A program made the position numbers and the translations under genes. This document shows, in pieces, positions 1 through 64,000 of a stretch of DNA of 64,000 bases. The stretch is from an uncultured Candidatus Saccharibacteria bacterium (GTDB lineage Bacteria > Patescibacteriota > Minisyncoccia > UBA6257 > 2-01-FULL-56-20): assembly GCA_964505005.1 (NCBI GenBank), contig CAZDFQ010000001.1:50458-114457 (forward strand). The letters are read 5' to 3'. Every line of letters starts with the position of its first letter. Positions within the stretch are counted from its first letter, which is position 1. The notes beneath the pieces were generated by a model that was not told where the DNA came from, did not search any database, and saw nothing but the letters and a program-made list of their open reading frames with translations.

Positions 1-944
1 ATTTCTTTTTCAGCTTTGGAATGCCAGCCGAGCAGTCCCATAAAATTGACCATGGCTTCGGGTAAATATCCCATATCCCGGTAGGCCAGGACAGAAGTGG
101 CCGCCTGGCGCGAAGAAAGTTTGCTGCGGTCAGGCGCAAGAATCAAGGGAATGTGGGCATAGGCCGGCGTTTCAAAACCGAGGGCTTTTTGGAAAAGAAT
201 TTGTTTGGGCGTGTTGGAAATGTGGTCTTCACCCCTGATGACGTGGCTAATTTTCATTTCTTCATCATCGATAACAGCCGCAAAATTATAAAGTGGAATG
301 AATTCATATTTGTGGGCCTGTCGAACCATCTCCCCTGCCCTATCGGTTTCCTCGATTCTGGCAATCGGCAAATCCCCGAAAAGTGCCGCATCAAATGAAA
401 CCTTACCCCGGATTAAATCTTTGAATTCGATTTTTGTTTCCGGCGTTTTGAATCTGATTAATTGCGGTTTTTCATCTGGCGCCGGCTTTTGAATGTTCCG
501 GCAATGGCCGCCGTATTTGGGAGGCAGTCCCTCGGCTAAAAGCGCCTGACGTTCAGCTTCTAATTTTTCTTTGGGGCAATAACAATAATAAGCCCGTTCT
601 TCTTTAAGAAGTTTTTCGAGATACTTTCTGTAAATGTCCAATCGCTCGCTTTGTCGATACGGCCCGTAATCACCGACATAGCTTTTAGCTTTGAGCTTTG
701 AGCTTTGAGGGGCGGGGCCTTCGTCCCATTTCAGTCCCAGCCATTTTAAACTTTCGAGAATCGCGTCTTCGTATTCTTTTTTAGAGCGTTCTTTATCTGT
801 ATCTTCGATGCGCAGAATAAAAACACCATTATGTTGTCTCGCAAATAGCCAGTTAAAAAGACCGGTCCGGGCATTGCCTAAGTGAAAAGGACCGGTAGGG
901 CTTGGCGCCAAACGCACCCGCACTGCTTTTGGGGCGGTTATCAT
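1..944 (-). CDS. gltX: glutamate--tRNA ligase, N-terminal ~314 aa (C-terminus lies beyond window edge)
   Basis: Minus-strand translation from ATG at 944-942 gives MITAPKAVRVRLAPSPTGPFHLGNARTGLFNWLFARQHNGVFILRIEDTDKERS...LKWDEGP with the class I HIGH motif; absent from ORF track because it runs off the window. Confidence 0.8.
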   Translation of the reverse strand, partial: MITAPKAVRVRLAPSPTGPFHLGNARTGLFNWLFARQHNGVFILRIEDTDKERSKKEYEDAILESLKWLGLKWDEGPAPQSSKLKAKSYVGDYGPYRQSERLDIYRKYLEKLLKEERAYYCYCPKEKLEAERQALLAEGLPPKYGGHCRNIQKPAPDEKPQLIRFKTPETKIEFKDLIRGKVSFDAALFGDLPIARIEETDRAGEMVRQAHKYEFIPLYNFAAVIDDEEMKISHVIRGEDHISNTPKQILFQKALGFETPAYAHIPLILAPDRSKLSSRQAATSVLAYRDMGYLPEAMVNFMGLLGWHSKAEKE

Positions 945-1312
945 ATAATAAATCTATCATTTTTAGCCGAAAAATCAATAAAAACTTGCTAGGCGGCGTT
1001 AGAAAAGCAGAGATTCTGCCGACAGACAGGAGTATTTTTAACATCGAACCTTGCTTTGGCGAGGAGGACAGAAAGATAGTAGGGCGGTGATGCATCGCAA
1101 TGGTCGAATTGCCGCGCGTTAAGGCAGTTTCGGTTTTGGAAGCTATTAGAGGTGTTATGCCCGGGCATAACATTATTATTTCGTCGCGTTATAAATAGCT
1201 GTTATCTCGACCACTGATAAAACCCGTTGTAGATGCGGACATCGCCGACGACGACCAGGAACTCGACCAGAGTGAAAGCCCTCCGGTCTTTACAAGAAAA
1301 ACAAGATAATTT

Positions 1313-2461
1313 TTATTTGATACTGATTTTCAGAATTTCTTCAGTAATAGTTTCCGCGGCTTGCGGTTTGAAGAATTTTCCCGAAGCCAAGCTCATCTTA
1401 TTTAAAATATCCTGATCTCCAAGAAGCTTTTTAATCTGACCAAGAAAAATTCCCGGCAAAAGATTGACTTCTTCGATTACCAAAGCCGCTCCAGTTTTGG
1501 CGAATTCGTAGGCATTAAGGCGCTGATGGTCATTAGCTGATTCCAGTATCGGAATGAGAATCGCCGGTTTAGCAAAAGCGGCAATTTCAAAAATCGTATT
1601 ACTGCCGGCCCTGGCGACTATCAAGTCGGCGGCGGAAAGAACGGTTTTTAAATTATTTTCAAGATAGGCCACTGCTTGATAACGATTCTTGAGTTCGATT
1701 TTAAGGGGAACCTCCAGCAGCGCGGCCCGGGAAAGTTTTTCGACTTCGGCGATATTGGCCGCACCGGTTTGATGAAGAATTTGAGTTAATGGCATCAGGT
1801 CTTTCAAAATCAACAGAAGCAAATTATTTATCCGCTGGCTGCCCTGCGAGCCGCCGAGAACAAACACCAACGGCTGAACCGATAAAAAACCGAGTTCTTC
1901 TTTGGCCTGTTCTTTTGTCAGTCGTTCCTTTAAAAGAAAACTTCTGACTGGCGTGCCAACAACCGTAGTTTTCTTGGAATTGAAATAATTTTGCGCCCGT
2001 TCAAAGCTTACGGCAATGCGTTTCGCGAATGGCGCAGAAAGCAAATTATTGAGACCGGGCTGGGCGTCCGATTCGTGAAGCATCACCGGAATTCTGTAGA
2101 ACCAGGCAGCCAGCACTACCGGAAAAGCGCCGCTGCCGCCTTTGGAAAAAACAGCGTCGGGCATAAACCAGAACATTTTAAAAAATGCCTGAGCCAGTCC
2201 GATGAAAAATTTCGGGACATCGAGAAGATTGAGAAGCGAGAAATACCTTCTGATTTTGCCGGCAGTCACCGAGCTGAATTTCAGGCCGGAATTTTCAAGG
2301 AGAGATTTATAATTATCAGGCGGACCGAAATATCTGAACTCGATGTAAGTCGCCTTCTCCGCCGCTTTTTTTTGTAATGCTTCAGCGACGGCCAACAAAG
2401 GATAAATGTGTCCCCCACTCCCTCCGCCCGTCAAAGCGATTCTTGTCTGCTGCTGTTTCAT
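1313..2461 (-). CDS. murG: undecaprenyldiphospho-muramoylpentapeptide beta-N-acetylglucosaminyltransferase MurG
   Basis: 382 aa; N-terminal IALTGGGSGGHIYPLLAVAEAL glycosyltransferase family 28 signature; adjacent to ftsW. Confidence 0.9.
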   Translation of the reverse strand: MKQQQTRIALTGGGSGGHIYPLLAVAEALQKKAAEKATYIEFRYFGPPDNYKSLLENSGLKFSSVTAGKIRRYFSLLNLLDVPKFFIGLAQAFFKMFWFMPDAVFSKGGSGAFPVVLAAWFYRIPVMLHESDAQPGLNNLLSAPFAKRIAVSFERAQNYFNSKKTTVVGTPVRSFLLKERLTKEQAKEELGFLSVQPLVFVLGGSQGSQRINNLLLLILKDLMPLTQILHQTGAANIAEVEKLSRAALLEVPLKIELKNRYQAVAYLENNLKTVLSAADLIVARAGSNTIFEIAAFAKPAILIPILESANDHQRLNAYEFAKTGAALVIEEVNLLPGIFLGQIKKLLGDQDILNKMSLASGKFFKPQAAETITEEILKISIK

Positions 2462-2631
2462 AATAGAATCCCAAATCTAATTTATTCAGAATAATATAAG
2501 TTTGGATAATTTAAAATCTCTAATCTCTAAATCCTAATTTCTAAACAATCTCAAATTTAAAAATTCAAAATGGTTTGAGATTTGATATTTGGATTTGTTT
2601 AAGATTTAGAGATTAGGATTTAGGATTTTAA
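2462..2631. repeat. composite palindromic intergenic repeat (family 1: AAATCTC/TAAATCC/TAATTTC units, two inverted arms)
   Basis: aaaatctctaatctctaaatcctaatttctaaacaatctcaaat ... atttgagatttgatatttggatttgtttaagatttagagattaggatttagg inverted arms seen directly. Confidence 0.7.
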
Positions 2632-3741
2632 TTATGTATATTTTGAAATATTTACAGCTATGCCACTTAAAGTTAGGAAAATCGCCAAAGCCGTACCGCC
2701 GTAACTGATAAAAGGAAGCGGCACTCCGGTTAAAGGCAGAAGTCCGGAAAGCGCGCCCATATTGACGATGGACTGAAAGGCCAGCAAGCAGCCGAAGCCG
2801 ACTAAAATTAATTGCCCAAATTTATCGCGTAAATCTTTAGCCAACCAGAAAAGCCGGAAAACCAGCAGGGCGAAAATGATTATCAGCGCGCCCGCGCCAA
2901 TGAACCCGAGTTCTTCGGCCGCCACGGCGAAAATCGAATCGCCGAAAGCCGATGGCAGATAGCTGATTTTGCTCGTCGAGCGGCCGTAGCCCAGGCCCCA
3001 TAAACCGCCGGAGCCAATGGCAATTAGCGCCTGATTTATCTGGTAACTCGCTCCCGTCGCATCATTTGCCGGTTTTAAGAAAGTGGTGATTCTTTGGAGC
3101 CGGTAAGGAGTAAACCAAATTATCAATCCCAGAAGCGCCAGACCGATAAAAGCGACTGTAAAGATGTGTCTTAATTTTGCGCCGCTGGAAAAATACATTA
3201 TCATTCCCGTGCCGAGAAGAATGACGACGGTGCTGGTGGCCGGTTGAAGAAACAGAAGCATGGCGATTAAGCCGGAAACAATCAAGAATGGTAGAAAGCC
3301 GGTGGAAAATTCTTCGCTTCTATTCATTTTAGGATTGCCCAACCAGGCAGCTAAATAAATAATGAAGGTCAGTTTGACTATTTCCGCGGGCTGGAACACG
3401 AAAGAACCGAAATTCAACCAGCGGTTGGCGCCGCCGCTCGCCACGCCTAATTTGGTGAAAACCAGCGCCAATAATCCCAGGCTGAGCAATAAAAGAATAA
3501 AAGCAATCTTCCGATAATTTTGATAATAAACCACCGAAGTGATTAAAAATCCTAGCAATCCGAATGAGAGCCCGTAAAAAATCTGATGTTTAAGATAGTA
3601 ATAGCTGTCTCCAAATCTCGATTTCCCCACTTCCGAAGAAGCGCTGGCCAAAATTACCAGGCCGGCCACGGTTAAAAGGAAGATAATGCTGACCAGAAAA
3701 TAATCCGGCCGATGCCCTCTTTTTATTAATTTGGTTGTCAT
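2632..3741 (-). CDS. ftsW: SEDS family cell division/elongation protein FtsW/RodA
   Basis: 369 aa polytopic membrane protein with typical FtsW/RodA C-terminal region; murG neighbour. Confidence 0.8.
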   Translation of the reverse strand: MTTKLIKRGHRPDYFLVSIIFLLTVAGLVILASASSEVGKSRFGDSYYYLKHQIFYGLSFGLLGFLITSVVYYQNYRKIAFILLLLSLGLLALVFTKLGVASGGANRWLNFGSFVFQPAEIVKLTFIIYLAAWLGNPKMNRSEEFSTGFLPFLIVSGLIAMLLFLQPATSTVVILLGTGMIMYFSSGAKLRHIFTVAFIGLALLGLIIWFTPYRLQRITTFLKPANDATGASYQINQALIAIGSGGLWGLGYGRSTSKISYLPSAFGDSIFAVAAEELGFIGAGALIIIFALLVFRLFWLAKDLRDKFGQLILVGFGCLLAFQSIVNMGALSGLLPLTGVPLPFISYGGTALAIFLTLSGIAVNISKYT

Positions 3742-3748
3742 TGTAGTT

Positions 3749-5287
3749 TCAAGCGCGTTTCAATATTTTCCCGTTAAATATGTTTTGAGGAACGCCGTCT
3801 TTGACAGCCACCCGGCCATTAACCACAACGAATTTTATCTCCACACCAAAATTTTTGGTATGGGGATTTGCTTTATTATTTCTGAAGACAACCAAGTCAG
3901 CGAAATTTCCTTCTCTTATTTCGCCTCGGCCGCGAAGATTGAATTTCTTTGCTGGTTCCAGAGTAATTTTTTTGATGGCTTCTTCGAGAGGCATCAAGCT
4001 TTCACGTTGAATCAGTTCCAGAAATTTTGTGAAAGTCGAGAAGGCGCGCTCTGGCTTGAAAATTCTTTCTTTCGGATTGTCTGGGAAACTGGCGGCGTTG
4101 GAAGCGACCAGCGAACGAGAATGACGAAGAGCGGCTTCGACCAGTTCCCGGTTGATATTCCGATAATGAATTACCGCCCGCAGTTTGGTGCTCCGCATCA
4201 ATCGGGAAAGCGCCTCGGCTGTGCCCTCTGAGCCGTATAATTCTTTCAATTCCGCCAAAGAATGGCCGACCAAAGATTCGTTTCTCGGCGCCCGACTGAC
4301 AATGAAATTTTCGCTCTGGATTGGCGGGAAATCTTTTTCGATTTTAGTTCTTTGCCACTCGTCTTCCAATAAGGCATTCATGGTTTCCCAGTTATCTTTT
4401 TGCGCCCAAATAGGCAAAAAAGTGTGAAGCGGAATCAGAATGGCGTCGTCGAGATAAAGGTCGAAATGGAAATCTCTATCGGCGGGCAAGCGGTCGAATT
4501 TTTCCAGCGCCTGCTGATAAAGATTTTCTTCGCCGAAATGCGGCAGAAAATGGCTGAGCAGGACTTTGACCGATGTCTCATTGGAAAGCTTTATCGTCTC
4601 GTCAGCCGATTCGAGCAGCTCGGAGCCGCTTTTCCGAAGATGAGTGGCATAGACGCCACCATAATTTTTTACAAGCTTAGCCAGAAATTTTATTTCCGAC
4701 TCCGACGTTTCCCGGCCATGGGCATAGCCCAAGCCGGTGGAAAGACCCAAGCCCCCTTCGGCCAAGGCCTGCTTCAGTATTTTGGAAAAAATTTTTAATT
4801 CGTTTTTAGTGAGATTTCTTGATGATTCGCCGATAAGGTCGCGACGGATGGTCGAATGGCCAATCAGAGTCCCGAAATTAACAGCCAACCTCCGTTTTTC
4901 CAAAACACTCAGAAACTCTTTCATCGTGTGCCAATTGACATTGATTTTATCTATGTCGGCCCATTTGCGGATGGATTCCAAGCTCCCATAAAGAAGCGGG
5001 GCGAGAGAGGCGCCGCAGTGACCGCCGATGATGGTCGTTGCGCCTTGCTTCAAAAAATCCTCCTGCCCCGGGTCGCTGAAAATTGTCAGACAATGGTCGG
5101 AGTCGGTATTAACATCAATGAAACCAGGACTTAAATAAGCTCCTTGGCCGTCAATTATTTCATCAGCGCCTCGGGAGGGAAAATTGCCGAAAGCCGAAAT
5201 TTTTTCACCACTGATGAAAATGTCGATTTTCGGCGGCAGTTTATAAGGAGAGCCGAGCACCTGGACGTTTTTGATAAGAAGGGTCAT
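3749..5287 (-). CDS. amidohydrolase family protein (D-aminoacylase-like; metal-binding HxH degenerate: GFIDVNTDSDH)
   Basis: 512 aa; N-terminal IKNVQV...GFIDV fold signature of Amidohydro_3 / N-acyl-D-amino-acid deacylase-like proteins. Confidence 0.5.
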   Translation of the reverse strand: MTLLIKNVQVLGSPYKLPPKIDIFISGEKISAFGNFPSRGADEIIDGQGAYLSPGFIDVNTDSDHCLTIFSDPGQEDFLKQGATTIIGGHCGASLAPLLYGSLESIRKWADIDKINVNWHTMKEFLSVLEKRRLAVNFGTLIGHSTIRRDLIGESSRNLTKNELKIFSKILKQALAEGGLGLSTGLGYAHGRETSESEIKFLAKLVKNYGGVYATHLRKSGSELLESADETIKLSNETSVKVLLSHFLPHFGEENLYQQALEKFDRLPADRDFHFDLYLDDAILIPLHTFLPIWAQKDNWETMNALLEDEWQRTKIEKDFPPIQSENFIVSRAPRNESLVGHSLAELKELYGSEGTAEALSRLMRSTKLRAVIHYRNINRELVEAALRHSRSLVASNAASFPDNPKERIFKPERAFSTFTKFLELIQRESLMPLEEAIKKITLEPAKKFNLRGRGEIREGNFADLVVFRNNKANPHTKNFGVEIKFVVVNGRVAVKDGVPQNIFNGKILKRA

Positions 5288-5367
5288 ACTTATTAATTAT
5301 AGCAAAAATATCTGCAGCCCTTATAGTTTGCTACTTTTTAAAAACCATAGCGGTGAAGCCGTGGCTA

Positions 5368-5497
5368 AAATTTCTAATTTCTAAACCCTAATTTCTAAAC
5401 AATCTCAAAATCAAAATCTCAAAACATTTTGGATTTTAAACATTTGGATTTATTTAGAGATTAGAAATTAGGATTTAGAGATTAATTATTCGGATGC
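5368..5497. repeat. composite palindromic intergenic repeat (family 1)
   Basis: ctaatttctaaaccctaatttctaaacaatctcaaaatcaaaatctcaaaa ... tttggatttatttagagattagaaattaggatttagagatt. Confidence 0.7.
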
Positions 5498-5512
5498 ATT
5501 TGCAGACTGAGA

Positions 5513-6382
5513 TTACTTTTCTGTAAAAATTTTCAGTTTATTATTATCAACAGCTGCTTCTATAGTGCCGCTCAAGTCCGTCCGGAAAATGTTCGCTGAA
5601 ACAGAAGCTAAACGGGCAAGCGCTTCTTTGGTCGGGTGCCCGTAAGGATTGCGGCTGCCGACCTCGATGACGGCAACCGCCGGCCGGACCGCTTTCAAAA
5701 ATTCTTCAGACGAAGAATATTTCGACCCGTGATGGGGAACTTTCAATATATCGGCTTTGACATTGAAATCATTAATGAGCGTTCGTTCGATATCCGAATC
5801 AATATCGGCCGTCAGCAGAACTTTCGCGCCGCCGGCATTCAGCAAGCCAATCAGGCCGGTGTCGTTTAATTCAGCGCTTTGAAGCAAATTGCTGTCAGGC
5901 AGCAAAAAATCCAGGCGGCTGTTGATATAACTAATCGAATCTCCGCCGGCCAAAGTCAGAAGAGGAACGTTTTTCTCCTTTATCTTTTGAAGAAGAGTTT
6001 TCCAGTCGTCGAGAGCAGCTGAGTCCGAGCGACCGTTAAAAATAAAAGCGCCAACCCGATAGTTTTCGAGGAGGTATTTAAAGCCGTTGAAATGGTCGAG
6101 TTGGGAGTGGGAAATAACAGCGATGTCGATGTAACGGTCGGTTAAGGCAGGGATTTTTTCGAGCTCCGAGAGTATTTTTTTGTCCGGCCCGGCATCGACC
6201 AATATTTTGACATTGGCAGGCAGAATAGCCAATTCCGCATCGCCCTGACCGACATCGAGAAAATAGAAATGCGGCTGACCAACCGGCTTGCCAAAAATAA
6301 TTCGTTGCCATAAAAAAACATCAAAAACTGCCAGTAAGAGAAATGAAATAATAATTAAATTATCAAATTTTTTCTTATCCAT
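5513..6382 (-). CDS. comEC: ComEC/Rec2 C-terminal metallo-beta-lactamase domain protein (split comEC, part 2)
   Basis: 289 aa; N-terminal TM helix; MBL motifs ISHSQLDH ... VPHHGS; start ATG overlaps stop of upstream ComEC N-part by 8 nt (ATGGATAA). Confidence 0.75.
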   Translation of the reverse strand: MDKKKFDNLIIISFLLLAVFDVFLWQRIIFGKPVGQPHFYFLDVGQGDAELAILPANVKILVDAGPDKKILSELEKIPALTDRYIDIAVISHSQLDHFNGFKYLLENYRVGAFIFNGRSDSAALDDWKTLLQKIKEKNVPLLTLAGGDSISYINSRLDFLLPDSNLLQSAELNDTGLIGLLNAGGAKVLLTADIDSDIERTLINDFNVKADILKVPHHGSKYSSSEEFLKAVRPAVAVIEVGSRNPYGHPTKEALARLASVSANIFRTDLSGTIEAAVDNNKLKIFTEK

Positions 6383-7802
6383 CTTGTGGTGGGCCTATCG
6401 AACCGTAATAGCGGATAAAAATAATCAAGCCGCTGTAGTAGATGATTAGAAGAAACCAGCTGAAATTCATTTTTAGCGGCAACTGGAGTTTTGAAAATAA
6501 TTTTATTACCAACAATTCGTATTTAAGAAGAATATTAACGACCTGGCTGAACAAAAAAGCGATGGGGTTCAATAGCAAGGCAGCGGCGGCCAGCGAAAAT
6601 CCCAAAAACATCGTCAGGGGCACGAATTCCAGAATCAAAATGTTGGCGAAAATGCCGGTTAAAGAAAATTGGTTGAAATTCTGGATTAAAATCGGCACCA
6701 CGGCCAGTTGGGCCGAAAGCGTTGTCAGAGCATTGTCTTTCCAAGAAAGAAAATTGGCGGTGGCTGATTCGTCTTTAAGCCGGAAAAATTTTTTAAAAGC
6801 CGGCTCCAAATAGACAATGCCGAGCAAGCTGGCAAACGACAGAATAAAACCGAGGTCGAGAATTACGACCGGTTCAAAAAAAGCCATAAAAGCCGCGGTC
6901 AGAGCAATGCCGTTTCTGAAACTGGGCAACCTTCCGGTTTCTTTGGCCAAAAGCGCAAGGAATCCCATTAAGGCGGCCCGGAGCACTGAGGCTTCGGCGC
7001 CGACCATCATCACGAATAAAAAAATAATCAGGCCGGTCAGAAGAAATTTGAGCCGTCGCGAAAAAAATCTGCCGAAAACAGCGGCTGTAGCAATGACTAA
7101 AATGGTGATATTGTAGCCGGAAAGGGCCACCAAATGAGTGGTGCCGCTTAAAGACATCTGTTGTTTTAAATCATTGGAAAATCCGCCCCGCCAACCAAAG
7201 GTCAACCCGCTGAGTAAAGCCGCGCTGTCGGTTGATAAAAAATTGTTGAACCTGGAAACCAATAGTTTTTTCAGTTTAATCAATTTTTCTTTCAGCCAAA
7301 AACCGCGATGAGCAGCGGAAGTTTCGATTTTCGGGAAAAGCAAAATCGGCCCTGATGTTTGGTCAGCCGGCGGTTCGATTATCCCCTCTCCCTTCACGAC
7401 ATCACCGTAATTTATTTCCGGCGACAGCGAAGCGAAAACCGAAACCCCGCCTTTTAATGGCGGCAAAAGTTCTATTTCCAATTTCTGGAATTTTTCTCCC
7501 AGCGAGGGTTCGCTGCTGACGATGCCGGAAAAAAGAATTTTTTTATTGTAGACGATATTCCGGCTGTCCCCCAGCGCCGTATTGTAAAATCGGTAATAAA
7601 AAATTCCGAAGAGAAACAGAAAAAATACTAAGATGAGAGTTTTCGGATTGAAGCGCTGCCGAATTATCTTCAAAAAATAAAAGAGCGGTGCCAACAAAAT
7701 TAAGTATAAACTTATCCCCAAACCGGCGATAACCAGCCCTAATAAAAACGAGATTGCGCCGTAAAATAGTATGTCGCTGGCTGCCGGTTTATCGTTTTCC
7801 AT
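6375..7802 (-). CDS. comEC: ComEC/Rec2 competence membrane-channel domain protein (split comEC, part 1)
   Basis: 475 aa, multi-TM, ComEC competence domain-like (…LSGTTHLVALSGYNITIL…). Confidence 0.7.
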   Translation of the reverse strand: MENDKPAASDILFYGAISFLLGLVIAGLGISLYLILLAPLFYFLKIIRQRFNPKTLILVFFLFLFGIFYYRFYNTALGDSRNIVYNKKILFSGIVSSEPSLGEKFQKLEIELLPPLKGGVSVFASLSPEINYGDVVKGEGIIEPPADQTSGPILLFPKIETSAAHRGFWLKEKLIKLKKLLVSRFNNFLSTDSAALLSGLTFGWRGGFSNDLKQQMSLSGTTHLVALSGYNITILVIATAAVFGRFFSRRLKFLLTGLIIFLFVMMVGAEASVLRAALMGFLALLAKETGRLPSFRNGIALTAAFMAFFEPVVILDLGFILSFASLLGIVYLEPAFKKFFRLKDESATANFLSWKDNALTTLSAQLAVVPILIQNFNQFSLTGIFANILILEFVPLTMFLGFSLAAAALLLNPIAFLFSQVVNILLKYELLVIKLFSKLQLPLKMNFSWFLLIIYYSGLIIFIRYYGSIGPPQDG

Positions 7803-7885
7803 TACACAAAGAACAAGAAACGAGAACGACTATTGCCTTGAGAAACGGGAGATTAGGACAAAATACAATCCTAATTTTTAATTTC

Positions 7886-8602
7886 TCATCTCTTATATTT
7901 CGTTTGTTTTTCCCTATACTCGGCTATTTTTTTGTGGTTGCCGGTTAAAAGCACTTTGGGAACCAGATATTTTTTGCCTTTGTAAACAAAGACTTCCGGC
8001 CGCGTATAATGAGGGTATTCGAGCGCCTGTCTGCTGGAAGCGCTTTTCTCCTTTTTAACGAGCCCTCCGAAATATGATTCCTCTCGGAGCGATTCCCATT
8101 TGATGGCGCCGGGCAGGAGACGGGTGACGGCTGAAATAATAATCATGGCCGCCACATCGCCGTCGGTCAAAACATACGGCCCGATGGAAATTTCTTCTGC
8201 TTTCAGTATCTTTTTAACTCGCTCATCAATTCCTTCGTAGCGGCCGCTTATTAAAATAAGGCGGTCGTACTTTTTCGCCCAATCATACGCCATTTTTTGC
8301 GTAAATTGCTTCCCTTTTGCGGAAAAAATGATTATTTTAGTTTTCCGCCGCTTTTTAAATTTCTTTGATACTTGATAAGTGATATGTGATACAGTTCGCA
8401 GTATTGGCTCAGCCATCAACACCATACCGGCACCGCCGCCATAGGGTTTATCGTCGACTTTGCGGTGTTTATCGGTCGAGAAATCGCGAAGATTATGAAC
8501 GGCGACTTTAATAATCCTTCCTTTTAAAGCGCGTTTCAAAATGGATTTATCAAAATAAGAATCGAAAATATTCGGGAAAATGGTGATAATATCAAACTGC
8601 AT
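7886..8602 (-). CDS. trmD: tRNA (guanine37-N1)-methyltransferase TrmD
   Basis: 238 aa; MQFDIITIFPNIFDSYFDKSILKRA... canonical TrmD N-terminus. Confidence 0.9.
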   Translation of the reverse strand: MQFDIITIFPNIFDSYFDKSILKRALKGRIIKVAVHNLRDFSTDKHRKVDDKPYGGGAGMVLMAEPILRTVSHITYQVSKKFKKRRKTKIIIFSAKGKQFTQKMAYDWAKKYDRLILISGRYEGIDERVKKILKAEEISIGPYVLTDGDVAAMIIISAVTRLLPGAIKWESLREESYFGGLVKKEKSASSRQALEYPHYTRPEVFVYKGKKYLVPKVLLTGNHKKIAEYREKQTKYKR

Positions 8603-8740
8603 CTGAGTTCTTTGTTTAGCTATTCCGTATCATCCGCAGACAATTCGCATCATCCGCATTATGCTAAGCCGCTTGAACATAATGCTAATCTGCGAATGAA
8701 TGCGAATGATGCGAATAGTCATTCAGTTTTTTATTTTTAT
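8603..8740. repeat. intergenic repeat (family 2: GCGAATG/CATCCGCA units, palindromic)
   Basis: catccgcattatgctaagccgcttgaacataatgctaatctgcgaatgaatgcgaatgatgcgaatag. Confidence 0.6.
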
Positions 8741-10897
8741 TTATTGCTCGCCGGCTATTTTTTTAAGCGATTCGTTTATCGCCTGACGGAGTTCTTCGAT
8801 GTTCACTTTTTCCGGATGTTCTTTTGGTTTAGCCAAATAATCTTTTACGATATTCAGATGATTGGGGAAGAAGTCGGCTAGCGAAGTTATCTCTTCGGCT
8901 GTAAAAACTTTTATTTCTTCACCTTCATCGCCGATTTTCTTGAGTGGCGGCAGTTCCGGAAGCTCGGCCTTAAAAAACATTATCGTATGGTTGCCTTTCT
9001 CATTTTCATAAATCATCTTCAAGTTCTCGGGCTTTAACAAAATCCCGGTTTCTTCTTCAATTTCTCTGATGGCTGCTTGTTCGGCAGTTTCTTCTCCTTT
9101 GCTTCGGCCGCCGGGCAGTTTCCAGTAATTGGGCGTTGGTTTCTTCGGGTCTTTTATCAAAGGGACTCCTTCGGGAGTGATAATCAAGACCGCCACGCTG
9201 GCGCCCTTCACCTTTTTGCGTTCGGTTTGCGAAAGTGAAGCCAAGGAAATTCTTTCTTTGCCTTTCGGAGCAGCTGGCGAAACTTCTTCAAGACGTTTAA
9301 CTGGCTTCCGAAATTCAAATTCAATACCCAGATTAGCCAAATCATAAGCAAATTCCTCGGCCAGTTTCTTTTCCGCTTTTTTAGCTGAAACCGGCTGGAG
9401 TTTACCGGCTTGAATTTTGGCCAGGCATTCGTCGCAATAAACCGGCCGGCCCTTTTGGGGTTCGAACGGAACCTTGGTCGATTTCCCGCAGATTGAGCAA
9501 ACAGCCGGATACATTCTGGCCGTAGTTGGTTCAGCCAGCATCCCGCTCCAGCGGTTGATTTCTTCTTCGACCATTTCGCTGGGTCGGGCATAGATTTTCC
9601 TCGAGGTTTCAATGATGCGCCCGGCGATTTCCGGAGAGCCGGCGACTTTGAAGGGCGGCAGGGTTTTTGCCGAAAAAGGACGGCAGGTGATGCCGTTGAC
9701 CATTAACTTTAAATAGACGCTGAAATTGGGCAGATTGACCATATCCTGAATCACGAATTCCGGCTCGAATTCTTTTTCGAGATAATCGGCGTCAGCCGCG
9801 CCTATCCGGAAGAGCACCATAGTGCCGACATTGCCGAAAACCGCGTCGCGAACCCGGGTGGAAACGTCGGTGATGAGCTGACCGATGTACTGGTGGGCCA
9901 CAATGAGATTCAGCCGGTATTTTCTCGCTTCGGAAAGAATGCCGGCGAACGAGTCCGTGGCAAAATTCTGGAACTCGTCAACATAAAGATAGAAATCAGC
10001 GCGTTCGTCTTCGGGAATTCTCACCCGTTCCATTGCCGAAAGCTGAATTTTGGTAATCAGCATCGCGCCCAAAAGCGAAGAATTGTCCTCGCCGATTCTT
10101 CCCTTGGACACGTTGACCAGAAGAATTTTTTTGGAATTCATTATCTCGAAAATGTCAATCGTGCTTTTCTCCTGGCCGACAATGTTTCGAATCATGGCCG
10201 TGGAAAGGAACTGGCCGACTTTGTTCTGAATCGGGGCAATGGCTTCGTTGCGGAACTGGTCCCGCCACTGCTCGTACTCGTTCACCCAAAAGGCCTTGAT
10301 GACCGGGTCTTTGACATTGGCAATAATTTTCTGCCGGTAATCCTTGTCAACCAGAATCCGGTTGATGCCGAGCAGGGTCGAGCCGGGATTTTCCAAAAGC
10401 GCCAGCACCGCATTGTTCAGAATGTATTCCATTCGGGCTGACCAGACATTGGCCCAGATTTTCGTGAAAATGCCCATCAAACCCGAAGCCACCAGATGTT
10501 TGTATTTCGGGTCTGGCAATTCAAGAATGTTAAAACCGATGTGGAAATCCGGGTCAGCCGGATTGAAATAAATCACATCCTTGGCCCGTTCCTCGGGAAT
10601 TTTCTGGAGCAACCCCTCAACCAGTTCGCCGTGCGGGTCGATGACGCAGACGCCTTCGCCGTTAGCGATGTCCTGAACAATCATATTGTTGAGAAGCGCG
10701 GTCTTGCCGGTGCCGGTTTTGCCGACGACATACATATGCTGCCGGCGGTCGTTCCGTTTGATGCCGAACAACTGGTTGGTGTTCCGGAAATCGGTTCGGG
10801 CGAAATAAACAACGTTTTTTTGGATGTCAGCGGTCATCGGAGTATGCGAAAGCCTTAACGAATAGGCACACTCGAAATTAAATTTATAATAACACAA
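8741..10897 (-). CDS. VirD4/TraD-like (FtsK/HerA superfamily) P-loop ATPase fused to a CxxC zinc ribbon and a C-terminal NUDIX hydrolase domain
   Basis: 718 aa; Walker A HMYVVGKTGTGKTALL; DEFQNF and AHQ motifs of T4SS coupling-protein-like ATPases; CSICGK...YCDEC zinc ribbon; NUDIX box GGRSKGEETAEQAAIREIEEETG near the C-terminus (coordinates ~8900-9100). Probable true start at internal M21 (MTADIQ..., ~10837). Confidence 0.8.
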   Translation of the reverse strand: MCYYKFNFECAYSLRLSHTPMTADIQKNVVYFARTDFRNTNQLFGIKRNDRRQHMYVVGKTGTGKTALLNNMIVQDIANGEGVCVIDPHGELVEGLLQKIPEERAKDVIYFNPADPDFHIGFNILELPDPKYKHLVASGLMGIFTKIWANVWSARMEYILNNAVLALLENPGSTLLGINRILVDKDYRQKIIANVKDPVIKAFWVNEYEQWRDQFRNEAIAPIQNKVGQFLSTAMIRNIVGQEKSTIDIFEIMNSKKILLVNVSKGRIGEDNSSLLGAMLITKIQLSAMERVRIPEDERADFYLYVDEFQNFATDSFAGILSEARKYRLNLIVAHQYIGQLITDVSTRVRDAVFGNVGTMVLFRIGAADADYLEKEFEPEFVIQDMVNLPNFSVYLKLMVNGITCRPFSAKTLPPFKVAGSPEIAGRIIETSRKIYARPSEMVEEEINRWSGMLAEPTTARMYPAVCSICGKSTKVPFEPQKGRPVYCDECLAKIQAGKLQPVSAKKAEKKLAEEFAYDLANLGIEFEFRKPVKRLEEVSPAAPKGKERISLASLSQTERKKVKGASVAVLIITPEGVPLIKDPKKPTPNYWKLPGGRSKGEETAEQAAIREIEEETGILLKPENLKMIYENEKGNHTIMFFKAELPELPPLKKIGDEGEEIKVFTAEEITSLADFFPNHLNIVKDYLAKPKEHPEKVNIEELRQAINESLKKIAGEQ

Positions 10898-10931
10898 AAT
10901 AGAAAATTAGAACAGCTCTACATAATAATAT

Positions 10932-12677
10932 TTAAGCCACCTCGTTATTGTAACAGCTTTCGCAATAAACATTTTTATATTTGTCAGGATTAAAAGTTAA
11001 TTTTATATCAACTCCGCATCTTGGGCATTTTCGGTCGTAAAATTTCAGACGCAAATCATAAATTTCCCGAAAGTATTGCAACCGGACAAGAGGGTGTTCT
11101 CTCGGCAATGCCAGATTATAGCGGCGATAGAATGAAAGTTCGTAGGAGGTCATCTTGAAATACTTATTGTTCTTTTCGTCGAAAATCGTTTTTCCCAAAA
11201 TGTCATCGGGTGCATCTTTAATGTCCGCCGGCAGTTCTGTTGATTTTATAATCTCACTTTGTACTTCGCTTTCTTGTAGAGGAATTTCGGATATGTCATA
11301 ACCATAACGACCGGCGTTTTCATAATCACGGAAACCTGGATAGCCAGCCGCCAAAGAAATTTTATAGGGGACAGATACAAGCTTAGGCGGGAAAAATTCG
11401 CCGTATTCGCTACTGCCAAGCATAGTAGATTTTATTTTGTCCACTAATTTCCAGTATTCATCCTCGTCATATTGCTTATTCAAAATACAAAATGATTTAT
11501 TGTTCAGGCCGATGCACCCGAAAATATCGTGGCAATTGCGACAGAGTTCGGAATATTCCGCGTTGCGGCAGTTATCCATTTGAAACGAGAAATGAACGTT
11601 GTAATTATCTCTCGTGCTGACAGTCATTAATTCATAACACAACTCCCCGCCCCCGCCGCCACTCACATCGTAAGAATCTTTATAGCCTAAGACACCGATG
11701 GTGTAGTTCACGTTTTGACACTCAGTGACATAATTGCACCAGTAACAATCTTTGGAATTCTCGATGTAATCGCCGACCGAATTGACCGAACGGAAATTGC
11801 GGTCCGGCTTATGAAGCGCCTCGCTTTTTATTTTTTTGAATTCCTTAATATATCGCTGAAGAACGTTGTAATCTCCTAAATTAATCTCTTTTAATTTCTT
11901 CTCGTATTCTTCCTTAGAAAGTTGCTGATTGCGGAAGTAGTATTTCTTATTCCTTAAATTTGAGGACATAAAACAATGCTCGCAATTCCGACAATCATAA
12001 AGAAAATAGCTTTCCAGACAATCCCGCGATTGCTCACAGAAAAAACAGCGATAGGAGTTGAATAAATTCTGGCAGGCATAACAAGTATCGCAATTCCAAA
12101 GCGATTCGCAGTCCACGCAATCTTTGCTGGCGTCGCAACACTCAAAATAATAGAGATTTTCTCCGCTTAAGGTGTCGAAGGTGAGATAACAATTTTTCAG
12201 ATTGGTTGAGGTATTGGTGTAGTCGCTGTTAATATTAGTTGTATCGGTCATAAGATTGGACCTGGGAACTTCGCGGCGCAACTTCTCGAACTGGCTCATA
12301 AAATTTTTGCTCTCGTCCCAGTTTCTTCCAAATCCCAGCGGGTCCCATTTGTCCGAAAACCAAACTTGATGTTCATATATTTTAAAAGGCGTTTGCGGGG
12401 GATAGGCAGCAATTATTAACTCTCCAGAATAAGCTGAGGGGACTTTAAAAAGTGAATGGACGTCCATGTTCGCAAGGCGTCTGCGGCAACGCTCTGCCGG
12501 ACTCAAAGTCGGCAGCGGCACGCGGATTCTTTTGTAGAATTGAATATCCTCGAGCCGGACATAGAATTTCTCGCCGGAAAACCGGCAGGTGCGCCACTGC
12601 CCGCCTTTTTCATCCAAAACTAAACTGGCAAAATATTTATCCAGGGCCTTATCAAATTGCGGCGTCTTAGAAATCAT
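10932..12677 (-). CDS. cysteine-rich repeat protein with C-terminal zinc ribbon (hypothetical)
   Basis: 581 aa; many degenerate repeats of the kind NCxxC/DCxxC (…CDASKDCVDCESLWNCDTCYACQNLFNSYRCFFCEQSRDC…) and terminal CPRCG...CESC; lies between two VirD4-like paralogs. Confidence 0.55.
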   Translation of the reverse strand: MISKTPQFDKALDKYFASLVLDEKGGQWRTCRFSGEKFYVRLEDIQFYKRIRVPLPTLSPAERCRRRLANMDVHSLFKVPSAYSGELIIAAYPPQTPFKIYEHQVWFSDKWDPLGFGRNWDESKNFMSQFEKLRREVPRSNLMTDTTNINSDYTNTSTNLKNCYLTFDTLSGENLYYFECCDASKDCVDCESLWNCDTCYACQNLFNSYRCFFCEQSRDCLESYFLYDCRNCEHCFMSSNLRNKKYYFRNQQLSKEEYEKKLKEINLGDYNVLQRYIKEFKKIKSEALHKPDRNFRSVNSVGDYIENSKDCYWCNYVTECQNVNYTIGVLGYKDSYDVSGGGGGELCYELMTVSTRDNYNVHFSFQMDNCRNAEYSELCRNCHDIFGCIGLNNKSFCILNKQYDEDEYWKLVDKIKSTMLGSSEYGEFFPPKLVSVPYKISLAAGYPGFRDYENAGRYGYDISEIPLQESEVQSEIIKSTELPADIKDAPDDILGKTIFDEKNNKYFKMTSYELSFYRRYNLALPREHPLVRLQYFREIYDLRLKFYDRKCPRCGVDIKLTFNPDKYKNVYCESCYNNEVA

Positions 12678-12759
12678 ACTTAAGATAAAATCCTAATTTC
12701 TAAACTCTAATTTCTAAATAATCCGCCGGGTGGCGGAAAATGACTAAACCCCAAAACTA
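12678..12759. repeat. composite palindromic intergenic repeat (family 1) with central CCGCCGGGTGGCGG hairpin
   Basis: aaatcctaatttctaaactctaatttctaaataatccgccgggtggcggaaaatgactaaacc. Confidence 0.7.
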
Positions 12760-15408
12760 TTAATGATTCTTTTGTCGCTTCAGCCACTCAGCGATATTTC
12801 GGCCGTCTCTTCTAGCCCAGGCGGCATTGGAGCGGATTTTTTCCAAAACCTGCTGAATGGTTCGTTGGGCGGCTGGCGCGGGATTTTTTCCGAAGAATCG
12901 CTCTATTTCCTCAGCGCATTTCTCGTCATTAAAATGGCTGAAAGGCCTGATTATTCTGGACAGAAGGTGCCCGCCGCCGCCATAAATCTTGAGGATTTTC
13001 CGCCAGTTAGCCTTCAGGAATTCCCAAGCCAATGGTCGGCTATGAGGATTGGCCAGCAAGCCAGCCATAAATTGAGGAAAATCCTGAGGCCGGACTTTCT
13101 CGCTCAAAGAAAACTCGAGGCAATCCCGAAGAAGGTTTTTATCCTGAAAACAAGTCAGCGCTCGGCCCAGCCGGTTTTTCTCTTCCTGAAGAACTTCTTC
13201 GACATATTTTCGTTTGAGGATTTTGTATTCGTGGGTCGAGCCGTTTTCAGCTGTCAGATTGTAAACCGCGCTTCGCAAATCAGGGTCAATATTTTTCCCG
13301 CTCGCAAACAACTTTTCGGCTTTTCCGATAGTGGCCGGATCGCCATAATGGCCGTAGTTCCGCAAAATCAAAGTTCGCAATAAGATTTTAGTATGACTGT
13401 CTTTGGGAGTTTTGCGCCAGCCGACTCTTTCAGCAATGCCTGAAAAAATCTCCCGGCCTAAGGCCTTATAATCTTCGTAGAATTTCTCACCGCTTAACAA
13501 AGAATCGAGCGTTTCCAAAGACGAAGCCATCTCGGTCCAAACCGGGTAATCAGTTTCGTTTTTATAAGCTAAGCTGAGCTCCAGAGCTTTGGTCGTCTCT
13601 AATTTGCCGGCTTCAGCCAAAGAAAAAGCGTCTCGGATTACCCCCAGGCGGTCAACCGTAGCCAATCTTTTCTTTTCAATCGGCTTGGTCAGCGCCGAAA
13701 GCAAATTCTCGGAGTAGGCCGTCCGGTAAACTCCGCTTTCAGCGGCGTTGAATTTCAGCCATTTGATTCGCGGTTCGATTAAAATTTTCCTCTTCTTGGC
13801 GAATAGGAACTTTTTCGGTTTGGCGCTTTTGTCGGTTATGAATTCAACGGGAATCGGCCAAGAGGACCTATAGGACTTATTGGTCTTATAGGCCCTACTG
13901 GAATAAAATCTTTCTTGTTTCAGCAACAATCGGCCGCCGCTTTCCCTAACGCTGACCAAAGGATAGCCGGCTTTCTGAGTCCAGGCCCTCATTATTTTCC
14001 TGACCGGCTGGCGGGAAATCTCTTCCAAAGCCAGCCATAAATCGTCAGTCGTGGCATTGGCATAGGCGTGCTTTTTCAGATAATGCCTTAGTCCTCGGCG
14101 GAAATTTTCTTCGCCCAATAAATTGGCCAGCATTTTTATCACCGCCGCGCCCTTGGAATAGCTGACCGCATCGAAAATCTCGCTGATTTCATTCGGATGA
14201 TGAACTTCGACCTCGATGGGATGGGTGTTTTGCAAAGCATCCAGCTCCAAAGCCTGACCCAGTTCCCGCCAGACAAACTGCGTCCAAATATCCCATTCAG
14301 GAAACAAATGGTCAATCGCCAGATACTCAACATAAGAAGCAAAGCCCTCGTTAAGCCAGAGATGAGTCCACCATTCCATGGTCACCAGGTTGCCGAACCA
14401 TTGATGAGCCAACTCGTGAGCGATGACCAGGGCCACCCATTGTTTATTAATTGTTGATGAATGGGCCGGGTCAACCAGCAGGGCGGATTCCCGATAAGTG
14501 ACCGCTCCCCAATTCTCCATGGCTCCAGCCGCAAAATCCGGAATGGCAATCAAGTCCAAAGCCGGCAAAGGATAAGGAATCCCGAAATAATCGCTGAAAA
14601 AAGAAAGGGTCTTAGCCGCGCACTCCAGAGCGAATTCGGCCTGATATTTCTTACCCGGCGTGGTGAACACTCTGACTTTTATCCCCTCTTTGGTTTTCTT
14701 CTCAATAGATTCAAAATCGCCGACAATGAAAGCCACCAGATAAGTTGACATTTTGGGAGTCGGCGCAAAGCGGACGATTTTATAACCTGATTGGTATTCT
14801 TTTATTTCAGTTTCAACCGTGTTGGAAATGGCGGTGGTGCAGCCGGGTATCAGTAAACTTATCTCGAAGACTGCTTTTTGAGCCGGTTCGTCGAAACAAG
14901 GGAAAGCGCGTCTCGCATCAGTGGCCTCGAACTGGGTGGTAGCAATGAATTTTTCTTTTCCCTGGTGCCAATAGCGGCTGCGGTAAAACCCCGCCATCTG
15001 GTCGTTTAAAAGGCCGCGAAACACCAATCTCAATCTGCCTTCCCCTTTTTTCAATGATTTAGGGAAAATAAAGCTAACGGTTTCTTTCCTGCTGTTATAG
15101 ATTATTTTTTTTGGAATAATTTCTTCGCCAGCTGAATGGAGAATGGCGCTTTCTATCTCAATGTCTTTTGAGTGGAGAGTAATTACTCTGACTGACTTTT
15201 CGATGTTCAACAAAATGGTTTCTTCGCCTTCGAAAGTAAAATTGTCCAAGTCCGGCTTCAGAAGCAGCTCGTATTTCTCCGGCTTGATGTGGCGGGCTAA
15301 TCGGATAGATTCGTTCATAGATAATAGTGGTTGACTTCTTGAGGAGCCGTATTCTCGCTTTGGCGCACCTGAAGAGTTTATGATATAATTTATTTTACTG
15401 TTCCCCAA
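12760..15408 (-). CDS. pepN: M1 family aminopeptidase N
   Basis: 882 aa; GAMENWG exopeptidase motif and HELAHQWFGNLVTMEWW...E zinc-binding motif; likely real start at internal MNESIRLA (~15318). Confidence 0.9.
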   Translation of the reverse strand: MGNSKINYIINSSGAPKREYGSSRSQPLLSMNESIRLARHIKPEKYELLLKPDLDNFTFEGEETILLNIEKSVRVITLHSKDIEIESAILHSAGEEIIPKKIIYNSRKETVSFIFPKSLKKGEGRLRLVFRGLLNDQMAGFYRSRYWHQGKEKFIATTQFEATDARRAFPCFDEPAQKAVFEISLLIPGCTTAISNTVETEIKEYQSGYKIVRFAPTPKMSTYLVAFIVGDFESIEKKTKEGIKVRVFTTPGKKYQAEFALECAAKTLSFFSDYFGIPYPLPALDLIAIPDFAAGAMENWGAVTYRESALLVDPAHSSTINKQWVALVIAHELAHQWFGNLVTMEWWTHLWLNEGFASYVEYLAIDHLFPEWDIWTQFVWRELGQALELDALQNTHPIEVEVHHPNEISEIFDAVSYSKGAAVIKMLANLLGEENFRRGLRHYLKKHAYANATTDDLWLALEEISRQPVRKIMRAWTQKAGYPLVSVRESGGRLLLKQERFYSSRAYKTNKSYRSSWPIPVEFITDKSAKPKKFLFAKKRKILIEPRIKWLKFNAAESGVYRTAYSENLLSALTKPIEKKRLATVDRLGVIRDAFSLAEAGKLETTKALELSLAYKNETDYPVWTEMASSLETLDSLLSGEKFYEDYKALGREIFSGIAERVGWRKTPKDSHTKILLRTLILRNYGHYGDPATIGKAEKLFASGKNIDPDLRSAVYNLTAENGSTHEYKILKRKYVEEVLQEEKNRLGRALTCFQDKNLLRDCLEFSLSEKVRPQDFPQFMAGLLANPHSRPLAWEFLKANWRKILKIYGGGGHLLSRIIRPFSHFNDEKCAEEIERFFGKNPAPAAQRTIQQVLEKIRSNAAWARRDGRNIAEWLKRQKNH

Positions 15409-15419
15409 TCAGAAGACCA

Positions 15420-15929
15420 ATGGCTGATGTCTTAAAAATAATCTTTGACCTCATCATCTGGATTTTCGTGCCGGTTATTTTAATAACCGTGATTTGGTTT
15501 TTGGCGTTTGCTTACAAAAGGACAGAAATCAAACGGCAAAAGTCCGCCCTGCAAGCTGGTTTCTGGGCCGGCCTGATGCTTTCCGTCATTTTCCTAATCT
15601 ATCAAGTAAATATTTTTTTGAAAATAGGCTTTCCGCAAAATGACATTTTCCAGGGGTTCAAGCTCTGGCTTTCACTGACCAGCGCGCTGGTTGTTTTTAT
15701 TCTAGCTCTTGGCGGCAAAAAAATTATTTCTCCGGCCTTAAGCGGCTGGCTGAATCTCCTCTTCACTTCAATAAGCTTATCGGCGTTCTTCCATTATATT
15801 TTTATCCGCACTTATAACGATGTCCTTCTTTCAGTTATTCTTGGCGCCGCTTTTGGTTTTCTGACGCACCTGGCGGCTTCGCCGTCGTCGCTAAAGGAAT
15901 TTTTCGGCCATCACCAATCGACGTTGTAA
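15420..15929 (+). CDS. hypothetical polytopic membrane protein
   Basis: 169 aa, ~4 hydrophobic helices; only plus-strand gene in a long minus-strand block. Confidence 0.45.
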   Translation: MADVLKIIFDLIIWIFVPVILITVIWFLAFAYKRTEIKRQKSALQAGFWAGLMLSVIFLIYQVNIFLKIGFPQNDIFQGFKLWLSLTSALVVFILALGGKKIISPALSGWLNLLFTSISLSAFFHYIFIRTYNDVLLSVILGAAFGFLTHLAASPSSLKEFFGHHQSTL

Positions 15930-16113
15930 AAATGCAAAATGACCCGCCCGCCTTGCTTCGCAACGCGAAGCGGGCAGGCAATTAAAAATGTCAAAAATGT
16001 TTAATTCCAAAATCCGACTTTAACATTTGGTAATTTTTCAATTTTGCCTTGTCATTTTGGATTTTTCCGCCAAAGGCGGATCAGCCTTGGGCTGAGATTT
16101 TTGATTTTTGAAT

Positions 16114-17559
16114 TTATATCAGCGGTTCCGGTTCTTCGGGGATTTTTTCTTTCTTTTTGCCTTCGATAATGGCTTTTTCTTGGAGCGTCCGGATGATACT
16201 GGCTTCTTCCTCGGCAATCAGTCTTTTCGCCGCCGCCACGGTCATGGTATATTTCTGCCGCGACTGCTCGATTATTCTTCTCCGATACGACTGATGAGCG
16301 GCGGGCAGAACCTTCAGTGTTTCGGCTGAAAACGGGTCGTAGGTCTCGCCGTCAATGGTCATCTTGATGTAAAACTCCTGAGTGGCGAGATTAATCATAT
16401 CTTTTATATCGAACACCGGCGCCATCTCCGGTTTGAGCTTTACGGCGTCATCGCCGCCGACCCGGAAAACAATAATGGCGCCGCTGTTGCCAAGCACCGC
16501 GGCTTGAACGCGCGGCAAAAGCTGCCCCAAGTATTGATGAGCCACGGTCATACAGATGCCGTATTTGCGGAGCTCGGTCAGCATATTTTCAAAAGTTTCG
16601 GTAACCAAGTTGTGGAACTCGTCCACATAAAGATAAAAATCCTCGCGTTCGGCTTCGGCTAAATTAGCTCTGGCCATGCCGGCCTGTTTTATTTTGGTTA
16701 TGAACATCGAACCGAAAAAGCTGGAATTCTCCTCGCCCAATCTCCCTTTGCAGAGATTTATCAGGATTAATTTTTTTTCATTTATAAATCTTTCCAACTC
16801 GATTTTATTTTCTTTTTGACCGAAGATGTTCCGAAGAAGGGGGTCGGAGAAAAACTGGCCGAGTTTATTGACCAGCGGGATAATGGCGTCGGTATCGAAT
16901 TTCTCCGACCAATCGGCAAATTCAATGGCCCAAAACCGGCGGACCATATCGTCTTCGATGTGTTCAATGACTTTCTGGCGGTAATTCCGGTCGGTCAATA
17001 TAGAAATCATTCCCCGCATGGTGGCCTGAGGATAATCAAGAAGCGCCAGAATCGTAAAACGAAACACATGCTCAAGTCGAGGCGTCCAGTTGGCGCCGAA
17101 CTGTCTTTCGACCACTTCAATCAAACCCTGAGCCAGTTGATGTTTAAACATCGGGTCAACATTGACCAACGGATTGAAAGAAACCGGATGCTCGACATCG
17201 CTCGGGTCAATCAAAACCACATCCTCAATCCTTTCCTCGGGAATAAAATCGAGAATGTTATTGATGGTATCGCCGTGAGGGTCAATCAAACAGAGACCGT
17301 GGCTGTAAGCAACATCCTGACGAACCAGAAGTTCCAAAAGCTTGGACTTACCGACTCCGCTTTTGCCGACAATATAAACATGCCGGCGCCGATCGCCTCT
17401 TTTGATGCCGAAAATAAATTTCTTTTCTTCGAGGGCCGCCACATAATTTGTCCGACCGATAAAAGAAACATCGGCCGGATTAACCCGACCGTACACCGGC
17501 AGTTCCGGCGGCGGCGGCGCATATTTTATGATTTGGATTCTTCCTTCCCGAGGAGCCAT
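16114..17559 (-). CDS. VirD4/TraD-like P-loop ATPase (paralog of the N-terminal 480 aa of 8741..10897)
   Basis: 481 aa; FGIKRGDRRRHVYIVGKSGVGKSKLL Walker A, DEFHNL, AHQ; collinear similarity to the 718-aa protein. Confidence 0.8.
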   Translation of the reverse strand: MAPREGRIQIIKYAPPPPELPVYGRVNPADVSFIGRTNYVAALEEKKFIFGIKRGDRRRHVYIVGKSGVGKSKLLELLVRQDVAYSHGLCLIDPHGDTINNILDFIPEERIEDVVLIDPSDVEHPVSFNPLVNVDPMFKHQLAQGLIEVVERQFGANWTPRLEHVFRFTILALLDYPQATMRGMISILTDRNYRQKVIEHIEDDMVRRFWAIEFADWSEKFDTDAIIPLVNKLGQFFSDPLLRNIFGQKENKIELERFINEKKLILINLCKGRLGEENSSFFGSMFITKIKQAGMARANLAEAEREDFYLYVDEFHNLVTETFENMLTELRKYGICMTVAHQYLGQLLPRVQAAVLGNSGAIIVFRVGGDDAVKLKPEMAPVFDIKDMINLATQEFYIKMTIDGETYDPFSAETLKVLPAAHQSYRRRIIEQSRQKYTMTVAAAKRLIAEEEASIIRTLQEKAIIEGKKKEKIPEEPEPLI

Positions 17560-17729
17560 ATCTTAAGAAAATCCTAATTTCTAAATCCTAAATTCTAAAT
17601 AATCTCAAATGTTCTAAATCAAAATAAAAAATATGTTTATAATTTTGGATTTTGGTCATTTGTCCGCCATCTGGCGGATTATTTAGAAATTAGATAAATT
17701 AGATATTAGGATTTAGGATTTTTTATTAT
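17560..17729. repeat. composite palindromic intergenic repeat (family 1) with central GTCCGCCATCTGGCGGA hairpin
   Basis: aatcctaatttctaaatcctaaattctaaataatctcaaat ... gtcatttgtccgccatctggcggattatttagaaattagataaattagatattaggatttagg. Confidence 0.7.
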
Positions 17730-18209
17730 TTATATCGCTCCGACTTCATTCAAGAAGGCTTCATAATCATCAAGGACTCGGGCCGCTTCCTCAGAAGAAA
17801 TTTGGAAATTCGGTTCATGGACAAGTTGATTGCGGAGGCGATGGGCCCGCCAGAGCCGTTCCAAAGTAGTGAAATCATCCGGAGATAATTGCTCTATTCT
17901 ATCAGCCATGTGCTGGCCTCTGATTCCCATACGGCGCATAATGTCGTCGGCGAAATTATCAGCTTCGATAACGGCCAGTTTTATCGACCCCGGCGACCCA
18001 GCCGCGGCTCTTTTCAAAATGGCTTCCCAACGTTCCTTTAAGGCGACGCTCCCGAGAGTGAATATTCTTTCTTCGGCTTTGAAGAATTTGAATCTTGGAT
18101 AGAATTCCCGACTGTTTACGAAAAGAAAAACCAAAAGACCAAAAATAATTAAGTCGGCGAGGATGAAAATTATTTTCAGAATATTGTAAAGAGAAGAAAA
18201 CCAATCCAT
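17730..18209 (-). CDS. hypothetical membrane-anchored protein (N-terminal TM; C-terminal RxxxxxxHE HEPN-like motif, weak)
   Basis: 159 aa; LYNILKIIFILADLIIFGLLVFLF TM; motif RAHRLRNQLVHE. Confidence 0.4.
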   Translation of the reverse strand: MDWFSSLYNILKIIFILADLIIFGLLVFLFVNSREFYPRFKFFKAEERIFTLGSVALKERWEAILKRAAAGSPGSIKLAVIEADNFADDIMRRMGIRGQHMADRIEQLSPDDFTTLERLWRAHRLRNQLVHEPNFQISSEEAARVLDDYEAFLNEVGAI

Positions 18210-18354
18210 AAAAATAATAAATCCTAAACCCGAAATCCTAATTTCTAAATAATCCGCCAGGTGGCGAACAAATGACCAAAATCCAAAATTAAAAAGTTTT
18301 TAGAATTTGAAATTAGAATTTTGAATTTGTTTAGGATTTAGAGATTAGAGATTT
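18210..18354. repeat. composite palindromic intergenic repeat (family 1) with central CGCCAGGTGGCG hairpin
   Basis: aatcctaaacccgaaatcctaatttctaaataatccgccaggtggcgaacaaatgaccaaaatcc... Confidence 0.7.
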
Positions 18355-19707
18355 TTATTTATATTTCTCTATTTCTTCTTCGCCGCCGAAAACGGCCGTG
18401 CCCGCCGGCGGACCGGCTTTGCGGCTTTCGACCCGGCGGATGTGCGGCGCGGTCAGCACCAAATAGGTCGGCGGATGGAAAATGGTGGCCAGACATTCGG
18501 TATTCATGGCAAAACTTCGGGAAGTAAAATTCCAATTTAAAAGATGAGAAGTCAAAAGCCGACCCATAAATGTTTTGGGTGGTATTTCCCGGCGGCGGTA
18601 ATTGTAAAGAATTCTTGATTTGCGGTATTCATTTCTCCGCCGCGGGAAGAGATGAGGCCATTTCCAGAATCGAACGCGGGTGCTCATTGTTTCATTCCGA
18701 CTCAAAGAATTTAAATCCAGAGCGGCAAATTGATTGAAACAAGCGGTGATGGCCCGGCGAGGGAACGAATCGTAATAAAGGGATTTGGGTGAAAGATAGA
18801 TGAAGCGAATCAAAGTATCAAAAGCCGGTTTTGACAAATTGTTTTCCACGGCTTTCAAGACATCGGTCTCCCCGGGAGTTCTCATAAAAGAACGGAAAAA
18901 TTGCGTCCCGGCGTTCTGTTCCGGTTTTACGACTTCAAATTGCGGCAGCGGTCCGCCGTGAAATGAGGTGGCGGTTTTTGGTTTGGCGGCTTCGGCCGCG
19001 GCTTTTTTAAATCTCAACTCTTCAATCAATCCATCCCATTTATCGCGCCATTCCCTTGCTTTCGGAGCAATCAAAAACTGAATGCAGACAATCTCTTCTT
19101 TTTTAATCGTCGCCATAAATTCCAGAAAAGCGGCCATGGGGTCATATTGCTTTTCTTCTTCTGGGGCTTCAAACTCCGAATAAACTTTTATGGGGTAAGC
19201 TTCTTCGCGGTCCAGTTTCATCTCCGAACCCCATAAGTCATAGCCCTGCTCATGTAATTCTTTAATATTAGCCGGTAATCTCTCGATATAATCATCAATT
19301 TCAACAATTTCAATTTCCGGATAATAAGAAAGAAAAGCCGCTTCCAAAAGCCCTTTCTGAAGATTATAGCCTCTTACATAAAAGTGCGTTTCGCCGCCGA
19401 AGCTGGCTATTTCCAAGGCATACCAGCGGGTTATTTCGCCGTCCCACCATTTTTCGGCAATGTCGGCCGGCGCATTCCTTAAAGCGTGAAAAGAAGTAAA
19501 GACCTGCTCCATGGCCCGCGGATTTTTTCTGATTTCCCGCGGCATTTTCAATTCCAAAACCACCCAATTGAGCTTTTTCTTGAAAATTTCCTGGCGCCAA
19601 TAAAGCCAAGTGGAAATGCCGGCGGGCAAAAGAATGACAAACGCCCAAAACCACCAACTTAAAGACAGAAAGTTCAAAAGAACATCGGCAATAAAGTTGA
19701 AAGGCAT
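18355..19707 (-). CDS. hypothetical protein with N-terminal TM helices and large soluble domain (partner gene of VirD4-like ATPase block)
   Basis: 450 aa; no motif recognised; co-directional and tightly spaced with 17730..18209 and 16114..17559. Confidence 0.5.
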   Translation of the reverse strand: MPFNFIADVLLNFLSLSWWFWAFVILLPAGISTWLYWRQEIFKKKLNWVVLELKMPREIRKNPRAMEQVFTSFHALRNAPADIAEKWWDGEITRWYALEIASFGGETHFYVRGYNLQKGLLEAAFLSYYPEIEIVEIDDYIERLPANIKELHEQGYDLWGSEMKLDREEAYPIKVYSEFEAPEEEKQYDPMAAFLEFMATIKKEEIVCIQFLIAPKAREWRDKWDGLIEELRFKKAAAEAAKPKTATSFHGGPLPQFEVVKPEQNAGTQFFRSFMRTPGETDVLKAVENNLSKPAFDTLIRFIYLSPKSLYYDSFPRRAITACFNQFAALDLNSLSRNETMSTRVRFWKWPHLFPRRRNEYRKSRILYNYRRREIPPKTFMGRLLTSHLLNWNFTSRSFAMNTECLATIFHPPTYLVLTAPHIRRVESRKAGPPAGTAVFGGEEEIEKYK

Positions 19708-19845
19708 AATAACTTAATTCTAAATCCTAATATCTAATTTCTAATCAAATCCCGATTTCCCAATGACCAATGACCAAAAGTTTTAGGCATTAGATATTCT
19801 GGCGTTGGAAATTTATTAGAAATTAGTAATTAGAAATTAGAAATT
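19708..19845. repeat. composite palindromic intergenic repeat (family 1)
   Basis: ttctaaatcctaatatctaatttctaatcaaatcc ... ttagaaattagtaattagaaattagaaatttt. Confidence 0.65.
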
Positions 19846-20877
19846 TTATCTTCTTATCTGGTAGGTCCCGTCCGGTTTGCGCAAAAAGAAATTTTTGTTT
19901 TGGAGATTCACCAGTATCGTATTGGGCTTGAAGAAGCGCTCTTTCTGGACAGAAGCAATCACTTCTCTTGTCCGCATTGGTCCGTTTTCTTTCAGGATGC
20001 GTTTGATAACTTCCCGGGCCGTTCCCGGTTGATAACCGTGTTCAGCCAACCCGTACATTCCCCGGCCAACTAAGACGAAGCGTGGGTCTTTAATCAGTTC
20101 ATTGTGAACCGTGGCTTCGAGAACACGCTTTTGGACTCCTTTTTCATTTATGAGTCGAGCGAGGCCAAGAAAATGAAGTGGTTTCTTCTCTTTTTTCAGC
20201 ACCAGATAAATGTGTTCCCGGACCGCTATTGGTTTGATTTCCGGCCATTCAGTCAAACCAACATCGCCGTAATAATTAACATGGAATTTTTTGGAAATTC
20301 TTAAATAACTTTCCGCTACCGCTGTCTCCAGCCGGCGCTTCCTGATAAAGGCCTGGAAATATTCTTGGTAATTTGGAGTTGCTGACAAAATTTCTTCTTT
20401 TCTTGGCTGCAAGAAATCAACCCATTCTTCAATGAATTTTATCGCTTTTTCCAAAGAATTTTTATCGAGGTAGTAAAAAAACCAGAAATTTTTATCCTCG
20501 GGATAAACAAGAGAGGCCGCTGTCGTCTCATGAAGAAAGTCAAGATGGTTATGGTTTAAATCGTTTATAAGAGCGCGCTGATGTTCCAAAAGGTCCTCTT
20601 CCCTTGAGACGCCTCCGCTATCTCTGATGTATTTTCGGCTCCGCTCCGCAAATTCGGATATCAACGAATGGGAAAGAGCTTTCTCTTTCAAAATCTTGAG
20701 GCCGCTTGATTCAATCTGGCGGATTCGCTCTCTGGTGATCCCGTATTCTTTACCCAAAGCCGCCAGGGTCTGGGGTCTGTCATAAGGGTCAAGGCCAAAA
20801 CGACCGGCCAAAATATTTGTCTGGCGGTCATCAAGATAAACCCAGAGCGGGCTGAGAATTTTGTTAATTGAAGCCAT
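19846..20877 (-). CDS. protein with N-terminal sigma-70 region-4-like HTH followed by an unknown domain
   Basis: 343 aa; ILAGRFGL...TLAALGKEYGITRERIRQIESSGLKILKE is a textbook sigma-70 r4 helix-turn-helix but placed at the N-terminus. Confidence 0.55.
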   Translation of the reverse strand: MASINKILSPLWVYLDDRQTNILAGRFGLDPYDRPQTLAALGKEYGITRERIRQIESSGLKILKEKALSHSLISEFAERSRKYIRDSGGVSREEDLLEHQRALINDLNHNHLDFLHETTAASLVYPEDKNFWFFYYLDKNSLEKAIKFIEEWVDFLQPRKEEILSATPNYQEYFQAFIRKRRLETAVAESYLRISKKFHVNYYGDVGLTEWPEIKPIAVREHIYLVLKKEKKPLHFLGLARLINEKGVQKRVLEATVHNELIKDPRFVLVGRGMYGLAEHGYQPGTAREVIKRILKENGPMRTREVIASVQKERFFKPNTILVNLQNKNFFLRKPDGTYQIRR

Positions 20878-21004
20878 TTTAGTGGTAACCGATGCCCTAA
20901 AGCTATAGCCATAAGACTCCAGTCGGACTTAATAAAATTATAAATTAGTTATACAAAATAGTCAAGCGAAGTGTACAGCAAAAGGATTCTTCCCGGGCGA
21001 GGCG

Positions 21005-21334
21005 TCAATTATTCATTCCTTTCAATAAATCTTCCTCGTCTCTAACTACATCTTCCAAGTCCTCCAAAGCCCGGCTCAATTCTTCTATAGCCGCAGGAAG
21101 TTCCGACTTGTCCCGACTCGATTTCATTCTTTCTAATTCGCTCTTCATCCTGTAAATCCTATCCATAATTTCTTTCCTCTTCTCTCTTAGCAAAACTAAT
21201 TCAGGCCGCTCCAGCTGTTCCGCTTTCTCCGGTTGCGGCCCGCCCTCCTTATTGCCATTCCCGTTGCGATGTTCAAATACCTCTTCTGAAAAATCTTCCA
21301 TCCCGTTAGAGACAGGATGTGTCAAAAAGCACAT
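21005..21334 (-). CDS. hypothetical coiled-coil protein
   Basis: 109 aa ORF, charged/coiled-coil, no motif; weak. Confidence 0.25.
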   Translation of the reverse strand: MCFLTHPVSNGMEDFSEEVFEHRNGNGNKEGGPQPEKAEQLERPELVLLREKRKEIMDRIYRMKSELERMKSSRDKSELPAAIEELSRALEDLEDVVRDEEDLLKGMNN

Positions 21335-21478
21335 CCGTGATATGTAAATTAGATTTTATTTCTGCGACCTTAGATGATTGTCCGGTAAAAAAATTCTTCA
21401 TAATTTAGTTGCCTCTAACGGGACCCCTACCCTTATCATAAATTTTAAAACATCATTCCCCAAATTCCAGTCCGGTGA

Positions 21479-22414
21479 TTATCTCCACAAAAAAAGAAGG
21501 GGGCTGGCGACGAAAATCGAGGAATAAATGCCGGTGGTCACGCCGACGAGCAATGTCAAAACAAAGTATTGGAGAGAGGTCGGACCGGCGAAATAAATCG
21601 CCAAAAGGACCAGAATCAGAGTCAAAGAAGTATTAATGGAGCGGGCTATTGTCTGATTTACGCTTCGATTAATCAGGGTTCCGAAATCGGTTCTGCTGCC
21701 GCCTGCGGTGAGTCGCGTCGAACCGCGGTCCAAAGAAAGATTCTCCCTGATGCGGTCGAAAACCACGATGGTATCATGGACCGAAAAACCCATCACCACC
21801 AGAATGGCCACCACGAAATTGCTGTCGATTTCTATGCCGCTGTAACGGCCGAGCACGGCCAGCAGTCCGGCCGGGATGGCGACATCGTGAAAAAGGGTAA
21901 TTAAAGTAATTAGGCCGTATTTCCATGAGCTGACCGGTTTAGACACCTTTCTGAAAGCAAAAGCGATGTAAAGAGAAATAGCAACGAGCACAAGGACGAT
22001 GGCCGTTAAAGCGCTTCTCTTCAATTCGCCGCTCACCGACGGCCCGATTGACCAAAAGTTTATCTCTTCGAACGAAGGATATTTATCTTTCAAAACCTGC
22101 AGGAATTTCTGGTGGTCGGCTTCGCTGATTATCGGCAGCCGCGCCAGAAAACTGTTGTCGGTCAAATTATAAGTGATGGTGGCCTCGGCAATGCCGAAAT
22201 CCGTTTTGAAAAGCCGGTTGAGGTCGTTGAGCGAAGGCGCTTGGGAAATTTTCCCGCCTGAGGCGGGTCCGCCTCGGGCGGAAAATTGCCAGAGCGTGCC
22301 GCTCGTGAATTCAATACCCGGCCGCAAGCCGAAAACAAGCATGACGACAATCGCCGCTCCGACCAGAACAGCGGAAAGACCGAGGAAAATGTTTTTGTGG
22401 CCGATGATATTCAT
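21479..22414 (-). CDS. secF: protein translocase subunit SecF
   Basis: 311 aa; SecF topology and conserved C-terminal TM bundle; downstream of secD. Confidence 0.9.
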   Translation of the reverse strand: MNIIGHKNIFLGLSAVLVGAAIVVMLVFGLRPGIEFTSGTLWQFSARGGPASGGKISQAPSLNDLNRLFKTDFGIAEATITYNLTDNSFLARLPIISEADHQKFLQVLKDKYPSFEEINFWSIGPSVSGELKRSALTAIVLVLVAISLYIAFAFRKVSKPVSSWKYGLITLITLFHDVAIPAGLLAVLGRYSGIEIDSNFVVAILVVMGFSVHDTIVVFDRIRENLSLDRGSTRLTAGGSRTDFGTLINRSVNQTIARSINTSLTLILVLLAIYFAGPTSLQYFVLTLLVGVTTGIYSSIFVASPLLFLWR

Positions 22415-22660
22415 AAATTTCTAAATCCTAATTTCTAATCTCTAAATAATCTCTTCGCCAGAGGCGAATCCGCCTTCGGCGGAAAAATTCAAATCTCAAA
22501 AAAATTATAAAAAGTTTTTGAATTTTAATCATTTGACATTTGGATTTGTTAATGAAGCTTCACTTCATCAATCGGTTCGCTCGGCAACCACAAGAATTTA
22601 TTTATTCTTGTATTGCCTAGCTGCCGATTGTAGAGATTAGGGTTTAGAAATTAGAGATTA
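22415..22660. repeat. composite palindromic intergenic repeat (family 1) with central GCCAGAGGCGAATCCGCCTTCGGCGG double hairpin
   Basis: ctaaatcctaatttctaatctctaaataatctcttcgccagaggcgaatccgccttcggcggaaaaattcaaatctc ... tagagattagggtttagaaattagagatt. Confidence 0.7.
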
Positions 22661-23911
22661 TTATCTTCGATTCTTCACAAATACGCGGAGGAAAAGCCGG
22701 GTGGTGGTTATGGCGCTGAACATGCTGACCAAGACGCCGATGAAAAGCGTCAAAGCAAACCCTTGGACAAAGCTGGAAGTAGATTCGTAAAGAATGATAG
22801 CGGTGATGATGGTGCTAATATTGGAATCCCTGATTGAAGGCCAGGCCCGGCGGAAGCCCTCTTCAATGGCCGCGGTCCACGAAAGACCTTTTTTGATTTC
22901 TTCTTTGACTCTTTCGAAAATCAGGATATTGGCGTCAACGGCCATGCCGATGGTCAAGATGAAACCGGCCAAACCGGACAAGCTCAAAGTAATCGGGATG
23001 ATTTTGAAAATGCCGAGGGTCAGAGCAATGTAAATAACCAACGCTAAGGCCGCGAAAATGCCGAAAAAGCGGTAATAGCCGAGCATAAAAAGCATCACCA
23101 AAAGCGTGCCGATGAGGCCGGCAAAAATCGCTTTTTTCAAAGAATCAGTGCCGAGCGTCGGGCTGATGGTCTGCTGGCTGATGAGATTTATCGGCGCGGG
23201 CAGGGCGCCGGCGTTGAGCCGGGCCACTATTTTTTTGGCCAGATTGACGTCGAATTGCCCGGTAATCACCGCTTTGCCGTTCGGAATCTCTTCATTAACA
23301 TACGGACAGCTGATGGACAAATTGTCCGGGATAATCGGCTCGTTATCGATGAAAACGCAGAGCGGCTTGTTCAGATTTTTCCTGGTCATCTGCTGAAAAA
23401 TTTTGGCGCCGGTGTCGTTGAGCGTAAAGTCAATCTCCGGCTTAGTGGTGTTCTGGCTGAAACCAAGCTGCGAGTTCACAAGATAGCGGCCGGTGAGATT
23501 CGTCAGAACTAATATGGTCGAGGTGCCGTTCTGCTCCACTTCCCGGAAATCGAGGAGTGGCGTTTCGCCTATTTGGCGGATGGCCTCGGCAATGTTTCCC
23601 ACGCCGCAAAGCTCGGCGATAAGATTGGCTTTATTGCCAGATTGAGCGATGAACACCTGGGGCTCGCTGACGCCGAAAAGATTGACGCGGCGTTCGATGA
23701 CATCGCGCAGGCCGTTCAAAATAGAATCTCGGTCGTTCGCGGAAACGCTGGATAAATCAGCTTCATAGACCAGATAGCTGCCGCCGGCCAAATCGCAGCC
23801 CAGACGCCACGGCCGAAAACTCTGACCGACATATTTCGGATACACAAAAATAGCAGCCCCAACTGCCGCCACAACAATCAAAGACAATAGAGGACCCGGG
23901 TACTTTTTCAT
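22661..23911 (-). CDS. secD: protein translocase subunit SecD
   Basis: 416 aa; signal-anchor, periplasmic domain then C-terminal 6-TM bundle typical of SecD. Confidence 0.9.
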   Translation of the reverse strand: MKKYPGPLLSLIVVAAVGAAIFVYPKYVGQSFRPWRLGCDLAGGSYLVYEADLSSVSANDRDSILNGLRDVIERRVNLFGVSEPQVFIAQSGNKANLIAELCGVGNIAEAIRQIGETPLLDFREVEQNGTSTILVLTNLTGRYLVNSQLGFSQNTTKPEIDFTLNDTGAKIFQQMTRKNLNKPLCVFIDNEPIIPDNLSISCPYVNEEIPNGKAVITGQFDVNLAKKIVARLNAGALPAPINLISQQTISPTLGTDSLKKAIFAGLIGTLLVMLFMLGYYRFFGIFAALALVIYIALTLGIFKIIPITLSLSGLAGFILTIGMAVDANILIFERVKEEIKKGLSWTAAIEEGFRRAWPSIRDSNISTIITAIILYESTSSFVQGFALTLFIGVLVSMFSAITTTRLFLRVFVKNRR

Positions 23912-24067
23912 ATTAGCGCAATTCGAATGACTCGAATCCGACTCGAGCGTCTCGAAAATTTGTCCAAAAAGATTATTCTTATTCGAGCGATTCGAATGTA
24001 TCCGAGATATTCGAGTTGCATAATATTATATCTTTTGACGATATTCTATCTATTTTGCCGCATTTTT

Positions 24068-24112
24068 GCAAGAAAAAGAATGAGGGTCGCCCAGTTTAGA
24101 ACCAGGCGACCC
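24068..24112 (-). terminator. rho-independent terminator downstream of pup
   Basis: GGGTCGCC-cagtttagaacca-GGCGACCC hairpin followed on the minus strand by TCATTCTTTTTCTTGC. Confidence 0.55.
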
Positions 24113-24135
24113 CCGACTTACTCTCCTATCCGCCG

Positions 24136-24342
24136 CTACTCCCCGCCGCGCTGAACGAAATGTTTCAGTGCCTCGTGTTTCATATTTTCGTCCAGCACAT
24201 CGTCAATCTCGTCCACCAGCTTGTCTATGTCCTCCTTCAGCTGTTTCCCCTTCACCATCGCCGGATTGGCAGAGGCCGGAGCCGGCGCAGGTTCCTCACG
24301 GCGCGAGGAACTCGGTTTTTCTACCCGAACTTGTTCTGCCAT
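24136..24342 (-). CDS. pup: prokaryotic ubiquitin-like protein Pup (C-terminal GGE)
   Basis: 68 aa from the SD-preceded ATG (GAGGAGGGGGAAGCC ATG): MAEQVRVEKPSSSRREEPAPAPASANPAMVKGKQLKEDIDKLVDEIDDVLDENMKHEALKHFVQRGGE; C-terminal half aligns closely with M. tuberculosis Pup ...LLDEIDDVLEENAEDFVRAYVQKGGQ. Local GC is clearly higher than flanks. Confidence 0.7.
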   Translation of the reverse strand: MAEQVRVEKPSSSRREEPAPAPASANPAMVKGKQLKEDIDKLVDEIDDVLDENMKHEALKHFVQRGGE

Positions 24343-24545
24343 GGCTTCCCCCTCCTCTTGATGCAGGGTTTGTCCGATAGCCAAAACTCTTCGCTCCTAA
24401 GTTCTATCTAAACCCTATCAGAGCGAGTTTATTTTTGTCAATTACAAAATAATATAAATCCTCGCCTAAATTTATTACTTCAATATGTCAATAACTTTCA
24501 CTACTGCCTCTTGTTTATCTTGCGCGATAAGTTAATAATGAAAAT

Positions 24546-25745
24546 ATGGCTCTTAGAAAATTAGCATTTTTTGTTTTTACCGTCCTGATTGCCTTGTCGT
24601 TCTCGATGTCGCTCGGACTGGCGGCCACAACTAAAACCACAACCAAAACTTCCTTTTACTACGCCGGCTGGCTGCCGTTCTGGAAAAAGCAGAGCGGCGC
24701 CCAGGACATTTCCGATGAATTGTATAAATTCCGCGAATTGAGTCCGTTTTCTTACGAGGTCAAGGCAGATGGCACGCTGGTTGACAAACTGAAACTGACC
24801 GAGGGTTTTTGGCCGAACTGGCTGCTAGCGGCCCGCGACGCCGGCGTAAAAATCATCCCGACCATCGCCTGGTTTGACGGCCAGGACATTCATAAACTCC
24901 TTGCCAACAAAAAGAAACGGCTTGCTCACGAAGACGCCATTGCCAAACTCGTCAAAGATATGAAATTCGACGGCATTGACATTGACTACGAAAGCAAACT
25001 GCCGGAAACCAAAGATTATTTCTCCACTTTCATCTACGGTCTGGCGCTTCGGCTGCACAGCCAGAAAAAAATTCTTTCCTGCACCATCGAGGCCCGGATG
25101 CCACTGACTTCGCTTTTGGGCGGCGTGCCCAAAGACACCCGAAGAGCCAACGATTACGCGGCTCTGAACAAATACTGCGATGAGGTGCGGGTGATGGCTT
25201 ATGACCAGGGGTTGATTGACGGCCAGCTCGACCGGGCCAAGGGCAACAGCGGCACTCTTTACGCGCCAGTGGCTGACCCGGACTGGGTGAAAAAAGTTCT
25301 CGCTGAAACCTTGAAACAGATAAGCAAGAAAAAAATTATGCTCGGCATTCCGACTTACGGCTACGAATACGAAGTCAGCTGGTCGGACGGCTTTCTGACC
25401 TACAAGCGTCTGCGCACCCATACTTTTTTCCAGGCCATAAAAAGAGCTGTGGAGGTCGGCGCTGTCCAGCAAAGAAACTCTGCCGGCGAATTGAGTTTCA
25501 CTTACAGTACCAGCAACTCGGTCGGCGACTTCTCGCCTTCGCTGACCTGGCAGGTTTCCTCAACCCAGCCCGCAGTCATTGCTTCAGCCAGCGTCAATGG
25601 CCTTGCCACGCGTTTCGTTTCATTCAGCGACGCCGAATCCGCTATGCAAAAAATAGCCCTGGCCAAAAAATTAGGGCTCCGCGGCGTGGTCTTTTTCAAG
25701 CTCGACGGCGAACAAGACCCGTTCTTGTGGGAGAAGATAAAGTGA
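24546..25745 (+). CDS. secreted glycoside hydrolase family 18 (chitinase/YaaH-like)
   Basis: 399 aa; signal peptide; GH18 catalytic motif FDGIDIDYE. Confidence 0.7.
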   Translation: MALRKLAFFVFTVLIALSFSMSLGLAATTKTTTKTSFYYAGWLPFWKKQSGAQDISDELYKFRELSPFSYEVKADGTLVDKLKLTEGFWPNWLLAARDAGVKIIPTIAWFDGQDIHKLLANKKKRLAHEDAIAKLVKDMKFDGIDIDYESKLPETKDYFSTFIYGLALRLHSQKKILSCTIEARMPLTSLLGGVPKDTRRANDYAALNKYCDEVRVMAYDQGLIDGQLDRAKGNSGTLYAPVADPDWVKKVLAETLKQISKKKIMLGIPTYGYEYEVSWSDGFLTYKRLRTHTFFQAIKRAVEVGAVQQRNSAGELSFTYSTSNSVGDFSPSLTWQVSSTQPAVIASASVNGLATRFVSFSDAESAMQKIALAKKLGLRGVVFFKLDGEQDPFLWEKIK

Positions 25746-25806
25746 AAAAATAAGCGGAGCCGAGCATGATGCCCGGCTCCTGATTACCGCGAGCAGAATC
25801 AATCCT

Positions 25807-26598
25807 TCAGAAGAAAGGAAGGATTCGCTCGAAATCGCACTCTACACCGAATCGCAGGTTGGCTCCCGCGATATAGTGTAGCATCCTGTCGAGATCTAAC
25901 GCGTCTTCCGGCATCGGTGTCCGCAGGCGTCCCTCCGCATCGATACTCAGCTCCGGGAACTCCGGGACGAGCGGCTCGATGAAGTGAAGTGTATCAGGGC
26001 CGAGACCGCCCGCGACACCGAGACCGAGTATCCAATCCTTAGGAATCGCCCGAAGATACTCGGCTAACTTCGCGGCGTCAAGGAACGCTCCCTTGCCGCC
26101 GCTCGCATCAATGAGAATCGCATCGATCATCGGCAGATAGGCGCCGACGAGTTCCTCGAAGCGTTCCATTGACTCAACCTGTGCCATTGCCTTGCTGCCG
26201 ATTTGGAGCACGAGGAACTTGTCGGGGTGAATTTCCCAGTAGTCCTCGAGGTCCGAAATCGGTGGCCAGACAATGTTGAGCTGGAAGCCGTCGAGATAGG
26301 GTCCGGCGAGCTCTGTAATCTCGACGAGTTGACTAAGCAGCGTCTCGGGATGGTCGGTGCTGTAGTGGACGAGGTTGAGCGCCCGCGGGTCATCAACGAA
26401 GATGCCTGCGACATTTTCCCTTTTGGGATACCGACCAGGCCACTTGTTCGGTTGGCCGGCGAGCGTTTTGGAGCTCATCAGAACTCCCACCATGAGGCGG
26501 CGCGTCCCTCTCTGCGGAACCACAGCGAGTGCTGTGGTGACCTCGAATCGAGACATGAACCCTGTGACGCCAATGTAGGGGCCTGTTTTCTCCGCCAT
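25807..26598 (-). CDS. phosphoribosylanthranilate isomerase (TrpF/PRAI)-fold protein
   Basis: SD GGAAAGGAGG then MAEKTGPYIGVTG...VGVL...FQLN...ILIDASGGKGAFLD...GVAGGLGPDT; matches the TrpF KxCGxT / VGVF / QLHG / GG(T)G / AGGL pattern; ~58% GC islet. Confidence 0.5.
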   Translation of the reverse strand: MAEKTGPYIGVTGFMSRFEVTTALAVVPQRGTRRLMVGVLMSSKTLAGQPNKWPGRYPKRENVAGIFVDDPRALNLVHYSTDHPETLLSQLVEITELAGPYLDGFQLNIVWPPISDLEDYWEIHPDKFLVLQIGSKAMAQVESMERFEELVGAYLPMIDAILIDASGGKGAFLDAAKLAEYLRAIPKDWILGLGVAGGLGPDTLHFIEPLVPEFPELSIDAEGRLRTPMPEDALDLDRMLHYIAGANLRFGVECDFERILPFF

Positions 26599-26752
26599 TG
26601 TGGAGCCTCCTTTCCGGCTACCAGATGACATTCCATATGGATAATTGGGATTGCTGCGGATAATATACTGAAAAAGAAAGAAATTGTCCAGCACAATCGG
26701 CAGTGGGCTAAAAGTAAATGACCATATCTTGTCCGCCCTGCAAGACCTCCGG

Positions 26753-26980
26753 CTATAAATCCTCGGGAGTAAGACCTGTATGTTTTGAAATCAGATTGAG
26801 CATGCGCGGCCCTATCTCTTCGCGTTCATGAAATGCAAAAGTAATATCTGGCCACCCAGTTCTGCTAAGTATTCTATGCGAACCGCGCTGGCGCTTGATT
26901 CGCCAACCGATGGAAAACAGCGCTTTAAGAACACGCGATGCCTTAGCGGCGCGCCATCCCATAGTCAAACAAACGAGCAA
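26753..26980 (-). CDS. hicA: HicA-family mRNA interferase toxin
   Basis: …LKALFSIGWRIKRQRGSHRIL…LNLISKHTGL matches HicA (GW..R..GSHR). Confidence 0.6.
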   Translation of the reverse strand: MLVCLTMGWRAAKASRVLKALFSIGWRIKRQRGSHRILSRTGWPDITFAFHEREEIGPRMLNLISKHTGLTPEDL

Positions 26981-27182
26981 CTGACGGCGGAGTACTGCCT
27001 TGTTCTATGCTGTCCGCTAAAGTCCTGAGGGCGATGGCGTAAGCCCGTCGTAGGGCTTCTTGTTTAGTATCTCCGTAGGCCATTACCCCCGGCAGTTTCG
27101 GGATTTCAGCAATCCACCGACCGTCATTCTCGCGGTCGAACTGAACAGTAAAGTGGGTTTTGGATTTTGATTTCATACTCAT
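26943..27182 (-). CDS. hicB: HicB-family antitoxin
   Basis: MSMKSKSKTHFTVQFDRENDGRWIAEIPKLPGVMAYGDTKQEALRRAYAIALRTLADSIEQG; UPF0150/HicB pattern (EDGGY.A.VPELPGC...G.T.EEAL). Confidence 0.55.
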   Translation of the reverse strand: MSMKSKSKTHFTVQFDRENDGRWIAEIPKLPGVMAYGDTKQEALRRAYAIALRTLADSIEQGSTPPSVARLFDYGMARR

Positions 27183-27281
27183 ACTGCTATTGCCAATAAT
27201 TATAGATAAGTTGTTGCGAATTGCAATAGAGTGATACAAGAAGTTGGTAACACAATGTGTCTCCCCAGAAGGACTCGCCGT

Positions 27282-27578
27282 CTAATCCTTAGAAAGATTG
27301 GACGAGCCTCGTCCAACTTTTTTAAAAGTTGGACGGGAACCTGCAAAAATCTTTTTAATATTATTTCGACCAGCGCGACTTTTCCAATATTTTTCTCTCG
27401 ATTTGGCCTCGGCTAAAGAGCTAACTGGCTCCATATAAATTACTTTCCATGGCCGGAAAAATTTAGTCGCCATAACTCTCCCATTATTGTGATACCAAAG
27501 CCTCTCCTCTAAATTATCTGTATAGCCAGTGTATGTTCTTGGGACTTTTTCACTCGATAAAATATATACTACAAACAT
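27282..27578 (-). CDS. small GIY-YIG nuclease domain protein (UPF0213/YhbQ-like)
   Basis: MFVVYILSS...YTGYTDNLEERLWYHN...; ATG abuts the 3' end of a tRNA-Lys fragment (GGGCGGACAAATT ATG). Confidence 0.6.
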   Translation of the reverse strand: MFVVYILSSEKVPRTYTGYTDNLEERLWYHNNGRVMATKFFRPWKVIYMEPVSSLAEAKSREKYWKSRAGRNNIKKIFAGSRPTFKKVGRGSSNLSKD

Positions 27579-27581
27579 AAT

Positions 27582-27680
27582 TTGTCCGCCCTGAAGGATT
27601 CGAACCTTCGACCATCTCCTTTCCGCCAAAGGCGGATCAGCCTCTGGCTGAAAAAGGGAGCTGCTCTCTAAAATAAATGA
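27582..27680 (-). pseudogene. tRNA-Lys 3' fragment (from D-stem 3' side to acceptor end) carrying a ~32-nt GC double-hairpin insertion at anticodon-loop position ~37/38
   Basis: AGAGCAGCTCCCTTTTT[CAGCCAGAGGCTGATCCGCCTTTGGCGG]AAAGGAGATGGTCGAAGGTTCGAATCCTTCAGGGCGGACA; identical to the intact tRNA-Lys outside the insert; 5' half replaced by AT-rich sequence. Confidence 0.55.
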
Positions 27681-27685
27681 CTTTT

Positions 27686-27762
27686 GTCCGCCCTGAAGGA
27701 TTCGAACCTTCGACCATCTCCTTAAAAGGGAGCTGCTCTACCGGACTGAGCTAAGGGCGGAC
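27686..27762 (-). tRNA. tRNA-Lys (anticodon UUU)
   Basis: GTCCGCCCTTAGCTCAGTCCGGTAGAGCAGCTCCCTTTTAAGGAGATGGTCGAAGGTTCGAATCCTTCAGGGCGGACA; cloverleaf by eye, loop CTTTTAA; flanks extend the acceptor helix (AAATGACTTTT/AAAAGTCATTT). Confidence 0.8.
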
Positions 27763-27767
27763 AAAAG

Positions 27768-28013
27768 TCATTTTAAGTTTAAATTATCAAGTAATTTTCT
27801 GCCTATGCCCGACTTAAGAATTCTTTCACGCCTTTTTGCTTCTGTAATGTTCGTATACTCCTCTTGATATATAAGCCTAAACGGCCCGTTTCTTTTAGTA
27901 AATTGGTTAGTCCCCCAATTATGCTCTTTTAACCTTTCTTCGGGCTTCAATTTTGTACTGCAAATATACCTCTTTCCGTTTCTTAAACTTTTTAAAACAT
28001 AAACGTAAAACAT
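27768..28013 (-). CDS. small GIY-YIG nuclease domain protein (UPF0213/YhbQ-like), paralog
   Basis: MFYVYVLKSLRNGKRYICSTKLKPEERLKEHN...; ATG sits inside the degenerate T-loop of an upstream tRNA-like fragment (GGGTCGAAT ATG). Confidence 0.6.
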   Translation of the reverse strand: MFYVYVLKSLRNGKRYICSTKLKPEERLKEHNWGTNQFTKRNGPFRLIYQEEYTNITEAKRRERILKSGIGRKLLDNLNLK

Positions 28014-28205
28014 ATTCGACCCTCTCCTTTCCGCCGAAGGCGGATCAGCCTCTGGCTGAAAAAGGCAGTTACTCTACCAGTTGAGCTACGGGGGATATTT
28101 ACTATCGACGAGCGCCCTGGTCCGCTAAAACTTGTTTTGCAAAGGGAGCTGCTGCTCTGCCTCCGCCAACCGGCGGATGAGCTACGGGGGGTTGTCTGCA
28201 ATCAA
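28013..28205 (-). pseudogene. two degenerate tRNA 5' fragments, each interrupted by the CCGCC..GGCGG hairpin element (one in anticodon loop, one in D-loop)
   Basis: CCCCCGTAGCTCAACTGGTAGAGTAACTGCCTTTTT[CAGCCAGAGGCTGATCCGCCTTCGGCGG]AAAGGAGAGGGTCGAAT and CCCCCGTAGCTCA[TCCGCCGGTTGGCGGA]GGCAGAGCAGCAGCTCCCTTTG. Confidence 0.4.
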
Positions 28206-28256
28206 CAAACTGCCGAACTTATGAACCGACAAACTATCAAGCTGCTAAACCTAAAC

Positions 28257-28847
28257 TTACAACCCCAGCTCTTCGTGGATGTCCTGCATTGCTTTCAGCG
28301 CAATCTCGGCCAATTCTGCCACAGAAATTCCTAAAAGTGAAGGGGTTAAATTGATTAATTCCCGGTTCACATTCCTCGCAAAGGCCTTTTCTTTCATTCG
28401 GTTCAAAATATTTTCCGGCTGCAAATCAGCCAATTTTTTCGACGGCAGAACCAGAGCCGCGGCCACAATCAAACCGGTGATTTCTTCGGTGCTATAAAGC
28501 GCTTTTTCGAGTAAGGTTTCCGGTTCCAAGCCGTGCAAATGATTATGAACCTTGACGGCTCTGACCACTTCTGCCGGAAATCCTTCTTTCGCCAAAATTT
28601 CCGCGGCAACCAGAGAATGTTTCTCCGGCTCTTTTTGAGTCATTTCCCAGTCCAAATCGTGCAAAAGGCCGGCCAGACCCCACCAATCCTCATCCTTGGC
28701 AAATCCCAACCGGCGGGCTAACGCCCTCATCAAGGCCTCGACCGCCAGACAATGTTTGATGAGATTTCCGTTTCTGATGTATCCGCGTAAAACCGCTAAA
28801 GCTTTTTCTCGAGAAAAAGAATTTTCCGTTGCCGGTTCGGTCCCCAT
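28257..28847 (-). CDS. HD-domain phosphohydrolase
   Basis: 196 aa; HCLAVEALMRALARRLG...GLLHDLDWE HD motif. Confidence 0.7.
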   Translation of the reverse strand: MGTEPATENSFSREKALAVLRGYIRNGNLIKHCLAVEALMRALARRLGFAKDEDWWGLAGLLHDLDWEMTQKEPEKHSLVAAEILAKEGFPAEVVRAVKVHNHLHGLEPETLLEKALYSTEEITGLIVAAALVLPSKKLADLQPENILNRMKEKAFARNVNRELINLTPSLLGISVAELAEIALKAMQDIHEELGL

Positions 28848-28883
28848 TTAATCTAATAATTTTAATTTAAATTTACAAAATTA

Positions 28884-28980
28884 CTATCACTATATCACAA
28901 TTGTGATATAGTGATAGCATCTGATTCTGATTCGGTTTGATGATTACTATATTTATATCACAATTGTGATATAAATATAG
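28884..28980. promoter_or_regulatory. two copies of a ~34-bp perfect palindrome (core TATATCACAATTGTGATATA) upstream of the HD gene and downstream of dnaJ
   Basis: CTATCACTATATCACAATTGTGATATAGTGATAG (28884-28917) and CTATATTTATATCACAATTGTGATATAAATATAG (28947-28980); family recurs at ~39099, ~57451, ~62789. Confidence 0.45.
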
Positions 28981-29044
28981 TTCGAGTTTGTTCTCTTTCT
29001 TCAACTTTACTAATTCTTCAATCTTACCAGATTAGATAGAGGAG

Positions 29045-30169
29045 TTATTCTGATTCTTCTTGAAGGTCTTCCAAAATTTTTTTGGCTTTAGGGCTCAATT
29101 TTTTCGGCGCTTTAATGATAAAACTCACCAGCAAATCTCCTCGGCCAAAACTGCCGAAGTGCGGCATTCCTTCGCCGGGAATCCGCAAATTGTCTTTGAG
29201 ATTGAAATGCGCTGGAATCTCCACCTGAAGTTTGCCGCCGCTGATAGTCGGGATTTCAATTTTTTTCCCAAGCAATAAATCAAGAATCTTGAGTTCCTTT
29301 TTGATAATCAAGTCATCGGCTCGGCGCTCAAACAACGGATGCGGTTTGATTTTTATCCGCACATACAAATCGCCGGTCGGCGTACCTAATTCCCCGGCTT
29401 CGCCGGCTGACTTAATTTTTATGAATTGCTCGTCCTGGACCCCGGGCAGAATTTTTAATTCCAGCGTCCGTTCGCCGCTTAGCCGACCGCTGCCCCGGCA
29501 GGTCTCGCAGATTCTATTCGGAATCCGGCCGGAGCCGCGGCAACGGCCGCAGGTTTTTATTTGAGAAAAGCTGCCGAAAAATGTCTGGCGCTTTTCGCGG
29601 ATTTCGCCCTGGCCATTGCAGGCATCGCAGGTTTTTGAGCCAGCTGAGACATCACCGCCCTGGCCTTGGCAAACATTGCAGGAAACAAAGGTTTTTATTT
29701 TGAGCTGTTTGATGGCCCCGCGAAACGCTTCTTCCAAAGTTATCTCCTGGACAACTTCAATGTCCGAGCCCCGCTGATAAGTGCGCCGTCTGGGTTTGGC
29801 GCCAATGCCTTCAAAAAAGCTCTCCAGAATTTCGTTGACATCGCCGAAATCGTAAAAAGAGAATTCCTGGCCGCCAAAGCCCGGTCCTCCTCCGCCAGCT
29901 GGCGGATGAAAACCGCTGAAATCCCAGCCAGCCGGCCCGCCCTGGGCCGAGAATCCGCCGAAGGGCTCGGCCGTACCGTAAGTATCGTAAAAACTCTTTT
30001 TCTTTTTATCAGAAAGAATCTGGTAGGCCTCGTTGATTTCCTTGAACTTCTTTTCATCGCCGCCGGCTTTGTCCGGATGATATTTGTGAGCCAGCCGGCG
30101 GTAGGCCTTTTTGATTTCTTCTTCAGAGGCGTTGCGCGCAACGCCCAAAATTTTGTAGTAATCTTTCAT
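29045..30169 (-). CDS. dnaJ: molecular chaperone DnaJ
   Basis: 374 aa; J-domain YKILGV...HPD, G/F region, four CxxCxGxG repeats. Confidence 0.9.
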
Positions 30170-30248
30170 TTCGAATTATATATTATAATAGATGACAACT
30201 ATTATATCAAGCAATAATTATTTCGTAAATATGAAATAAAATAATTCT

Positions 30249-31382
30249 ATGCGACTCATTACAGATAAAACAGCAAAATTGCTCTATGTTTCTCCGGCGC
30301 AGGATTCCGACATTTTTTGGGCAACGAAATTCGAGGCGCCGGATCCGTTTATTTTCGTGGAATATCGAGGGAAAAAATACATTATCGTCAACAGCCTGGA
30401 ATATGGAAGAGCCAAAAAAGAAGCCGAAGTTGATGAAGTGCTACTCGACAGCGATGTCTGGAAAAATAACAGAACCAGAACGATTTCCAGGGTCATCGCC
30501 GAATTTCTGAAGGGGCTCGGCAGTCGGACAATAGAAATTCCGGAAAATTTTCCGGCTGTCTTGTATCAAAAATTAAAAAACAAAAAATTCCGTTTCCGCT
30601 TTAAGGAGCCGCCGTTCTTCCCCAAGCGACTGATTAAAACAAAAGAGGAAATTGAAGATATAAAATTGGCGCAAAAAGCGCTGGAAAAGGCGTTTAAAGC
30701 GGTCAAGAAGGTTTTAGCGGCTGCCAAAATAAAAAACAGCAAAGTCCGGCGGAGCGGAAAAATAATTACTTCAGAATTCTTGAAAGACGTTTTCGAATCT
30801 GAATTGAACCGCTGGGGCTACGTTTCGAGCGGGACAATTTTCGCTTCCGGCGAACAGGCAGTTGACCCGCACCACGAGGGTTCGGGGCCGCTCATTCCGA
30901 ACACTTTAATTGTCTGCGATATGTTTGCGAGAACCAAAAAAGGACATCACTGGTCAGATATGACGCGGATGCTGGTCAAGGGCAAAGCCACAGCGGAAAT
31001 GAAAAAAATGTTCAGAGCCGTGCGATTGGCACAGAAGCAAGCCGAAGAAATGGTCAAACCAGGAGTTGACGGCTATGACATTCATCAACGGGCGGTAAAA
31101 ACTTTTGAAAAACTCGGCTGGAAAACCGGGAAAATCAACGGCGGATTGCAGGGATTTATCCACGGCACCGGTCACGGCATTGGTTTGGATATTCACGAAC
31201 TGCCGCGCCTCGGCCTCGTCAAAAACCAAATTCTTCGAGCCGGTAATGTCATCACCATCGAACCGGGTTTGTACTATCCCGGCCTTGGCGGCTGCCGCCT
31301 CGAGGACACCGTGGTCGTCAAAGAAAAGGGCTTTGAAAATCTGGCGAAAAATGTGAGTAAAGAGCTTATCGAAATCCCGTAA
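30249..31382 (+). CDS. M24 family Xaa-Pro aminopeptidase / creatinase-like peptidase
   Basis: 377 aa; HGTGHGIGLDIHE and ...GNVITIEPGLY pita-bread fold motifs. Confidence 0.75.
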   Translation: MRLITDKTAKLLYVSPAQDSDIFWATKFEAPDPFIFVEYRGKKYIIVNSLEYGRAKKEAEVDEVLLDSDVWKNNRTRTISRVIAEFLKGLGSRTIEIPENFPAVLYQKLKNKKFRFRFKEPPFFPKRLIKTKEEIEDIKLAQKALEKAFKAVKKVLAAAKIKNSKVRRSGKIITSEFLKDVFESELNRWGYVSSGTIFASGEQAVDPHHEGSGPLIPNTLIVCDMFARTKKGHHWSDMTRMLVKGKATAEMKKMFRAVRLAQKQAEEMVKPGVDGYDIHQRAVKTFEKLGWKTGKINGGLQGFIHGTGHGIGLDIHELPRLGLVKNQILRAGNVITIEPGLYYPGLGGCRLEDTVVVKEKGFENLAKNVSKELIEIP

Positions 31383-31390
31383 TAGTAACT

Positions 31391-31487
31391 CACATAATCC
31401 GAATGAATCCGAATAACATCCGAATGCCCCGAATAAATAAGTGGTATTCGTGTTATTCGGATGAATTCGGGTATTCGGATTATGCGG
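31391..31487. repeat. ~100-bp family-2 hairpin repeat (ATTCGGAT units), inverted partner of 36799..36896 (~93% identity as reverse complement)
   Basis: cacataatccgaatgaatccgaataacatccgaatgccccgaataaataagtggtattcgtgttattcggatgaattcgggtattcggattatgcgg. Confidence 0.65.
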
Positions 31488-31519
31488 CAACAAAGCCGGA
31501 GGCGCGCTATTCGTATGCC

Positions 31520-32629
31520 TCACGAAAACTCGATTGTCTCGCGCATCACTGATTCCCCGCGGACATAAATGATGTCAAGGCCAAGGAACAATTCATAGAT
31601 AACAAAAGCCAAGAAAATAATTAACCACCAGAAAACGGTTCCAATACTTCTGACGAGCAGAAACATTAAGGCCGCCCAAGCGAACAAAAACCAGCTGCCG
31701 AATTCCAGCCGCCAGTTTTCAAAAGTTTTCGTCAAAAAATTATAGATAACATCAACAACCGGCTCTTTGCCGGATAAATTCATTCCCAGATATTTGTTTA
31801 TTGCTGTCATAATCTGGCTGGCGGTCTGTTCAGTCACTTGTTTCTTGACCGCCGGAGGCACGACTTTCCAAGAATTGTCTTTAGAAAGCTGATATTCGGC
31901 TGAGCTTGTCGTGAAATCTTTCAAGTTGGAATGAAGATTTAATTCTGGATAAAAACTTTCGATGCTCATAATGCTCCAGCCGGCTGCTGATTCGAACCAG
32001 GCCTTGGAGATTAAAGCGCCTCCGCCTTCCCATTGCGGCAGATAAAAAAGAACAAAAAGAAGCGACAGGGCCGTGACCGTTCTTTTGGCCAGCGGCGTCG
32101 TGCTCCTGAAAAATCGGAGTTTAACAGAATTCAGTAATTCTGTGCGGCTCAAAACCTCGCCGAAACCGATAATAAAAAAGACGACGAGGCCGGTAGCCAC
32201 CAAAAAGCTGAGCGATTCCCGGTAAAAAAAGAAAAGCAGGGCGATAACTTCAAAAATCAAAATCAGAAATCGCCTTTTTAAACTCTGAATCAAAAGAACT
32301 CCTAAGCAGGAAAATATAATTAGAAAGCCGGTGCTGACAAGTAAAGGAGAGATTATGCGGCTGTCAACAAAAAATTTAAAAGAATAGCCAGCGGCCAAGG
32401 CCGAAACAACGGTTAAAACATCCAGTCCGAGCAGCCAGTAAAATCCTTTGGGCTTGGGTGTTTTTTCTACAATAACTTGCTTGAGGAGATTAACTTCTCC
32501 AGGGTCAGGATATCTCCAGCGCGGCCCCCTTAGTCGGTCTTCATTTAGATTCGTCTTCTTGTTCGGGTTCTGATTTTCCAGCATCGCCTTGATTATAGCA
32601 TCCGAATAGCGCGCTACGAAAGCGCCCAT
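31520..32629 (-). CDS. hypothetical polytopic membrane protein
   Basis: 369 aa, multiple TM segments, no motif recognised. Confidence 0.4.
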   Translation of the reverse strand: MGAFVARYSDAIIKAMLENQNPNKKTNLNEDRLRGPRWRYPDPGEVNLLKQVIVEKTPKPKGFYWLLGLDVLTVVSALAAGYSFKFFVDSRIISPLLVSTGFLIIFSCLGVLLIQSLKRRFLILIFEVIALLFFFYRESLSFLVATGLVVFFIIGFGEVLSRTELLNSVKLRFFRSTTPLAKRTVTALSLLFVLFYLPQWEGGGALISKAWFESAAGWSIMSIESFYPELNLHSNLKDFTTSSAEYQLSKDNSWKVVPPAVKKQVTEQTASQIMTAINKYLGMNLSGKEPVVDVIYNFLTKTFENWRLEFGSWFLFAWAALMFLLVRSIGTVFWWLIIFLAFVIYELFLGLDIIYVRGESVMRETIEFS

Positions 32630-32690
32630 CCGAATGAATAAGCATCATTCACTTAATCTTGCGCAACAGCCAAAATCTAAAATTCAATGT

Positions 32691-34583
32691 TTAGGTCGGA
32701 TTATCAGTCCCTTTATCGTTTCCCTCTTGATTAGGTGAGGGGTACATTATCTGCCCGATTTTTTGAAGTTCAGCCGAGAGTTCGGCAACGGCTGACTTCA
32801 GGGCGTCGCTGTCGCGGTTTTCCTGCCCGCTTCGACTCGCGTCAAGCGAGGCGAGAAGGCCTTTTTTGAGGGCATCGATTTTTTCATTGACGGAATTTTT
32901 AAGTTCAGCCGGAATTTTGTCGCCGGCGTCTTTAAGGGCTTTTTCAGCCGTATAAATCAAGGTCTCGGCCTGATTGCGGGTCTCGGCCAGCTCGCGCTTT
33001 TTCTGGTCTTCAGCAGCGAATTTGGCCGCCTCGTTTTTCAGGCGCCCTACCTCTTCTTTGGACAAACTGGTGGAGGCCTCGATGCGGACGGACTGGGATT
33101 TATTGGTGGCTTTATCCTTGGCGGAAACGTTCAAAATGCCGTTAGCGTCAATGTCAAAAGTAACCTCAATTTGCGGCAGGCCGCGGGCTGCTGGCGGAAT
33201 GCCGTCCAAAATGAAGCGGGCCAGGGTTTTATTGTCAGCGGCCATCGGCCGTTCGCCCTGCAGCACATGGATTTCTACCGAGGTCTGGCTATCCGCGGCG
33301 GTGGAAAAAATCTGGGTTTTGGAAGTTGGAACGGTCGTGTTCTTAGGAATCATCGGCGTGGCCACCGCGCCCAAAGTTTCGATACTCAAAGTCAGTGGCG
33401 TCACATCCAAAAGAAGAATGTCTTTAACATCGCCCTGCAAAATGCCGGCCTGGACCGCGGCGCCCACGGCCACCACCTCGTCGGGATTTATGCCTTTGTG
33501 CGGCTCTTTGCCAAAAAGGTTTTTAACCGCCTCCTGCATGGCCGGCATCCGGGTCTGGCCGCCGACCAGAATGACCTCGTTGATTTCCGAAAGTTTGAAA
33601 CCAGCGCCTTGGGGCGGTGCCGAAGTAACGGTTTCTTTGACGAGCTCAATGGAGCGGTCAATGTAATCCCGCACCAAATCTTCGAGCTTGGCCCGCGAGA
33701 GTTTCAGTAAAAAATGTTTTGGCCCGGCAGCGTCGGAGGTGATGTAAGGCAGATTTATTTCGGTTTCCGTAACCGTTGACAATTCATGTTTGGCTCTTTC
33801 CACTCCCTCTTTGAGTCGCTGAAGCGCCAGCGGGTCTTTGGAAATATCAATGCCTTCCTGTTTTTTGTATTCAGCCACCAGATATTCGTTGAGGCGCTTG
33901 TCAAAATCGTCACCGCCGAGATGGGTGTCGCCGCCAGTGGCTTTCACTTCGACCGTGTCGTCGCCGACTTCTAGAACCGAAACATCGAAAGTGCCGCCGC
34001 CGAAATCGTAAACCACGATTTTTTCATTTTTTTGTTTGTTGAGACCATAAGCCAGAGCCGCGGCTGTCGGCTCGTTGATGATGCGGCGGACTTTGAGACC
34101 GGCGATTTCGCCGGCATTCTTGGTGGCCTGGCGCTGGGAGTCGTCGAAATAAGCCGGCACGGTAATCACCGCTTCTTCGATTTTTTCGCCGAGCTTGGCT
34201 TCGGCGTCGGCTTTGAGCTTGGCCAGAATAAAAGATGAAATTTCTTCAGGCGAATACCATTTATCGCCCATCTTTATTTCCACGCCAGCCGAAGCGCTTT
34301 GCTGAATGTCATAAGGCAGCCAGGCCTTGTCGTGTTGGATTTCCTCGCTGATGAATTTCCGGCCGATGAGTCGCTTGACGGAGAAAATCGTGTTCTTGGG
34401 ATTGGTGATGGCCTGACGTTTGGCCAAAAGACCGACCAACCGCTCATTGGTTTTGCTGACGGCCACGACTGACGGCGTGGTTCGGCTGCCTTCGCTGTTT
34501 TCCAGAATTTTCGGTTCGCCGCCTTCGACAATCGCCATTGCCGAATTAGTGGTACCAAGGTCAATACCTAAAATCTTTGGCAT
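32691..34583 (-). CDS. dnaK: molecular chaperone DnaK (Hsp70)
   Basis: 630 aa; [29 protein letters not shown] Hsp70 signatures. Confidence 0.95.
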
Positions 34584-34679
34584 AATTTTAAAAAGTTAAA
34601 TGTTTAATGGGACATGCGACATGGAATAAAATTATACTTGTGATTCTCGTAATTTGTCCATAGTTTCTCTGCCCTTGTT

Positions 34680-35207
34680 TCATTTCGCTTGTCGCTGTTT
34701 GGACACTTTTACTCTTGCCGGCCTCAAAAGCTTGCCGTTAAGCCGGTAGCCGACTTCGATAATCTCAATAACTTCTCCGGCCGGTTTGTCTGATTCGGAT
34801 TCGGCAATGGTTTCGCTCGTTGCTGGATCGAATTTATCGCCAACCTTCAACTGGATCCTCTCCAGCCCATGCTGTTTCAATATATCTTCCAGCTGGGAAC
34901 GAATCATATAAATCCCTTTTTCGGCCTTGCCCTCTTTTTCGAGCGCGGCCAGGCCCAAATCAAAGCTGTCCAGCACGCCGATTAATTCTTTCAGCAATTC
35001 CTCGTTGGAAAAACGGACGATTTCCTCAAAACGTTTGACTTCGTCTTTTTTGTAATTTAAAAAATCAGCCCGGGCTCGCTGCCAGCCGGCCAGATACTCG
35101 TCACGCTCTTTTTGACACCTCGCAAGTTCGGCCGTTTCTTTCGCTTCTTTTACCTCTTCTTTTTTTTCTGCCTCTGTGGAATTATCTTTCTGAATTTCTC
35201 CAGCCAT
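34680..35207 (-). CDS. grpE: nucleotide exchange factor GrpE
   Basis: 175 aa; ...RARADFLNYKKD... GrpE motif; directly downstream of dnaK on the same strand. Confidence 0.85.
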   Translation of the reverse strand: MAGEIQKDNSTEAEKKEEVKEAKETAELARCQKERDEYLAGWQRARADFLNYKKDEVKRFEEIVRFSNEELLKELIGVLDSFDLGLAALEKEGKAEKGIYMIRSQLEDILKQHGLERIQLKVGDKFDPATSETIAESESDKPAGEVIEIIEVGYRLNGKLLRPARVKVSKQRQAK

Positions 35208-35307
35208 AATTAATACTTAAATTATATAAATAAAATATTCTATGTCAATATATATAAACATAATATAACGTTTTCTCGACGATCGTCAATTATTTGTTAC
35301 AAAAAAT

Positions 35308-35913
35308 TTATAAAAATTCATCATCGTCTATCTCACTTACCGTCATTAAATGCAGATACTGATCTAACTTCCGTATCAAAATCTCCTCATAGAAATCTTT
35401 CGCCACTGGTTGCTTGCCAATAAAAACGCTTTTTTGAAGAGGCTTATAATCCAAACTAACAAGTTGCCAGCGCAACCAATTACGGCTTTCTCTCTTTCTC
35501 TCTGGTATATCAAACATTATTATCCGCCATTTACCATCCCAAAATTCTTTTCTCTGTTTTTCTTTATGAAAAACTTTAACAATATTTAATCCCTGCGAAG
35601 TTAATCGGTAGCGACCTTCTTCTCTTTTTACTAATCCTTTTTTCTGGAGCCGCCAAAGAATTGTCCGAGCGCTATTTTGTTTTATATTTTTCAATTCATC
35701 ATAATAATCCCAAAAATCTTTCGTTTCTTCAATCCTTTTTAAACTCCGCCTCATTCCTCTTTTGGGTCCTTCAAGTATTTCAGAAACCGCTACTGCCCCT
35801 CTTCCAGCTAAACTGAAAATCAAGGCCAAACCACCGATGCCCAAATTAATTGGCAGTTCTTTTATTCTATTTTTTAATTCCCTTTTATTCATATTTCTCA
35901 TATTGTCTAGCAT
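35308..35913 (-). CDS. PaaX-like transcriptional regulator (wHTH plus PaaX C-terminal-like domain)
   Basis: 201 aa; ...WDGKWRIIMFDIPERKRESRNWLRWQL...GY..LQKSVF resembles PaaX_C; flanked on both sides by direct repeats containing TTGACGATCGT(C/T)AA palindromes. Confidence 0.45.
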   Translation of the reverse strand: MLDNMRNMNKRELKNRIKELPINLGIGGLALIFSLAGRGAVAVSEILEGPKRGMRRSLKRIEETKDFWDYYDELKNIKQNSARTILWRLQKKGLVKREEGRYRLTSQGLNIVKVFHKEKQRKEFWDGKWRIIMFDIPERKRESRNWLRWQLVSLDYKPLQKSVFIGKQPVAKDFYEEILIRKLDQYLHLMTVSEIDDDEFL

Positions 35914-36145
35914 TGTTAGTATAACATTTAATTGACGATCGTTAATTAAATGTTACATCTTTCGGCAAGCGCTAAACAGAAAATAATGATGCCCGCACTT
36001 TGGATTCAGGCGGCGGGCCAGCTTGTTCAGCCGAGTTTCACGGCTGAATGGTTTATTTCTTGGTCTTGGGCGGGGCACCGTAGGGACTCCCTTGCCAGAG
36101 TCGCCAGGCCAGCCGCTGCCAGAAACTTTAGCTTACCCACATCCG

Positions 36146-36370
36146 TCACCCTCTCTCGTGTTCGTGTTCCACAAAGCGATTATAGGGAATACCCTGTTGG
36201 ATAAGGTAACCGGTTATTGCCTCATCCACTTCTCGCCACGGGACTTTCCTTTCCACCCCATGAAAGCAGTTGTCGCAGAGGAACCGCCGTCTATCTTTCG
36301 GAACCCGTACCTCGTCACCGCAGGAGGAACATACGATGGTGTGGAACTTAACTCTCGGAGACACTCCCAT
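36146..36370 (-). CDS. small zinc-ribbon protein (CSSCGDEV family), GC-rich islet
   Basis: 74 aa; ...IVCSSCGDEVRVPKDRRRFLCDNCFHG; shares C(S/R)(S/R)CGDEV with the ORF at 48599..48850. Confidence 0.4.
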   Translation of the reverse strand: MGVSPRVKFHTIVCSSCGDEVRVPKDRRRFLCDNCFHGVERKVPWREVDEAITGYLIQQGIPYNRFVEHEHERG

Positions 36371-36629
36371 GGCTGCTTCCTCCCCTGCTATCGCTTCCTG
36401 ACTTCCCCCGGCATTCGTCGCAGAGCGTCATTCTCACCTCCCACTCTCCTGCCCGGGCTTTGAGGCTCAGGATGTCGAGCGCCGTGAGCTCCTGCCATTC
36501 GTCATACTTATGGACGCGATGACAGGAACTACAAGTCATCACCTCCAGCATTCGCCTATCTCCGTTCATTATTCTTTTCACCTCCTCCATCTTATCCACC
36601 GGAGCCAGCGACATCGCTACCGCTGACAC
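36348..36629 (-). CDS. small zinc-ribbon protein, overlaps downstream paralog by 23 nt
   Basis: 93 aa; ...CSSCHRVHKYDEW...CDECRGK; ~58% GC islet 35950-36780. Confidence 0.35.
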   Translation of the reverse strand: MSAVAMSLAPVDKMEEVKRIMNGDRRMLEVMTCSSCHRVHKYDEWQELTALDILSLKARAGEWEVRMTLCDECRGKSGSDSRGGSSHGSVSES

Positions 36630-36798
36630 CAGCCGTTCAGTTTACCGTTCTGGACGAGAACACCATACTTCAAGCAATACGGTCTTCTTCGCATGCTCTC
36701 CCCTTTCTTTTCGCTTTCGTCCAACTCAAACTTCTAAGAATAATTTAGCCACCCTAAAGAAAAGGGTCAAATAAAAATTTCCACAGGCACCTTCGCCG

Positions 36799-36896
36799 CC
36801 ACATAATCCGGATACCCGAATTTATCCGAATGATACGAATACTGCTTATTTATTTGGGGCATTCGGATGTTATTCGGATTCATTCGGATTATGTGG
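36799..36896. repeat. ~100-bp family-2 hairpin repeat, inverted partner of 31391..31487
   Basis: ccacataatccggatacccgaatttatccgaatgatacgaatactgcttatttatttggggcattcggatgttattcggattcattcggattatgtgg. Confidence 0.65.
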
Positions 36897-36935
36897 TCTT
36901 CTCTATTTTGCGACATTTATGATAAAATGTATTGG

Positions 36936-37880
36936 ATGACTGAAATAGAAAAACTTTTGCAAAATTATTTGGATTATTTGGAAATTGAACGAAATCGTTC
37001 ACCGAAAACCCGGGAGAATTACGAACATTATCTCAAAGAATTTTTGCGGTTCAACCGCATCAGGAAACCGGAAGATATTACCGATGAAGCGGTCAGAAGC
37101 TTCCGGCTGGCTTTGGCCCGCCCGAATTTCGCAAAGCGAAACTCAAGCGGGCAAGTCCGAGCGCTCAAAAAAATCACCCAGAATTATTATGTCATCGCCA
37201 TCAGGAACTTTTTGAAATATCTCACTAAGAGGGATATCAAAGTTCTACCAGCGGAAAAAATCGAACTGCCCAAAACTCCCAGCCGCCAGCTCAAAATCAT
37301 CGATTACGGCGATTTGGAACGGCTGCTGGACGCGCCCAAAGGCGGCGATTTACGCTCGCTGCGGGATAAAGCGATTTTGGAAACGTTTTTTTCCACCGGC
37401 CTGCGGATTTCCGAGCTTTGTTCTTTGAATCGTTATTTGAATATCGACCGCGGCGAAATTACGGTCCGCGGCAAAGGTGATAAACTACGGCTTGTTTTTC
37501 TTTCTAACCGAGCCAAAAAGGCCATCAAAAACTATTTAGCTAAGCGGACTGACGCTGAAGAAGCGCTTTTTGTAAGTTTAACTAAAAGCTCAAAGCTCAA
37601 AGCTCAAAGCTTATCTAAAGTCATCGGCAGAATCATCCCCCGGACAGTCCAGCGCTTGGTGAGTTTTTACGCCCGAAAAGCCGGCATTAGCGAGCGCATA
37701 ACCCCTCATCAACTCCGGCATCAGTTCGCCACCGACCTTTTGCTGAACGGCGCTGACTTACGCTCGGTCCAAGCGCTTCTCGGCCATTCCAATATCTCCA
37801 CCACGCAAATTTACACCCATCTCACCAACAAAGAACTCCGTGAAGTCCATAAGGCCTTCCACGGGAGAAGGAGGAAATAA
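36936..37880 (+). CDS. tyrosine site-specific recombinase, XerC/XerD family
   Basis: Start taken at MTEIEKLLQNYLDYLEIERNRSPKTRENY... (the ORF-track start at 36867 lies inside the repeat); C-terminal RHQFATDLLLNGADLRSVQALLGHSNISTTQIYTHL catalytic R/H/Y region. Confidence 0.85.
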   Translation: MTEIEKLLQNYLDYLEIERNRSPKTRENYEHYLKEFLRFNRIRKPEDITDEAVRSFRLALARPNFAKRNSSGQVRALKKITQNYYVIAIRNFLKYLTKRDIKVLPAEKIELPKTPSRQLKIIDYGDLERLLDAPKGGDLRSLRDKAILETFFSTGLRISELCSLNRYLNIDRGEITVRGKGDKLRLVFLSNRAKKAIKNYLAKRTDAEEALFVSLTKSSKLKAQSLSKVIGRIIPRTVQRLVSFYARKAGISERITPHQLRHQFATDLLLNGADLRSVQALLGHSNISTTQIYTHLTNKELREVHKAFHGRRRK

Positions 37881-37885
37881 ATTTA

Positions 37886-37930
37886 GTAAGTGCACGTTGC
37901 TGGGTCGAACCAGCGGTCTTTTCGACTTGC
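37886..37930 (-). pseudogene. tRNA 3'-end-like remnant (T-arm plus acceptor strand) between recombinase gene and tRNA-Val
   Basis: minus-strand reading GACCGCTGGTTCGACCCAGCAACGTGCAC has a T-arm-like GCTGG-TTCGAC-CCAGC; weak. Confidence 0.3.
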
Positions 37931-37944
37931 CCCGTTAAATTTTT

Positions 37945-38016
37945 GTGGACGGTGCAGGGATTGAACCTGCGACCTCTCGCATGTGAAGCGAGCGTTCTGC
38001 CACTGAACTAACCGTC
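37945..38016 (-). tRNA. tRNA-Val (anticodon CAC)
   Basis: GGACGGTTAGTTCAGTGGCAGAACGCTCGCTTCACATGCGAGAGGTCGCAGGTTCAATCCCTGCACCGTCCA; anticodon stem CTCGC/GCGAG, loop TTCACAT. Confidence 0.8.
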
Positions 38017-38106
38017 CGATTGAGTGCCACGTCTGCCCGTCATAGCTTTACGCGAAGACGGGAGCTAAGAACGCTATGAAAACATCTTATATAATATTAT
38101 CATATG

Positions 38107-38237
38107 CCAGGTAGTGAAAATTCGACTGTTATGCTATAGCATAACACCTGAAATAAATTTGCCATTATTTGGCTCTAATTGTAAGAAATATAAGACCGAC
38201 ATCTTTAATAAATTATAGTCGAATTTCTACTACCTAG
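38107..38237. mobile_element. 131-bp MITE-like element with imperfect 18-bp terminal inverted repeats, ending 4 nt before the nuclease start codon
   Basis: CCAGGTAGTGAAAATTCG...GTTATGCTATAGCATAACAC...CGAATTTCTACTACCTAG; second copy at 53553..53686; first 47 bp identical. Confidence 0.6.
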
Positions 38238-38241
38238 TAAT

Positions 38242-38853
38242 ATGCCAAGCCGCGCTGGAAAGTATATTTTGCTTCTAACTGTTCTAATTTCGACGCTGTT
38301 TCTTTTTCGTTCTCAGGAATCGGCTCCGCAAATAGTAAAATTCCCTGCCCCGAACCACTCAATTCAGCCGGTGGTTTCTCAATCAGCGACTTCCAGCGGT
38401 CAAAACACAAATTTAAAAACAAGTAGAACCCTCGCCTCGGTAATCCGCGTTATTGACGGCGACACAATTGTTGCCAATATTGGCGGTAAATTGACGCGAG
38501 TGCGTTTGATCGGCATTGATTCGCCAGAGGTCGTTGACCCGCGAAAGTCGGTTCAGTGTTTCGGCGAAGAAGCCAGAAATGAAGCTGAGATGCTGCTCGC
38601 CGGCAAAAATATATTTCTCGAAAAAGACCCAAGCCAGGGCGATTACGACAAATATGGCCGGTTGTTGGCCTATGTTTTCACTGCGGATGGCGACAATTTC
38701 AACGAATTGATGATTGAGAACGGCTACGCTTATGAATACACCTATCGCCTGCCCTATAAATATCAGAGCGATTTCAAAGCCAGCCAACGAGAAGCGGAAC
38801 GTCTCCAAAAAGGACTTTGGAATCCGGAAGTGTGCCCGGCAAAAACAAAATAA
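38242..38853 (+). CDS. secreted/membrane-anchored thermonuclease (staphylococcal nuclease, SNase-like)
   Basis: 203 aa; N-terminal TM/signal; VIRVIDGDTIV...RVRLIGIDSPE...YGRLLAYVF SNc motifs. Confidence 0.75.
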   Translation: MPSRAGKYILLLTVLISTLFLFRSQESAPQIVKFPAPNHSIQPVVSQSATSSGQNTNLKTSRTLASVIRVIDGDTIVANIGGKLTRVRLIGIDSPEVVDPRKSVQCFGEEARNEAEMLLAGKNIFLEKDPSQGDYDKYGRLLAYVFTADGDNFNELMIENGYAYEYTYRLPYKYQSDFKASQREAERLQKGLWNPEVCPAKTK

Positions 38854-38879
38854 TAAAGTTTTCGGAATACTTCAAGAAA

Positions 38880-39044
38880 AAAGTTTAGCAATAATTAAAA
38901 TTAAAAGAACTGCTGTAATCATCAACACATATAATCTCCAAAACCATGACCACCACAATCCTAATATAGTAATCTTAGGATTTTTATCCATCAACTCTTT
39001 CACGGTCGGATTAAACTTTTGCCAAAAATTTTTGTCGTCCATTT
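38880..39044 (-). CDS. possible small membrane protein (~54 aa, below ORF-track cutoff)
   Basis: MDDKNFWQKFNPTVKELMDKNPKITILGLWWSWFWRLYVLMITAVLLILIIAKL read by eye; hydrophobic C-terminal helix; low confidence. Confidence 0.25.
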
Positions 39045-39175
39045 TTGTCGAAAGTCACTCAACGACCTTTGTAGCCCTCGCTTACCCGTTTACTAACATT
39101 ATATCACAATTGTGATATAGTAATAGTAACTTCACGACCCCTCTTTTATTGCTTTGCTCGGCTATCCAAAGAAGA

Positions 39176-39544
39176 TTACTGAATTTCGGCTTGAGCGCCC
39201 GCGGCTTCGAGTTTTTTCTTCAATTCTTCGGCTTCTTCTTTTTTGAGCCCTTCTTTGACCATCTTCGGCGCGCCTTCCACTAAATCTTTTGATTCTTTAA
39301 GCCCCAAGCCGGTGGCTTCGCGAACCACTTTAATCACATTGATTTTTTGTTCGCCAGTGGTTTTTAAAAGCACGTTAAAACTAGTTTTTTCTTCGGCGAC
39401 TTGCCCTGAGTCAGTCGAAGGGGCGGCGACCGGCGCGGCCGCAGAAATGCCGAATTTTTCTTCAAGAGCTTTGACGAGCTCGGCGAGTTCAACCGTAGTC
39501 AAGGATTCGATTTTTGAAATTAAGTCTTCAAATTTATGTTCCAT
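39176..39544 (-). CDS. rplL: 50S ribosomal protein L7/L12
   Basis: 122 aa; ...[22 protein letters not shown]...[24 protein letters not shown]. Confidence 0.9.
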
Positions 39545-39718
39545 AAATTTACAATCTCTAATTTCTAAATCCTAATTTCTAAATAATCTCAAATGTCCAA
39601 AATCCGAAGTTCAAAACCGTTTTTGAAATTTGAAATTAGAATTTTGAATTTATTTAGGATTTAGATATTAGGATTTAGGATTTCACATTATGACGACCTT
39701 TTTGCCCTTCGATTGAAC
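39545..39718. repeat. composite palindromic intergenic repeat (family 1)
   Basis: tctctaatttctaaatcctaatttctaaataatctcaaatgtccaaaatccgaagttcaaaaccgtttttgaaatttgaaattagaattttgaatttatttaggatttagatattaggatttagg. Confidence 0.7.
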
Positions 39719-40255
39719 TCAGGACAATCCTGAGCTTGTCGAACGGGTTGCTTTCTCATTCAACACATAAAGCAATGATCTTATCGGAGCGGCCAGAATG
39801 CCCAGCAATTGTGCGAGAATAATTTCCCGTGGCGGCAGCTGGCCGATGAAAATTATTTTCTCGCGTTCGATGAAGCCATTGTGCTCAATATCATAAGCGC
39901 CGAGAATTTTTTTGAGAACTTCCTGGCGAGCGCTTTTGGAATCTCCGCCGAGAGCGTTAAAAAAATTAAAGACCGGCGCGCTCGCTTTTTCTATAGCGCC
40001 CTCGGAAAAAATGGTGCCGAGCTGCTGGCCAAGGGTTTTAACATCAACTTCTATCCCCCGTTCTTTAAGAAGGAGTCCGAGGAGGCGCTTTTTGATGACG
40101 AAATATTTCGCGGGCACTTCTTTCAGCTGCTGGCGGAATTTTCTTGTGTCGGCCGTGCCAATTCCCGAAAAATCCGTAAAAATCAAAACCTGGCTTTTAT
40201 CTAAAAGCTTCTTGCCTTCGTTAAGTTCTTTTTGTTTCTGGGCTTTGGTCTTCAT
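39719..40255 (-). CDS. rplJ: 50S ribosomal protein L10
   Basis: 178 aa; position upstream of rplL and L10-like sequence (…VLIFTDFSGI…). Confidence 0.8.
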   Translation of the reverse strand: MKTKAQKQKELNEGKKLLDKSQVLIFTDFSGIGTADTRKFRQQLKEVPAKYFVIKKRLLGLLLKERGIEVDVKTLGQQLGTIFSEGAIEKASAPVFNFFNALGGDSKSARQEVLKKILGAYDIEHNGFIEREKIIFIGQLPPREIILAQLLGILAAPIRSLLYVLNEKATRSTSSGLS

Positions 40256-40556
40256 ACTTTTGTCATAATGCGAATCTACGAATTAATTATGCGAATGCCA
40301 CGAAAATTTTTCGCATCATTAGTATCATGCTTAACAAAAAACCTGCCTCCAAAGCAGGTACATCGGCTGATTATTTTTCAGCTTTCAATCCTCGGCGGGG
40401 CTTATATATTACGATTGGCCCGCTGTCTTTGGAGTTAGAAAAAATAATAGCAAACACCAAAAATCTGTCAACTCTACATATAACTTTACTTCCTGCCGCC
40501 GCCAAAGTGTTATGCTATGGCATAACACCTATGTGCTGATAAGTTTTAGGCATTGG

Positions 40557-42830
40557 TTACTTTTCCAATTTTAGCGATACTATTTTTGAAGTGCCGTCGT
40601 CATTGAGAGTGACGCCGTATAAGACATCAGCCACTTCCATCACCTCGCGGTTATGGGTAACGATAATGAACTGCGTTTTTTGGGAAAATTCTTTAAGGAT
40701 TTTTCCGAAGCGCTGCGAATTCCGCGAATCAAGCGCGGCGTCTATCTCGTCAAGGACCAGAAACGGCGGCGGGCTGACTGAAATCAAGGCAAAAAGCGCG
40801 GCAATGCCGACCAAGCTTTTTTCTCCGCCGGAAAGCGTCTCCAAAGAGCTGATTCTTTTGCGAGGCAAGCTCAAACTTATTTCAATGCCTTCTTCGATTT
40901 CTTTTTCTTCTTCATTACTATTGACTTTGTCTTGAGTAACTTCCCGTACCACTTCCTCCCCATTTTTGTTTTCTTGTCTCTTGCCTCTTGCCTGCCCGCC
41001 AAAGCCCTCGCCTTGCCGAAGCCGTCGGCGAAGCGCAGGTTGGCGCAGGCGGGTCTCTTGTCGCCCGATTTTCAGCCTAGCGTTGCCGCCGTCAAACATC
41101 AGCCGGAAAAATTTATTAAACTCCTCATTGATTTCGCCGAGCGCTTCCCTGAATTCATCTTTAATTTTTTTCTTCAATTCTTCAATCAATACCTCTAAAT
41201 CATTTTTGGCTTTCCCAAGGTCTTCAAATTGTTGTTTCAGAAAATGAAAACGTTCTTCGGTTTCTCTCGATTCTTTAAGAATGACTTCATCAATCTCACC
41301 AATGGCGGCTAAATCGCCTCTCAGCTTGAAAATCCGTTTTTCCAACGACTCAGCTGGAACGTCCCCGGCGGCTATTGTCGGCAGATTCCTGAATTCTTCA
41401 ATTGAGCGATTGGCTTGTTCAATCTGGCGTTCGAGCTCGGCCACCCGCAGCCTTAGCCGTTCTTTCTCAAATAAACGTTCCTGATTCCGATTCTCCCATT
41501 TTTCAATTTTCTCTTTGACCACATTGATTCGGGCCGCGGCATTTTTGAACAAGCCGTAGAATTCATCCCGATGTTTAGCGAGCTCTTCTTCTTTCGTCTG
41601 AAGGTCGGAAATGTTCTTAGCGAATTCCTGCAATTGAACATTTAATTCTTTGAGCCGAGTCTCAACGGCCGAGGAAGATTTATTGGTCTCTTTATCGGCG
41701 GTGAAAGGGACGACTGAAGAAACGAAATTCCTGATTTCTTCGATGGTTTCGCGCACGGCCGAACGTAAAGAATCAATCTCTCCGTCAGCGGTTTTCTCCA
41801 ACCTGTCTTTTATCTTCTCTAAAAAGCCGAGGGGTTTTGCCGCCGAGATAACGAATTCTTTGTCCTCTTTTTCGCCGATTCTACCAAGTTCGAGTTCGGC
41901 TTCCAAGCGCCCCAATTCTTTCTGAAGTCGGCTCCGTTTCTCAAAAAGCGAATTTAATTCTTTTTTGATTCCCTCCAGTTCTTTTCGTTCATGAGGCTGG
42001 CTGGCTTCGATTTTCTGGAGATTTTCTTCGGCGGCTTTTTTCTCTTCGTTCAGAATTTTCAATTCGCCGGCATGGCTTTCGATTTCTTTTTCAATTTCGG
42101 AAATTATTTTTTGAAGAACCTGCCACTGGTTTCCGAAAAACTGATTCTCCAGTTCGCGGAGTTCTTTTTCCAGGATTTCCCGTTTTTCCCAGCGGCCGGT
42201 CTGGCGCTTTAGCGAACGGAGGTGCGGCAGAATTTCTTTTAGTAAAGCATCGACTTTCTCAAAATTAATCTGGGTATTCTTCAATTGGCGCTCGCTGGAA
42301 ATTTTTTTAAGCTGATACTCCCGAAGACCGAGCATCTCTTCCAGCATTTCCCGTCTCTCTGGCGGCGAAACCCGGACGAAAACATCGCTGTTGCCCTGGG
42401 TGACAACCACCAGTCCTTTGGTTCCCAGCCGGGCTTTAGCGAAGAAATCAATCAGATTTTTCAGACGAATCTCTGCTTTATTCAGAAAAAACTTATTCGT
42501 ACCGTCGCGATTAACCTGACGCGAAACCGAAATTTCAGAGAACTCGAGGGGGAAAAAATTATTTTCATTCTCAAAATGAAGCACGGCCTGGGCCTGGCCC
42601 AGCCGCGGCTTTTTCGGCGTTCCGGCGAAAATTAAATCTTCTGATTTGGCGCTCCGAAGATTCCGGGCCTCCCGTTCGCCCAGCAACCAGCGGACCGCGT
42701 CGATGATATTTGACTTTCCGGAGCCATTAGGGCCGACAATGGCTGTAATGCCGGTCGGCAATTCAATGACTGTTTTCTGGGCAAAAGATTTAAATCCGTT
42801 GAGCTCGAGACGTTTGAGAAGATGAGGCAT
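40557..42830 (-). CDS. smc: chromosome segregation ATPase SMC (short, 757 aa) with a GC-rich in-frame insertion near the C-terminal head
   Basis: N-terminal LELNGFKSF...IVGPNGSGKSNIIDAVRWLLGE; C-terminal LSGGEKSLVGIAALFAL...LVLDEIDAALD; ~60% GC segment 40930-41110 encodes RLRQPALRRRLRQGEGFGGQARGKRQE... Confidence 0.8.
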   Translation of the reverse strand: MPHLLKRLELNGFKSFAQKTVIELPTGITAIVGPNGSGKSNIIDAVRWLLGEREARNLRSAKSEDLIFAGTPKKPRLGQAQAVLHFENENNFFPLEFSEISVSRQVNRDGTNKFFLNKAEIRLKNLIDFFAKARLGTKGLVVVTQGNSDVFVRVSPPERREMLEEMLGLREYQLKKISSERQLKNTQINFEKVDALLKEILPHLRSLKRQTGRWEKREILEKELRELENQFFGNQWQVLQKIISEIEKEIESHAGELKILNEEKKAAEENLQKIEASQPHERKELEGIKKELNSLFEKRSRLQKELGRLEAELELGRIGEKEDKEFVISAAKPLGFLEKIKDRLEKTADGEIDSLRSAVRETIEEIRNFVSSVVPFTADKETNKSSSAVETRLKELNVQLQEFAKNISDLQTKEEELAKHRDEFYGLFKNAAARINVVKEKIEKWENRNQERLFEKERLRLRVAELERQIEQANRSIEEFRNLPTIAAGDVPAESLEKRIFKLRGDLAAIGEIDEVILKESRETEERFHFLKQQFEDLGKAKNDLEVLIEELKKKIKDEFREALGEINEEFNKFFRLMFDGGNARLKIGRQETRLRQPALRRRLRQGEGFGGQARGKRQENKNGEEVVREVTQDKVNSNEEEKEIEEGIEISLSLPRKRISSLETLSGGEKSLVGIAALFALISVSPPPFLVLDEIDAALDSRNSQRFGKILKEFSQKTQFIIVTHNREVMEVADVLYGVTLNDDGTSKIVSLKLEK

Positions 42831-42975
42831 AATCGTAAATTTCTAAATCCGAATTTCTAAACAAATCCCAAAAATCCCAATTACCCAATAACCAATTAAC
42901 CTAATATCTAATTTGGGCATTTCCCTCGTTGGTCATTGATTAGGTCAATTAGGAATTAGGAATTAGTCATTTAAT
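42831..42975. repeat. composite palindromic intergenic repeat (family 1)
   Basis: aatcgtaaatttctaaatccgaatttctaaacaaatcccaaaaatcccaattacccaataaccaattaacc ... ggtcattgattaggtcaattaggaattaggaattagtc. Confidence 0.65.
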
Positions 42976-43677
42976 TTACTTATACTTCTCCAGCGCCTTC
43001 TTGGCAGCCGCCAGTTCCGCTTCCTGCTTGGAAGAACCCAGTCCTTCGGCAGTCAACTCCTCCTCGAAATAGACGCCGATTCGAAAGGTACGCTGATGAG
43101 CCGGCCCACTTTCTTCTAAAACCCGGTAGTTCGGCGTTATTTTAAGTTTCTCCTGGATTAATTCCTGGAGTTCACTCTTTGAATCTTTGTAACTTTTGGT
43201 TTCCAGAATTTCGGGAAGATGCGGCAGAATAAGCCGGCTGATAAAACCAACCGCGGCTTCATAGCCGGCGTCGAGATAAATCGCTCCGATGAGCGCCTCA
43301 ATAGCATTAGCCAGGATTACTTCTCTCGCTTTGGAAGTGTCGGCGCGTTCGCCTTTGGACATAAAAATATAGTCGTCCAAATGGAAGCTGGCGGCAATCC
43401 GGCCCAGCATCTGGTAATTTACCAGCGCGGCCCGAAACATCGTCAGCTGCCCCTCGGCCTCTTGAGGAAATTGTTGGAAGAGTTTTTCGCTGACTGCCAA
43501 TTCCAAAACAGCGTCGCCCAAATATTCCAGCCGTTCATTGTTGGGAAACGGCCAGTCGCTTCTTTCATTCAGATACGAACGATGAGTCAACGCTTCTCTC
43601 AGGAAATCTTTATTTTTAAAATTGAAACCGATAACGGCTTCGAGTTCTTCAAGGAGATGAGATTGATTATTATTCAT
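42976..43677 (-). CDS. rnc: ribonuclease III
   Basis: 233 aa; ERLEYLGDAVLELAVS RNase III signature plus C-terminal dsRBD. Confidence 0.9.
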   Translation of the reverse strand: MNNNQSHLLEELEAVIGFNFKNKDFLREALTHRSYLNERSDWPFPNNERLEYLGDAVLELAVSEKLFQQFPQEAEGQLTMFRAALVNYQMLGRIAASFHLDDYIFMSKGERADTSKAREVILANAIEALIGAIYLDAGYEAAVGFISRLILPHLPEILETKSYKDSKSELQELIQEKLKITPNYRVLEESGPAHQRTFRIGVYFEEELTAEGLGSSKQEAELAAAKKALEKYK

Positions 43678-43898
43678 TTCAATTCTAAAGATCTTAAAAC
43701 ATATTCGTATAATTCGTATGCCATTCGTAGATTAGGATTATATCTCAAGCAACTCGGCATAATGCGAATAATACCTGCCCGCCAATTGCCTTCTAAGATG
43801 ACTGGGATAATAATTTGGACATTTCCGACCGTTTTGAAATCACTACTAAAATTTGATTGACAGGCTTTGGCAGGCGGGCGAATTCTTATGCGAATTAT
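43678..43898. repeat. intergenic repeat (family 2, ATTCGTA/CGAATA units) with GCAGGCGGGCG hairpin
   Basis: catattcgtataattcgtatgccattcgtagattaggatt...cataatgcgaataatacctgcccgcc...ggcaggcgggcgaattcttatgcgaattattt. Confidence 0.55.
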
Positions 43899-44342
43899 TT
43901 AACTCTCTTTAGCGTTATCTTCCTCTTTATGGATTTCGCGGTAGACCGTTCCCAGAACGCCGTTTATAAATTTGACTGAATTCGGCGCGCCGTAATTTTT
44001 GGCTATTTCCACGGCTTCATTGATGGCTACCTTGGGCGGCACCTCGCTGGGGTCAGCGTATAAAAGCTCATAGAGGCCCAGTCGCAAAACGTTTCTATCA
44101 ATCATCGCAATCTTCGGGATTGGCCACTCCGGCGCGGCTTTCTCAATGATTTTGTCGATTTCCGGCAGATGCTCGGCGAGCCCCTTCAAAATCTTCCAGG
44201 CGAATTCCGGTTCGTCAATGCCCGGCGCGAACTCCTCGAGATTCCGCTCCAAAATAGTGGTTAAATCTTTCTTCCGGTCGTAGAAGTCCCATTCATAGAG
44301 TGCCTGGAGAATCACGCTTCTTATAAGATGTCGGGTGGCCAT
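43899..44342 (-). CDS. nusB: transcription antitermination factor NusB
   Basis: 147 aa; [20 protein letters not shown]... NusB fold signature. Confidence 0.85.
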
Positions 44343-44423
44343 CGTTTTAAGTTTGTAAGTTATAAGTTTATAAGTTCTAAAGGGAATTAACTTATCGACT
44401 TAAAAACTTATGAACTTCTCAAC

Positions 44424-44573
44424 TTACTTGCCGCATTGCGGACAAAGCCGATGCGGCATTTTAGGGCCGCCGCAGTTTTTGCAAGCCAAAAGACGCCTCT
44501 TCTTCAAAGCTAAATGCGACCGGCGCCGGCCGACTTTACCTTTGGTGTGATGTTTTACTGGTACGCCACCCAT
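44424..44573 (-). CDS. rpmF: 50S ribosomal protein L32 (zinc-ribbon type), 49 aa, missed by ORF track (below 60 aa)
   Basis: Minus-strand ATG at 44573: MGGVPVKHHTKGKVGRRRSHLALKKRRLLACKNCGGPKMPHRLCPQCGK; matches L32 RRSH...CxNCG...HR.C..CG. Confidence 0.8.
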   Translation of the reverse strand: MGGVPVKHHTKGKVGRRRSHLALKKRRLLACKNCGGPKMPHRLCPQCGK

Positions 44574-44654
44574 TATTCCGAGAATCTCTAAATTCTAAGT
44601 TCTAATCTCTAAAATTTTGAATTTCGATATTTGAGATTGTTTAGAGATTAGAGT
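44574..44654. repeat. composite palindromic intergenic repeat (family 1)
   Basis: aatctctaaattctaagttctaatctctaaaattttgaatttcgatatttgagattgtttagagattagagtttaaagattagagatt. Confidence 0.65.
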
Positions 44655-45461
44655 TTAAAGATTAGAGATTATGTTAGAATATTTTTTCAGAAACGTCAAT
44701 CTGTGCATAAGAATAGGACCGTATTTTTTTATCCTTGCGCGGTGCACTTTCGTTCCGTATCCTTTATGAATTTCGAAGCCGTATTGAGAATATTTTTTCG
44801 ACAATTTCTTCATATATTCGTCGCGGCTCACTTTAGCGATAATTGAAGCGATTTTGATGGCCGTGATTTTTTCATCGCCCCGGACCACGGTTTTAGGATT
44901 TAGGGTATAGCCAATAGCCATTAGGTTTTTTTTATCAAGAAACAGCCCGCCATCCAAATAAATTTTCGCCCTAGTGGCTAAACCCCGGTGGCTAGTGGCT
45001 AATCTAAGGAGGGCGCGGCTGGCGGCCCGATTGGCGGCTCGGGCAATGTTCAGTCGTTCTATGCCGCGCGGATAAACGCGGCTTATTTTGTACAAGAGGC
45101 CCGGGTGCTGCTTTAAATACTTAAACCAGGCGGCTCTTTGAGAAGCAGAAAGTTTTTTTGAATCCCGAAGTTTCCCTAGGGCACGATTTGCGATTTGCGA
45201 TTTGCGATTTGCCGGCAACGCAACTGCCGCGACCACCACCGGGCCAGCTAAAGCTCCCCGCCCCACTTCATCAATGCCAATGACATAGGATTGTCGGGCG
45301 AGGCTCGTCCGTTTTCGGACGGCCCGCCCCACTTCATCTATTCCTATCACGAATGAATGACGGGGCGCCCGCTCCGACTCGCATCGAGCGAGGCGAGGGG
45401 CTCGCCTTTTTAAGGCGCCCCGGCCGACTTCATCGATACCAATGACCCAACGCCTTGTCAT
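44655..45461 (-). CDS. rnhB: ribonuclease HII with N-terminal triplication of the VIGIDEVGRG active-site segment separated by GC-rich hairpin inserts
   Basis: 268 aa; WVIGIDEVGRGALKRRAPRLARCESERAPRHSF / VIGIDEVGRAVRKRTSLARQSY / VIGIDEVGRGALAGPVVVAAVALP; then ...DSKKLS... RNase HII core; nucleotide level: three copies of ccccgccccacttcatc(a/t)a(t)gccaatgac with hairpin spacers (45230-45461). Confidence 0.8.
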   Translation of the reverse strand: MTRRWVIGIDEVGRGALKRRAPRLARCESERAPRHSFVIGIDEVGRAVRKRTSLARQSYVIGIDEVGRGALAGPVVVAAVALPANRKSQIANRALGKLRDSKKLSASQRAAWFKYLKQHPGLLYKISRVYPRGIERLNIARAANRAASRALLRLATSHRGLATRAKIYLDGGLFLDKKNLMAIGYTLNPKTVVRGDEKITAIKIASIIAKVSRDEYMKKLSKKYSQYGFEIHKGYGTKVHRARIKKYGPILMHRLTFLKKYSNIISNL

Positions 45462-47296
45462 TCGACGGTCACGCTTTTTGCCAAATTGCGCGGTTTATCG
45501 ACATCGCGTCCCAATCTCACAGCCAGATGATAAGCGAAAAGGTGAAGCGGCATGACCGAAAGAAGCGGCGTCAGCATTTCCAAAGTTTTCGGAATGTAAA
45601 TTATATCGTCGGCCAATTCGGCAACTTTTTTGTCGCCGGCTGTCGCAATGGCGATTATTTTCCCATGGCGGGCTTTTACTTCTTGGGCATTGGAAAAATT
45701 TTTCTCATACAGGCTGTCGCTCGGCATAATAAAAAAGGAGGGAAAGTCTTTATCGATAAGGGCAATCGGGCCATGTTTCATTTCGCCGGCGCCGTAGCCC
45801 TCGGCGTGAATGTAAGAAACCTCTTTAAGTTTCAAGGCGCCTTCCAGAGCAATGGGATAATTGTATTTTCTGCCCAAAAAGAAAAAATCTCGCGCTTCAG
45901 AATATTTATCCGCCAATTTTTTTATTTTTGCGTTTTCTTTTAGAACTTGCCGCATCTTCTCTGGCAATTCTTGAAGTTCCCTGACAATCCGTTTGCCCAT
46001 TGTCAGAGACATTCCCCGTTGTCTTCCCAAAAAAAGCGTCAAAAGAGCCAGAACAGCCAGCTGGGAAGCGAAGGCCTTGGTGGAGGCAACGGCGATTTCC
46101 GGACCGGCATGATTATACACGCCGGCCTCGGTGAGGCGGCTGATGCTTGAACCCACGGTGTTCACGATGCCCAAAGTAAGGATGCCTTTTCGCTTCGCTT
46201 CCTCGAGTGCCGCCAACGTATCCGCCGTTTCTCCGGACTGGCTCACTGCCAGAAGAGCGGTGGCCGGCAGAAACGCTGCTTCGCGATAGCGCAGTTCAGA
46301 AGCCGAATGCACTTCAACAGGAAGATGAGCATAGGCCTCAAGCATATATTCGCCCACCAGCGCCGCGTAATAAGCAGTTCCGCATCCCGTTATGACGAGA
46401 TTTTTAATGTTCCGCAGCTCTTTTTCCGAATTTTCCAAGCCGCCAAGTTTGGCCAGTCCGTCTTTCGGTATCAGTCGGCCGCGGAGCGCGTTTTCGACTG
46501 CTTCCGGTTCTTCGAATATTTCTTTGAGCATAAAATGCGGGAAACCCTGTTTTGAAATGCGGGCAACATCCCATTCAATGGTCTGCGCTGTTCTCTTTAC
46601 TTCTTTCAGACCGGCGGAGAAAATCCGGCAGCTGTTCCTCTCTATTACTGCGCACTCGCCATCATTCAGGTAAACCACCTCTCGCGTGTACGGAACAATG
46701 GCTGAAGCATCGGAGGCGACGAAATATTCACCTTTACCTAAGCCTAAAATGAGCGGACTGGACTCGCGCACGGCCACAATTTTTTCTTCCGAGGAACTAA
46801 GAATAACGAGAGCATACGAACCCTTGAGAAGATGCCTTGCTTGGAATACTGCTTCCGCAAGCGTCGTTGACGGCTTCCGTTTCATTATTTCTTCAAGCAA
46901 ATGCGGTACTACCTCGGTATCCGTTTCGGAACTGAACTTGTGCCCCAATTTTTTAAGTCGCAAACGTAATTCTTTGTAGTTCTCGACAATGCCGTTATGC
47001 GCCACGAAAATGTTCTTCCGGCAATCGGAATGCGGATGGGCGTTCCGGTCGGACGGCTCGCCGTGGGTTGCCCAGCGAGTGTGGAAAATACCGATGCCAT
47101 AGTCTTTTTCGAGCGGCAATTTCGGCTCCAGGGCAGAGATTCTTCCTTTCGATTTTCTCGAAAAAATCTTTCCTTTGCCGTTCCACAAGGCCGCCCCGGC
47201 GCTGTCATAGCCGCGATATTCCAGCCGTTTCAACCCCTCAAGGAGTTCAGCGAGCGGTTTTTTATTTTCGCCGATGTAACCAAAAATGCCGCACAT
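45458..47296 (-). CDS. glmS: glutamine--fructose-6-phosphate aminotransferase
   Basis: 612 aa; MCGIFGYIG Ntn-amidotransferase start, two SIS domains, C-terminal ...KPRNLAKSVTVE. Confidence 0.9.
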   Translation of the reverse strand: MCGIFGYIGENKKPLAELLEGLKRLEYRGYDSAGAALWNGKGKIFSRKSKGRISALEPKLPLEKDYGIGIFHTRWATHGEPSDRNAHPHSDCRKNIFVAHNGIVENYKELRLRLKKLGHKFSSETDTEVVPHLLEEIMKRKPSTTLAEAVFQARHLLKGSYALVILSSSEEKIVAVRESSPLILGLGKGEYFVASDASAIVPYTREVVYLNDGECAVIERNSCRIFSAGLKEVKRTAQTIEWDVARISKQGFPHFMLKEIFEEPEAVENALRGRLIPKDGLAKLGGLENSEKELRNIKNLVITGCGTAYYAALVGEYMLEAYAHLPVEVHSASELRYREAAFLPATALLAVSQSGETADTLAALEEAKRKGILTLGIVNTVGSSISRLTEAGVYNHAGPEIAVASTKAFASQLAVLALLTLFLGRQRGMSLTMGKRIVRELQELPEKMRQVLKENAKIKKLADKYSEARDFFFLGRKYNYPIALEGALKLKEVSYIHAEGYGAGEMKHGPIALIDKDFPSFFIMPSDSLYEKNFSNAQEVKARHGKIIAIATAGDKKVAELADDIIYIPKTLEMLTPLLSVMPLHLFAYHLAVRLGRDVDKPRNLAKSVTVE

Positions 47297-47465
47297 ACTT
47301 TAAAAATCCAAATTTCAAAATCCAAATGACAAATTAATAACTAAAATTCAAAAAGTTTTTGACTTTTGGGCTTTGGATTTGATTTGAAATTTGGGCTTTG
47401 AAATTCGCCATTTAGGCTGTTTTGTTTGATGCCAAAAGACGAATAATAGATTTATAAGATGGGCT
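47297..47465. repeat. composite palindromic intergenic repeat (family 1, CCAAAT/ATTTGG variant)
   Basis: aaaaatccaaatttcaaaatccaaatgacaaatt...tttgggctttggatttgatttgaaatttgggctttgaaattcgcc. Confidence 0.65.
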
Positions 47466-48503
47466 TTAAAGCAACGACAAAATAACTTTAGCGAGTTTCC
47501 TGTGGCTGTGACGGATGAATTTCCCAGAATCAAGGAGGTCGGTTAAAATATACTTTGGCTTTTTTTGTTTCAAATTAACCCCGCACCTTTTGGTGAACGA
47601 ATCTCGTGTTTTTTTTATGTGGAGCGGTCTTCGCGTGAGCTTCCTGCTAAAAGGTGCGGGGTTAAGACCGGCAGGGTCCACGAATTCGGATTTTTCTTTT
47701 TGATAGCGTTGAAGGATGCGCTGGGGCGGTTTTTTATTATTAAAAATAACATAATCTATAACTCCTTTTCCTAAATAGGTTTCGAGGGCCTGGATAAAAT
47801 CGGCTGCCCGGAAGTTGTGAGTTTCGCCGAATTTCGTCATTAAATTTGCGATATAAACTTTTTTGGCTTTTGATTTTCGGATTTCCTCGGGCAGGCCTTT
47901 AACCAGCAAATTGGGAATTAAGCTCGTGTAAAGGTCGCCGGGGCCAAGGATAATCAGGTCGACGTTTTTCAGAATTTTCTTTATCCTCGGGTTCATCCTG
48001 GCGGCTGGCTCGAGCCAAATTTTTTTAATGGCTGACCTCGCCGAACTTTTCGGAATGTCGATATTCGTTTCTCCTTTCAGGGTCTTGCCGTCGGCAAGCT
48101 TGGCATAAAGCCGGACATTGTCCAAAGTTACCGGCACCACCTCGCCTCGAATGTTCAAAACCTGCGAGGCCTCGCGAACCGCTGAAGCAAAATCACCGGT
48201 CATTTTCTCCAGGGCGCTCAAAAATAAATTACCTAAACTGTGACCATGCAAACTGCCTTGGCTGAAACGGTAATTAAAAAGCTCGCGGAGTGTTTCGCTT
48301 GATTCGGAAAGAGCCACCAGCACCCGCCTTATGTCTCCGGGCGGCAACACGCCGTACTGGTCCCGTAATATGCCGCTGGAACCGCCGTCATCAGCCATGG
48401 AAACGACGGCAGTCAAATTAACCGGATAGGGCTTAAGCGCGGTTAAAACTGCGAAATTGCCAGTGCCGCCGCCGATGGTAACAACATTTTTTCTTCTCAT
48501 CAT
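47466..48503 (-). CDS. CofD/YvcK (UPF0052) family protein with C-terminal extension encoded by a hairpin-forming insert
   Basis: 345 aa; MMRRKNVVTIGGGTGNFAVLTALK...MADDGGSSG; C-terminal ~60 aa encoded by 47560-47700 containing CCCCGCACCTTTT...AAAAGGTGCGGGG 13-bp inverted repeat. Confidence 0.7.
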   Translation of the reverse strand: MMRRKNVVTIGGGTGNFAVLTALKPYPVNLTAVVSMADDGGSSGILRDQYGVLPPGDIRRVLVALSESSETLRELFNYRFSQGSLHGHSLGNLFLSALEKMTGDFASAVREASQVLNIRGEVVPVTLDNVRLYAKLADGKTLKGETNIDIPKSSARSAIKKIWLEPAARMNPRIKKILKNVDLIILGPGDLYTSLIPNLLVKGLPEEIRKSKAKKVYIANLMTKFGETHNFRAADFIQALETYLGKGVIDYVIFNNKKPPQRILQRYQKEKSEFVDPAGLNPAPFSRKLTRRPLHIKKTRDSFTKRCGVNLKQKKPKYILTDLLDSGKFIRHSHRKLAKVILSLL

Positions 48504-48598
48504 TTATATCATACCTAAATTCGTCATCATTGCCATATTAAAAGCGCCGCTCTAAAAACAACGCACCCCGCCTGACGCAAATCAGCCAAACGGGGTGG

Positions 48599-48850
48599 TT
48601 AGGTTGAACTTTTCGCGGACTTTACATAGTGGTGATGGCCGCCGGAAAAGCACGAGGAACATATCTCTTTCTCTGTCAGGGGGTCTTTGACGATGTTCCT
48701 CCTTTTTTGCCCGCAGATTGCACATTCGCGGAGTGGATTTATTCTGTCCCTCCACTCCCGCAGATAGTGCTTCCTGCAGAGTCCATCGGCGAAGACCTCG
48801 TCGCCGCATCTGCGGCAGTGCCGGCCGCTATTCCTACTATTCTTAGGCAT
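48599..48850 (-). CDS. small zinc-ribbon protein (CxxCGDEV family), GC-rich islet
   Basis: SD AAAAAAGGAGGAAGCG then MPKNSRNSGRHCRRCGDEVFADGLCRKHYLREW...CAICGQKRRN...CSSCFSGGHHHY; the 120-aa ORF-track call (48599..48961) re-split at this internal SD-supported start. Confidence 0.4.
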   Translation of the reverse strand: MPKNSRNSGRHCRRCGDEVFADGLCRKHYLREWRDRINPLRECAICGQKRRNIVKDPLTEKEICSSCFSGGHHHYVKSAKSST

Positions 48851-49019
48851 CGCTTCCTCCTTTTTTGCCAGCGGCTTTGCATCGGCTCTCCCCGCACTTC
48901 TCGCAGAAGTGCTTCGTTCTACTCTTAGTTCTACAGATGAAGCGCGGTACCGCTTCTCCATCTTTTAATTGGATACGGAGGCGGCACTGGTCGCAAAAGA
49001 ACAGCCCGTTTATCTGCAT
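48843..49019 (-). CDS. small zinc-ribbon protein (58 aa), stop overlaps downstream start by 8 nt (ATGCCTAA)
   Basis: SD AAGGAGGCAGTTTGAT then MQINGLFFCDQCRLRIQLKDGEAVPRFICRTKSRTKHFCEKCGESRCKAAGKKGGSDA; read by eye. Confidence 0.35.
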   Translation of the reverse strand: MQINGLFFCDQCRLRIQLKDGEAVPRFICRTKSRTKHFCEKCGESRCKAAGKKGGSDA

Positions 49020-49260
49020 ATCAAACTGCCTCCTTCCCGGCTCTTAGCCGAGAGTATTGTCCTGGGTTTAATTGCCCTTTATGAAAAGCTGCAACTTCCC
49101 AGAAAGGATAATCAAAATTTTATCTTTAAATTTATAAAATCGGGATTTATATGCAAAGAGAGGTTGCGAAGCAACCGGCTGAAAACCCCGTGTTGGAAGA
49201 TAGGAGCGAAGCGACGTAAGAAACCCGAGGGTGTCTTAAGCGGGGGTCGGGGTTTTCAGG

Positions 49261-49549
49261 TGCCGCGGGGGTGAATCGAACACCCGACGCCATGCTCTTC
49301 CATAAGGACTATATCATCATCCGGTTTTCAAACGGATGCGAGGCGCTTCCTCCGACGTAACGTCGGCGTACTCCCAAAGGGATAGTCTCTACACCTGCCC
49401 CGGCTAATGTCGGGGATTGGCTCGGGATTGTCCGCCCCATCCGTAGATGCCGGCGGAGTTCCCCCGAATTCACCTCGTTTTCATCTAAGCATTACTGCTT
49501 AGCGGCCCGAAGATTCCAGGCATGCGCTCTACCACTGAGCTACCGCGGC
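49261..49549 (-). tRNA. tRNA (probably Phe, anticodon GAA after splicing) interrupted by a ~217-nt group I intron in the anticodon loop
   Basis: 5' exon GCCGCGGTAGCTCAGTGGTAGAGCGCATGCCT (49549-49518), 3' exon GAAGAGCATGGCGTCGGGTGTTCGATTCACCCCCGCGGCA (49300-49261); intron (49517-49301) ends in G, preceding exon ends in U, and contains GGTGTAGAGACTA and CCGAGCCAA, near-identical to the Azoarcus tRNA-Ile group I (IC3) intron core; exon junction and anticodon are inferred. Confidence 0.65.
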
Positions 49550-49736
49550 AGTACTCGTTAATGATAACAAATTAGATTGAGCTTTCAAATAGAAACCCTT
49601 AAAGCGTTCCGCAACAGATCTGTTGGTAGCAGGACGGCGGTCATTTATTAAGGTCATAGATAACTCCGTAGTGTTATGCTACAGCATAACACCCGCCAAT
49701 ACTCTCTTTTTGCTTTCTACCACGATGAATTCATAT

Positions 49737-50867
49737 TCACTTCTTCAGCTTCAAAATCATCCTTCTTTCTGCCGGCTTGATGGAATCAATGACAAATTGA
49801 TAAGTTCCGCCCGCAGTCAGCGCTTTTTTCATTTCCTCGCCGCCTCCGAACTCGGAGATATGAATCAATCCCTGCAGGCCTTTTTCGGTGTCAATGACCG
49901 CGCCGAAAGGATTGAGTTTATAGACCTTGCCGGAAATTTCCTGCCCCGGCTGATAATATTCTCCCGCTTTCTCCCACGGGTCTGGTTTCAAGGCTTTCAG
50001 CGAAAGGAAAACCCGGCTGTCGCGGATATCAATAATCTTCACCTTCACCGGTTCATCCAGTTTGACTACCTCTTTGGGATTTTCAATCAGGCGGTAATCA
50101 ATTTCCGAGATATGGACCAGGCCTTCGATTTGAGGATTGTCGACGAAACGGACGAAAACCCCGAAATCAGCTATTCCGGAAACCACGCCGTCCACCACCT
50201 GCCCGACTTGATAATTGGCGAGCAGTTCCTTGATGTTGGCCGCTACTATTTCCCGCTCGGAGATTATGAGTTTATTGGCCCGGGGATTAACGGTAATCAC
50301 TTTGACATTGAATTCTTCTCCGATAAACTTTCTGAGCGCTTCGAGATTCTTCTGCTGGTCGCCTTCGGTGTTTTTCGGATAATGCTCCTGGGAAAGCTGA
50401 GAGGCCGGCAGAAAGGCCTTCAATCCAAAAAGGTCGGCAACCAAGCCGCCGGAATTGGCGCCGGTTATTTTCACCTTGATGATTTCGCCGCTTTCCTGAA
50501 GTTCCTGGAGCTGCTGCCAGATGCGCTGTTTGCCGGTTTCCGACAATGAAAGTTCGACATAACCGCCTTCGCCTTCAAGGTTTTCTATTCTCGCCATCAC
50601 TTTATCGCCGGGATTAAGTTTTTTGATTATATCTCTGGCGTTAAGCAGCTCGGCACCGTAAACAATACCGGTGCCGAACCGGCCCAGGTCAAAGAAAATC
50701 TGGCGCTGCTCTTTTCGCAGAAGCTCGACTTCAACCACTTCGCCCTCGCGGAGCCGGGCTCCGGAAAACTCATTTTTAAGGGCTTGAAGAAGTGCTGAAT
50801 TCGATTTGTTGTTTTTCTCGTTGACTGGCATGCGAAATATCATAGAAATTCGTTCGTAAAAAATCAA
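49737..50867 (-). CDS. rpsA: 30S ribosomal protein S1 (four S1 domains)
   Basis: 376 aa (likely start at internal MPVNEKNN, ~50831); repeated S1-domain pattern G.V.G.V..I..FG.FV. Confidence 0.8.
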   Translation of the reverse strand: MIFYERISMIFRMPVNEKNNKSNSALLQALKNEFSGARLREGEVVEVELLRKEQRQIFFDLGRFGTGIVYGAELLNARDIIKKLNPGDKVMARIENLEGEGGYVELSLSETGKQRIWQQLQELQESGEIIKVKITGANSGGLVADLFGLKAFLPASQLSQEHYPKNTEGDQQKNLEALRKFIGEEFNVKVITVNPRANKLIISEREIVAANIKELLANYQVGQVVDGVVSGIADFGVFVRFVDNPQIEGLVHISEIDYRLIENPKEVVKLDEPVKVKIIDIRDSRVFLSLKALKPDPWEKAGEYYQPGQEISGKVYKLNPFGAVIDTEKGLQGLIHISEFGGGEEMKKALTAGGTYQFVIDSIKPAERRMILKLKK

Positions 50868-51016
50868 GGGTGGAAATAAACAGCGTAAAATTGCCTTGTC
50901 GCAAAAATTAGAGTATAGTTATTCTGAAAACAGAATGCCAAACCACGAATGGATGCGAATACCGCGAATAAAAACTCAATTCGGATGCATTCGTAGTCAT
51001 TCGTAGCATTTGTAGC

Positions 51017-51931
51017 ATGAAAATCATCGGCGAAAAAATCAGATGGATTGACATTCAGCAGCCCGCGGAGGGAGACATCAACTGGCTGCAGAAAAATTTT
51101 AGTTTCCATCCGCTGATTATTAAGGAATTGAAGAAATCGTCGGCTCGTTCGAAAGTTGATGCATTCGACGACTATCTCTATCTCATTTATCATCTTCCGG
51201 TTTATGACTCTTTGGAAAAAGTTTCGCGGCGTTCGGAAATCGATTTTTTGCTTACCAAGAACGATGTCATTACGGTGCATTACGACGACATCGAAGTATT
51301 TTCCGATTTCCAAAAATCGCTGATGAATGAAGCCGCCGGCCGGCAGCTGAAAGAAAAAATCCCGGGAAACACCCTCAAACTGACTTACGAACTTCTCAGC
51401 CGGCTTATCAATTTTCATCAGCGGCAGCTGAACCACGTCGAGGAAGAAGTCGAAGACATCGGCAATGAGCTTTTCAAAAACAAGGAAAAAGAACTCCTGA
51501 AAAAAATTTCTTACGCCAAGCGGAACATTTCCGAATACCAACTGATTGTCAAGCCTCAGCAGCATCTTTTCAGTTCTTTTCTCGAAAGCGGGTCGAATTT
51601 CTGGGGCAAAGAAAGCCGGGTTTATTTAGCCGACTTGGCCGGCGAATACCTGAAGCTTCTCCAGCGGCTCGAGTCGTCCCGCGAGGCCGTCACCGATTTT
51701 GAAACCACCAACAACCAGTTGATGGATATGAAAACCAATGAAATTATGAAGACCTTTACGATTCTGGCGTTTTCCACTTTTCCGTTGGTGCTGCTGGCCG
51801 GAATTTTCTCGATGAAGACCGCTGGCGTGCCTCTGACAAACAACCCGGCTGGTTTCTGGATTGTGGTCGGCATTATGGCAGCCGTTCTTGTTCTGATGTT
51901 CATTTATTTCAAGCGCAAACGTTGGCTCTGA
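51017..51931 (+). CDS. CorA-like divalent-cation transporter with non-canonical pore motif (SMK instead of GMN)
   Basis: 304 aa; CorA architecture: long cytoplasmic domain, two C-terminal TM helices, AGIFSMKTAG where GMN is expected, terminal KRKRW. Confidence 0.55.
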   Translation: MKIIGEKIRWIDIQQPAEGDINWLQKNFSFHPLIIKELKKSSARSKVDAFDDYLYLIYHLPVYDSLEKVSRRSEIDFLLTKNDVITVHYDDIEVFSDFQKSLMNEAAGRQLKEKIPGNTLKLTYELLSRLINFHQRQLNHVEEEVEDIGNELFKNKEKELLKKISYAKRNISEYQLIVKPQQHLFSSFLESGSNFWGKESRVYLADLAGEYLKLLQRLESSREAVTDFETTNNQLMDMKTNEIMKTFTILAFSTFPLVLLAGIFSMKTAGVPLTNNPAGFWIVVGIMAAVLVLMFIYFKRKRWL

Positions 51932-52020
51932 TTTTAAATTTCTAAATTCTAATCTCTAATTTCTAATTTCTAAATAATCTCAAAATCCAAATTTCAAATT
52001 CTGAAACGAACGCCTGAATA
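51932..52020. repeat. intergenic repeat (family 1 units, single arm)
   Basis: ttttaaatttctaaattctaatctctaatttctaatttctaaataatctcaaaatccaaatttcaaattctg. Confidence 0.6.
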
Positions 52021-52103
52021 AATCCTGTTGACGCCATAAAAAAATTATGGCATTGTTTGGAGTAGATATTCGTAAGCAAAATAAGGGATAAATTCGGATA
52101 CAG

Positions 52104-52462
52104 GAAGGAGGTGAAGGGAGAAGCTGTTTGACAAGGGCGACCGTTTCGGTTGGGCGATGTAGCTGTCAGGGCGGGGTGACCGTTGGGGTTGGGCGAGCTG
52201 TACGGATGGGGTGACCATTCTCCGGGGGCGAGCTGTTTCATCTGGGTGGCCGTAATTGAGGGGCGCAGTAACCAACTCGCTAAGGAGGTGATGAGAGCTG
52301 TGTTTATGGGGTGACCGTTTATCCGGGGCGAGCTGTATGAGGTGGGTGGCCGTCTTGTGAGGGCGAGCTGTTCTTTAAGGGTGACCGTGGCCCATGGGTG
52401 AGCTGTTGTAGCAGGGTGACCGTAGAAAATGGGCGTAGTAACTACGCCGAAGGAGGAATGAA
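52104..52462. repeat. array of alternating short direct repeats R1 GGGCGAGCTGT and R2 GGGTGACCGT, each followed by a variable 7-mer (35-bp period, ~8 units), upstream of the IS110-like ORF
   Basis: e.g. gggcgagctgt-acggatg-gggtgaccat-tctccgg-gggcgagctgt-ttcatct-gggtggccgt-aattgag...; units 1, 5 and the last are split by SD-containing inserts (AAGGAGGTGA...). Confidence 0.75.
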
Positions 52463-53248
52463 ATGGAGACGAGGAAGACGGGGCTGAACGAGTTGGAAGA
52501 GCGGATCGTCGTGGCTGCGTACAAGCTGGTGGAAGCCCAGCGGCAGCGCGGCCGCATCGGCCGGATAATCGGCAGAATCAAGCCGACAGCTGGCCGAAAC
52601 GGTTGGAAGCCCAAGCCGCCTGGGCCACTCCGGCATCTCCGCGTCCAGGCCTTCGCCGAAGTCGGCTTCAGCGAACCCGAATACGAGGCCTGGGAGCCGA
52701 AGATCGAGGAGTACCGACAGGAGCTCCAGGCGCTCGTGCGTGAGCATCCGGTTTGGACCACTTGGGCTGTCAAGGTGCCGGGTCTTGGGAAGACGATGAC
52801 CGGCCTGGTAATGGCCGCCATCGGCGATGTGACGCGGGTGCACACCGCGTCCGGGCTCTGGAAGTCGTTTGGCCTCCATGTGGACAACGAGACCAAAATG
52901 GCGGTCAAGCCCCAACCCGGCGTACCCGGTACGCTTGGCCATCCGTTCGCCAGGAAAATCCTGGGCGTGATGCGGTCAACCTACTTCCGCATCGGCGCCA
53001 AGGGCCAGGGCGGTTTCTATTACGACCGCTACCTGGAGAAGCGCCGGGAGTACGACCAAGCGCATCCGGACTGGCCCGAAGGCCGGCGCCTGGGCGCGGC
53101 AATCCGCAAGTTCGAGAAACTTCTCCTCTCCCACATCTGGGAGGTGTGGAGAAGGTCCAAGGGCCTACCGGTGTTGCCGCCTTATGCCGTGGCCCAACCC
53201 TGGAGCCTGCACAAAAAAATCAGGCCCGAGGAAGCGATGGCGCAGTAA
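52463..53248 (+). CDS. IS110-family transposase C-terminal (Transposase_20-like, HhH/IGD) domain protein lacking the DEDD RuvC-like N-domain; Arg-rich N-terminus
   Basis: 261 aa; VKVPGLGKTMTGLVMAAIGDVTRVHTASGLWKSFGLHVDNETKMAVKPQPG fits IS110 C-domain (IPGIG..TA..L.AEIGD..RF.S...L..Y.GL.P....SG); N-term RQRGRIGRIIGRIKPTAGRNGWKPKPP; strong [18 protein letters not shown]; ~62% GC. Confidence 0.5.
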   Translation: METRKTGLNELEERIVVAAYKLVEAQRQRGRIGRIIGRIKPTAGRNGWKPKPPGPLRHLRVQAFAEVGFSEPEYEAWEPKIEEYRQELQALVREHPVWTTWAVKVPGLGKTMTGLVMAAIGDVTRVHTASGLWKSFGLHVDNETKMAVKPQPGVPGTLGHPFARKILGVMRSTYFRIGAKGQGGFYYDRYLEKRREYDQAHPDWPEGRRLGAAIRKFEKLLLSHIWEVWRRSKGLPVLPPYAVAQPWSLHKKIRPEEAMAQ

Positions 53249-53452
53249 GCCCGAAGGGTAAACTGTATGAATTGGGTGCCCGTACGTCTGGGGCGAGCTG
53301 TTTGCATTGGGTGACCGTTTTTGCGGGGCGAGCCGTACTACGCGGAGTGACCGTGGCCCGAGGGCGAGCTGTTTGACAAGGGCGACCGTGGTTGTTGGGC
53401 GAGCTGTGGGGGCTGGGTGACCGTTTCGAGAGGGCGCTGTTCAACAAAAGGA
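53249..53452. repeat. downstream array of the same R1/R2 + 7-mer units (~7 units)
   Basis: ggggcgagctgt-ttgcatt-gggtgaccgt-ttttgcg-gggcgagccgt-actacgc-ggagtgaccgt-ggcccga-gggcgagctgt-ttgacaa-gggcgaccgt-...; 7-mer ttgacaa also present in upstream array. Confidence 0.75.
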
Positions 53453-53454
53453 GG

Positions 53455-53495
53455 GCGGGCTTGCGCGAAACGCGCAAGCCCGCAACTATTTTTAT
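53455..53495 (+). terminator. rho-independent terminator closing the GC-rich islet
   Basis: GCGGGCTTGCGCG-aaa-CGCGCAAGCCCGC perfect 13-bp stem followed by aactATTTTTAT. Confidence 0.6.
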
Positions 53496-53552
53496 AATGA
53501 ACAAAGTCGAACTATTTATACCGCCTCGATTTTTTTATATAATGGAATTCGT

Positions 53553-53686
53553 ATGCCAGGTAGTGAAAATTCGACTGTTATGCTATAGCATAACACCTAA
53601 ATAAGTCGTCATTATCCAGGCTAATCATCGTAAATAAATATATAAATGTTGGAATTGATAAACTAAATCGAATTTCTACTACCTTG
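53553..53686. mobile_element. second copy of the 131-bp MITE-like element, ending 1 nt before the cysS start codon
   Basis: CCAGGTAGTGAAAATTCGACTGTTATGCTATAGCATAACACCT...CGAATTTCTACTACCTTG; related palindrome GTGTTATGCTA(T/C)(A/G)GCATAACAC also at ~40517 and ~49668. Confidence 0.6.
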
Positions 53687-53687
53687 T

Positions 53688-55133
53688 ATGAAAAATCGAA
53701 TTCGTATTTTCGACACCTTATCGGCTAAAAAGAAAATTTTGAAGCCATCGAGGGGCAGCGCCATCCGGCTTTTTGTGTGCGGGCCGACGGTCTATGACTA
53801 CAGCCATCTTGGCCACGCCCGAACTTATGTTTTTTTTGATTTTCTAGTCAAATACCTCAGGAATCGCGGCTTGAAAGTTTTTTATCTTCAGAACATCACC
53901 AATGTTGACGACAGAATCATCAAGCGCGCCAGAGAAAACGGCAAGGACCCTCTCAAGCTGGCTGATTTTTTCACCAAAGAGTATTTCCGCGATATGAAAT
54001 CGCTCGGCATCAATTCTGTTGATGTTTATGCGCCGGCTACCAGATTCATCCCCCCAATCGTGAGACAGGTCAAAACCCTTCTTAAAAAAGGTTATGCCTA
54101 CAAAATAGAAAACGACGGTTATTATTTTGACATTTCGCGCTTTCCCGAATACGGGAAATTATCCAAGCGGACGGCCGGTCAGGCCGAAGACGCGGTCTCG
54201 AGAATTGACGAAAGCGTCCGCAAAAGGAATAAAGGCGATTTTTGTTTGTGGAAGCTTGGGCAAAAACAGACGATAACTTCGAAATCGTTTGCCGTCATTA
54301 ACGGCGAACCGCTTTGGGAAACTTCCCTCGGCTGGGGCCGGCCGGGCTGGCATATTGAAGACACGGCGATTTCCGAACATTATTTCGGGCCACAATACGA
54401 CCTTCACGGCGGCGGCCTGGATTTGAAATTCCCCCATCATGAAGCCGAGATTGCCCAGCAGGAAGCCGCCTCGGGCAAAAAACCATTTGTCGAAATCTGG
54501 CTGCACACCGGTATGCTCTACATCGAAGGCAAAAAAATGAGCAAAAGTTTGGGAAACTTTATCACCATCAGGTCGGCGCTGAAAAAATATCCATCATCGG
54601 CGCTTCGTTTTCTCTTTTTGAGTCATCATTATCGTTCGCCGCTTGATTTCAAAAAAACTCAAATCGAGAAGGTGGAAAATACCCTGAAAGATGTTCGATT
54701 GTTCATCGGTAAACTCGATTTTATCATTAAGAAACAAAAAATTTCTCGCCGACCCAAATTGAAAATAAAAAATTATTCTCAAGCTTTTTTTGAAGCGCTG
54801 GATGACGATATAAATACTCCAAAGGCATTGGCTGTTTTATTCAAGCTTTTCTCCGAAGCCAACAAAATAGTTTTTCAGCTGAACAAGGCAGCGGCGCGGC
54901 GAATCAAAGAATTTGTCAAAAAAAGCTTCTCTCTTTTCGGCGTAAACTTCTCCTTGCCGAAAATTCCTTTAAAAATAAAGCGTCTGGCGGCTGAACGGGA
55001 GGAATTCCGAAGAAACAAACAGTTTATCCAGTCCGATGCCTTGCGGAAAAAAATCGCTTCATTAGGATATGTAATTGAAGATACACCAATAGGTCCCTTT
55101 CTGTGGCCTAAAATCCGAAGCACGAAATTCTAA
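53688..55133 (+). CDS. cysS: cysteine--tRNA ligase
   Basis: 481 aa; CGPTVYDYSHLGHAR (HIGH) and KMSKSLGN motifs. Confidence 0.9.
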   Translation: MKNRIRIFDTLSAKKKILKPSRGSAIRLFVCGPTVYDYSHLGHARTYVFFDFLVKYLRNRGLKVFYLQNITNVDDRIIKRARENGKDPLKLADFFTKEYFRDMKSLGINSVDVYAPATRFIPPIVRQVKTLLKKGYAYKIENDGYYFDISRFPEYGKLSKRTAGQAEDAVSRIDESVRKRNKGDFCLWKLGQKQTITSKSFAVINGEPLWETSLGWGRPGWHIEDTAISEHYFGPQYDLHGGGLDLKFPHHEAEIAQQEAASGKKPFVEIWLHTGMLYIEGKKMSKSLGNFITIRSALKKYPSSALRFLFLSHHYRSPLDFKKTQIEKVENTLKDVRLFIGKLDFIIKKQKISRRPKLKIKNYSQAFFEALDDDINTPKALAVLFKLFSEANKIVFQLNKAAARRIKEFVKKSFSLFGVNFSLPKIPLKIKRLAAEREEFRRNKQFIQSDALRKKIASLGYVIEDTPIGPFLWPKIRSTKF

Positions 55134-55291
55134 ACAAATCCAAATGTCAAAATCCAAATTTCAAATCAAGCTCAAAGTTCAAAATTTTTATCATTTGGAT
55201 TTTGCCCGGCCTTCGCAGCCGAAGCGGCTGCTTCGGCGGAGTAGGCGATTTGATTTGAAATTTGAGCTTTGAAGTTTGGCATTAAAAATTT
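55134..55291. repeat. composite palindromic intergenic repeat (family 1, CCAAAT variant) with central GCAGCCGAAGCGGCTGCTTCGGCGG hairpin
   Basis: aaatccaaatgtcaaaatccaaatttcaaatcaagctcaaagttcaaa...gccttcgcagccgaagcggctgcttcggcggagtaggcgatttgatttgaaatttgagctttgaagtttgg. Confidence 0.7.
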
Positions 55292-56671
55292 ATGGCCAAA
55301 AAATCCCAATTAAAACTTCCGCCGCAGAATCTCGAAGCCGAACAGTCGGTGCTCGGCTGTATTCTGATAGATAAAAACGTGATTTTTAAAGTTGCCGATG
55401 TTCTGACGCCGAAAGATTTTTATGCGCCGGCTCATGAAAAAATCTTTGAAACGATTCTCGAACTCTACGACAAGCACCAGCCGATTGACATTCTGACTTT
55501 GACTAATCGCCTCAAGGAAAAAGAAGTTCTTGCTGATGTCGGCGGTTCTTCCTATCTTGCCGAACTGACCAACCAGGTGACCACGGCCGCTCATGTCGAC
55601 CACTATGTTAAAATCGTCCGCGAGAAAAAAGTTCTCCGCGACCTTATCGAGGCCTCGGCCGAAGTCACCGAAGACGCTTTTGAATCGACGAAAGAGGTGG
55701 AAGAAATTCTTGACAGCATCGAACAGAAAATTCTTTCCATTTCCCAGAAATCGTCGCCGCAGAATTTTGTCCATTTGCGGGACGAATTGAGGCCGGCTTA
55801 TGAACGAATAGAAAAACTGCACCAGGGCAAAGGAATTCTCCGCGGCATCGCGACCGGTTTTACGGAACTGGATAATCTTCTTTCTGGCCTCCAGACATCG
55901 GATTTAATAATTCTCGGCGCCCGGCCGTCGCTCGGCAAAACCGCTTTGGCTCTAGACATCGCCCGCCAGGCGGCCGCGAAAGCCAATTTGCCGGTCGGCG
56001 TATTTTCCTTGGAAATGTCCCGCGAACAGGTCATTGACCGCATCATTGCCGCCGAATCCCAGGTGCCGCTTTGGAAACTCCGCACCGGCCGGATAAACGA
56101 TGATTTGGAATTTGAAATGATTCAGGCCGCGCTCGACAAACTCTCGCAGATAAATATTTTCATCGACGATACGCCTTCGCCGAACATCATCCAGATGCGC
56201 TCAATGGCCAGACGCTTGCAGCTCGAACACGGCTTGGGTCTTCTGGTCATCGATTATCTTCAACTTATCGCGCCGCGGACCAATTCTGAAAATATGGTTC
56301 AGCAGATTACTGAAATTTCCCGGGGATTGAAAGCTTTGGCGCGGGAACTGAACGTCCCGATTCTGGCGGTTTCCCAGCTTTCCCGCGCGGTTGACCAGCG
56401 GGACAACAAAATCCCTCGTTTGTCGGACCTCCGAGAAAGCGGCAGCATCGAGCAGGACGCTGATGTGGTTCTTTTCATTTATCGGAAAGACCGCGACCGG
56501 ATGGATTTGCCAGCCGAAGAGCAAAATGTCGCCGAAATTCTCATTGCCAAACACCGGAACGGGCCGCTCGGTTCCGTGAAATTGAAATTCGACCAGGAAC
56601 GGGTAACTTTCCGGAACATGGAAACGCGCTACAGCGAAGAGCCCTCGGAAGTGCTGGAAAGCAACCTCTGA
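55292..56671 (+). CDS. dnaB: replicative DNA helicase DnaB
   Basis: 459 aa; N-terminal PQNLEAEQSVLGCILID, Walker A GARPSLGKTALAL, RecA-like C-domain. Confidence 0.9.
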   Translation: MAKKSQLKLPPQNLEAEQSVLGCILIDKNVIFKVADVLTPKDFYAPAHEKIFETILELYDKHQPIDILTLTNRLKEKEVLADVGGSSYLAELTNQVTTAAHVDHYVKIVREKKVLRDLIEASAEVTEDAFESTKEVEEILDSIEQKILSISQKSSPQNFVHLRDELRPAYERIEKLHQGKGILRGIATGFTELDNLLSGLQTSDLIILGARPSLGKTALALDIARQAAAKANLPVGVFSLEMSREQVIDRIIAAESQVPLWKLRTGRINDDLEFEMIQAALDKLSQINIFIDDTPSPNIIQMRSMARRLQLEHGLGLLVIDYLQLIAPRTNSENMVQQITEISRGLKALARELNVPILAVSQLSRAVDQRDNKIPRLSDLRESGSIEQDADVVLFIYRKDRDRMDLPAEEQNVAEILIAKHRNGPLGSVKLKFDQERVTFRNMETRYSEEPSEVLESNL

Positions 56672-56792
56672 CCATAAAAATCCAAATATAAAAATCCAAA
56701 TTTCAAATCAATGACTAAAATCAAAAATCCCCGCCTGCGGCAGGCAGGCAAAATTTGAGTTCTGGGATAGAATTTGATTTGACATTCGAGCT
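56672..56792. repeat. composite palindromic intergenic repeat (family 1, CCAAAT variant) with central CCCCGCCTGCGGCAGGCAGG hairpin
   Basis: aaaaatccaaatataaaaatccaaatttcaaatcaatgactaaaatcaaaaatccccgcctgcggcaggcaggcaaaatttgagttctgggatagaatttgatttgacattcgagctttgaaatttga. Confidence 0.7.
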
Positions 56793-57431
56793 TTGAAATT
56801 TGATATTTCAATGAAGCTTCCGGAACAGGTTAGAAAACTCATTGATACCCTTGCCGAATTGCCATCCATCGGACCCAGGCAAGCCACCCGGCTGGTTTTT
56901 TATCTCATTAACAAGGGTCAGGACAGTATTCAAAATTTAGCGCGGAATATTGACGAGCTTAAAAGAATAAAAGTTTGCAGCCGCTGTTTTTTTATTCATC
57001 AAAATGTCGATAATCGCTGCGACATTTGCCGGAATCCGGCCCGGCGCCAGAACGTTATTATGCTCGTTGAAAAAGAAACCGATTTGCTTTCAATTGAGAA
57101 TACAGGAAAATTTCAGGGTCGCTATTTTATTTTAGGGGCTATTCCCAAAACCGGACTACTGGAGGACTGGCAGAAACTACGACTGCAAAGTCTGAAAAGT
57201 TTTATAGAAAAAGACTTGAACAGCCCTTCAACAGGCTCAGGGCAAGCCGAGGAAATCATTTTGGGCTTCAACCCGACCAGCTCCGGCGATTTCAACGCTT
57301 CCTTGCTCGAAAAAGAATTAAAACCCTATGCCAAAAAAATCAGCCGCCTCGGCCGGGGCTTGCCCACCGGCGGCGAGATAGAGTTTGCCGATGATGAAAC
57401 TTTAGGAAGCGCATTGGAGAAAAGAGGATGA
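56793..57431 (+). CDS. recR: recombination protein RecR
   Basis: 212 aa; LIDTLAELPSIGPRQATRLVFYL HhH, C4 zinc finger CSRCFFIHQNVDNRCDIC, Toprim. Confidence 0.85.
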   Translation: MKFDISMKLPEQVRKLIDTLAELPSIGPRQATRLVFYLINKGQDSIQNLARNIDELKRIKVCSRCFFIHQNVDNRCDICRNPARRQNVIMLVEKETDLLSIENTGKFQGRYFILGAIPKTGLLEDWQKLRLQSLKSFIEKDLNSPSTGSGQAEEIILGFNPTSSGDFNASLLEKELKPYAKKISRLGRGLPTGGEIEFADDETLGSALEKRG

Positions 57432-57507
57432 AATATAAATTAACTATTATTATATCGCATATGTGATATAATAATAGTAAGAATAACTTAGCTGCCAAAT
57501 CTTTGAA

Positions 57508-58641
57508 TCAGCCGTGTCTTATCACCACCACATCGCCATCTTGGACCTCGTATTCTTTCCCTTCCAGCCGAATCAAACCTTTCTGCTTGGCCTGATTCCA
57601 GCAGTTCGACTGCCCTGAGCTCACCGTTGAAGGGCCGCCCGCCTCAATCAGTTTTTGCCAATTAATCACTTCGGCTCTGATGAATTTTTTCTCAAAATCC
57701 GAATGAATCACGCCGGCCGCTTCTGGCGCGAGCGTCCCCTTTTTGATTGTCCAAGCCCGAGTTTCGTCTTCGCCGGTGGTGAAAAAACTTATTAAATCAA
57801 GAATCTCATAACTCTTTTTTATCAAATCCGACATTCTCACATTCTGCAGAATGTGAGAATGTTCTGTTTCGGCCAAGTCGGCGATGATATAATCTGCGTC
57901 CAGCTCTTTTATTTTCTGCCGGAGTTCCACCGAAACATCGAACTCCTTGCCGTTCAGCAAATAAATCTGTTTTTTGGCTGTGAGTAAATTCAACTCAACT
58001 ATGGAACCATTCCCGCCTTCGCCAAGGCTTCGGCGGGCAGGCGCTCGCTTGTCCGCCGTAGTTTTAACGGAGGCGGAAATTAGAGACATAATTTCATCTG
58101 AACTCACCGGCAGATTCCCTTTCTCCAGCCATTCTTTGAGCCGTTGAAGAGCATCTTTTGTCTGGAGCGCTTCTTTTTTGCCGGTACGGGCTTCTGATTC
58201 AGCTTTATCCAGCCGGCGCGAAACCGTTTCCAAATCCTTAAAAATCAATTCCGTGTTTATTGTTTCCAAGTCGCGCAACGAGTCCGGCTCGCCCTCGATA
58301 TGAATGATTTCCGGATTTTTGAAAACGCGGAGAACAATTACAATCGCCTGGGTTTCCCGGATGTGCGACAAAAACTGGTTGCCGAGCCCCTCGCCCTTGT
58401 AAGACCCTTTAACCAGGCCGGCAATGTCATAAAACTCCACCACGGCCGGAATGATTTTTTTCGAATGGCTGATTTCCGCCAGTTTCTGGAGCCGCTCATC
58501 CGGCACCGAAACCACGCCGACATTCGGGTCAATCGTCGCAAACGGGTAATTGGCGATATTAACTTCCTGTTTGGTTAAAATTTTAAAAAGCGTCGATTTG
58601 CCGACGTTCGGCAAACCGACGATGCCAATAGATAGTTTCAT
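57508..58641 (-). CDS. ychF: ribosome-binding ATPase YchF (Obg-family GTPase) carrying an in-frame GC-hairpin insertion
   Basis: 377 aa; MKLSIGIVGLPNVGKSTLFKILT, C-terminal TGS (...GKEYEVQDGDVVVIRHG); insert ~57990-58060 (cccgccttcgccaaggcttcggcggg) encodes ...KRAPARRSLGEGGNGS... Confidence 0.85.
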   Translation of the reverse strand: MKLSIGIVGLPNVGKSTLFKILTKQEVNIANYPFATIDPNVGVVSVPDERLQKLAEISHSKKIIPAVVEFYDIAGLVKGSYKGEGLGNQFLSHIRETQAIVIVLRVFKNPEIIHIEGEPDSLRDLETINTELIFKDLETVSRRLDKAESEARTGKKEALQTKDALQRLKEWLEKGNLPVSSDEIMSLISASVKTTADKRAPARRSLGEGGNGSIVELNLLTAKKQIYLLNGKEFDVSVELRQKIKELDADYIIADLAETEHSHILQNVRMSDLIKKSYEILDLISFFTTGEDETRAWTIKKGTLAPEAAGVIHSDFEKKFIRAEVINWQKLIEAGGPSTVSSGQSNCWNQAKQKGLIRLEGKEYEVQDGDVVVIRHG

Positions 58642-58905
58642 AAAGTTAGAAATTAAAGATGAGAAATGAGAAATTAGGACTGCTCCAGAGATATTCTACA
58701 ATCGGTAGCGAGAAGAAAGCAATTGTAGGGCATTTGTTTTCGAGGAGCGAACCGATTGGTGAAGTGAAGCTTCATACAACTACAACTATTCGCATCATTC
58801 GCCTAACATTCGCAGATTAGCATTATGTTTGAAAACAAAAGGGAACCGGTCATCGCGCAGTTGCCCGAACTGCGCTCGCGGTTCCCGAACTCTTGGGCTT
58901 AGGGG

Positions 58906-59436
58906 CTATCTTACGAAGTACGGCCGGTGTTCCGGCGCCGGCCTGACCGAACCCGGTTGCGGCTGGCGATGGGGCTGGTATGGGTCGCCGCAGGCGTCCT
59001 GATGGACCCGACCGTCTCGGTCTGTCCACCCCTCGCCGCGGAGCACCGCGGCCAGGGCCTGGCCGGCAACGGCCCGCAGTAGCCCATCCCCCTTGTTCGC
59101 GAAGTGGAGGGGGACGGGAAGGATGATGACGCCGTCTCCCTTCTGGAAACGAAGGGAGAATTTCCTGAGGCCGGGGGTGTCGGCCAAAAACACCCCTTCA
59201 TAGGCCCCGCTTTTGAGGGTCACGTTCCGGGTTTCGCCATTGGCGAGCCGAACCGAGAGCTGACCCTCACGGCTGGAGATTGATTCCTTCCAGCCGCTGA
59301 ATTCCATACATCGGCCGCGGGGGCCGGGGTCGGAAGCCATGGCGACCATAGCTTCCAAAACTTTCTCGCCAGCGCCCCCGCGCGCTGACGAAATAACGCC
59401 TGTCAACTGCTTCCCGGGTCTCACATACCTCGCCAT
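58906..59436 (-). CDS. hypothetical protein in a ~63% GC islet
   Basis: 176 aa ORF, no motif recognised; GC-rich context produces many spurious ORFs, so weak. Confidence 0.25.
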   Translation of the reverse strand: MARYVRPGKQLTGVISSARGGAGEKVLEAMVAMASDPGPRGRCMEFSGWKESISSREGQLSVRLANGETRNVTLKSGAYEGVFLADTPGLRKFSLRFQKGDGVIILPVPLHFANKGDGLLRAVAGQALAAVLRGEGWTDRDGRVHQDACGDPYQPHRQPQPGSVRPAPEHRPYFVR

Positions 59437-59643
59437 AGCACGCCCCCCTTAATTTAGTAATGACAAATTGCTCCCCCTCCTCCGACTCCAGTCGGAGAAG
59501 TTCAAACCGCCCTATTGCGGTCTGAAGATTGGGTATGCGAATGGCCTTGGCGAATAGGCACATGCGAATTTTACTTATTCGAGGATACCCAATCTTCAAA
59601 TCGCAAAAAACATTTTTAGAATAAAATGTCTTTCTGGTCTTTG

Positions 59644-60885
59644 TCAACTCCGCGCGGACTTTGTCTCGAGTTGCCTCATAATTTTATTTTTCTCCGAAAG
59701 TTCGATTTTGGACTTGGCAACCGCTTTTTTCATAATTTCAATGGTCTGGTCGTAAGTTGGCCGGTCAATAGGATAGGGCGTGGCGTCTTTGCCGCCAAAA
59801 GCGAAACTGTAGCGCGCCGGGTCTTCATAAGACGGCTCGGCGCCGTAGATTACTTCGGAAACCAAGGAGAGGGCCCGAACTGTTTTGGGACCAACGCCAG
59901 CCGTTGAAAGAAGTTTCTCATATTTCTCTGGTTTTTCATCAGTGAGTTTGGCGAGAATTTTTTCGAGATAGCGGCTGTTCCAGAAATTCTCGTTTTCCAC
60001 CGGATGGTGACGAAATTCAATATTTTGAAGTTCAAGCCAGCTGAACAATTCTCCCTGCCGGTTTTTCAGGCCAATCATCTGGCTCAATCGCGAGGTATGC
60101 CGCCGGATGAGTTGGATATCTTTCATCAAGGTTTTAAAACTAGCTTCAACCAATTCCACGCTCGTTTGCCGCGTGCCTTCGCTTCTTTGAGCAGTCAAAT
60201 CAAGGGTCGGCGCTTTAAGCCCCGAGACAATGCCGCTGTGCGGCTCGCAAACTAAATCTTTTATGTTCCCCGAATACCAATGATATCTTCTGGCCGTGAC
60301 GGCTTCGGTATTCATCCCCTGCTGAATGACAGCCCAAGAACCGGAACGACTGAAGAAAAATGAGTGATGATAAATCTGAAAGCCGTCCTGCACCAGAGCC
60401 GAATCAACCTTGGCCGCCATTTTGGAATTATAAGTCAGATTACTGACTACGCCGCCGGCTAAGCCGAGCCGCGAACCCCAGCTTTTAATTTCCTCGGGCG
60501 TTTTCCGTGAGGTCCTACCTTTGCCGCCGCAAATGAAAATTCCCAATTCTTTTTCCTGGCCGCGAATCGCTTCTTTGAGCGCAGCGGTTAGAATCGTGGT
60601 CAGGCCACTCGCATTCCAATCAAAAGCCAAGACCGTACCCAGAGATTGGAACCATACCGGGTCGCTGATTCTTCTGATAAATTCATCGGGTCCGAGCTCG
60701 GCAACTAAAATTTCGGTCATTTGGCGGCCGAGTTTGACCATCCGCTGAAAAAGCCATTTAGGGCAACGGCCTTCGTCAAGAGTAAATGTGGCAATGCCGC
60801 GGTTCATAATTATCCATTGTACTCTCTTTTGTACTCTCTTTCTAACCGCGTTCCTACCAATCTCCTCCCCACATTTCTCGTTCAA
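59644..60885 (-). CDS. DUF763-like protein (hypothetical)
   Basis: 413 aa; probable start at internal MNRGIATFTLDEGRCPKWLFQRMVKLGRQMTEILV (~60807); resembles the conserved N-terminus of DUF763 proteins from memory only. Confidence 0.4.
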   Translation of the reverse strand: MNEKCGEEIGRNAVRKRVQKRVQWIIMNRGIATFTLDEGRCPKWLFQRMVKLGRQMTEILVAELGPDEFIRRISDPVWFQSLGTVLAFDWNASGLTTILTAALKEAIRGQEKELGIFICGGKGRTSRKTPEEIKSWGSRLGLAGGVVSNLTYNSKMAAKVDSALVQDGFQIYHHSFFFSRSGSWAVIQQGMNTEAVTARRYHWYSGNIKDLVCEPHSGIVSGLKAPTLDLTAQRSEGTRQTSVELVEASFKTLMKDIQLIRRHTSRLSQMIGLKNRQGELFSWLELQNIEFRHHPVENENFWNSRYLEKILAKLTDEKPEKYEKLLSTAGVGPKTVRALSLVSEVIYGAEPSYEDPARYSFAFGGKDATPYPIDRPTYDQTIEIMKKAVAKSKIELSEKNKIMRQLETKSARS

Positions 60886-61111
60886 AGGCGCGAGCTTCTC
60901 GCCGTTGCTCTTCCGAAGGATTTTTAAGCCGCTCCTCTATCAAATGCCACTCCAAAAGATTGCCGCGATTAGTTCGAATCCGGCGGACATACACATCTTC
61001 CTTTTTTATACCGGGTGGCAATTGCTCCCACCAGTTATCAGTATCCTCAACGACGCCCTTTACTATTTGCGCCAACTCCTCTTCTTCCTTGAATTTAGAT
61101 TCGTCTTCCAT
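60854..61111 (-). CDS. small hypothetical protein
   Basis: 85 aa, charged, no motif. Confidence 0.25.
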   Translation of the reverse strand: MEDESKFKEEEELAQIVKGVVEDTDNWWEQLPPGIKKEDVYVRRIRTNRGNLLEWHLIEERLKNPSEEQRREARAFEREMWGGDW

Positions 61112-61202
61112 ACTAAACTAATACCTCAGGCGATTTCGTTTTCTTATTTAATAAATTTATGAGTCCGCATCATTCGCCTAAGTATTCGCGATATCCGCAT
61201 TA

Positions 61203-61829
61203 TTATCTTCTATTATAACGCCCCATAAGTTCGGCTTGAGCTAAGATATGTCCTTCCATAACAGCCAGAAGATTGTTTTTCGTGGTTGTTTCTTTTGGCA
61301 AATCAAGTTCAGTATCAAGGGCGTAAATCTTGAAAAAGTAACGATGCTCGCGGTCAGGCGGACAAGGACTCTGGTAGCCGAACCGGCCGCCAGTATTTTT
61401 GCCGACTACTCCTTCGGGAGTTGCTCCTTCAGAAATAACGCTTGTTTGCGGCGGGATATTCCAAACAAGCCAATGGTCCCAGACGCCGTCGGGCCTAATT
61501 GATTTCGGCGCATCCGGGTCATCCATAGTCAAAACCAAACTCTTGGCATTTTCCGGAACGCCGTCTATCCGCAATTCAGGACTGATATTCTGGCCAGCGC
61601 AGGTGTATTTGACGGGGATGACCCCGCCGTTATTGAAAGCCGGGCTTTGAATATTCATAGCTTTTGAAATTAAGGTTTCCGGCGGCGACTGGGGCGGAGA
61701 CAAAACAGTTGACGGTTCTGTTGGTTTAAGCTTTGGCCCGGGCACCAAAATCAGAACCGCCAGCATAATCAAAATCAGTGCTCCCAACCCGATTGCGATT
61801 ATTATAATATTTTTCTGCATTTCAAACAA
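61203..61829 (-). CDS. YbhB/YbcL (PEBP/RKIP-like) family protein, membrane-anchored
   Basis: 208 aa; N-terminal TM; ...DPDAP...HWLVWNIP...HRYFFKIYALD PEBP signature. Confidence 0.75.
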   Translation of the reverse strand: MFEMQKNIIIIAIGLGALILIMLAVLILVPGPKLKPTEPSTVLSPPQSPPETLISKAMNIQSPAFNNGGVIPVKYTCAGQNISPELRIDGVPENAKSLVLTMDDPDAPKSIRPDGVWDHWLVWNIPPQTSVISEGATPEGVVGKNTGGRFGYQSPCPPDREHRYFFKIYALDTELDLPKETTTKNNLLAVMEGHILAQAELMGRYNRR

Positions 61830-62154
61830 TTTGGTTTTTCAGCCAAGCAAAATATTTCCGATTAAAACTTACCGGGATTTTGGCGATACAGGGAATAGAA
61901 TAAGGATGAATTTTCTCCACTTCTTTTTTTATTTTTCCAAAATCAGCCGCGGCGGTTTTGGCAAGCAAAATATATTCATTTTCATCCACCAATTTTCCTC
62001 CCCAATGATATAAACTATTTACCGGCCCGAAAATATTGGCGCAGGCAATCAATTTTCTCTTCAGGAGATGCCGGGCGACGCGGCGGGCTTGTTTTTTTGA
62101 CGGATTGGTAATGTAAATAAAAAGAGCTCGCATAAATTTTATTGTCTGAACCAC
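61822..62154 (-). CDS. cutA: divalent-cation tolerance protein CutA
   Basis: 110 aa; ...CANIFGPVNSLYHWGGKLVDENEYILLAKT...HPYSIPCI CutA1 pattern. Confidence 0.7.
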   Translation of the reverse strand: MVQTIKFMRALFIYITNPSKKQARRVARHLLKRKLIACANIFGPVNSLYHWGGKLVDENEYILLAKTAAADFGKIKKEVEKIHPYSIPCIAKIPVSFNRKYFAWLKNQIV

Positions 62155-62666
62155 TTGGATTTCTTGAATTTCTTCAGGCCTTCAGTCCTTCTCTCGTCTT
62201 TGGCATCCTCGTTCTTCAGAAAGTCCTCGTACTCTCCCCGCAGAAATCCAACCATAATTTCGCTTCTCGGCTTGCTCGTCCCCGGATAGCGCCAGGCGCT
62301 GATTATTTTAATAACTTCTTGTCCCTTGTCGCTTGTCCCTTTTCGCTTTTTTTGGAGCATTACCCAAATCTCCTGATTCCAGGTCTCTTGCCTCTTGTCT
62401 TCTCTTGCTGAAGCGGGTTTGCCCGCCCAAGTTTTCCCGTGGAAAATTTGGGTGGGCTGCATCATGGCGATGGTTTTCGGCGCGATGCCTTCTTCAATGC
62501 GCTTGGGCGAATGGATAACCCGCTTGACTCTCGCTTCGGACAGCCGGTAGAAACGCATTTTCTCGCGGCTGTGATAGGTCCAATATAACCGGGTAGTAGA
62601 AATTCGATTTATTTCAGCTGACATTTTTGTTTTTACTCGACTTGACGATACTATCCTGAGACACAA
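62139..62666 (-). CDS. DUF4258-like N-terminal domain protein with C-terminal extension containing GC-rich in-frame inserts
   Basis: 175 aa; ...YWTYHSREKMRFYRLSEARVKRVIHSPKRIEEG fits the DUF4258 H..R...R.IS...V..VI..P..IE pattern; inserts ~62300-62440 share gtctcttgcctcttg and gcccgcc(c)aag with the smc insert. Confidence 0.4.
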   Translation of the reverse strand: MCLRIVSSSRVKTKMSAEINRISTTRLYWTYHSREKMRFYRLSEARVKRVIHSPKRIEEGIAPKTIAMMQPTQIFHGKTWAGKPASAREDKRQETWNQEIWVMLQKKRKGTSDKGQEVIKIISAWRYPGTSKPRSEIMVGFLRGEYEDFLKNEDAKDERRTEGLKKFKKSKWFRQ

Positions 62667-62911
62667 TCTTCAATTATTATTGGCCATCGAAGACGGACAG
62701 ATCGAATTTTCACTACCCGGTAAAAGTTTTCGATTTCTGAAAAATCATTGAAGCAGAATTCCTGGCTGTTTACTGCTGTTTACTATTACTATATAACAAT
62801 TGTTATATAGTAATAGTAGAGCGCAGAACCGAAACCACTGCATTTACTATTATTAACGATTTCTCGGAGGGCGCGGGGATATAGAGGGACGGAATACGGA
62901 TATATTAAAAA

Positions 62912-63601
62912 TCAGAATAGGTTGGCCTCCCGATACTGACAGTAAAGACAATTCTCTGAAGAAGTCGGCGCTTCTTTCGAATCCAGAATGTTTCTGGCGT
63001 TTTTCAGGGCTGGCTCAATCCAGGAATCGTCGCCTTCATAAGGTTCAACGAAGATATCGAAAGAGAGAGCCGGCTCGGCGCTTTCAAAACCATTGGCTTT
63101 ATTGACTCTGGCAAAAACGATATAGCTCTTTGGTGAAACCGGAAAATCGTTTCTTTGCAACAGCCACTGGTAAATTTCGAGCTGGCGGCGATAGGAATCG
63201 TACATTTGGTGTTCGTTCGCGCCCGTGGCTTTGTAGTCAACCACGCTCAATTCGCCCTGGGGATTAACCCAGACATCGTCAACCGCGCCATAGACCAGAA
63301 AGTCAGTTGGTTGGTGATGGTGTTGGACGCCGGTAAAATTATTGCGCCACTGCTGGATTTCCGGAGTGTTATAGGGAATCGCTTCGATGCCGTGTTTTTT
63401 CATTATTGGATGCGGCTGGCCCTTTTCACGGTACTTATCAAATTCTTTTTTCAAAAGATAATCAATGGCGTTGTTGATGGTGTAAGGCGCCGGCGGCGGC
63501 CGTTTGATTCCCTTTTTCATTTCCAGCCAGAAACACCGCGGGCATTCTAAAAATAATTCAATTTTCGAACGGGAAAGCTTGAGCATAAATTCAAAATTCA
63601 A
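62912..63601 (-). CDS. PD-(D/E)xK nuclease with four flanking cysteines (Cas4/RecB-like Fe-S nuclease domain), stand-alone
   Basis: 229 aa; N-terminal CPRCFW, core GAVDDVWVNPQGELSVVDYKAT (D...D.K), C-terminal CLYCQY; no cas genes or CRISPR array nearby. Confidence 0.55.
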   Translation of the reverse strand: MNFEFMLKLSRSKIELFLECPRCFWLEMKKGIKRPPPAPYTINNAIDYLLKKEFDKYREKGQPHPIMKKHGIEAIPYNTPEIQQWRNNFTGVQHHHQPTDFLVYGAVDDVWVNPQGELSVVDYKATGANEHQMYDSYRRQLEIYQWLLQRNDFPVSPKSYIVFARVNKANGFESAEPALSFDIFVEPYEGDDSWIEPALKNARNILDSKEAPTSSENCLYCQYREANLF

Positions 63602-63660
63602 ATATCAAAAATCTCAGCCCGAGGCTGATCCGCCTTTGGCGGAAAAATGAAAAATAAAAT
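63602..63660. repeat. central double-hairpin element of family-1 repeats (GCCCGAGGCTGATCCGCCTTTGGCGG)
   Basis: caaaaatctcagcccgaggctgatccgcctttggcggaaaaatgaaaaataaaat. Confidence 0.6.
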
Positions 63661-63780
63661 ATAAAAAATTTAGCAGAGACCTATTTCATTAAGCATACTG
63701 CAAAACAACTCTGGGGCGGATTGATGATATGATCGCACCGCCCCATTACTCCCGGGCTCTCAAAGGGGTACAACGACTGA

Positions 63781-63996
63781 CTACTTCCCGAGAGTCCCGC
63801 GCCTGAAGAGATCGAAGAAGAGTTGATCCGCTGTCTCCTCTCCCAGGATCTCTCTCGCCTCCCCCGACATGAGCACGTCCTCACCAGCGTCAACGACCGC
63901 TGCTTCTCGAGCCTGAGATAGAATATTCTCCTTTCGATCAGCGAGTTCCGGCCTGGTTGCGAGCCACTTTTCCAAGTCCGACATGAGGATAGCCAT
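63781..63996 (-). CDS. hypothetical small protein in GC-rich segment at window edge
   Basis: 71 aa ORF (MAILMSDLEKWLATRPELADRKENIL...); GC ~56%; context cut by window end. Confidence 0.2.
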   Translation of the reverse strand: MAILMSDLEKWLATRPELADRKENILSQAREAAVVDAGEDVLMSGEAREILGEETADQLFFDLFRRGTLGK

Positions 63997-64000
63997 TGGC

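Follow-up and report, generated by a model that had tools for sequence, protein, structure and literature searches.

Foldback elements of inverted heptamer arrays turn over at gene boundaries in a Liptonbacteria-like genome and may be akin to 23S rRNA intervening sequences

Results

An inverted-repeat element, designated family 1, occupies about 15 of the 48 gene spacers in the window, the 64,000-nucleotide stretch of Liptonbacteria-like (Parcubacteria) DNA analysed here, and comparison with other genomes shows gain and loss of copies at the boundaries of genes. We lean cautiously toward reading family 1 as a dispersed foldback element whose copies in the window are ORF-less members of a cross-phylum family akin to the intervening sequences (IVS) of 23S rRNA, because of the states of its sites in relatives and because PF05635 genes in other genomes are bracketed by similar arms.

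Family 1 consists of convergent heptamer arrays

The family-1 pattern CTAANNNCTAANNNCTAA has 30 matches in the window against 0.00 expected, all within spacers and all convergent, with plus-strand matches on the left of the spacer and minus-strand matches on the right. The motif CTAA-N3-CTAA occurs 30 times in intergenic and never in coding sequence, spacers making up only 18% of bases. Each arm is an array of degenerate 7-nt units, and the two arrays are inverted relative to each other around an A/T-rich core. Whichever strand is read, CTAANNN units make up the 5' side and NNNTTAG units the 3' side; A-runs open the arms and T-runs close them. The element usually starts 0-10 nt from a stop codon and leaves about 5-25 nt to the ATG that follows, and copies lie within conserved operons (dcw cluster, rplJ-rplL, secD-secF). 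Half element 12678..12759, read in the sense of the minus-strand gene 10932-12677, is a G-arm immediately upstream of its ATG.

Fifteen loci had been predicted to share one composite structure. Inverted arms of 19-62 nt with 71-95% complementarity were recovered there, but 63602-63660 lacks heptamer arms, and the units are not uniform: 47297, 55134 and 56672 represent a variant with CAAA/CCAA units, while 12678 and 51932 are half elements. Copies differ in the number and order of their units, and the pairing of arms is out of register. Copies in the window share mosaic blocks of 30-80 nt at 88-100% identity, with no full-length near-identical copies, which suits recent bursts less well than copies that are old or recombining; 17560-17729 and 18210-18354 match in inverted orientation over 54 nt at 96% identity. 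Where the same genome was assembled independently, assembly breaks fall inside elements.

The pattern CGAAT-N3-7-CGAAT-N3-7-CGAAT, with 11 matches against 0.07 expected, marks a second family of like foldback design, convergent like family 1 and with a unit period of about 9-11 nt. Both repeat families of the original prediction are therefore real, but that they fill nearly every spacer is an overstatement: family 2 occupies about 10 of the 48 spacers, two further palindrome families together about 5-6, and any of the four about 28, leaving about 20 with none. A TIGR-Tas locus was also observed.

Table 1. Repeat elements, hairpin modules and associated genes in the window
Feature	Coordinates	Strand	Details
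Family-1 foldback, ftsW>murG spacer	2510..2631		C-arm units 2520-2544, G-arm units 2574-2623
Family-1 foldback, spacer of MBL-fold and amidohydrolase genes	5368..5497		50-nt arms, 74%
Family-2 foldback	8603..8740		ATTCGCAT/ATGCGAAT units
Family-1 half element	12678..12759		GC hairpin 12722-12737
Double GC hairpin, 30 nt	16066..16095	+	TCCGCC-AAA-GGCGGA and TCAGCC-TTG-GGCTGA, then GATTTTTGATTTTTG
Family-1 foldback	17560..17729		GC hairpin module 17663-17678, right arm
Family-1 foldback	18210..18354		GC hairpin module 18253-18268, left arm
Family-1 foldback	19708..19845		62-nt arms, core CCAATGACCAATGACC
Family-1 foldback, secD>secF spacer	22415..22660		double hairpin 22454-22483 and extra GC-rich palindrome
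Double GC hairpin in truncated tRNA-Lys copy (27582-27675)	27622..27651	-	insertion exactly between T36 and A37, anticodon loop
Intact tRNA-Lys(UUU)	27686..27760	-	reference for empty anticodon loop
Double GC hairpin in second, chimeric tRNA-like fragment	28030..28059	-	anticodon loop
Family-2 foldback	31391..31487		inverted copy of 36799-36896, 89% over 65 nt
Family-2 foldback	36799..36896		beside XerC/D-like integrase gene
Family-1 foldback, rplJ>rplL spacer	39545..39690		inverted arms and pattern matches
Family-2 array, weak	40256..40330		upstream of rplJ
Family-1 foldback, spacer of RNase III and SMC genes	42831..42975		pattern matches
RNase III gene, candidate processor of long stems	42976..43677	-	Ribonucleas_3_3 4.7e-39, dsrm 5e-18
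Family-2 arms around other sequence	43678..43898		nusB>rnc spacer
Family-1 foldback, short	44574..44654		inverted arms; right behind RNase HII gene stop
Family-1 variant, CAAA/CCAA units	47297..47410		inverted arms
Family-2 foldback	50868..51016		divergent spacer (rpsA / corA)
Family-1 solo C-arm	51932..52000		6 heptamers, after corA stop
CAAA-variant foldback, cysS>dnaB spacer	55134..55291		GC-rich hairpins in centre
CAAA-variant foldback, dnaB>recR spacer	56672..56792		weak arms, GC hairpin
Family-2 half element	58760..58850
Family-2 array, weak	61150..61200
Double GC hairpin, 30 nt	63614..63643	-	on minus (coding) strand, then GAUUUUUGAUAU

Breadth and turnover in other genomes

An exact 18-mer of family 1 is found in at least 120 unrelated metagenome contigs with GC contents of 0.27-0.63, among them the Verrucomicrobiota contig L150. 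Together with one extra copy 4.5 kb beyond the window, this takes the family past a local duplication. Of 99 cases, 61 have a partner arm downstream of the 18-mer, whereas the upstream control gives 12 of 99, and a consensus of about 120 nt, non-repetitive core included, is common to elements of unrelated contigs.

In six syntenic relatives the family is present in other spacers or absent; the ftsW>murG spacer of L243 and L246, for example, is without the element found at 2510..2631. Some relatives have tight gene junctions of 2-7 nt where others hold an element of 130-150 nt. One Verrucomicrobiota site, between AP_endonuc_2 and Gfo/Idh/MocA genes, exists in three states: empty in L256 and L257 (6 nt) and in L258-260 (24 nt), filled by a 148-nt palindrome in L150, and, in L255, holding a PF05635 gene between heptamer arms of CGAA type. 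Empty and filled sites differ by sharp boundaries in relatives 90-96% identical. No clear target-site duplication was seen at the junctions; TAA stands at both junctions of L150 and L255, with flanks too diverged for proof. Because occupancy is non-orthologous in syntenic relatives, and because the same site is empty or filled in close relatives, family 1 behaves like a small mobile or fast-turnover element. The original proposal of a tRNA-derived, MITE/SINE-like mobile element is thus supported in its mobile half; the tRNA origin is not supported (see below).

Four-helix-bundle genes between heptamer arms

Neither a four-helix-bundle gene nor a transposase was found within the 64-kb window, so the link to IVS rests on sequence-related elements of other genomes. 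The fetched DNA, about 1.7 Mb, contains eight PF05635-type ORFs, seven of which lie between inverted heptamer arrays, the PF05635 matches exceeding the Pfam cut-off and TIGR02436 matching too; one bracketed case, L056 (a Ruminococcus MAG), was fetched solely via the generic array pattern. ORFs adjoin the 18-mer arm in L127, L218, L145, L173 and L208. The full-length form would carry a four-helix-bundle gene of about 120-135 codons (PF05635 '23S_rRNA_IVP' / TIGR02436) in the loop between arms of family-1 type.

Resident signals and replication slippage

The elements might instead be non-mobile gene-boundary signals kept in place by selection, each a bidirectional terminator or insulator whose start-proximal arm is the promoter of a leaderless or short-leader mRNA. 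We judge this unlikely. In its favour, the element fills its spacer from stop to ATG, with A-runs opening and T-runs closing its arms, and a U-rich stretch follows most spacer GC modules (described below) on the coding strand. Shine-Dalgarno sequences are missing from nearly all genes of the window, and TGnTATAAT stands 4-13 nt before the ATG in element-free spacers, both here and in relatives. The G-arm units read TAGAAT or TAGGAT, the 18-mer ends most often 12-14 nt upstream of an ATG, and of the solo half elements 25 face a gene start and 6 a stop. However, resident signals are hard to reconcile with occupancy that varies among syntenic relatives down to junctions of a few nucleotides, with the roughly 20 spacers that hold no family, or with an 18-mer shared by genomes of 27-63% GC and different phyla. 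Moreover, a long A/U-rich stem makes a poor intrinsic terminator, a simple promoter scan was not enriched (32 vs 26.8 +/- 5.3), and a stop-proximal arm in co-directional operons would drive antisense transcription.

A neutral origin by replication slippage or template switching in A/T-rich spacers, with heptamer microsatellites expanding and being copied inverted without mobility or function, strikes us as improbable. The variable unit number and order and the out-of-register pairing noted above agree with it, as do the variable unit number among Coxiella strains (PMC4990558), the similar palindromes of CCAGGNN, GAATAAW and TACGAAT units in relatives, and the generic CTAANNN arrays of many phyla. 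Slippage does not lead us to expect a consensus with a non-repetitive core common to unrelated contigs, sharp boundaries between empty and filled sites, or the specific link to a single gene family.

GC hairpin modules and the tRNA-Lys gene

The pattern CCGCC-N3-6-GGCGG occurs 11 times in the window against 0.08 expected. The modules, 15-30 nt long, have the form TCCGCC-N3-4-GGCGGA, with or without TCAGCC-N3-GGCTGA. A stem shows a compensatory double change from CAGCC/GGCTG to TCGCC/GGCGA, and the double hairpin at 22454-22483 is a compensatory variant, TTCGCC/GGCGAA; the 16066 and 63602 copies match over 45 nt at 98% identity. Originally described as central and general, the hairpin lies off-centre within one arm at 12678, 17560 and 18210, is doubled at 22415 and 63602, and occurs in only 5-7 of the 15 listed loci, eight being without it.

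The tRNA fragments do carry the hairpin insert, as had been noted, in the form of the 30-nt double hairpin at 27622-27651 and 28030-28059. ARAGORN and Rfam found no tRNA or tRNA-like match at the GC hairpins, even at E<=1. A perfect inverted repeat of 20 nt (AAATGACTTTTGTCCGCCCT) brackets the intact tRNA-Lys(UUU) gene. In truncated tRNA-Lys copies the double hairpin has been inserted into the anticodon loop, so the supposed relation to tRNA-Lys is reversed. The GC hairpins are separate terminator-like modules, precisely inserted in arms and in anticodon loops of tRNA-Lys pseudogenes. Only these modules look like terminators, which leaves the suggestion of bidirectional terminators partly tenable.

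That the GC cores mimic the tRNA-Lys acceptor stem, as a tRNA-derived SINE/MITE or as RNase P/Z minihelices punctuating polycistronic RNA, is already largely refuted and deserves hardly any credence: GTCCGCC (17560) and GGCGAAC (18210) resemble acceptor strands, at most 10-11 nt (TTTGTCCGCC / GGCGGACAAA) match the tRNA-Lys flanks, and the gene flanks AAATGAC/GTCATTT equal a family-1 core word, but not one hairpin has both GTCCGCC and GGCGGAC, the stems are generic (6 bp, TCCGCC/GGCGGA, loops of 3-4 nt, no T-arm equivalent) and confined to a minority of copies, the hairpin recurs with varying loops in unrelated metagenome and viral contigs, and its place in the tRNA fragments is the anticodon loop, not that of an acceptor-stem derivative.

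Discussion

RNase III cuts Correia hairpins, which can also carry promoters. Like MITEs and long palindromes such as Correia/NEMIS of Neisseria and ERIC/IRU of enterobacteria, family 1 is a non-coding inverted-repeat element of 80-250 nt in spacers, often within operons, and orthologous sites may have it or lack it. Unlike them, it has no transposase-bearing parent, clear target-site duplication or identified IHF site, its arms are tandem sub-repeats, and its ORF-bearing relative encodes a four-helix-bundle protein rather than a transposase. REP/BIME elements, mobilised by RAYT and proposed to act as terminators or mRNA stabilisers, are short GC-rich spacer hairpins, often in mosaics with other repeats, and in this resemble the TCCGCC-N4-GGCGGA modules; the latter lack a GTAG/CGTC tag beside the hairpins, and the window has no RAYT/Y1 transposase. 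Filamentous cyanobacteria have STRR, short tandemly repeated repetitive heptamers. They share with family 1 tandem degenerate heptamers, restriction to intergenic DNA and an unexplained function, but by description form direct arrays, not foldbacks with a shared core, and their unit sequences differ. Among the matches to the generic CTAANNN pattern, cyanobacterial contigs were frequent. We know of no report linking STRR to PF05635 genes. STRR are mentioned in PMC4748335 and PMC2670836.

IVS with an S23p/four-helix-bundle ORF occur in 23S rRNA of Leptospira, Coxiella, Brucella and Xanthomonas (PMC4990558). The IVS of Coxiella is a selfish element whose 28-bp stem is made by terminal inverted repeats, with the S23p ORF in the loop and two to three tandem heptamers upstream of it, and is excised by RNase III (PMC4990558). 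The architecture of the full form (inverted-repeat stem, loop ORF of the PF05635/TIGR02436 family, variable-number tandem heptamers adjoining it) is that described for the selfish IVS, here between protein genes; ORF decay and ORF-less forms are further likenesses, and the host has RNase III. Family 1 differs in lying outside helix 25/45 of 23S rRNA, in arms that are themselves long CTAANNN arrays (the Coxiella heptamer is GACAGAT), in numbering dozens of copies without an ORF in a genome region, and in that its cleavage by RNase III is proposed by analogy. Descent may have gone either way, by loss of the ORF from a cassette or by its capture in a palindrome's loop.

Predicted hairpin stability has no sense-strand bias (window 7 vs 5; metagenome 13 vs 19, p=0.35) and no consensus structure emerged from RNAalifold, so there is no sign of selection acting on an RNA structure. 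Copies would be co-transcribed with flanking genes and fold into A/U-rich stems of 25-60 bp, and RNase III may cut these as it does IVS stems, separating the cistrons; the processing of polycistronic transcripts originally envisaged is plausible by this route, not by RNase P/Z. In a host whose genes mostly lack Shine-Dalgarno sequences, the start-proximal arm, an array of -10-like hexamers, may also act as a promoter or leader.

Family 1 and other foldbacks in the window

Much of the spacer DNA in the window is occupied by foldback elements, of which family 1, with arms made of CTAANNN and NNNTTAG heptamers, is the most frequent. The family-1 pattern CTAANNNCTAANNNCTAA has 30 matches against 0.00 expected (100 shuffles), all of them in spacers; for CTAA-N3-CTAA the count is likewise 30 in spacers, with none in coding DNA. 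Matches to CTAANNNCTAANNNCTAA at the left of a spacer lie on the plus strand and those at the right on the minus strand, so the arrays form inverted arms. Family 2, reported as built of ATTCGnAT/CGAATG units, is also real, with 11 convergent matches to its CGAAT unit against 0.07 expected, and has the same foldback design. The original prediction was largely right in this, but overstated. It had two families filling nearly every spacer, whereas of 48 spacers about 15 hold family 1, about 10 family 2, 5-6 two further palindrome families, and about 20 no family at all. A repeat finder recovered inverted arms at the family-1 loci that it listed (19-62 nt long, 71-95% complementary), although two of these are half elements and a third holds GC hairpins only (see table).

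Family-1 elements are 80-250 nt long, contain no ORF, and number 14-15 in 64 kb. In the sense of the gene, a typical copy begins 0-10 nt past the stop codon (usually TAA) with three to five CTAANNN units (the C-arm), followed by CTAAAYAA, an A-rich, G-poor core (ATCCAAAT, AATGACC) and a short loop. The 3' half is the mirror image, closing with three to five NNNTTAG units (the G-arm) about 5-25 nt before the ATG. Copies have blocks of 30-80 nt in common, at 88-100% identity, and are not identical over their full length. They stand within the conserved operons ftsW-murG, secD-secF and rplJ-rplL. For many spacers with an element, the folding energy is well under that of shuffled controls (minimum free energy between -30 and -90 kcal/mol, z reaching -11). 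The DNA that carries them has a GC content of 42-55%, most of its genes on the minus strand, and a Pfam gene set typical of candidate phyla: FtsW, MurG, ComEC, TrmD, VirD4-like ATPases, SecDF, DnaK/GrpE/DnaJ, L10, L7/L12, SMC, RNase III, NusB, S1, DnaB and RecR. Among named FtsW homologues, the nearest (70-75% identical) come from Candidatus Liptonbacteria and further Parcubacteria.

Features of the window and of related contigs (window positions unless a contig is named)
Feature	Position	Strand	Remarks
Family-1 variant with CAAA/CCAA units	47297, 55134, 56672		
Family-1 half elements	12678, 51932		
GC hairpins only	63602		
GC module TCCGCC-N4-GGCGGA	12722, 17663, 18253		off-centre within one arm, either orientation
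Third palindrome family, GGTAGTGAAAATTCGA ... TCGAATTTCTACTACC	38109-38235, 62588-62721, ~53640-53687; contig L244, 15731-15875, 17707-17852		
Fourth palindrome family, built on TATATCACAATTGTGATATA	28883-28981, 62773-62826, ~39100		
RNase III gene	42976-43677		Pfam
Two GIY-YIG nuclease ORFs	~27282-27580, ~27800-28012	-	inserted next to or within truncated, chimeric tRNA-Lys-like copies
tRNA gene, apparently tRNA-Phe(GAA)	49285-49560	-	nucleotides 33 and 34 separated by a group I intron (Rfam RF00028, 63.6 bits)
TIGR-Tas locus	52122-53248		
TIGR array	52122-52436		eight tandem 35-36-nt units
LAGLIDADG homing-endonuclease gene	contig L001, 4987-5541		between M23 peptidase gene and murC, same genome just beyond the window

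Family 2 recurs in other spacers of relatives and in metagenome contigs that also bear family 1. Two of its copies, 31391-31487 and 36799-36896, are 89% identical, inverted with respect to each other, and bracket a 5.3-kb dnaK-grpE segment, with a XerC/D-like integrase gene (36867-37880) adjoining; from this arrangement, the segment could be a substrate for inversion. The right arm of the third palindrome family stops 3-6 nt before start codons, and the family is found at other sites in a Liptonbacteria relative. In four metagenome loci (L129, L130, L205, L238) a family-1 foldback is central in another widespread inverted repeat, GTCATTGCGAG...GGCAATCTC, so that small palindromes are nested within each other.

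Dispersal, gain and loss at gene boundaries

The repeats are not restricted to this region, a case that the original prediction had left open. One further copy lies 4.5 kb outside the window in DNA from the same genome, represented by two 7-kb Logan contigs, and Logan contigs of this genome, which are independent assemblies, terminate within family-1 copies. At least 120 metagenome contigs contain the exact 18-mer CTAAATCCTAATTTCTAA; they come from many environments, span 0.27 to 0.63 in GC and, among the matches listed, show no overlap with the window. There it is set in a family-1-type foldback of about 120-150 nt with the common core; a partner arm lies downstream of it in 61 of 99 cases, compared with 12 of 99 for the upstream control. 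One such contig, L150 (59% GC), belongs to Verrucomicrobiota, judged from its flanking protein. A generic pattern of four CTAANNN units, which is unspecific, found arrays in many phyla among the matches listed, including complete foldbacks in Patescibacteria MAGs. Viral contigs contain the 18-mer in only five cases and the double GC hairpin in one.

Related genomes carry the family as well, though not at fixed places. The gene order trmD-comEC-MBL-amidohydrolase-ftsW-murG-gltX is conserved in six relatives, whose elements are in different spacers or absent. The amidohydrolase gene and ftsW are 7 nt apart in the window and 2 nt apart in relative L244, but relatives L243 and L245 have a 130-150-nt element between them. 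The clearest example is a Verrucomicrobiota site bounded by an AP_endonuc_2 stop codon and a Gfo/Idh/MocA start codon. The spacer there is a 148-nt family-1 foldback in L150, 6 nt in L256 and L257 (94% protein identity to L150) and 24 nt in L258-260 (90%). In L255 (96%), the same spacer contains a 135-aa gene flanked by CGAA-type heptamer arms. These comparisons show that family-1 foldbacks are dispersed, are gained and lost at gene boundaries, and are related to a gene-bearing cassette. Between L150 and L255 every arm unit differs alike, with CTAA in the one and CGAA in the other; either the heptamers changed in concert or another subfamily was swapped in. The CGAA-type arms in L255 look similar to family 2's ATCCGAA units.

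A four-helix-bundle gene and likeness to rRNA intervening sequences

The L255 gene belongs to PF05635 (23S_rRNA_IVP), equivalent to TIGR02436 (four helix bundle protein), and is related to PDB 2RLD. Five further contigs (L127, L218, L145, L173, L208) have a PF05635 gene directly inside the 18-mer arm, in the order C-arm, ORF, inner right half, G-arm, next host gene. Over the roughly 1.7 Mb of DNA examined, inverted heptamer arrays bracket seven of eight PF05635-type ORFs. One of the seven, in the Ruminococcus MAG contig L056, was selected by the generic heptamer-array pattern alone; its ORF, which matches PF05635 at 1.5e-42, has (TTAGTGG)n on one side and (CTAACCA)n on the other. None of the window's own family-1 copies has a PF05635 ORF, and no relative was confirmed when viral contigs were searched with the four-helix-bundle protein. 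Two candidates were discarded: the ORF at 17730-18209, between mirrored modules, is not a PF05635 protein, and in L198, where a family-2 arm seemed to adjoin a four-helix-bundle-like C-terminus, the gene is rplJ.

The unexpected relative of family 1 is probably the intervening sequence (IVS) of rRNA. The original suggestion of a mobile element was right in kind, with the relationship to an rRNA IVS and not to tRNA. In Coxiella, the 23S rRNA IVS is a selfish element whose terminal inverted repeats pair into a 28-bp stem, with an S23p four-helix-bundle ORF lying in its loop, two or three tandem heptamers (the number varies) upstream of the ORF, and excision by RNase III; authors have suspected since 1993 that it is mobile and that the ORF serves mobility (PMC4990558). 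Common to both are the stem, the heptamers and the ORF family, the last in relatives of family 1 but not in window copies. Family 1 differs in its location in protein-gene spacers, in its arms, which consist of heptamers throughout, and in the number of its copies. All its copies lie between protein-coding genes and not in 23S helix 25/45, the window having no rRNA, and by this location family 1 falls outside the rRNA IVS class.

A miniature inverted-repeat element (MITE) would also be small, non-coding and dispersed, with terminal inverted repeats and presence/absence polymorphism at orthologous sites, all of which family 1 has. However, its ORF-bearing relatives encode the PF05635 protein and not a transposase, and no transposase was found within the window. 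In L150 and L255 each junction has TAA, with flanks too diverged to establish a target-site duplication; at other copies we found no consistent direct repeat or target motif, and enrichment of TAA stops at elements is not significant (7/8 versus 26/44). With no transposase parent and target duplication unproven, family 1 lies outside the classical MITE class. It works like both an rRNA IVS and a MITE.

GC hairpins as separate modules

The original prediction placed a GC hairpin at the centre of the composite structure and read its core as a mimic of the tRNA-Lys acceptor stem. Neither point holds. At three loci the module is off-centre (see table), and most family-1 copies have no hairpin at all. 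A 30-nt pair, TCAGCC-N3-GGCTGA with TCCGCC-N3/4-GGCGGA, has five copies; in one of them the stem is a compensatory TTCGCC/GGCGAA. At 27582-27675, a truncated tRNA-Lys copy matches the intact gene in all but these 30 nt, which lie exactly between T36 and A37; this bears out the reported insertion in the tRNA fragments of 27582-28205, though not as acceptor-stem mimicry. In the metagenome locus L202 the heptamer array is continuous once the pair is removed, and at 22454 the flanks rejoin as family 1's usual core, AATCTC joined to AAAAT. From these three junctions the pair is an insertion. The GC hairpins are modules separate from the family-1 arms; in a viral contig, the pair adjoins a different heptamer array.

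On the coding strand, U-rich sequence follows most spacer copies of the GC module. Modules 12737-12722(-) and 16081-16095(+) pass a terminator scan, 17663 is oriented oppositely, and the module at 63614 is followed by GAUUUUUGAU; terminator-like sites in the window number 41 versus 28 +/- 5. Flanks of the hairpins are AATAA/TTTG and AAAT. REP/BIME identity was rejected, since no GTAG/CGTC tag stands beside the hairpins and neither a Y1 transposase nor a RAYT gene occurs within the window. An origin from tRNA, or a tRNA-like minihelix, is wrong: there is no cloverleaf and no acceptor-T-arm helix with T-loop, stems are 6 bp, ARAGORN finds only two true tRNAs in the window and nothing at the hairpins, and Rfam gives no match there at gathering score, nor at E<=1 over 15900-22700.

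The GIY-YIG and tRNA-like region (27282-28215, minus strand) lies just downstream of the intact tRNA-Lys gene and includes a third tRNA-like piece, with TCCGCCGGTTGGCGGA in the region of its D-loop.

Possible roles at gene boundaries

Family-1 elements would be co-transcribed with flanking genes, and their stems would then be cleaved by RNase III. Fold energies and G-U pairs show no bias of the kind expected from sense-strand RNA selection, and RNAalifold finds no consensus structure in 38 aligned elements; the palindromy is thus best regarded as a feature belonging to the DNA element. Half elements that stand alone point towards gene starts in 25 cases and towards stops in 6, which hints at co-option. 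G-arm units are TAGAAT or TAGGAT, and the distance from the 18-mer to the ATG past it is most often 12-14 nt. Shine-Dalgarno sequences are nearly absent at gene starts in the window and in relatives L243-L248, where many genes with element-free spacers have TGnTATAAT 4-13 nt before the ATG; this suggests that mRNAs of these Parcubacteria have very short leaders or none. Taken together, these features indicate that the start-proximal arm may be a promoter or leader, which consensus scans do not settle, promoter and terminator scans of the window rising hardly above shuffles.

Other elements of the same DNA

The unit of the TIGR array, AGCTGT-[~7-8 variable]-GGGTGACCGT-[~7-8 variable]-GGGCGA, has the dual-repeat, dual-spacer layout defined in PMC12045711. 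Directly downstream, a 261-aa ORF without the N-terminal RuvC part has matches to TasR (structure 9MTY, E 6e-11) and, at 1.4e-21, which is below cut-off, to NCBIfam TIGR_Tas_endo. A TIGR array was taken to have two alternating 8-12-nt repeats, ~9-nt spacers, ~36-nt units and an adjacent Nop-domain Tas gene; families 1 and 2, dispersed and with 7-11-nt units and no spacers, were rejected as such arrays. ARAGORN misses the interrupted gene, apparently tRNA-Phe, which is followed by a 120-aa zinc-ribbon-like ORF (48599-48961). The LAGLIDADG gene adds to the selfish-element load of this genome.

Discussion

Genes for four-helix-bundle S23p/23S rRNA IVS proteins rank with the most common small bacterial genes that lack an explanation, and where rRNA intervening sequences come from has been an open question since the 1990s. 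We propose, tentatively, that the IVS is no peculiarity of rRNA and is one face of a cross-phylum mobile foldback, with heptamer-array arms and an S23p/Avd-like gene, that colonises gene boundaries. Its ORF-less derivatives in tiny CPR genomes would make up a large share of the spacers, where they would provide both punctuation cut by RNase III and a promoter or leader for the gene that follows, and the protein might bind the heptamer arrays. Neither sequence-based nor topic-based literature searches turned up a description of these foldbacks or of their link to PF05635 genes.

Inverted CTAANNN arrays provide a DNA signature that brackets PF05635 genes and persists as ORF-less foldbacks, and so a handle for tracing the element across genomes, its movement, and the binding target of the protein. 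Family-1 copies also explain breaks of short-read assemblies at gene boundaries in such genomes. If the proposal is true, RNase III processing between cistrons is predicted, and much of the non-coding DNA in compact CPR genomes would be accounted for.

Follow-up and report, generated by a model that had tools for sequence, protein, structure and literature searches.

Why should a Liptonbacteria-like Patescibacterium carry in its core chromosome, among housekeeping genes, two FtsK-HerA-superfamily ATPases of the VirD4/TraD branch? The two genes lie in the 64,000-nucleotide stretch of DNA analysed here (the window), in a block that a preliminary description had read as a possible DNA-translocation, competence or defence module rather than a conjugation system. 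All of the genes it named were found where it had placed them, on the - strand, and Pfam searches confirmed pepN, trmD and the split comEC. No VirB4 and no third ATPase paralogue was found within the window, and searches for a relaxase or any other T4SS gene found none. The block is not a conjugation system, nor is it a defence island, and it is well supported that it represents a lineage-specific form of a chromosomal gene cluster conserved across Patescibacteria.

In ATPase 1 (8741..10837, - strand), an ATPase domain of VirD4/TraD type is followed by a zinc finger and then by a disordered tail into which a NUDIX domain is inserted. This ATPase had been described as a 718-aa protein at 8741..10897, with a TTG start at 10897; the gene is there, but its start is probably the ATG at 10837, because homologues begin at that point, giving 698 aa. 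The protein scores above the Pfam gathering thresholds for TrwB_AAD_bind (E 1.3e-13), DUF87, T4SS-DNA_transf and TraG-D_C, its Walker A and B motifs lie at 10700-10723 and 9971-9994 (both - strand), and no TM segment was found in it. ATPase 2 (481 aa, 16114..17559, - strand), with Walker A at 17344-17367 and Walker B at 16615-16638 (both - strand), is a P-loop ATPase of the same type that matches the same T4CP-type Pfam and NCBIfam models and has no zinc finger. The two proteins are 41% identical over 463 aa (E 9e-127), and the motifs claimed to be common to them appear in the pairwise alignment as FGIKR.DRR.H.Y.VGK.G.GK, YVDEF and VAHQY. Orthologues of ATPase 1 are 54-87% identical across Patescibacteria classes. 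Those of ATPase 2, with a median identity of 75%, are restricted to the clade in which ATPase 1-type copies are also present, and they finish in E(A/P)EP(M/L)I, the counterpart of the conserved C-terminal peptide ...EPEPLI of ATPase 2. The two ATPases arose by lineage-specific duplication, ATPase 2 being the divergent duplicate.

The zinc ribbon reported in ATPase 1 proved to be a treble-clef CxxC-x17-CxxC zinc finger (9425..9499, - strand) that matches Pfam zf_Tbcl_2 (aa 461-494, E 1.3e-15, above the gathering score) and NCBIfam TIGR04272 (E 1.2e-16) and is kept in most ATPase 1 orthologues. Methanosarcina members of this domain family bind zinc (PMC12704099). By comparing the tails of about 80 orthologues, and by aligning fusion with non-fusion relatives, we defined the conserved tail motifs LANLGIEFEF (9311-9340), ISLASLS (9230-9250) and, at the C-terminus, the family-wide VNIEELRQAINESLKK (8759..8806; all - strand).

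The NUDIX domain of ATPase 1 (8840..9205, - strand; aa 565-686, E 1.5e-16, 61 bits against a Pfam cut-off of 21.1) is real and unusual, as had been claimed, but it is not a C-terminal addition. VNIEELRQAINESLKK still stands after it, and the domain is a rare in-frame insertion in the disordered tail, between conserved tail motifs. Its NUDIX box, GRSKGEETAEQAAIREIEEETGI (9041-9109, - strand; aa 597-619), is a complete G-x5-E-x7-REUxEExGU. Among the 120 best homologue clusters only 4 carry the domain, and their NUDIX domains are about 66% identical, with the box intact in 4/4. The three further clusters (P0002-P0004, 78-79% identical) come from JGI, Logan, ENA and NCBI assemblies, and the same architecture recurs in these independent assemblies; the fusion is not an assembly artefact. 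Ten long tails from other lineages contained no globular domain (0/10). The full box is common to the insert and to small MutT/YjhB-type NUDIX hydrolases, but, unlike those, this domain sits inside the disordered tail of a translocase-type ATPase; its closest relatives are free-standing NUDIX proteins of 130-150 aa, at most 55% identical. It is well supported that in a handful of Liptonbacteria the tail of ATPase 1 received such a small free-standing hydrolase as an in-frame insert.

Both TM-anchored proteins of the preliminary description have N-terminal hydrophobic anchors and do belong with the ATPases. The larger (450 aa, 18355..19707, - strand) is a Pfam DUF8128 member by precomputed annotation, its anchor being followed by a cytosolic alpha/beta domain whose predicted fold resembles the VirB4 N-terminal domain, with EccE3 and EccE5 as the next structural matches. 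The neighbourhood is conserved in relatives: an ATPase gene directly follows DUF8128 in 61 of 80 related loci, mostly after a gap of <30 bp, and in other paralogues the two form a single polypeptide, as in L001 (792 aa), in L044 (856 aa, with T4CP-type Pfam matches and an hhalign probability of 98.4% to DUF8128) and in S. epibionticum SEML1_0293 (921 aa, TrwB_AAD_bind at aa 402-719). That the conserved core of the cluster is this gene pair, membrane-anchored DUF8128 and a soluble VirD4/TraD-type P-loop ATPase with a zinc finger and a long disordered tail of short conserved motifs at its end, is well supported, as is the view that the pair recreates the NTD-plus-motor layout of VirB4-like ATPases. 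In the window's clade an inserted gene separates DUF8128 from ATPase 2; it encodes the smaller, single-pass protein (159 aa, 17730..18209, - strand; TM segment aa 4-34), with a HEPN-like C-terminal domain (Pfam HEPN_Swt1 at E 0.01 only) and an AHRxRNxxVH motif (nt 17817-17846) conserved in the L003, L005, L006 and L014 homologues.

This layout combines features of several known machines. Like type IV coupling proteins (VirD4/TrwB/TraD/DotL), the block's ATPase passes the cut-offs of the TrwB_AAD_bind, T4SS-DNA_transf and TraG-D_C models and ends in a disordered tail that contains conserved peptides; unlike them, it has no N-terminal transmembrane domain of its own, the anchor being a separate VirB4-NTD-like protein, and it sits in the core chromosome without a linked T4SS or relaxase, is far more conserved and carries a C-terminal zinc finger. 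The hydrophobic anchor of DUF8128 recalls VirB3-VirB4 fusions, and in TrsD of pGO1-type Gram-positive T4SS a VirB4-NTD-like protein is already known to stand alone beside the ATPase (PMC12102498). Unlike VirB4 (TrwK), however, the motor is nearer to T4CP models, with VirB4-type NCBIfam matches far below cut-off, and, unlike VirB4 loci, the block has no VirB3, VirB6 or VirB8 neighbours; a bona fide Patescibacteria VirB4/TrsD locus lies elsewhere, near dnaA. EccC-EccE of type VII (ESX) and FtsK/SpoIIIE likewise pair a hexameric FtsK-HerA-superfamily motor with a small membrane protein or domain that holds it at the membrane.

Upstream of DUF8128, the protein reported to have a sigma-70 region-4 HTH (343 aa, 19846..20877, - strand) is of DNA-binding type, with Sigma70_r4 at aa 15-65 and, in addition, HARE-HTH at aa 219-279. 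Its gene lies directly upstream of DUF8128 in 50/80 loci, and in S. epibionticum SEML1_0293 directly follows the orthologue SEML1_0294, which has both domains and is essential in Tn-seq. Farther upstream are the conserved neighbours secF (21479..22414, - strand; Pfam SecD_SecF_C, E 1.1e-49) and secD (22661..23911, - strand; SecDF_P1_head, SecD_SecF_C, SecD_1st), and secD/secF family genes precede the sigma4-HARE/DUF8128/ATPase genes in 36 of the 80 loci. The preliminary description had missed the DUF8128-ATPase core, its adjacency to the sigma4/HARE-HTH gene and secDF, and the lineage-specific duplication. Orthologues hold the same chromosomal context across classes, and within the same loci the ATPase core, at a median identity of 61%, is better conserved than SecD (49%), SecF (42%) and DUF8128 (29%).

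On the other side of the block are trmD (7886-8602) and the two parts of comEC, Competence/DUF4131 (6375-7802) and the metallo-beta-lactamase Lactamase_B (5513-6382), all on the - strand. Linkage to these genes does not hold as a general feature, being limited to a small number of loci from close, Liptonbacteria-like relatives: trmD-comEC comes directly after ATPase 1 in the window, L001, L003 and L009, while in L007, L014 and L026 comEC lies at a distance of 3-4 kb, and it is absent from the remaining loci. Linkage seen only in close relatives is weak evidence for a partnership with comEC, and none of the 80 loci has comFC, dprA or pilus genes linked to the module. Within the block, pepN (M1 aminopeptidase, 12760..15408, - strand; Peptidase_M1, ERAP1_C, Peptidase_M1_N) is an intervening housekeeping gene that we do not consider part of the module; the syntenic locus L003 has an M17 peptidase in its place.

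The 581-aa Cys-rich protein between the paralogs (10932..12677, - strand) has 29 Cys and 8 CxxC motifs. Its N-terminal domain is followed by a Cys-laddered beta-solenoid and then a helical domain, and at the C-terminus stands a CxxC-x17-CxxC zinc finger (Pfam zf_Tbcl_2) of the type seen in ATPase 1. The protein is cytosolic; no signal peptide or TM segment was found in the Cys-rich proteins. Its paralogues adjoin the ATPase copies or stand between them in the window's clade, and cassettes of ATPase 1, Cys-rich protein and ATPase 2 recur among related loci. A 169-aa multi-pass membrane protein (15420..15929, + strand), with several hydrophobic segments and no match in domain-family searches, is also clade-specific; its homologues adjoin ATPase 1 or ATPase 2 in L003, L008 and L009.

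We tentatively read the module, with a probability of roughly 35%, as a two-piece, membrane-docked DNA translocase working independently of T4SS. DUF8128 would dock the hexameric motor at the cytoplasmic membrane, and the motor would move nucleic acid independently of the T4SS encoded elsewhere in the Patescibacteria chromosome. Recruiting or handling the substrate may fall to the zinc finger, the tail motifs and the Cys-rich zinc-finger proteins, and the tethered NUDIX domain would be an accessory, hydrolysing a nucleotide-diphosphate-X compound near the motor, rather than the main purpose of the system. Of 3,035 Patescibacteria genomes, 2,918 (96%) have T4CP-like proteins (5,713 in all, or about two per genome) and only 2,417 have VirB4, with only 148 T4CP genes near virB4 (PMC12102498); from Pfam matches and copy number we infer that the block's ATPase family is this reported 'orphan T4CP'. 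In S. epibionticum the T4SS is essential, whereas the syntenic SEML1_0293, like comEC, is non-essential. Both the wider distribution, mostly away from virB4, and this dispensability support independence from the T4SS.

A DNA substrate is suggested by kinship to TrwB (E 6e-6) and DotL, the closest and only solved relatives by sequence, by the zinc finger on the motor, by the trmD-comEC adjacency and by the Com components given for CPR, which are ComEC, ComFC and DprA only, with no ComFA-type motor among them (PMC10633639). The same list makes pulling DNA in alongside ComEC the leading candidate role of the motor. It would then act like ComFA and the archaeal Ced importer ATPases, cytoplasmic or membrane-associated ATPases that help DNA import. 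ComFA also requires a zinc finger. However, ComFA is a DEAD-box helicase of a different fold, archaeal CedD gives only a weak NCBIfam match over the P-loop (21-25 bits against a cut-off of 600), and the block's comEC linkage is local only.

Alternatively, and possible although we consider it unlikely, the ATPases could be the coupling proteins that are missing from the T4SS of Patescibacteria. Anchored by DUF8128, they would dock on the VirB4/VirB6 machine near dnaA, while zinc finger and tail motifs recruit substrates or adaptors, for which the multi-paralogue Cys-rich zinc-finger proteins, divergent and in tandem beside the ATPases, are obvious candidates. The T4CP-type matches and solved relatives agree with this, and the long disordered tails at the C-terminus, with their conserved peptides, recall those with which TraD and DotL bind adaptors. 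A docking-motif tail with partner-protein families is typical of genuine T4SS coupling proteins and fits equally well. T4CP genes commonly lie apart from virB4, and T4SS loci of Patescibacteria lack a linked coupling protein (PMC10633639; PMC12102498). SEML1_0142, a second S. epibionticum paralogue, is essential like the T4SS, but the dispensability of SEML1_0293 beside an essential T4SS points the other way, as do the roughly 500 more genomes with T4CP-like genes than with VirB4, a predicted VirB4-NTD-like anchor in place of the usual T4CP transmembrane domain and a conservation unusually high for a T4CP.

It seems doubtful that the module is instead an autonomous protein-export or membrane-remodelling ATPase, a minimal T7SS/VirB4-like machine with DUF8128 oligomers, possibly joined by the 169-aa polytopic protein, as its membrane part and the Cys-rich beta-solenoid proteins as cargo. 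In its favour, the Cys-rich proteins carry no signal peptide or TM segment and have a solenoid fold known from surface and fibre proteins, and genes for secA, secD and secF persistently adjoin the module, although this may be inherited gene order. Against it, the zinc-finger ends suggest zinc-bound intracellular proteins, the Cys-rich family is found in a single sub-clade but the core module throughout the phylum, and a channel-forming component was not found.

A relic of an integrated conjugative element, or unrelated genes held by conserved gene order, is very improbable. The ATPase family is typical of conjugative elements, and pepN and trmD are clearly unrelated passengers, but the block has no relaxase, VirB4 or integrase, its composition is that of its flanks, and the context of orthologues is the same across classes. 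DUF8128 and the ATPase belong together, as gene fusions and a spacing of 4-30 bp show, and for this core the reading is already largely refuted; the common zinc finger and repeated cassettes tie in the Cys-rich genes. Least probable of all, and already disfavoured, is the ATPase-plus-effector anti-phage defence of the preliminary description, with the NUDIX domain and perhaps the HEPN-like 159-aa protein as effectors: the superfamily is that of HerA-linked defence and MADS mad8, PADLOC matches are weak (mad8 E 4.5e-14; HerA models E 4e-7 or weaker, P-loop region only), the NUDIX part, an enzymatic domain joined to the ATPase, matches candidate PDC-S07 (E 8.5e-10) and the 159-aa protein has an RNxxxH motif of HEPN type, but the module has no partner of nuclease, Sir2 or TIR type, the enzymatic domain was inserted late and is rare, and the module behaves as a near-universal, syntenic, strongly conserved core gene set among housekeeping genes, the opposite of the pattern of defence islands.

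We conclude that the true unit is larger and older than first described. It is well supported that in the window's clade the motor was duplicated, that ATPase 2 remained with DUF8128 while ATPase 1 retained the zinc finger and tail, and that Cys-rich beta-solenoid proteins with a zinc finger of the ATPase 1 type joined the cluster. This cluster, combining a membrane anchor with motor ATPases akin to those of machines that secrete DNA and protein, is found in almost all of the ultra-small CPR/Patescibacteria, and the window holds a version in which the motor ATPase is duplicated and one copy carries a rare NUDIX insert.

The two motor genes of the window, both on the minus strand, share one ATPase architecture. 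ATPase 1 (8741-10897) carries a zinc finger and a NUDIX domain behind a VirD4/TraD-type ATPase, and ATPase 2 (16114-17559) matches the same ATPase families in Pfam and NCBIfam, minus these C-terminal additions. The preliminary description had called them paralogues and quoted shared motifs, which our comparison bore out: the proteins share 41% identity across 463 residues (E 9e-127), have the Walker A, Walker B and AHQ motifs in common, and retain intact Walker A (GKTGTGKT / GKSGVGKS) and Walker B (YVDEF) sequences. Pfam matches exceeded the cut-offs for each, with TrwB_AAD_bind scoring 51.1 bits in ATPase 1 and 29.7 in ATPase 2 (cut-off 20.5), T4SS-DNA_transf 30.6 and 25.7 (20.1), and TraG-D_C 24.2 and 24.1 (22); the Pfam/NCBIfam scan also matched ATPase 1 to DUF87. 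The TrwB_AAD_bind alignment on the ATPase runs in one unbroken stretch over residues 47-368. NCBIfam equivalog models for TraD/VirD4 matched both proteins far below their cut-offs, and VirB4-specific NCBIfam models gave sub-threshold matches only (VirB4_plasma, 23.8 bits against 590; TrbE, 22.5 against 1020), as did conju_CD1110 (19.1 against 325). CagE_TrbE_VirB had no Pfam match in the ATPases; overall, models for type IV coupling proteins (T4CPs) and TrwB/DotL outscored those for VirB4. Neither ATPase contains a hydrophobic segment, and so neither has the N-terminal transmembrane domain of a T4CP; the membrane anchor is encoded by a separate DUF8128 gene, or is fused in other paralogues. 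The zinc finger of ATPase 1 is a CxxC-x17-CxxC treble-clef at residues 461-494 (Pfam zf_Tbcl_2, 57.3 bits against 27; NCBIfam TIGR04272, 60.1 against 36). The best-named homologues put the organism within Patescibacteria, near Candidatus Liptonbacteria.

We placed the window's proteins on 80 related loci from species-representative genomes. The prevailing order, secD - secF - sigma4/HARE-HTH - DUF8128 - ATPase, recurs across many named Patescibacteria groups, including Paceibacteria-type lineages and Doudna-, Moran-, Uhr-, Falkow-, Buchanan- and Nealsonbacteria. Of the 80 loci, 61 have DUF8128 with the ATPase next in line, mostly across a gap of less than 30 bp, an operon-like coupling. The ATPase core is best conserved, at a median identity to the window of 61%, followed by SecD (49%), SecF (42%), sigma4/HARE (35%) and DUF8128 (29%). 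In the window the sigma70-region-4 protein (19846-20877, minus strand) likewise carries a HARE-HTH domain. Genes downstream are variable and housekeeping in kind (MnmA, AlaRS, PGK, EF-P, DHH phosphoesterase), with SecA, DnaK and DnaJ also recurrent nearby. Every gene of the unit drawn in the preliminary description is present, including pepN, trmD and a two-gene comEC, but the unit that is conserved is another one: DUF8128 and the ATPase, with sigma4/HARE and secDF. The surroundings are those of a core genome. Base composition in the window leans towards AT (GC ~0.45) and shows no break across the block, the interval from 5.5 to 24 kb is a run of minus-strand genes, and a Pfam scan of 26 other ORFs returned housekeeping functions, among them DnaK, DnaJ, an SMC-like protein, GlmS, CysRS, DnaB, YchF, FtsW, MurG and S1. 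Five related loci encode a protein of ~470 aa with Lamin Tail Domains directly downstream of ATPase 1 (L019, positions 3990-5402, and four others). Such domains are often found in extracellular DNA- or membrane-associated hydrolases.

Precomputed annotation assigns the window's 450-aa ORF (18355-19707, minus strand) to DUF8128 (PF26449). Its AF2 model (pLDDT 84.5, pTM 0.81) predicts a hydrophobic helical anchor at the N-terminus and a cytosolic domain of alpha/beta type. A profile search against the PDB gave no match; independently, Foldseek ranked ten TrwK/VirB4 chains at the top. Because DUF8128 has no Walker motifs, and because TrwK/VirB4 is itself the only P-loop ATPase among the fold matches, the likeness is to the N-terminal domain of VirB4. 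Judged by this predicted fold, DUF8128 and the ATPase together would place a VirB4-like N-terminal domain before the motor. Some relatives carry the two on one chain. In locus L044, an 856-aa protein (147-2717) has a T4CP-type Pfam match and aligns to DUF8128 by hhalign (probability 98.4%, E 8e-15), and in L001 a 792-aa protein (1-613) has a DUF8128 homologue ahead of a T4CP-type ATPase. Since such fusions exist, the pair reproduces the VirB4 layout of N-terminal domain and motor. In contrast to VirB4, the module has no VirB3, VirB6 or VirB8 beside it, whether in the window or in related loci.

The second motor is the product of a restricted duplication. Genes of the ATPase 2 type are confined to the sub-clade in which ATPase 1 shares ~67% identity or more with the window's copy. 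Elsewhere, single-copy orthologues match ATPase 1 at 60% identity and ATPase 2 at 42%, and ATPase 2 forms a separate, long-branched clade in a distance tree. The simplest state, a tandem of DUF8128, a 159-aa protein, ATPase 2 and ATPase 1, is found in two loci (L005 and L006), and a third (L003) has the window's gene order without the NUDIX domain. ATPase 2 orthologues have no zinc finger. After a variable acidic linker comes a conserved C-terminal peptide, both acidic and hydrophobic, E(A/P)EP(M/L)I, in orthologues from L011-L028 and, as PEEPEPLI (16117-16140, minus strand), in the window; it looks like a docking motif.

Two further proteins are tied to this clade. The Cys-rich protein (10932-12677, minus strand) belongs to a family of more than 4600 members of ~580 aa, every one annotated as hypothetical, whose genes, in the same sub-clade, number one to six in tandem and adjoin ATPase 1 or lie between ATPases 1 and 2. 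Its C-terminal zinc finger is of the same type as that of ATPase 1 (Pfam, 28.9 bits against 27; NCBIfam, 27.5 against 36, below cut-off). The 159-aa protein (17730-18209, minus strand) is a single-pass membrane protein restricted to the window's clade (L003, L005, L006, L014), between DUF8128 and ATPase 2. Its AHRxRNxxVH motif (17817-17846) contains a conserved HEPN-type RNxxxH, and its match to Pfam HEPN_Swt1 is weak (E 0.01, 16.5 bits against 27.5).

The NUDIX domain of ATPase 1 (residues 565-686; Pfam NUDIX, 61 bits against 21.1) is genuine and rare. Searching with ATPase 1, we scored at least 8000 homologues and read domain content in the best 120 clusters. Nearly all of these pair the ATPase with the zinc finger, at 65-83% identity, and just four add NUDIX: P0002-P0004 and the window's own. 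P0002 comes from JGI, Logan and ENA samples, on five contigs that keep the window's gene order, which excludes an assembly or frameshift artefact, the concern raised when the fusion was first described. The catalytic box GX5EX7REUXEEXGU, for which a check had been proposed, is complete at residues 597-619, as it is in P0002-P0004. Aligning the four fusions with their nearest NUDIX-less relatives placed a ~135-residue block between two family-wide tail motifs, ...ISLxxL... and K(V/I)DIxELRxAIxESLKK, the latter being retained after the NUDIX block as the terminal motif. No non-fusion relative has a NUDIX gene within 10 kb of the ATPase. With no such gene nearby and the family's C-terminal motif downstream of the domain, we rejected fusion with a downstream gene in favour of internal insertion. 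The inserted domain is closest to free-standing NUDIX proteins of 130-150 aa, with identities of up to 55%. Its PDB relatives are of MutT/NUDT18 type, the best NCBIfam NUDIX equivalogs fall far below cut-off, and one relative bears the IMG label 'ADP-ribose pyrophosphatase YjhB', which is an annotation and not a test. We also rejected the idea that other tails bear other enzymes, as ten long ones contained no domain recognisable by Pfam. The fusion is a minor event of one lineage, a curiosity confined to a few Liptonbacteria.

The comEC locus (5513-7802, minus strand) consists of two overlapping genes, one for the channel part (DUF4131 and Competence, PF03772) and one for the metallo-beta-lactamase part, so that both ComEC domains are present. 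The same split occurs in L001, L003, L007, L009, L014 and L026 and is therefore a conserved arrangement rather than a frameshift. comEC adjoins the ATPase module only in L001, L003 and L009, and lies a few kb away in L007, L014 and L026, all close relatives. The adjacency previously described thus holds for the window and its near kin, but a general linkage does not.

Orphan T4CPs have been surveyed across Patescibacteria (Quinonero-Coronel et al. 2025, PMC12102498). VirB4 was found in 2,417 of 3,035 genomes, and 5,713 VirD4-type T4CP homologues in 2,918 genomes, with only 148 of the 5,713 near virB4; there are about two 'orphan' T4CP-like ATPases per genome in 96% of Patescibacteria, which those authors suggest may have been exapted. 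The same survey describes TrsD, which stands alone as a protein, is related to the VirB4 N-terminus and is encoded at the T4SS locus near dnaA. From the shared Pfam signature and copy number we infer that the family studied here is this orphan T4CP. Our object is a split, duplicated, NUDIX-bearing form of an already known type; beyond that survey, we found no description of the module in literature on DUF8128 or on TraD/TraG ATPases of Patescibacteria (CPR). The CPR literature searched for FtsK gave no more than its mention for the Saccharibacterium TM7x, and we therefore make no claim that the module replaces it.

A further paralogue class, with DUF8128 and ATPase on one polypeptide of 790-1020 aa, includes the L044 and L001 proteins and two from S. 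epibionticum, SEML1_0142 and SEML1_0293. In that species (Wang et al. 2023, PMC10633639, with supplementary tables), SEML1_0294 (Sigma70_r4 plus HARE-HTH) is essential. The next gene, SEML1_0293, encodes 921 aa with TrwB_AAD_bind at 402-719 and is classed as non-essential, although its read counts drop about four-fold over the time course. SEML1_0293 is the fused form of the DUF8128-ATPase module, in the same synteny. SEML1_0142, the second paralogue (1019 aa, with its P-loop at residues 381-800), is essential. Growth does not depend on comEC, but transformation does.

Three other features of the window stand apart from the module. A tRNA-Phe(GAA) gene (49259-49549, minus strand), between the S1 protein gene and cofD, has a ~217-nt group I intron in its anticodon loop (Rfam RF00028, 63.6 bits at 49295-49527), and ARAGORN calls it only with introns allowed. 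The corA-cysS interval holds a GC-rich (0.545) island of ~1.4 kb (52120-53440), in which a 261-aa ORF (52463-53248, plus strand) with no Pfam match even at E<=10 is flanked by 35-nt-period arrays of ~9 units (52122-52436) and ~5 units (53261-53437). Within each unit, 7-9 variable bases lie between two conserved blocks, GGGCGAGCTGT and GGGTGACCGT; GGGYGASCNGT occurs nine times, all inside the arrays, against 0.15 expected. The arrays are not CRISPR-like and match nothing in Rfam; they could be iteron- or centromere-like arrays of binding sites, or a small mobile element. Finally, a tyrosine recombinase with Phage_integrase and SAM-like N-terminal domains (36867-37880, plus strand) adjoins tRNA-Val(CAC) (37945-38017, minus strand) and could be XerC/D or the sign of an integrated element.

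What might the module do? We tentatively favour, at somewhat less than even odds, a nucleic-acid substrate and a T4SS-independent role, because the module is commoner than VirB4, S. epibionticum can do without the syntenic orthologue although its T4SS is essential, the module's closest relatives are coupling proteins that pump DNA, and the CPR Com list (ComEC, ComFC, DprA; PMC10633639) includes no ComFA-type motor. DNA uptake is the foremost specific candidate, with comEC adjacency local only. Mechanistically, DUF8128 would hold a hexameric motor at the membrane, as the VirB4 N-terminal domain does with VirB3, and the zinc finger and tail peptides may act as docking elements. The main rival, which we consider doubtful, is that the ATPases are the coupling proteins the chromosomal T4SS lacks, the Cys-rich proteins then serving as adaptors or cargo. 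The S. epibionticum T4SS has no recognisable coupling protein (PMC10633639). The 64-kb window has no VirB4, relaxase or other T4SS gene, and none was identified among the recurrent families in the 10-kb flanks of the 80 related loci. An autonomous protein exporter is improbable. Defence and mobile-element readings are disfavoured: the ATPase-plus-effector comparison with HerA systems drew weak PADLOC matches (mad8, E 4.5e-14, partial; HerA, E 4e-7, over the P-loop only) and runs against the module's distribution and conserved core context, and a conjugative element, already doubted in the preliminary description, is rejected with no third ATPase paralogue or VirB4 in the window by tblastn and housekeeping genes around. 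That description's observation is confirmed, and its interpretation is supported in part.

We would put at roughly one in five the reading in which DUF8128 and the zinc-finger ATPase form a hitherto unrecognised, self-contained, Patescibacteria-specific translocation machine, a T4SS-independent third branch beside VirB4 and VirD4, for which the Cys-rich beta-solenoid/zinc-finger proteins and small membrane proteins would be dedicated partners or cargo in Paceibacteria-type lineages. If so, the essential SEML1_0142 type and the dispensable SEML1_0293 type would be two uses of one machine, and the NUDIX variant would couple hydrolysis of nucleotide derivatives to it. Much of bacterial diversity lies in Patescibacteria, whose conserved genes mostly lack a known role. 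The orphan ATPase now has a defined anatomy: a DUF8128 membrane partner with a predicted VirB4-N-terminal-like fold, fusions that join partner and motor, a zinc finger, tail motifs, a fixed position beside an essential sigma4/HARE-HTH gene, and clade-specific partners. The module is tied to Tn-seq genes of a tractable species (SEML1_0293, SEML1_0294 and SEML1_0142), and the role of the ATPase is therefore directly testable, the DUF8128-ATPase pairing offering a testable model for a near-universal CPR 'orphan'.

Follow-up and report, generated by a model that had tools for sequence, protein, structure and literature searches.

Within the window (the whole 64-kb stretch of DNA analysed, part of a 222,204-bp contig), a short gene of the Pup family occupies the variable dnaJ–secD spacer (Table 1). 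Pup is an intrinsically disordered prokaryotic ubiquitin-like tag, and the translation of the gene, MAEQVRVEKPSSSRREEPAPAPASANPAMVKGKQLKEDIDKLVDEIDDVLDENMKHEALKHFVQRGGE, is 68 residues long. It is flanked by secD on its downstream side and, upstream, by a secreted GH18 glycoside hydrolase followed by orf263, which encodes a TIM-barrel protein. All three neighbours had been named in the first-pass annotation, orf263 as a “PRAI-fold” gene.

Table 1. Features at and around the Pup gene (window coordinates).
Feature	Position	Strand	Remarks
secD (downstream of Pup)	22661..23911	−	Pfam SecD families; native Paceibacteria gene
Two promoter-like sites, facing secD	24025..24071	−	10/12 and 9/12 consensus matches only
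Intrinsic-terminator-like hairpin and T-rich tail	24072..24114	−	Terminator scan, RNA fold
Pup-family CDS, 68 aa + stop	24136..24342	−	ATG 24342–24340; C-terminus ...FVQRGGE; matches Pfam PF05639 and M. tuberculosis Pup in the PDB
5′ leader	24343..24384	−	TTG-started ORF from gene callers (TTG 24384) = 82-aa P0001
Shine–Dalgarno core AGGAGG	24351..24356	−	8 nt 5′ of ATG
AT-rich divergent intergenic region (full 24343–24545)	24385..24545 (most)	.	Between Pup and oppositely oriented GH18
Secreted GH18 glycoside hydrolase	24546..25745	+	PF00704, E = 1.8e-24; divergent from Pup
orf263, TIM-barrel protein (263/295 aa)	25807..26598	−	AlphaFold pLDDT 95.1

Start site and expression signals

The TTG from which gene callers begin the reading frame is probably not the true start, judging from two features of the sequence: the Shine–Dalgarno (SD) core lies inside the leader directly before the ATG, and homologues begin with MAEQ at the N-terminus (P0084, P0228, P0235, and P0243). 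Among 48 genes of the window, an SD core of at least 5 nt precedes only four, one being Pup. In Nitrospirota pup genes, GGAGG(T) occupies the equivalent position, and three of the four genes inspected from this putative donor clade have an SD. Starting 22 nt past the stop codon, a stem-loop (24114–24082, reverse strand) of 15 pairs, nine of them G-C, is followed by a T run and folds with −31.1 kcal/mol (z = −3.36 vs. shuffles), so that both the strong SD and the private hairpin terminator described in the first-pass annotation are present. The promoters of Pup and GH18 presumably both lie in 24343–24545; on the Pup side of this region no consensus sigma-70 site passed the promoter scan. Because promoter-like sites, identified by consensus matches only, are found between the Pup terminator and secD, Pup appears to be a separate transcription unit.

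A divergent member of the Pup family

Profile and sequence comparisons confirm the 68-aa product as a genuine but divergent Pup-family protein, a new member of a known family. The Pfam Pup profile PF05639, the search first suggested for it, matches with E = 1.8e-12 and 48.4 bits (cutoff 27), aligning residues 13–68 to profile positions 12–69 of 69. M. tuberculosis Pup chains in the PDB are matched at E = 1.4e-5 to 8e-5 and aligned through the last C-terminal residue, and a purpose-built profile from 231 Pups gives 87 bits (E = 8e-25). A chance acidic-helix ORF is excluded by these profile E-values together with the exact C-terminal register.

The protein also has the size and terminus of a Pup, with 68 residues, the ligatable residue in last position, and GGE followed by the stop codon. 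In a six-frame translation of the 64-kb window, it is the only ORF of at least 30 aa to end in GG[EQ]; across a 230-sequence Pup family alignment, the last residue is E in 81% and Q in 19%. The Pup model is the only NCBIfam model to match the product, and no UBact model appeared among NCBIfam matches (E up to 10) for this protein and seven diverse homologues. With TIGR03687 (pupylate_cterm, an equivalog domain of the C-terminal 33 residues) it scores 29.5 bits (E = 5.5e-7), below the cutoff of 41.45 that the relatives P0002, P0084, and P0229 all pass (61.8, 50.2, and 45.6 bits).

Conserved and divergent regions of the protein

All invariant columns of the Pup family (D40, D47, L50, Q64, and G67) are retained, as are the near-invariant I46, N53, and G66. 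In helix 1 and the terminus, consensus residues are further found at D44, E45, V49, and V63, and the helix-1/Mpa-binding block LKEDIDKLVDEIDDVL stands at family consensus. By contrast, seven of nine conserved positions of the family alignment deviate in the linker and helix 2, which read NMKHEALKHF vs. NAEEFVKNY in Nitrospirota Pup. This segment includes a one-residue insertion between helices 1 and 2 that 98% of the family lacks, and alanine at residue 58 replaces a 95%-conserved phenylalanine (Phe54 in M. tuberculosis). The similarity to the Mpa/PafA-binding helix and GGE end reported earlier holds for helix 1 and the VQ+GGE terminus; the strong divergence of helix 2 had gone unnoticed, as had the failed TIGR03687 cutoff.

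The deviations cluster in residues 54–62; elsewhere in the C-terminal half, two conserved positions out of 20 deviate (post hoc Fisher test, p = 7e-4). A neutral relic should have decayed evenly, unlike the pattern seen here, and the clustering could reflect co-evolution with a partner. A 16-aa block identical to Nitrospirota Pups differs from them by 12 synonymous and no non-synonymous codon changes, which points to an old divergence with purifying selection. The last ~27 residues of Pup bind the groove of PafA/Dop (PMC8599861). A Pup with terminal Glu requires no deamidation by Dop (PMC3511204), as had been remarked of the GGE end at first.

Host lineage and gene neighborhood

The flanking genes show, by their sequence and order, that the host replicon is a Paceibacteria (Parcubacteria/CPR) chromosome, and the earlier suspicion of a CPR-like genome was correct. 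SecD is 60–67% identical to its counterparts in Paceibacterota, Liptonbacteria, and Jorgensenbacteria MAGs (80 Paceibacteria genomes), and the flanking orders dnaK-orf369-dnaJ and secD-secF-sigma/HARE-orf450-orf159-TrwB481 recur in parts across the related loci, with the downstream genes kept in 54–79 of the 80 and dnaK/dnaJ in about 15. At these 80 loci (1.2 Mb), tblastn and profile searches found Pup in none; orf450, orf369, and orf159 are conserved in the Pup-less relatives. A search of GTDB species representative genomes returned 600 pattern matches, 0 of which were confirmed as Pup, and neither this genome nor a close relative with the same Pup is among those representatives. Sequencing runs SRR5161795 and SRR5161805 both contain the organism.

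In one Pup-less relative (L008), a 74% identical GH18 gene lies beside secD and an unrelated 115-aa ORF fills the position of Pup; from this comparison, the GH18 gene is native to the lineage and would not have been co-transferred. For orf263, the best PDB match of the predicted structure is the TIM barrel MJ1099 (TM 0.56–0.61), and the model rules it out as a novel ligase since it has a TIM barrel instead of a ligase fold. It has 1090 homologues, and the six that are named among the matches listed come from Yanofsky-, Zambryski-, and Buchananbacteria, the Parcubacteria group, and an unclassified bacterium. Region 24100–26700, which had been proposed for comparison as one unit, is thus ruled out as a co-transferred island, GH18 being native and the named members of the orf263 family, among the matches listed, being of CPR/Parcubacteria-group type. 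An island linked to a tRNA-Lys gene and carrying Pup was likewise ruled out: nothing but HicAB and a GIY-YIG gene lies between the 3′-end repeats of that tRNA gene (26723–27723). When about 55 ORFs spread over the window were scanned against Pfam, no PF03136 (PafA/Dop), Mpa/ARC, or proteasome family appeared, in agreement with the first observation that no pupylation or proteasome gene lies nearby.

Closest relatives and comparison with known systems

In a collection of 5.8e9 clusters the exact Pup protein stands as a singleton, and it has a 50% cluster to itself within 1.84e9 representatives, among which no relative exceeds about 62% identity. Its matches with an organism name are without exception Nitrospirota Pups; the most similar Pups outside that group, P0227, P0229, P0230, P0244, P0254, and P0084, all come from short metagenomic contigs. 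One candidate homologue, P0226 (814 aa, 11 matched stretches), was rejected as a repeat-protein artefact of summed weak matches. A tblastn search for a phage origin gave no match to 50,697 phage records.

The Nitrospirota Pups (P0002, P0007, and P0085) are the best database matches, with 50–57% identity over the full length. They share the identical LKEDIDKLVDEIDDVL block, the ANP..V..GK lead-in, the GGE terminus, and the arrangement as a solitary gene with its own SD. In Nitrospira-type genomes the gene order is hppA-pup-recJ-relA, with no pupylation enzyme within 10 kb on each side, and in P0084 it is x-pup-fpg. The Pup described here differs from them in its host phylum (Paceibacteria), in its flanks (GH18/secD vs. 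hppA/recJ-relA), and in the altered helix 2 with its extra residue, Phe-to-Ala exchange, and low TIGR03687 score; synonymous sites are essentially saturated between the two.

Actinobacterial Pups (M. tuberculosis Rv2111c, PDB 3M9D, 3M91, and 7PX9; C. glutamicum, PDB 4BJR) share PF05639, size, disordered character, the DEIDDVL.EN core, and a VQ+GG[EQ] terminus aligned to the last residue, and GGE-type species also end in Glu (PMC3511204). Identity over the last 41 residues is about 44% (18/41, hand-counted), and Ala58 and the one-residue insertion set the Paceibacteria protein apart. The arc/mpa-dop-pup-prcBA-pafA linkage is a hallmark of Actinobacteria (PMC3511204), whereas our gene lies outside any arc-dop-pup-prcBA-pafA locus and has no ligase, unfoldase, or proteasome gene detected within the 64-kb window. 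Its isolation from such a cluster, noted as anomalous at first, is so by actinobacterial standards; since the Nitrospira-type pup is solitary, a gene without such neighbours is the usual state in the nearest clade.

UBact is a further point of comparison. Lehmann et al. (in BBRC in 2017) are reported to have described UBact/Pup homologues with conjugation enzymes in some Parcubacteria-group genomes, where the UBact genes reportedly adjoin Mpa-, Dop/PafA-, and proteasome-like genes and the C-terminal motif differs from that of Pup. Both are Pup-like tags outside Actinobacteria; in contrast to UBact as so described, the present gene is solitary in the window and ends in the canonical QRGGE. Such occurrences would make a working pathway of this kind in a CPR cell more likely a priori.

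Probable lateral acquisition of the Pup gene

Lateral acquisition into the Paceibacteria lineage, as proposed in the first-pass annotation, is the best reading of the sequence comparisons, because Pup is absent from the 80 related loci, its named matches are all Nitrospirota, its codon usage is atypical, and it carries a donor-type SD where most genes of the genome have none. The codon-usage log-likelihood ratio of pup falls in the lowest 2.5–3.5% of native 68-codon chunks. Its GC content is indeed higher than that of its surroundings (0.560 vs. 0.51–0.52 for secD and GH18), but in GC3 the gene (0.638) matches secD (0.643) and GH18 (0.645); the foreign signature expected from GC and codon usage is therefore borne out by codon usage and is weak for GC at third codon positions.

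Transfer of a single gene is plausible since pup is already solitary in Nitrospira-type genomes. We infer both the direction of transfer and the type of donor; no donor can be named, as the close matches are mostly metagenomic fragments and no robust tree can be drawn from a protein of 65 aa. The further suggestion that the gene came from a host lineage found no support.

Pupylation is seen as characteristic of Actinobacteria and Nitrospirae, with scattered occurrences in other groups (PMC7947786), and our literature search found no paper linking pupylation, Pup, or PafA to CPR/Patescibacteria. A Pup gene in a Paceibacteria chromosome suggests that the tag gene alone can cross between distant phyla, which modestly widens the distribution of a known family and does not amount to a new system.

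Possible function in the Paceibacteria host

Our preferred reading, to which we assign a probability of roughly 0.6, is that the gene encodes a divergent Pup that was acquired horizontally as a single gene and is most likely an orphan tag without a cognate Pup–proteasome system. The donor would have been of Nitrospirota type, or from a related unsampled lineage with a solitary pup, and the gene would have been inserted into the variable dnaJ–secD spacer as one stand-alone unit, expressed independently through its donor-style AGGAGG and its own terminator. The predicted protein has the features that a Pup requires: a disordered N-terminal half, the amphipathic helix-1/Mpa-binding block LKEDIDKLVDEIDDVL at consensus, and a terminal Glu whose gamma-carboxylate a PafA-type ligase could join to substrate lysines with no prior deamidation.

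We lean toward an orphan because PF03136, proteasome, and ARC families are absent from the 64 kb, orf263 is a TIM barrel, and orf450, orf369, and orf159 are kept in Pup-less relatives, and also because the linker and helix 2 deviate at most conserved positions and TIGR03687 stays under its cutoff. Against this stand the ORF, SD, terminator, and GGE end, all of which are intact, and the clustering of the deviations in residues 54–62. The absence of a ligase was established over 64 kb of a 222-kb contig, and in the donor clade, too, the ligase lies far from pup. Should the genome lack PafA, it would exemplify the persistence of an orphan conjugation tag with core and terminus conserved and helix 2 remodeled.

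A less probable alternative is that the tag functions within a dispersed pupylation pathway, with a PafA-type ligase encoded elsewhere, possibly alongside an ARC/Mpa unfoldase and a proteasome or other protease. Pup-GGE would then be conjugated directly to lysines as in GGE-type Actinobacteria and Nitrospirota, and the change in helix 2 would reflect co-evolution with the organism's own ligase. The intact gene and expression signals, the retention of every invariant family column and of the GGE end, the lack of non-synonymous changes in the core block, and the confinement of deviations to one segment all fit such a system; and since over 10 kb likewise separates pup and ligase in the nearest clade, a window without a ligase carries little weight. 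However, neither a ligase nor an ARC or proteasome family was found in the 64 kb, 0/80 related Paceibacteria loci contain Pup, and the C-terminal domain, unlike that of the relatives, falls under the NCBIfam equivalog cutoff. Several independent transfers would be required for the enzymes, since the donor-clade pup is solitary, and CPR genomes are small. A survey of Dop/PafA distribution that lists no CPR phylum (PMC7947786) also counts against a working tag. If PafA is encoded in this genome, regulated protein tagging would extend to ultra-small symbiotic bacteria.

We consider it improbable that the protein is an exapted or host-directed mimic, by which a CPR cell, likely an episymbiont and without a ligase of its own, would engage the Pup-recognizing coiled-coil ATPase or the ligase of a partner such as Nitrospira or an actinobacterium, or that it acts inside the CPR cell itself as a binding module independent of any ligase. 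Such a ligase-less Pup might interfere with, or be conjugated by, the partner's Pup system, or it might use a non-PafA partner, and it would amount to Pup repurposed outside the canonical Pup–proteasome pathway. The helix-1/Mpa-binding block equal to the Nitrospirota consensus beside a remodeled ligase-binding helix 2, the non-uniform conservation, which suggests selection on part of Pup, and the uniqueness of the gene to this lineage would suit a mimic. Yet we found neither a signal peptide nor a linked secretion system, and VQRGGE, which is needed only for ligation, is also conserved, so that conjugation fits better than mere binding; the proposal is entirely inferential.

An artefact (a chimeric assembly, a contaminating Nitrospirota fragment, or a chance ORF), which a Pup match to another phylum and the slightly raised GC of pup might suggest, is effectively refuted by profile scores and C-terminal register, by 50–57% identity to Nitrospirota Pups, too low for a contaminating read set, by CPR-type genes within 250 bp on both sides (secD 67% and GH18 74% identical to Paceibacteria), and by an independent Logan assembly of SRR5161805 that is 100% identical over 5153 bp spanning orf263-GH18-pup-secD.

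The Pup gene and its expression signals

An isolated homologue of Pup, the prokaryotic ubiquitin-like tag, had been noticed in the first-pass annotation, and the observation was confirmed by the open reading frame itself and by Pfam, PDB and custom-profile matches. A Pup-profile search had been among the checks proposed there; the Pfam Pup profile (PF05639) matched over nearly its whole length with E = 1.8e-12 and 48.4 bits (cutoff 27), solved chains of M. tuberculosis Pup aligned through the last residue (E = 1.4e-5 to 8e-5), and a custom profile of 231 Pup sequences gave 87 bits. The invariant columns of a 230-sequence family alignment (D40, D47, L50, Q64 and G67) are retained, as are the near-invariant I46, N53 and G66 and the terminal Glu. 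Among six-frame ORFs of at least 30 aa in the 64 kb, this one alone ends in GG[EQ]. Judged by its sequence, membership of the Pup family is well supported by the Pfam match, length, terminus and invariant residues.

Gene callers use an alternative TTG start at 24384, giving an 82-aa product (P0001); the 68-aa form is supported because AGGAGG lies 8 nt upstream of its ATG and several homologues also begin with MAEQ. The Shine–Dalgarno sequence (SD) had rightly been called strong. SDs are rare in the window as a whole: of its 48 gene starts, four (those of Pup, orf263, a GIY-YIG gene and the Tas-like ORF) carry a core of at least 5 nt, and the leaders of housekeeping genes (dnaK, dnaJ, secD, L10, L7/L12, cysS and others) are AT-rich and lack it. 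The hairpin terminator described earlier was likewise recovered, with a 15-bp stem and T tail beginning 22 nt past the stop codon (−31.1 kcal/mol, z = −3.4). Two promoter-like sites for secD follow this predicted terminator; pup is therefore probably transcribed on its own, divergently from GH18.

Features of the window and their positions
Feature	Position	Strand	Remark
Unknown-gene block	16114-19707
Pup ORF, 68 codons	24342 to 24136	minus	encodes MAEQVRVEKPSSSRREEPAPAPASANPAMVKGKQLKEDIDKLVDEIDDVLDENMKHEALKHFVQRGGE
orf263	25807-26598	minus	263-aa TIM-barrel protein; structure prediction pLDDT 95
tRNA-Lys 3' end, third copy	26723-26745		degenerate
HicA/HicB pair	26753-27239		toxin-antitoxin
GIY-YIG ORF	27282-27629
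tRNA-Lys 3' end, second copy	27581-27621		exact, 41 nt
61-nt repeat	27607-27667 and 28015-28075		92%; precedes both GIY-YIG ORFs
tRNA-Lys(UUU) gene	27686-27760	minus
Tyrosine recombinase/integrase	36867-37880	plus
tRNA-Val(CAC)	37945-38017	minus
SNase-like nuclease	38242-38853		secreted
tRNA-Phe(GAA)	49259-49549	minus	217-nt group I intron inside anticodon loop
Rfam RF00028 match	49295-49527		63.6 bits
TIGR-Tas-like locus	52122-53437		GC 0.589
Upstream array	52122-52436		~8-9 units of ~35 nt
Tas-like ORF	52463-53248	plus	261 aa; GC3 0.80
Downstream array	53261-53437		~4-5 units of ~35 nt
AT-rich motif spacers (examples)	2514-2627, 17569-17600, 31396-31436, 36860-36890, 39553-39683, 51926-51975

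Host genome and origin of the gene

SecD is 60–67% identical to SecD from 80 species-representative MAGs, mostly labelled Paceibacterota, Parcubacteria, Liptonbacteria, Jorgensenbacteria, Wolfebacteria or similar. The downstream order secD-secF-sigma70r4/HARE-orf450-orf159-TrwB-like ATPase is found in most of the related loci (54–79 of 80), and in about 15 of the 80 a dnaK-orf369-dnaJ block stands upstream, followed by a variable spacer and then secD. SecD identity and shared gene order thus identify the window as a genuine stretch of Paceibacteria (CPR) chromosome. The block of unknown genes, with its homologous stretches in these loci (L002–L081), follows secDF-sigma70r4/HARE in many of them: orf450, which has no Pfam match, in 58, orf159 in 28, and a 481-aa TrwB/VirD4-like ATPase in 54, at up to 80% identity and with conservation far above that of its neighbours.

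Neither tblastn nor a profile search of every six-frame ORF found a Pup in the 80 related loci, which together cover 1.2 Mb around secD. Most informative is the locus L008, in which a GH18 homologue (74%) occupies the same place beside secD and the Pup slot holds an unrelated 115-aa ORF that, judged by eye, may be a tRNA-binding domain. The exact window protein is a singleton among 5.8 billion protein clusters; exhaustive HMMER search over 1.84 billion representatives returned 405 relatives, the closest at ~62% identity. In the protein-cluster search, the organism-named matches were all Nitrospirota/Nitrospira Pups (50–57% identity). Common to these and the window protein are the lead-in ANP..V..GK and an identical 16-residue block, LKEDIDKLVDEIDDVL. 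Compared with a Nitrospiraceae gene, the block has synonymous differences in 12 of its 16 codons and no non-synonymous ones, which points to an old divergence with purifying selection on the block along the path.

The higher GC noted at first reading holds for the gene overall (0.560, somewhat above its neighbours) but not for GC3, which at 0.638 equals that of secD and GH18. By codon-usage log-likelihood ratio, pup falls in the lowest 2.5–3.5% of native 68-codon chunks and the top 1.4–1.9% of Nitrospirota chunks, so its codon usage is intermediate; the composition evidence on origin is mixed. GGAGG(T) stands at the same place in three of four homologous pup genes inspected. Absence from relatives, Nitrospirota matches, codon usage and SD, taken together, lead us to favour horizontal acquisition by this lineage alone, probably from a Nitrospirota-type or unsampled donor, in line with the lateral acquisition suggested by the first-pass annotation.

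Solitary pup genes and the search for pupylation machinery

The order of the actinobacterial Pup locus is rigidly conserved (PMC3511204), and on that actinobacterial premise the isolation of the window gene had been taken as an anomaly. It does not stand out among its nearest relatives. Three different Nitrospira-type Pup genes, including the commonest (indexed in 1100 blocks of the collection), all lie between an H+-pyrophosphatase gene and recJ-relA with no pupylation enzymes within 10 kb on either side, and the pup of another homologue, P0084, adjoins fpg. A solitary pup is the norm in the donor-like clade, so transfer of just a few hundred bases would bring pup and no other gene.

Pfam scans of about 55 window ORFs, including every ORF of at least 300 aa, returned ordinary CPR content: murG, ftsW, comEC, trmD, M1 peptidase, dnaK/dnaJ/grpE, SMC, rnc, nusB, glmS, cofD, ribosomal protein S1, corA, cysS, dnaB, recR and ychF. 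As had been stated for the gene's surroundings, these ORFs across 64 kb include no Pup ligase/deamidase (PafA/Dop, PF03136), no proteasome subunit and no ARC/Mpa-type AAA ATPase. The products of orf450, orf159 and orf369 were rejected as Pup partners, being conserved in Pup-less relatives, and orf263 was rejected as a ligase because its predicted fold is a TIM barrel and not that of a glutamine-synthetase-like ligase. The 263-aa protein has no Pfam or NCBIfam match even at E = 5 and belongs to a large family (1090 homologues); among the matches listed, those named by organism (n = 6) come from Yanofsky-, Zambryski- and Buchananbacteria, the Parcubacteria group and one unclassified bacterium. 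The closest PDB structure to the predicted barrel is the PRPP-binding MJ1099 TIM barrel, and invariant family residues include Y8, G10, G13, H78, Y79, Q106, N108, W111, D164 and D220.

Sequence deviations and probable mode of action

Between N53 and V63 the window protein reads MKHEALKHF and the family AEEFVKNY. This segment has one additional residue, missing in 98% of family members, the substitutions Ala→Lys, Glu→His, Val→Leu, Asn→His and Tyr→Phe, and Ala in place of a Phe that is 95% conserved (by alignment, Phe54 of M. tuberculosis Pup). Conserved positions deviate at 7 of 9 sites in the segment versus 2 of 20 in the rest of residues 32–68 (Fisher p = 7e-4, for a segment chosen post hoc). 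The last ~27 residues of Pup form two helices in the PafA/Dop groove (PMC8599861), and the altered stretch maps to the linker plus the beginning of helix 2. Because this segment is altered, the protein scores 29.5 bits in the NCBIfam Pup equivalog model, below the cutoff of 41.45, and is thus no equivalog under NCBI's stricter model; the Nitrospirota Pup P0002 (61.8 bits) and the homologues P0084 (50.2) and P0229 (45.6) pass. Partly similar variants occur in a few metagenomic Pups (P0227, C-terminus ...NREELLHFVQKGGE; P0229, N-terminus MANQVRVEKP), so the window sequence may belong to a sparsely sampled sub-lineage.

Members of the Pup family are disordered proteins. The central helix binds the coiled coil of Mpa/ARC, the Pup-recognising ATPase, and the last ~27 residues adopt their fold in the groove of the ligase; PafA then links the side chain of the terminal Glu to a substrate lysine, Dop being needed first for GGQ Pups but not for GGE Pups (PMC3511204, PMC8599861). 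The earlier remark that a GGE end would not need Dop agrees with this family biology. On primary structure, the window protein would have the elements for docking, groove binding and ligation, save a canonical helix 2.

We read the gene as an orphan tag in this organism, acquired alone and either not yet decayed or partly exapted (probability about 0.6). The change, clustered instead of uniform, is the main argument against a simple relic and keeps functional readings alive. That the protein serves a dispersed, complete pathway is possible but doubtful; the ligase would then lie outside the window, and, with pup solitary in the donor-like clade, finding none in the window tells little about the genome. 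It is improbable that the protein is a mimic directed at the Pup system of a partner cell, or a binder that works without a ligase. An artefact is scarcely credible: 22458–27610 (orf263-GH18-pup-secD) is 100% identical over 5153 bp in an independent Logan assembly (run SRR5161805) and part of it recurs in a second run (SRR5161795), which for practical purposes excludes a chimeric assembly.

The closest known system to this putative orphan tag is the Nitrospira-type solitary Pup; its host phylum, its flanking genes and its helix 2 set it apart. According to published surveys, Dop/PafA occur in Actinobacteria and Nitrospirae, and sporadically in NC10, Armatimonadetes, Verrucomicrobia, Nitrospinae, Firmicutes, Proteobacteria and Planctomycetes; CPR phyla are absent from the list (PMC7947786). 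Our literature search found no paper linking Pup or PafA with CPR. Some Parcubacteria-group genomes reportedly carry Pup-like genes together with conjugation enzymes, according to a 2017 paper on UBact. The window gene would be a clean case of a tag gene spreading laterally into an ultra-small bacterium, and its importance hinges on the presence or absence of a ligase in the genome.

Other elements in the window

Copies of a TTCGAAT/CTCGA-type repeat lie between the Pup terminator and secD, and short AT-rich motifs (AAATCTCTAATTTCT-like 14-mers and AATCCGAATG-like 10-mers) recur across many intergenic spacers. The tRNA-Lys repeats (26723–27760) bracket the HicA/HicB pair and a GIY-YIG ORF and look like integration scars; Pup lies outside this bracket. 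The integrase directly adjoins tRNA-Val(CAC), with the SNase-like nuclease next after it, and the region 36867–38017 may be another integration hotspot. ARAGORN sees tRNA-Phe only with its intron option or after in-silico splicing.

The TIGR-Tas-like locus has the highest GC of the window. In NCBIfam its ORF is hit by NF052498, "TIGR-Tas system RNA-guided endonuclease", with E = 1.4e-21 and a score of 77 bits that falls short of the cutoff (100); in the PDB it matches 9mty_A (E = 6e-11), an IS110-type C-terminal-domain protein. The flanking arrays repeat the unit AGCTGT-[~9 variable]-GGGTGACCGT-[~9 variable]-GGGCGA, with two short variable segments in each.
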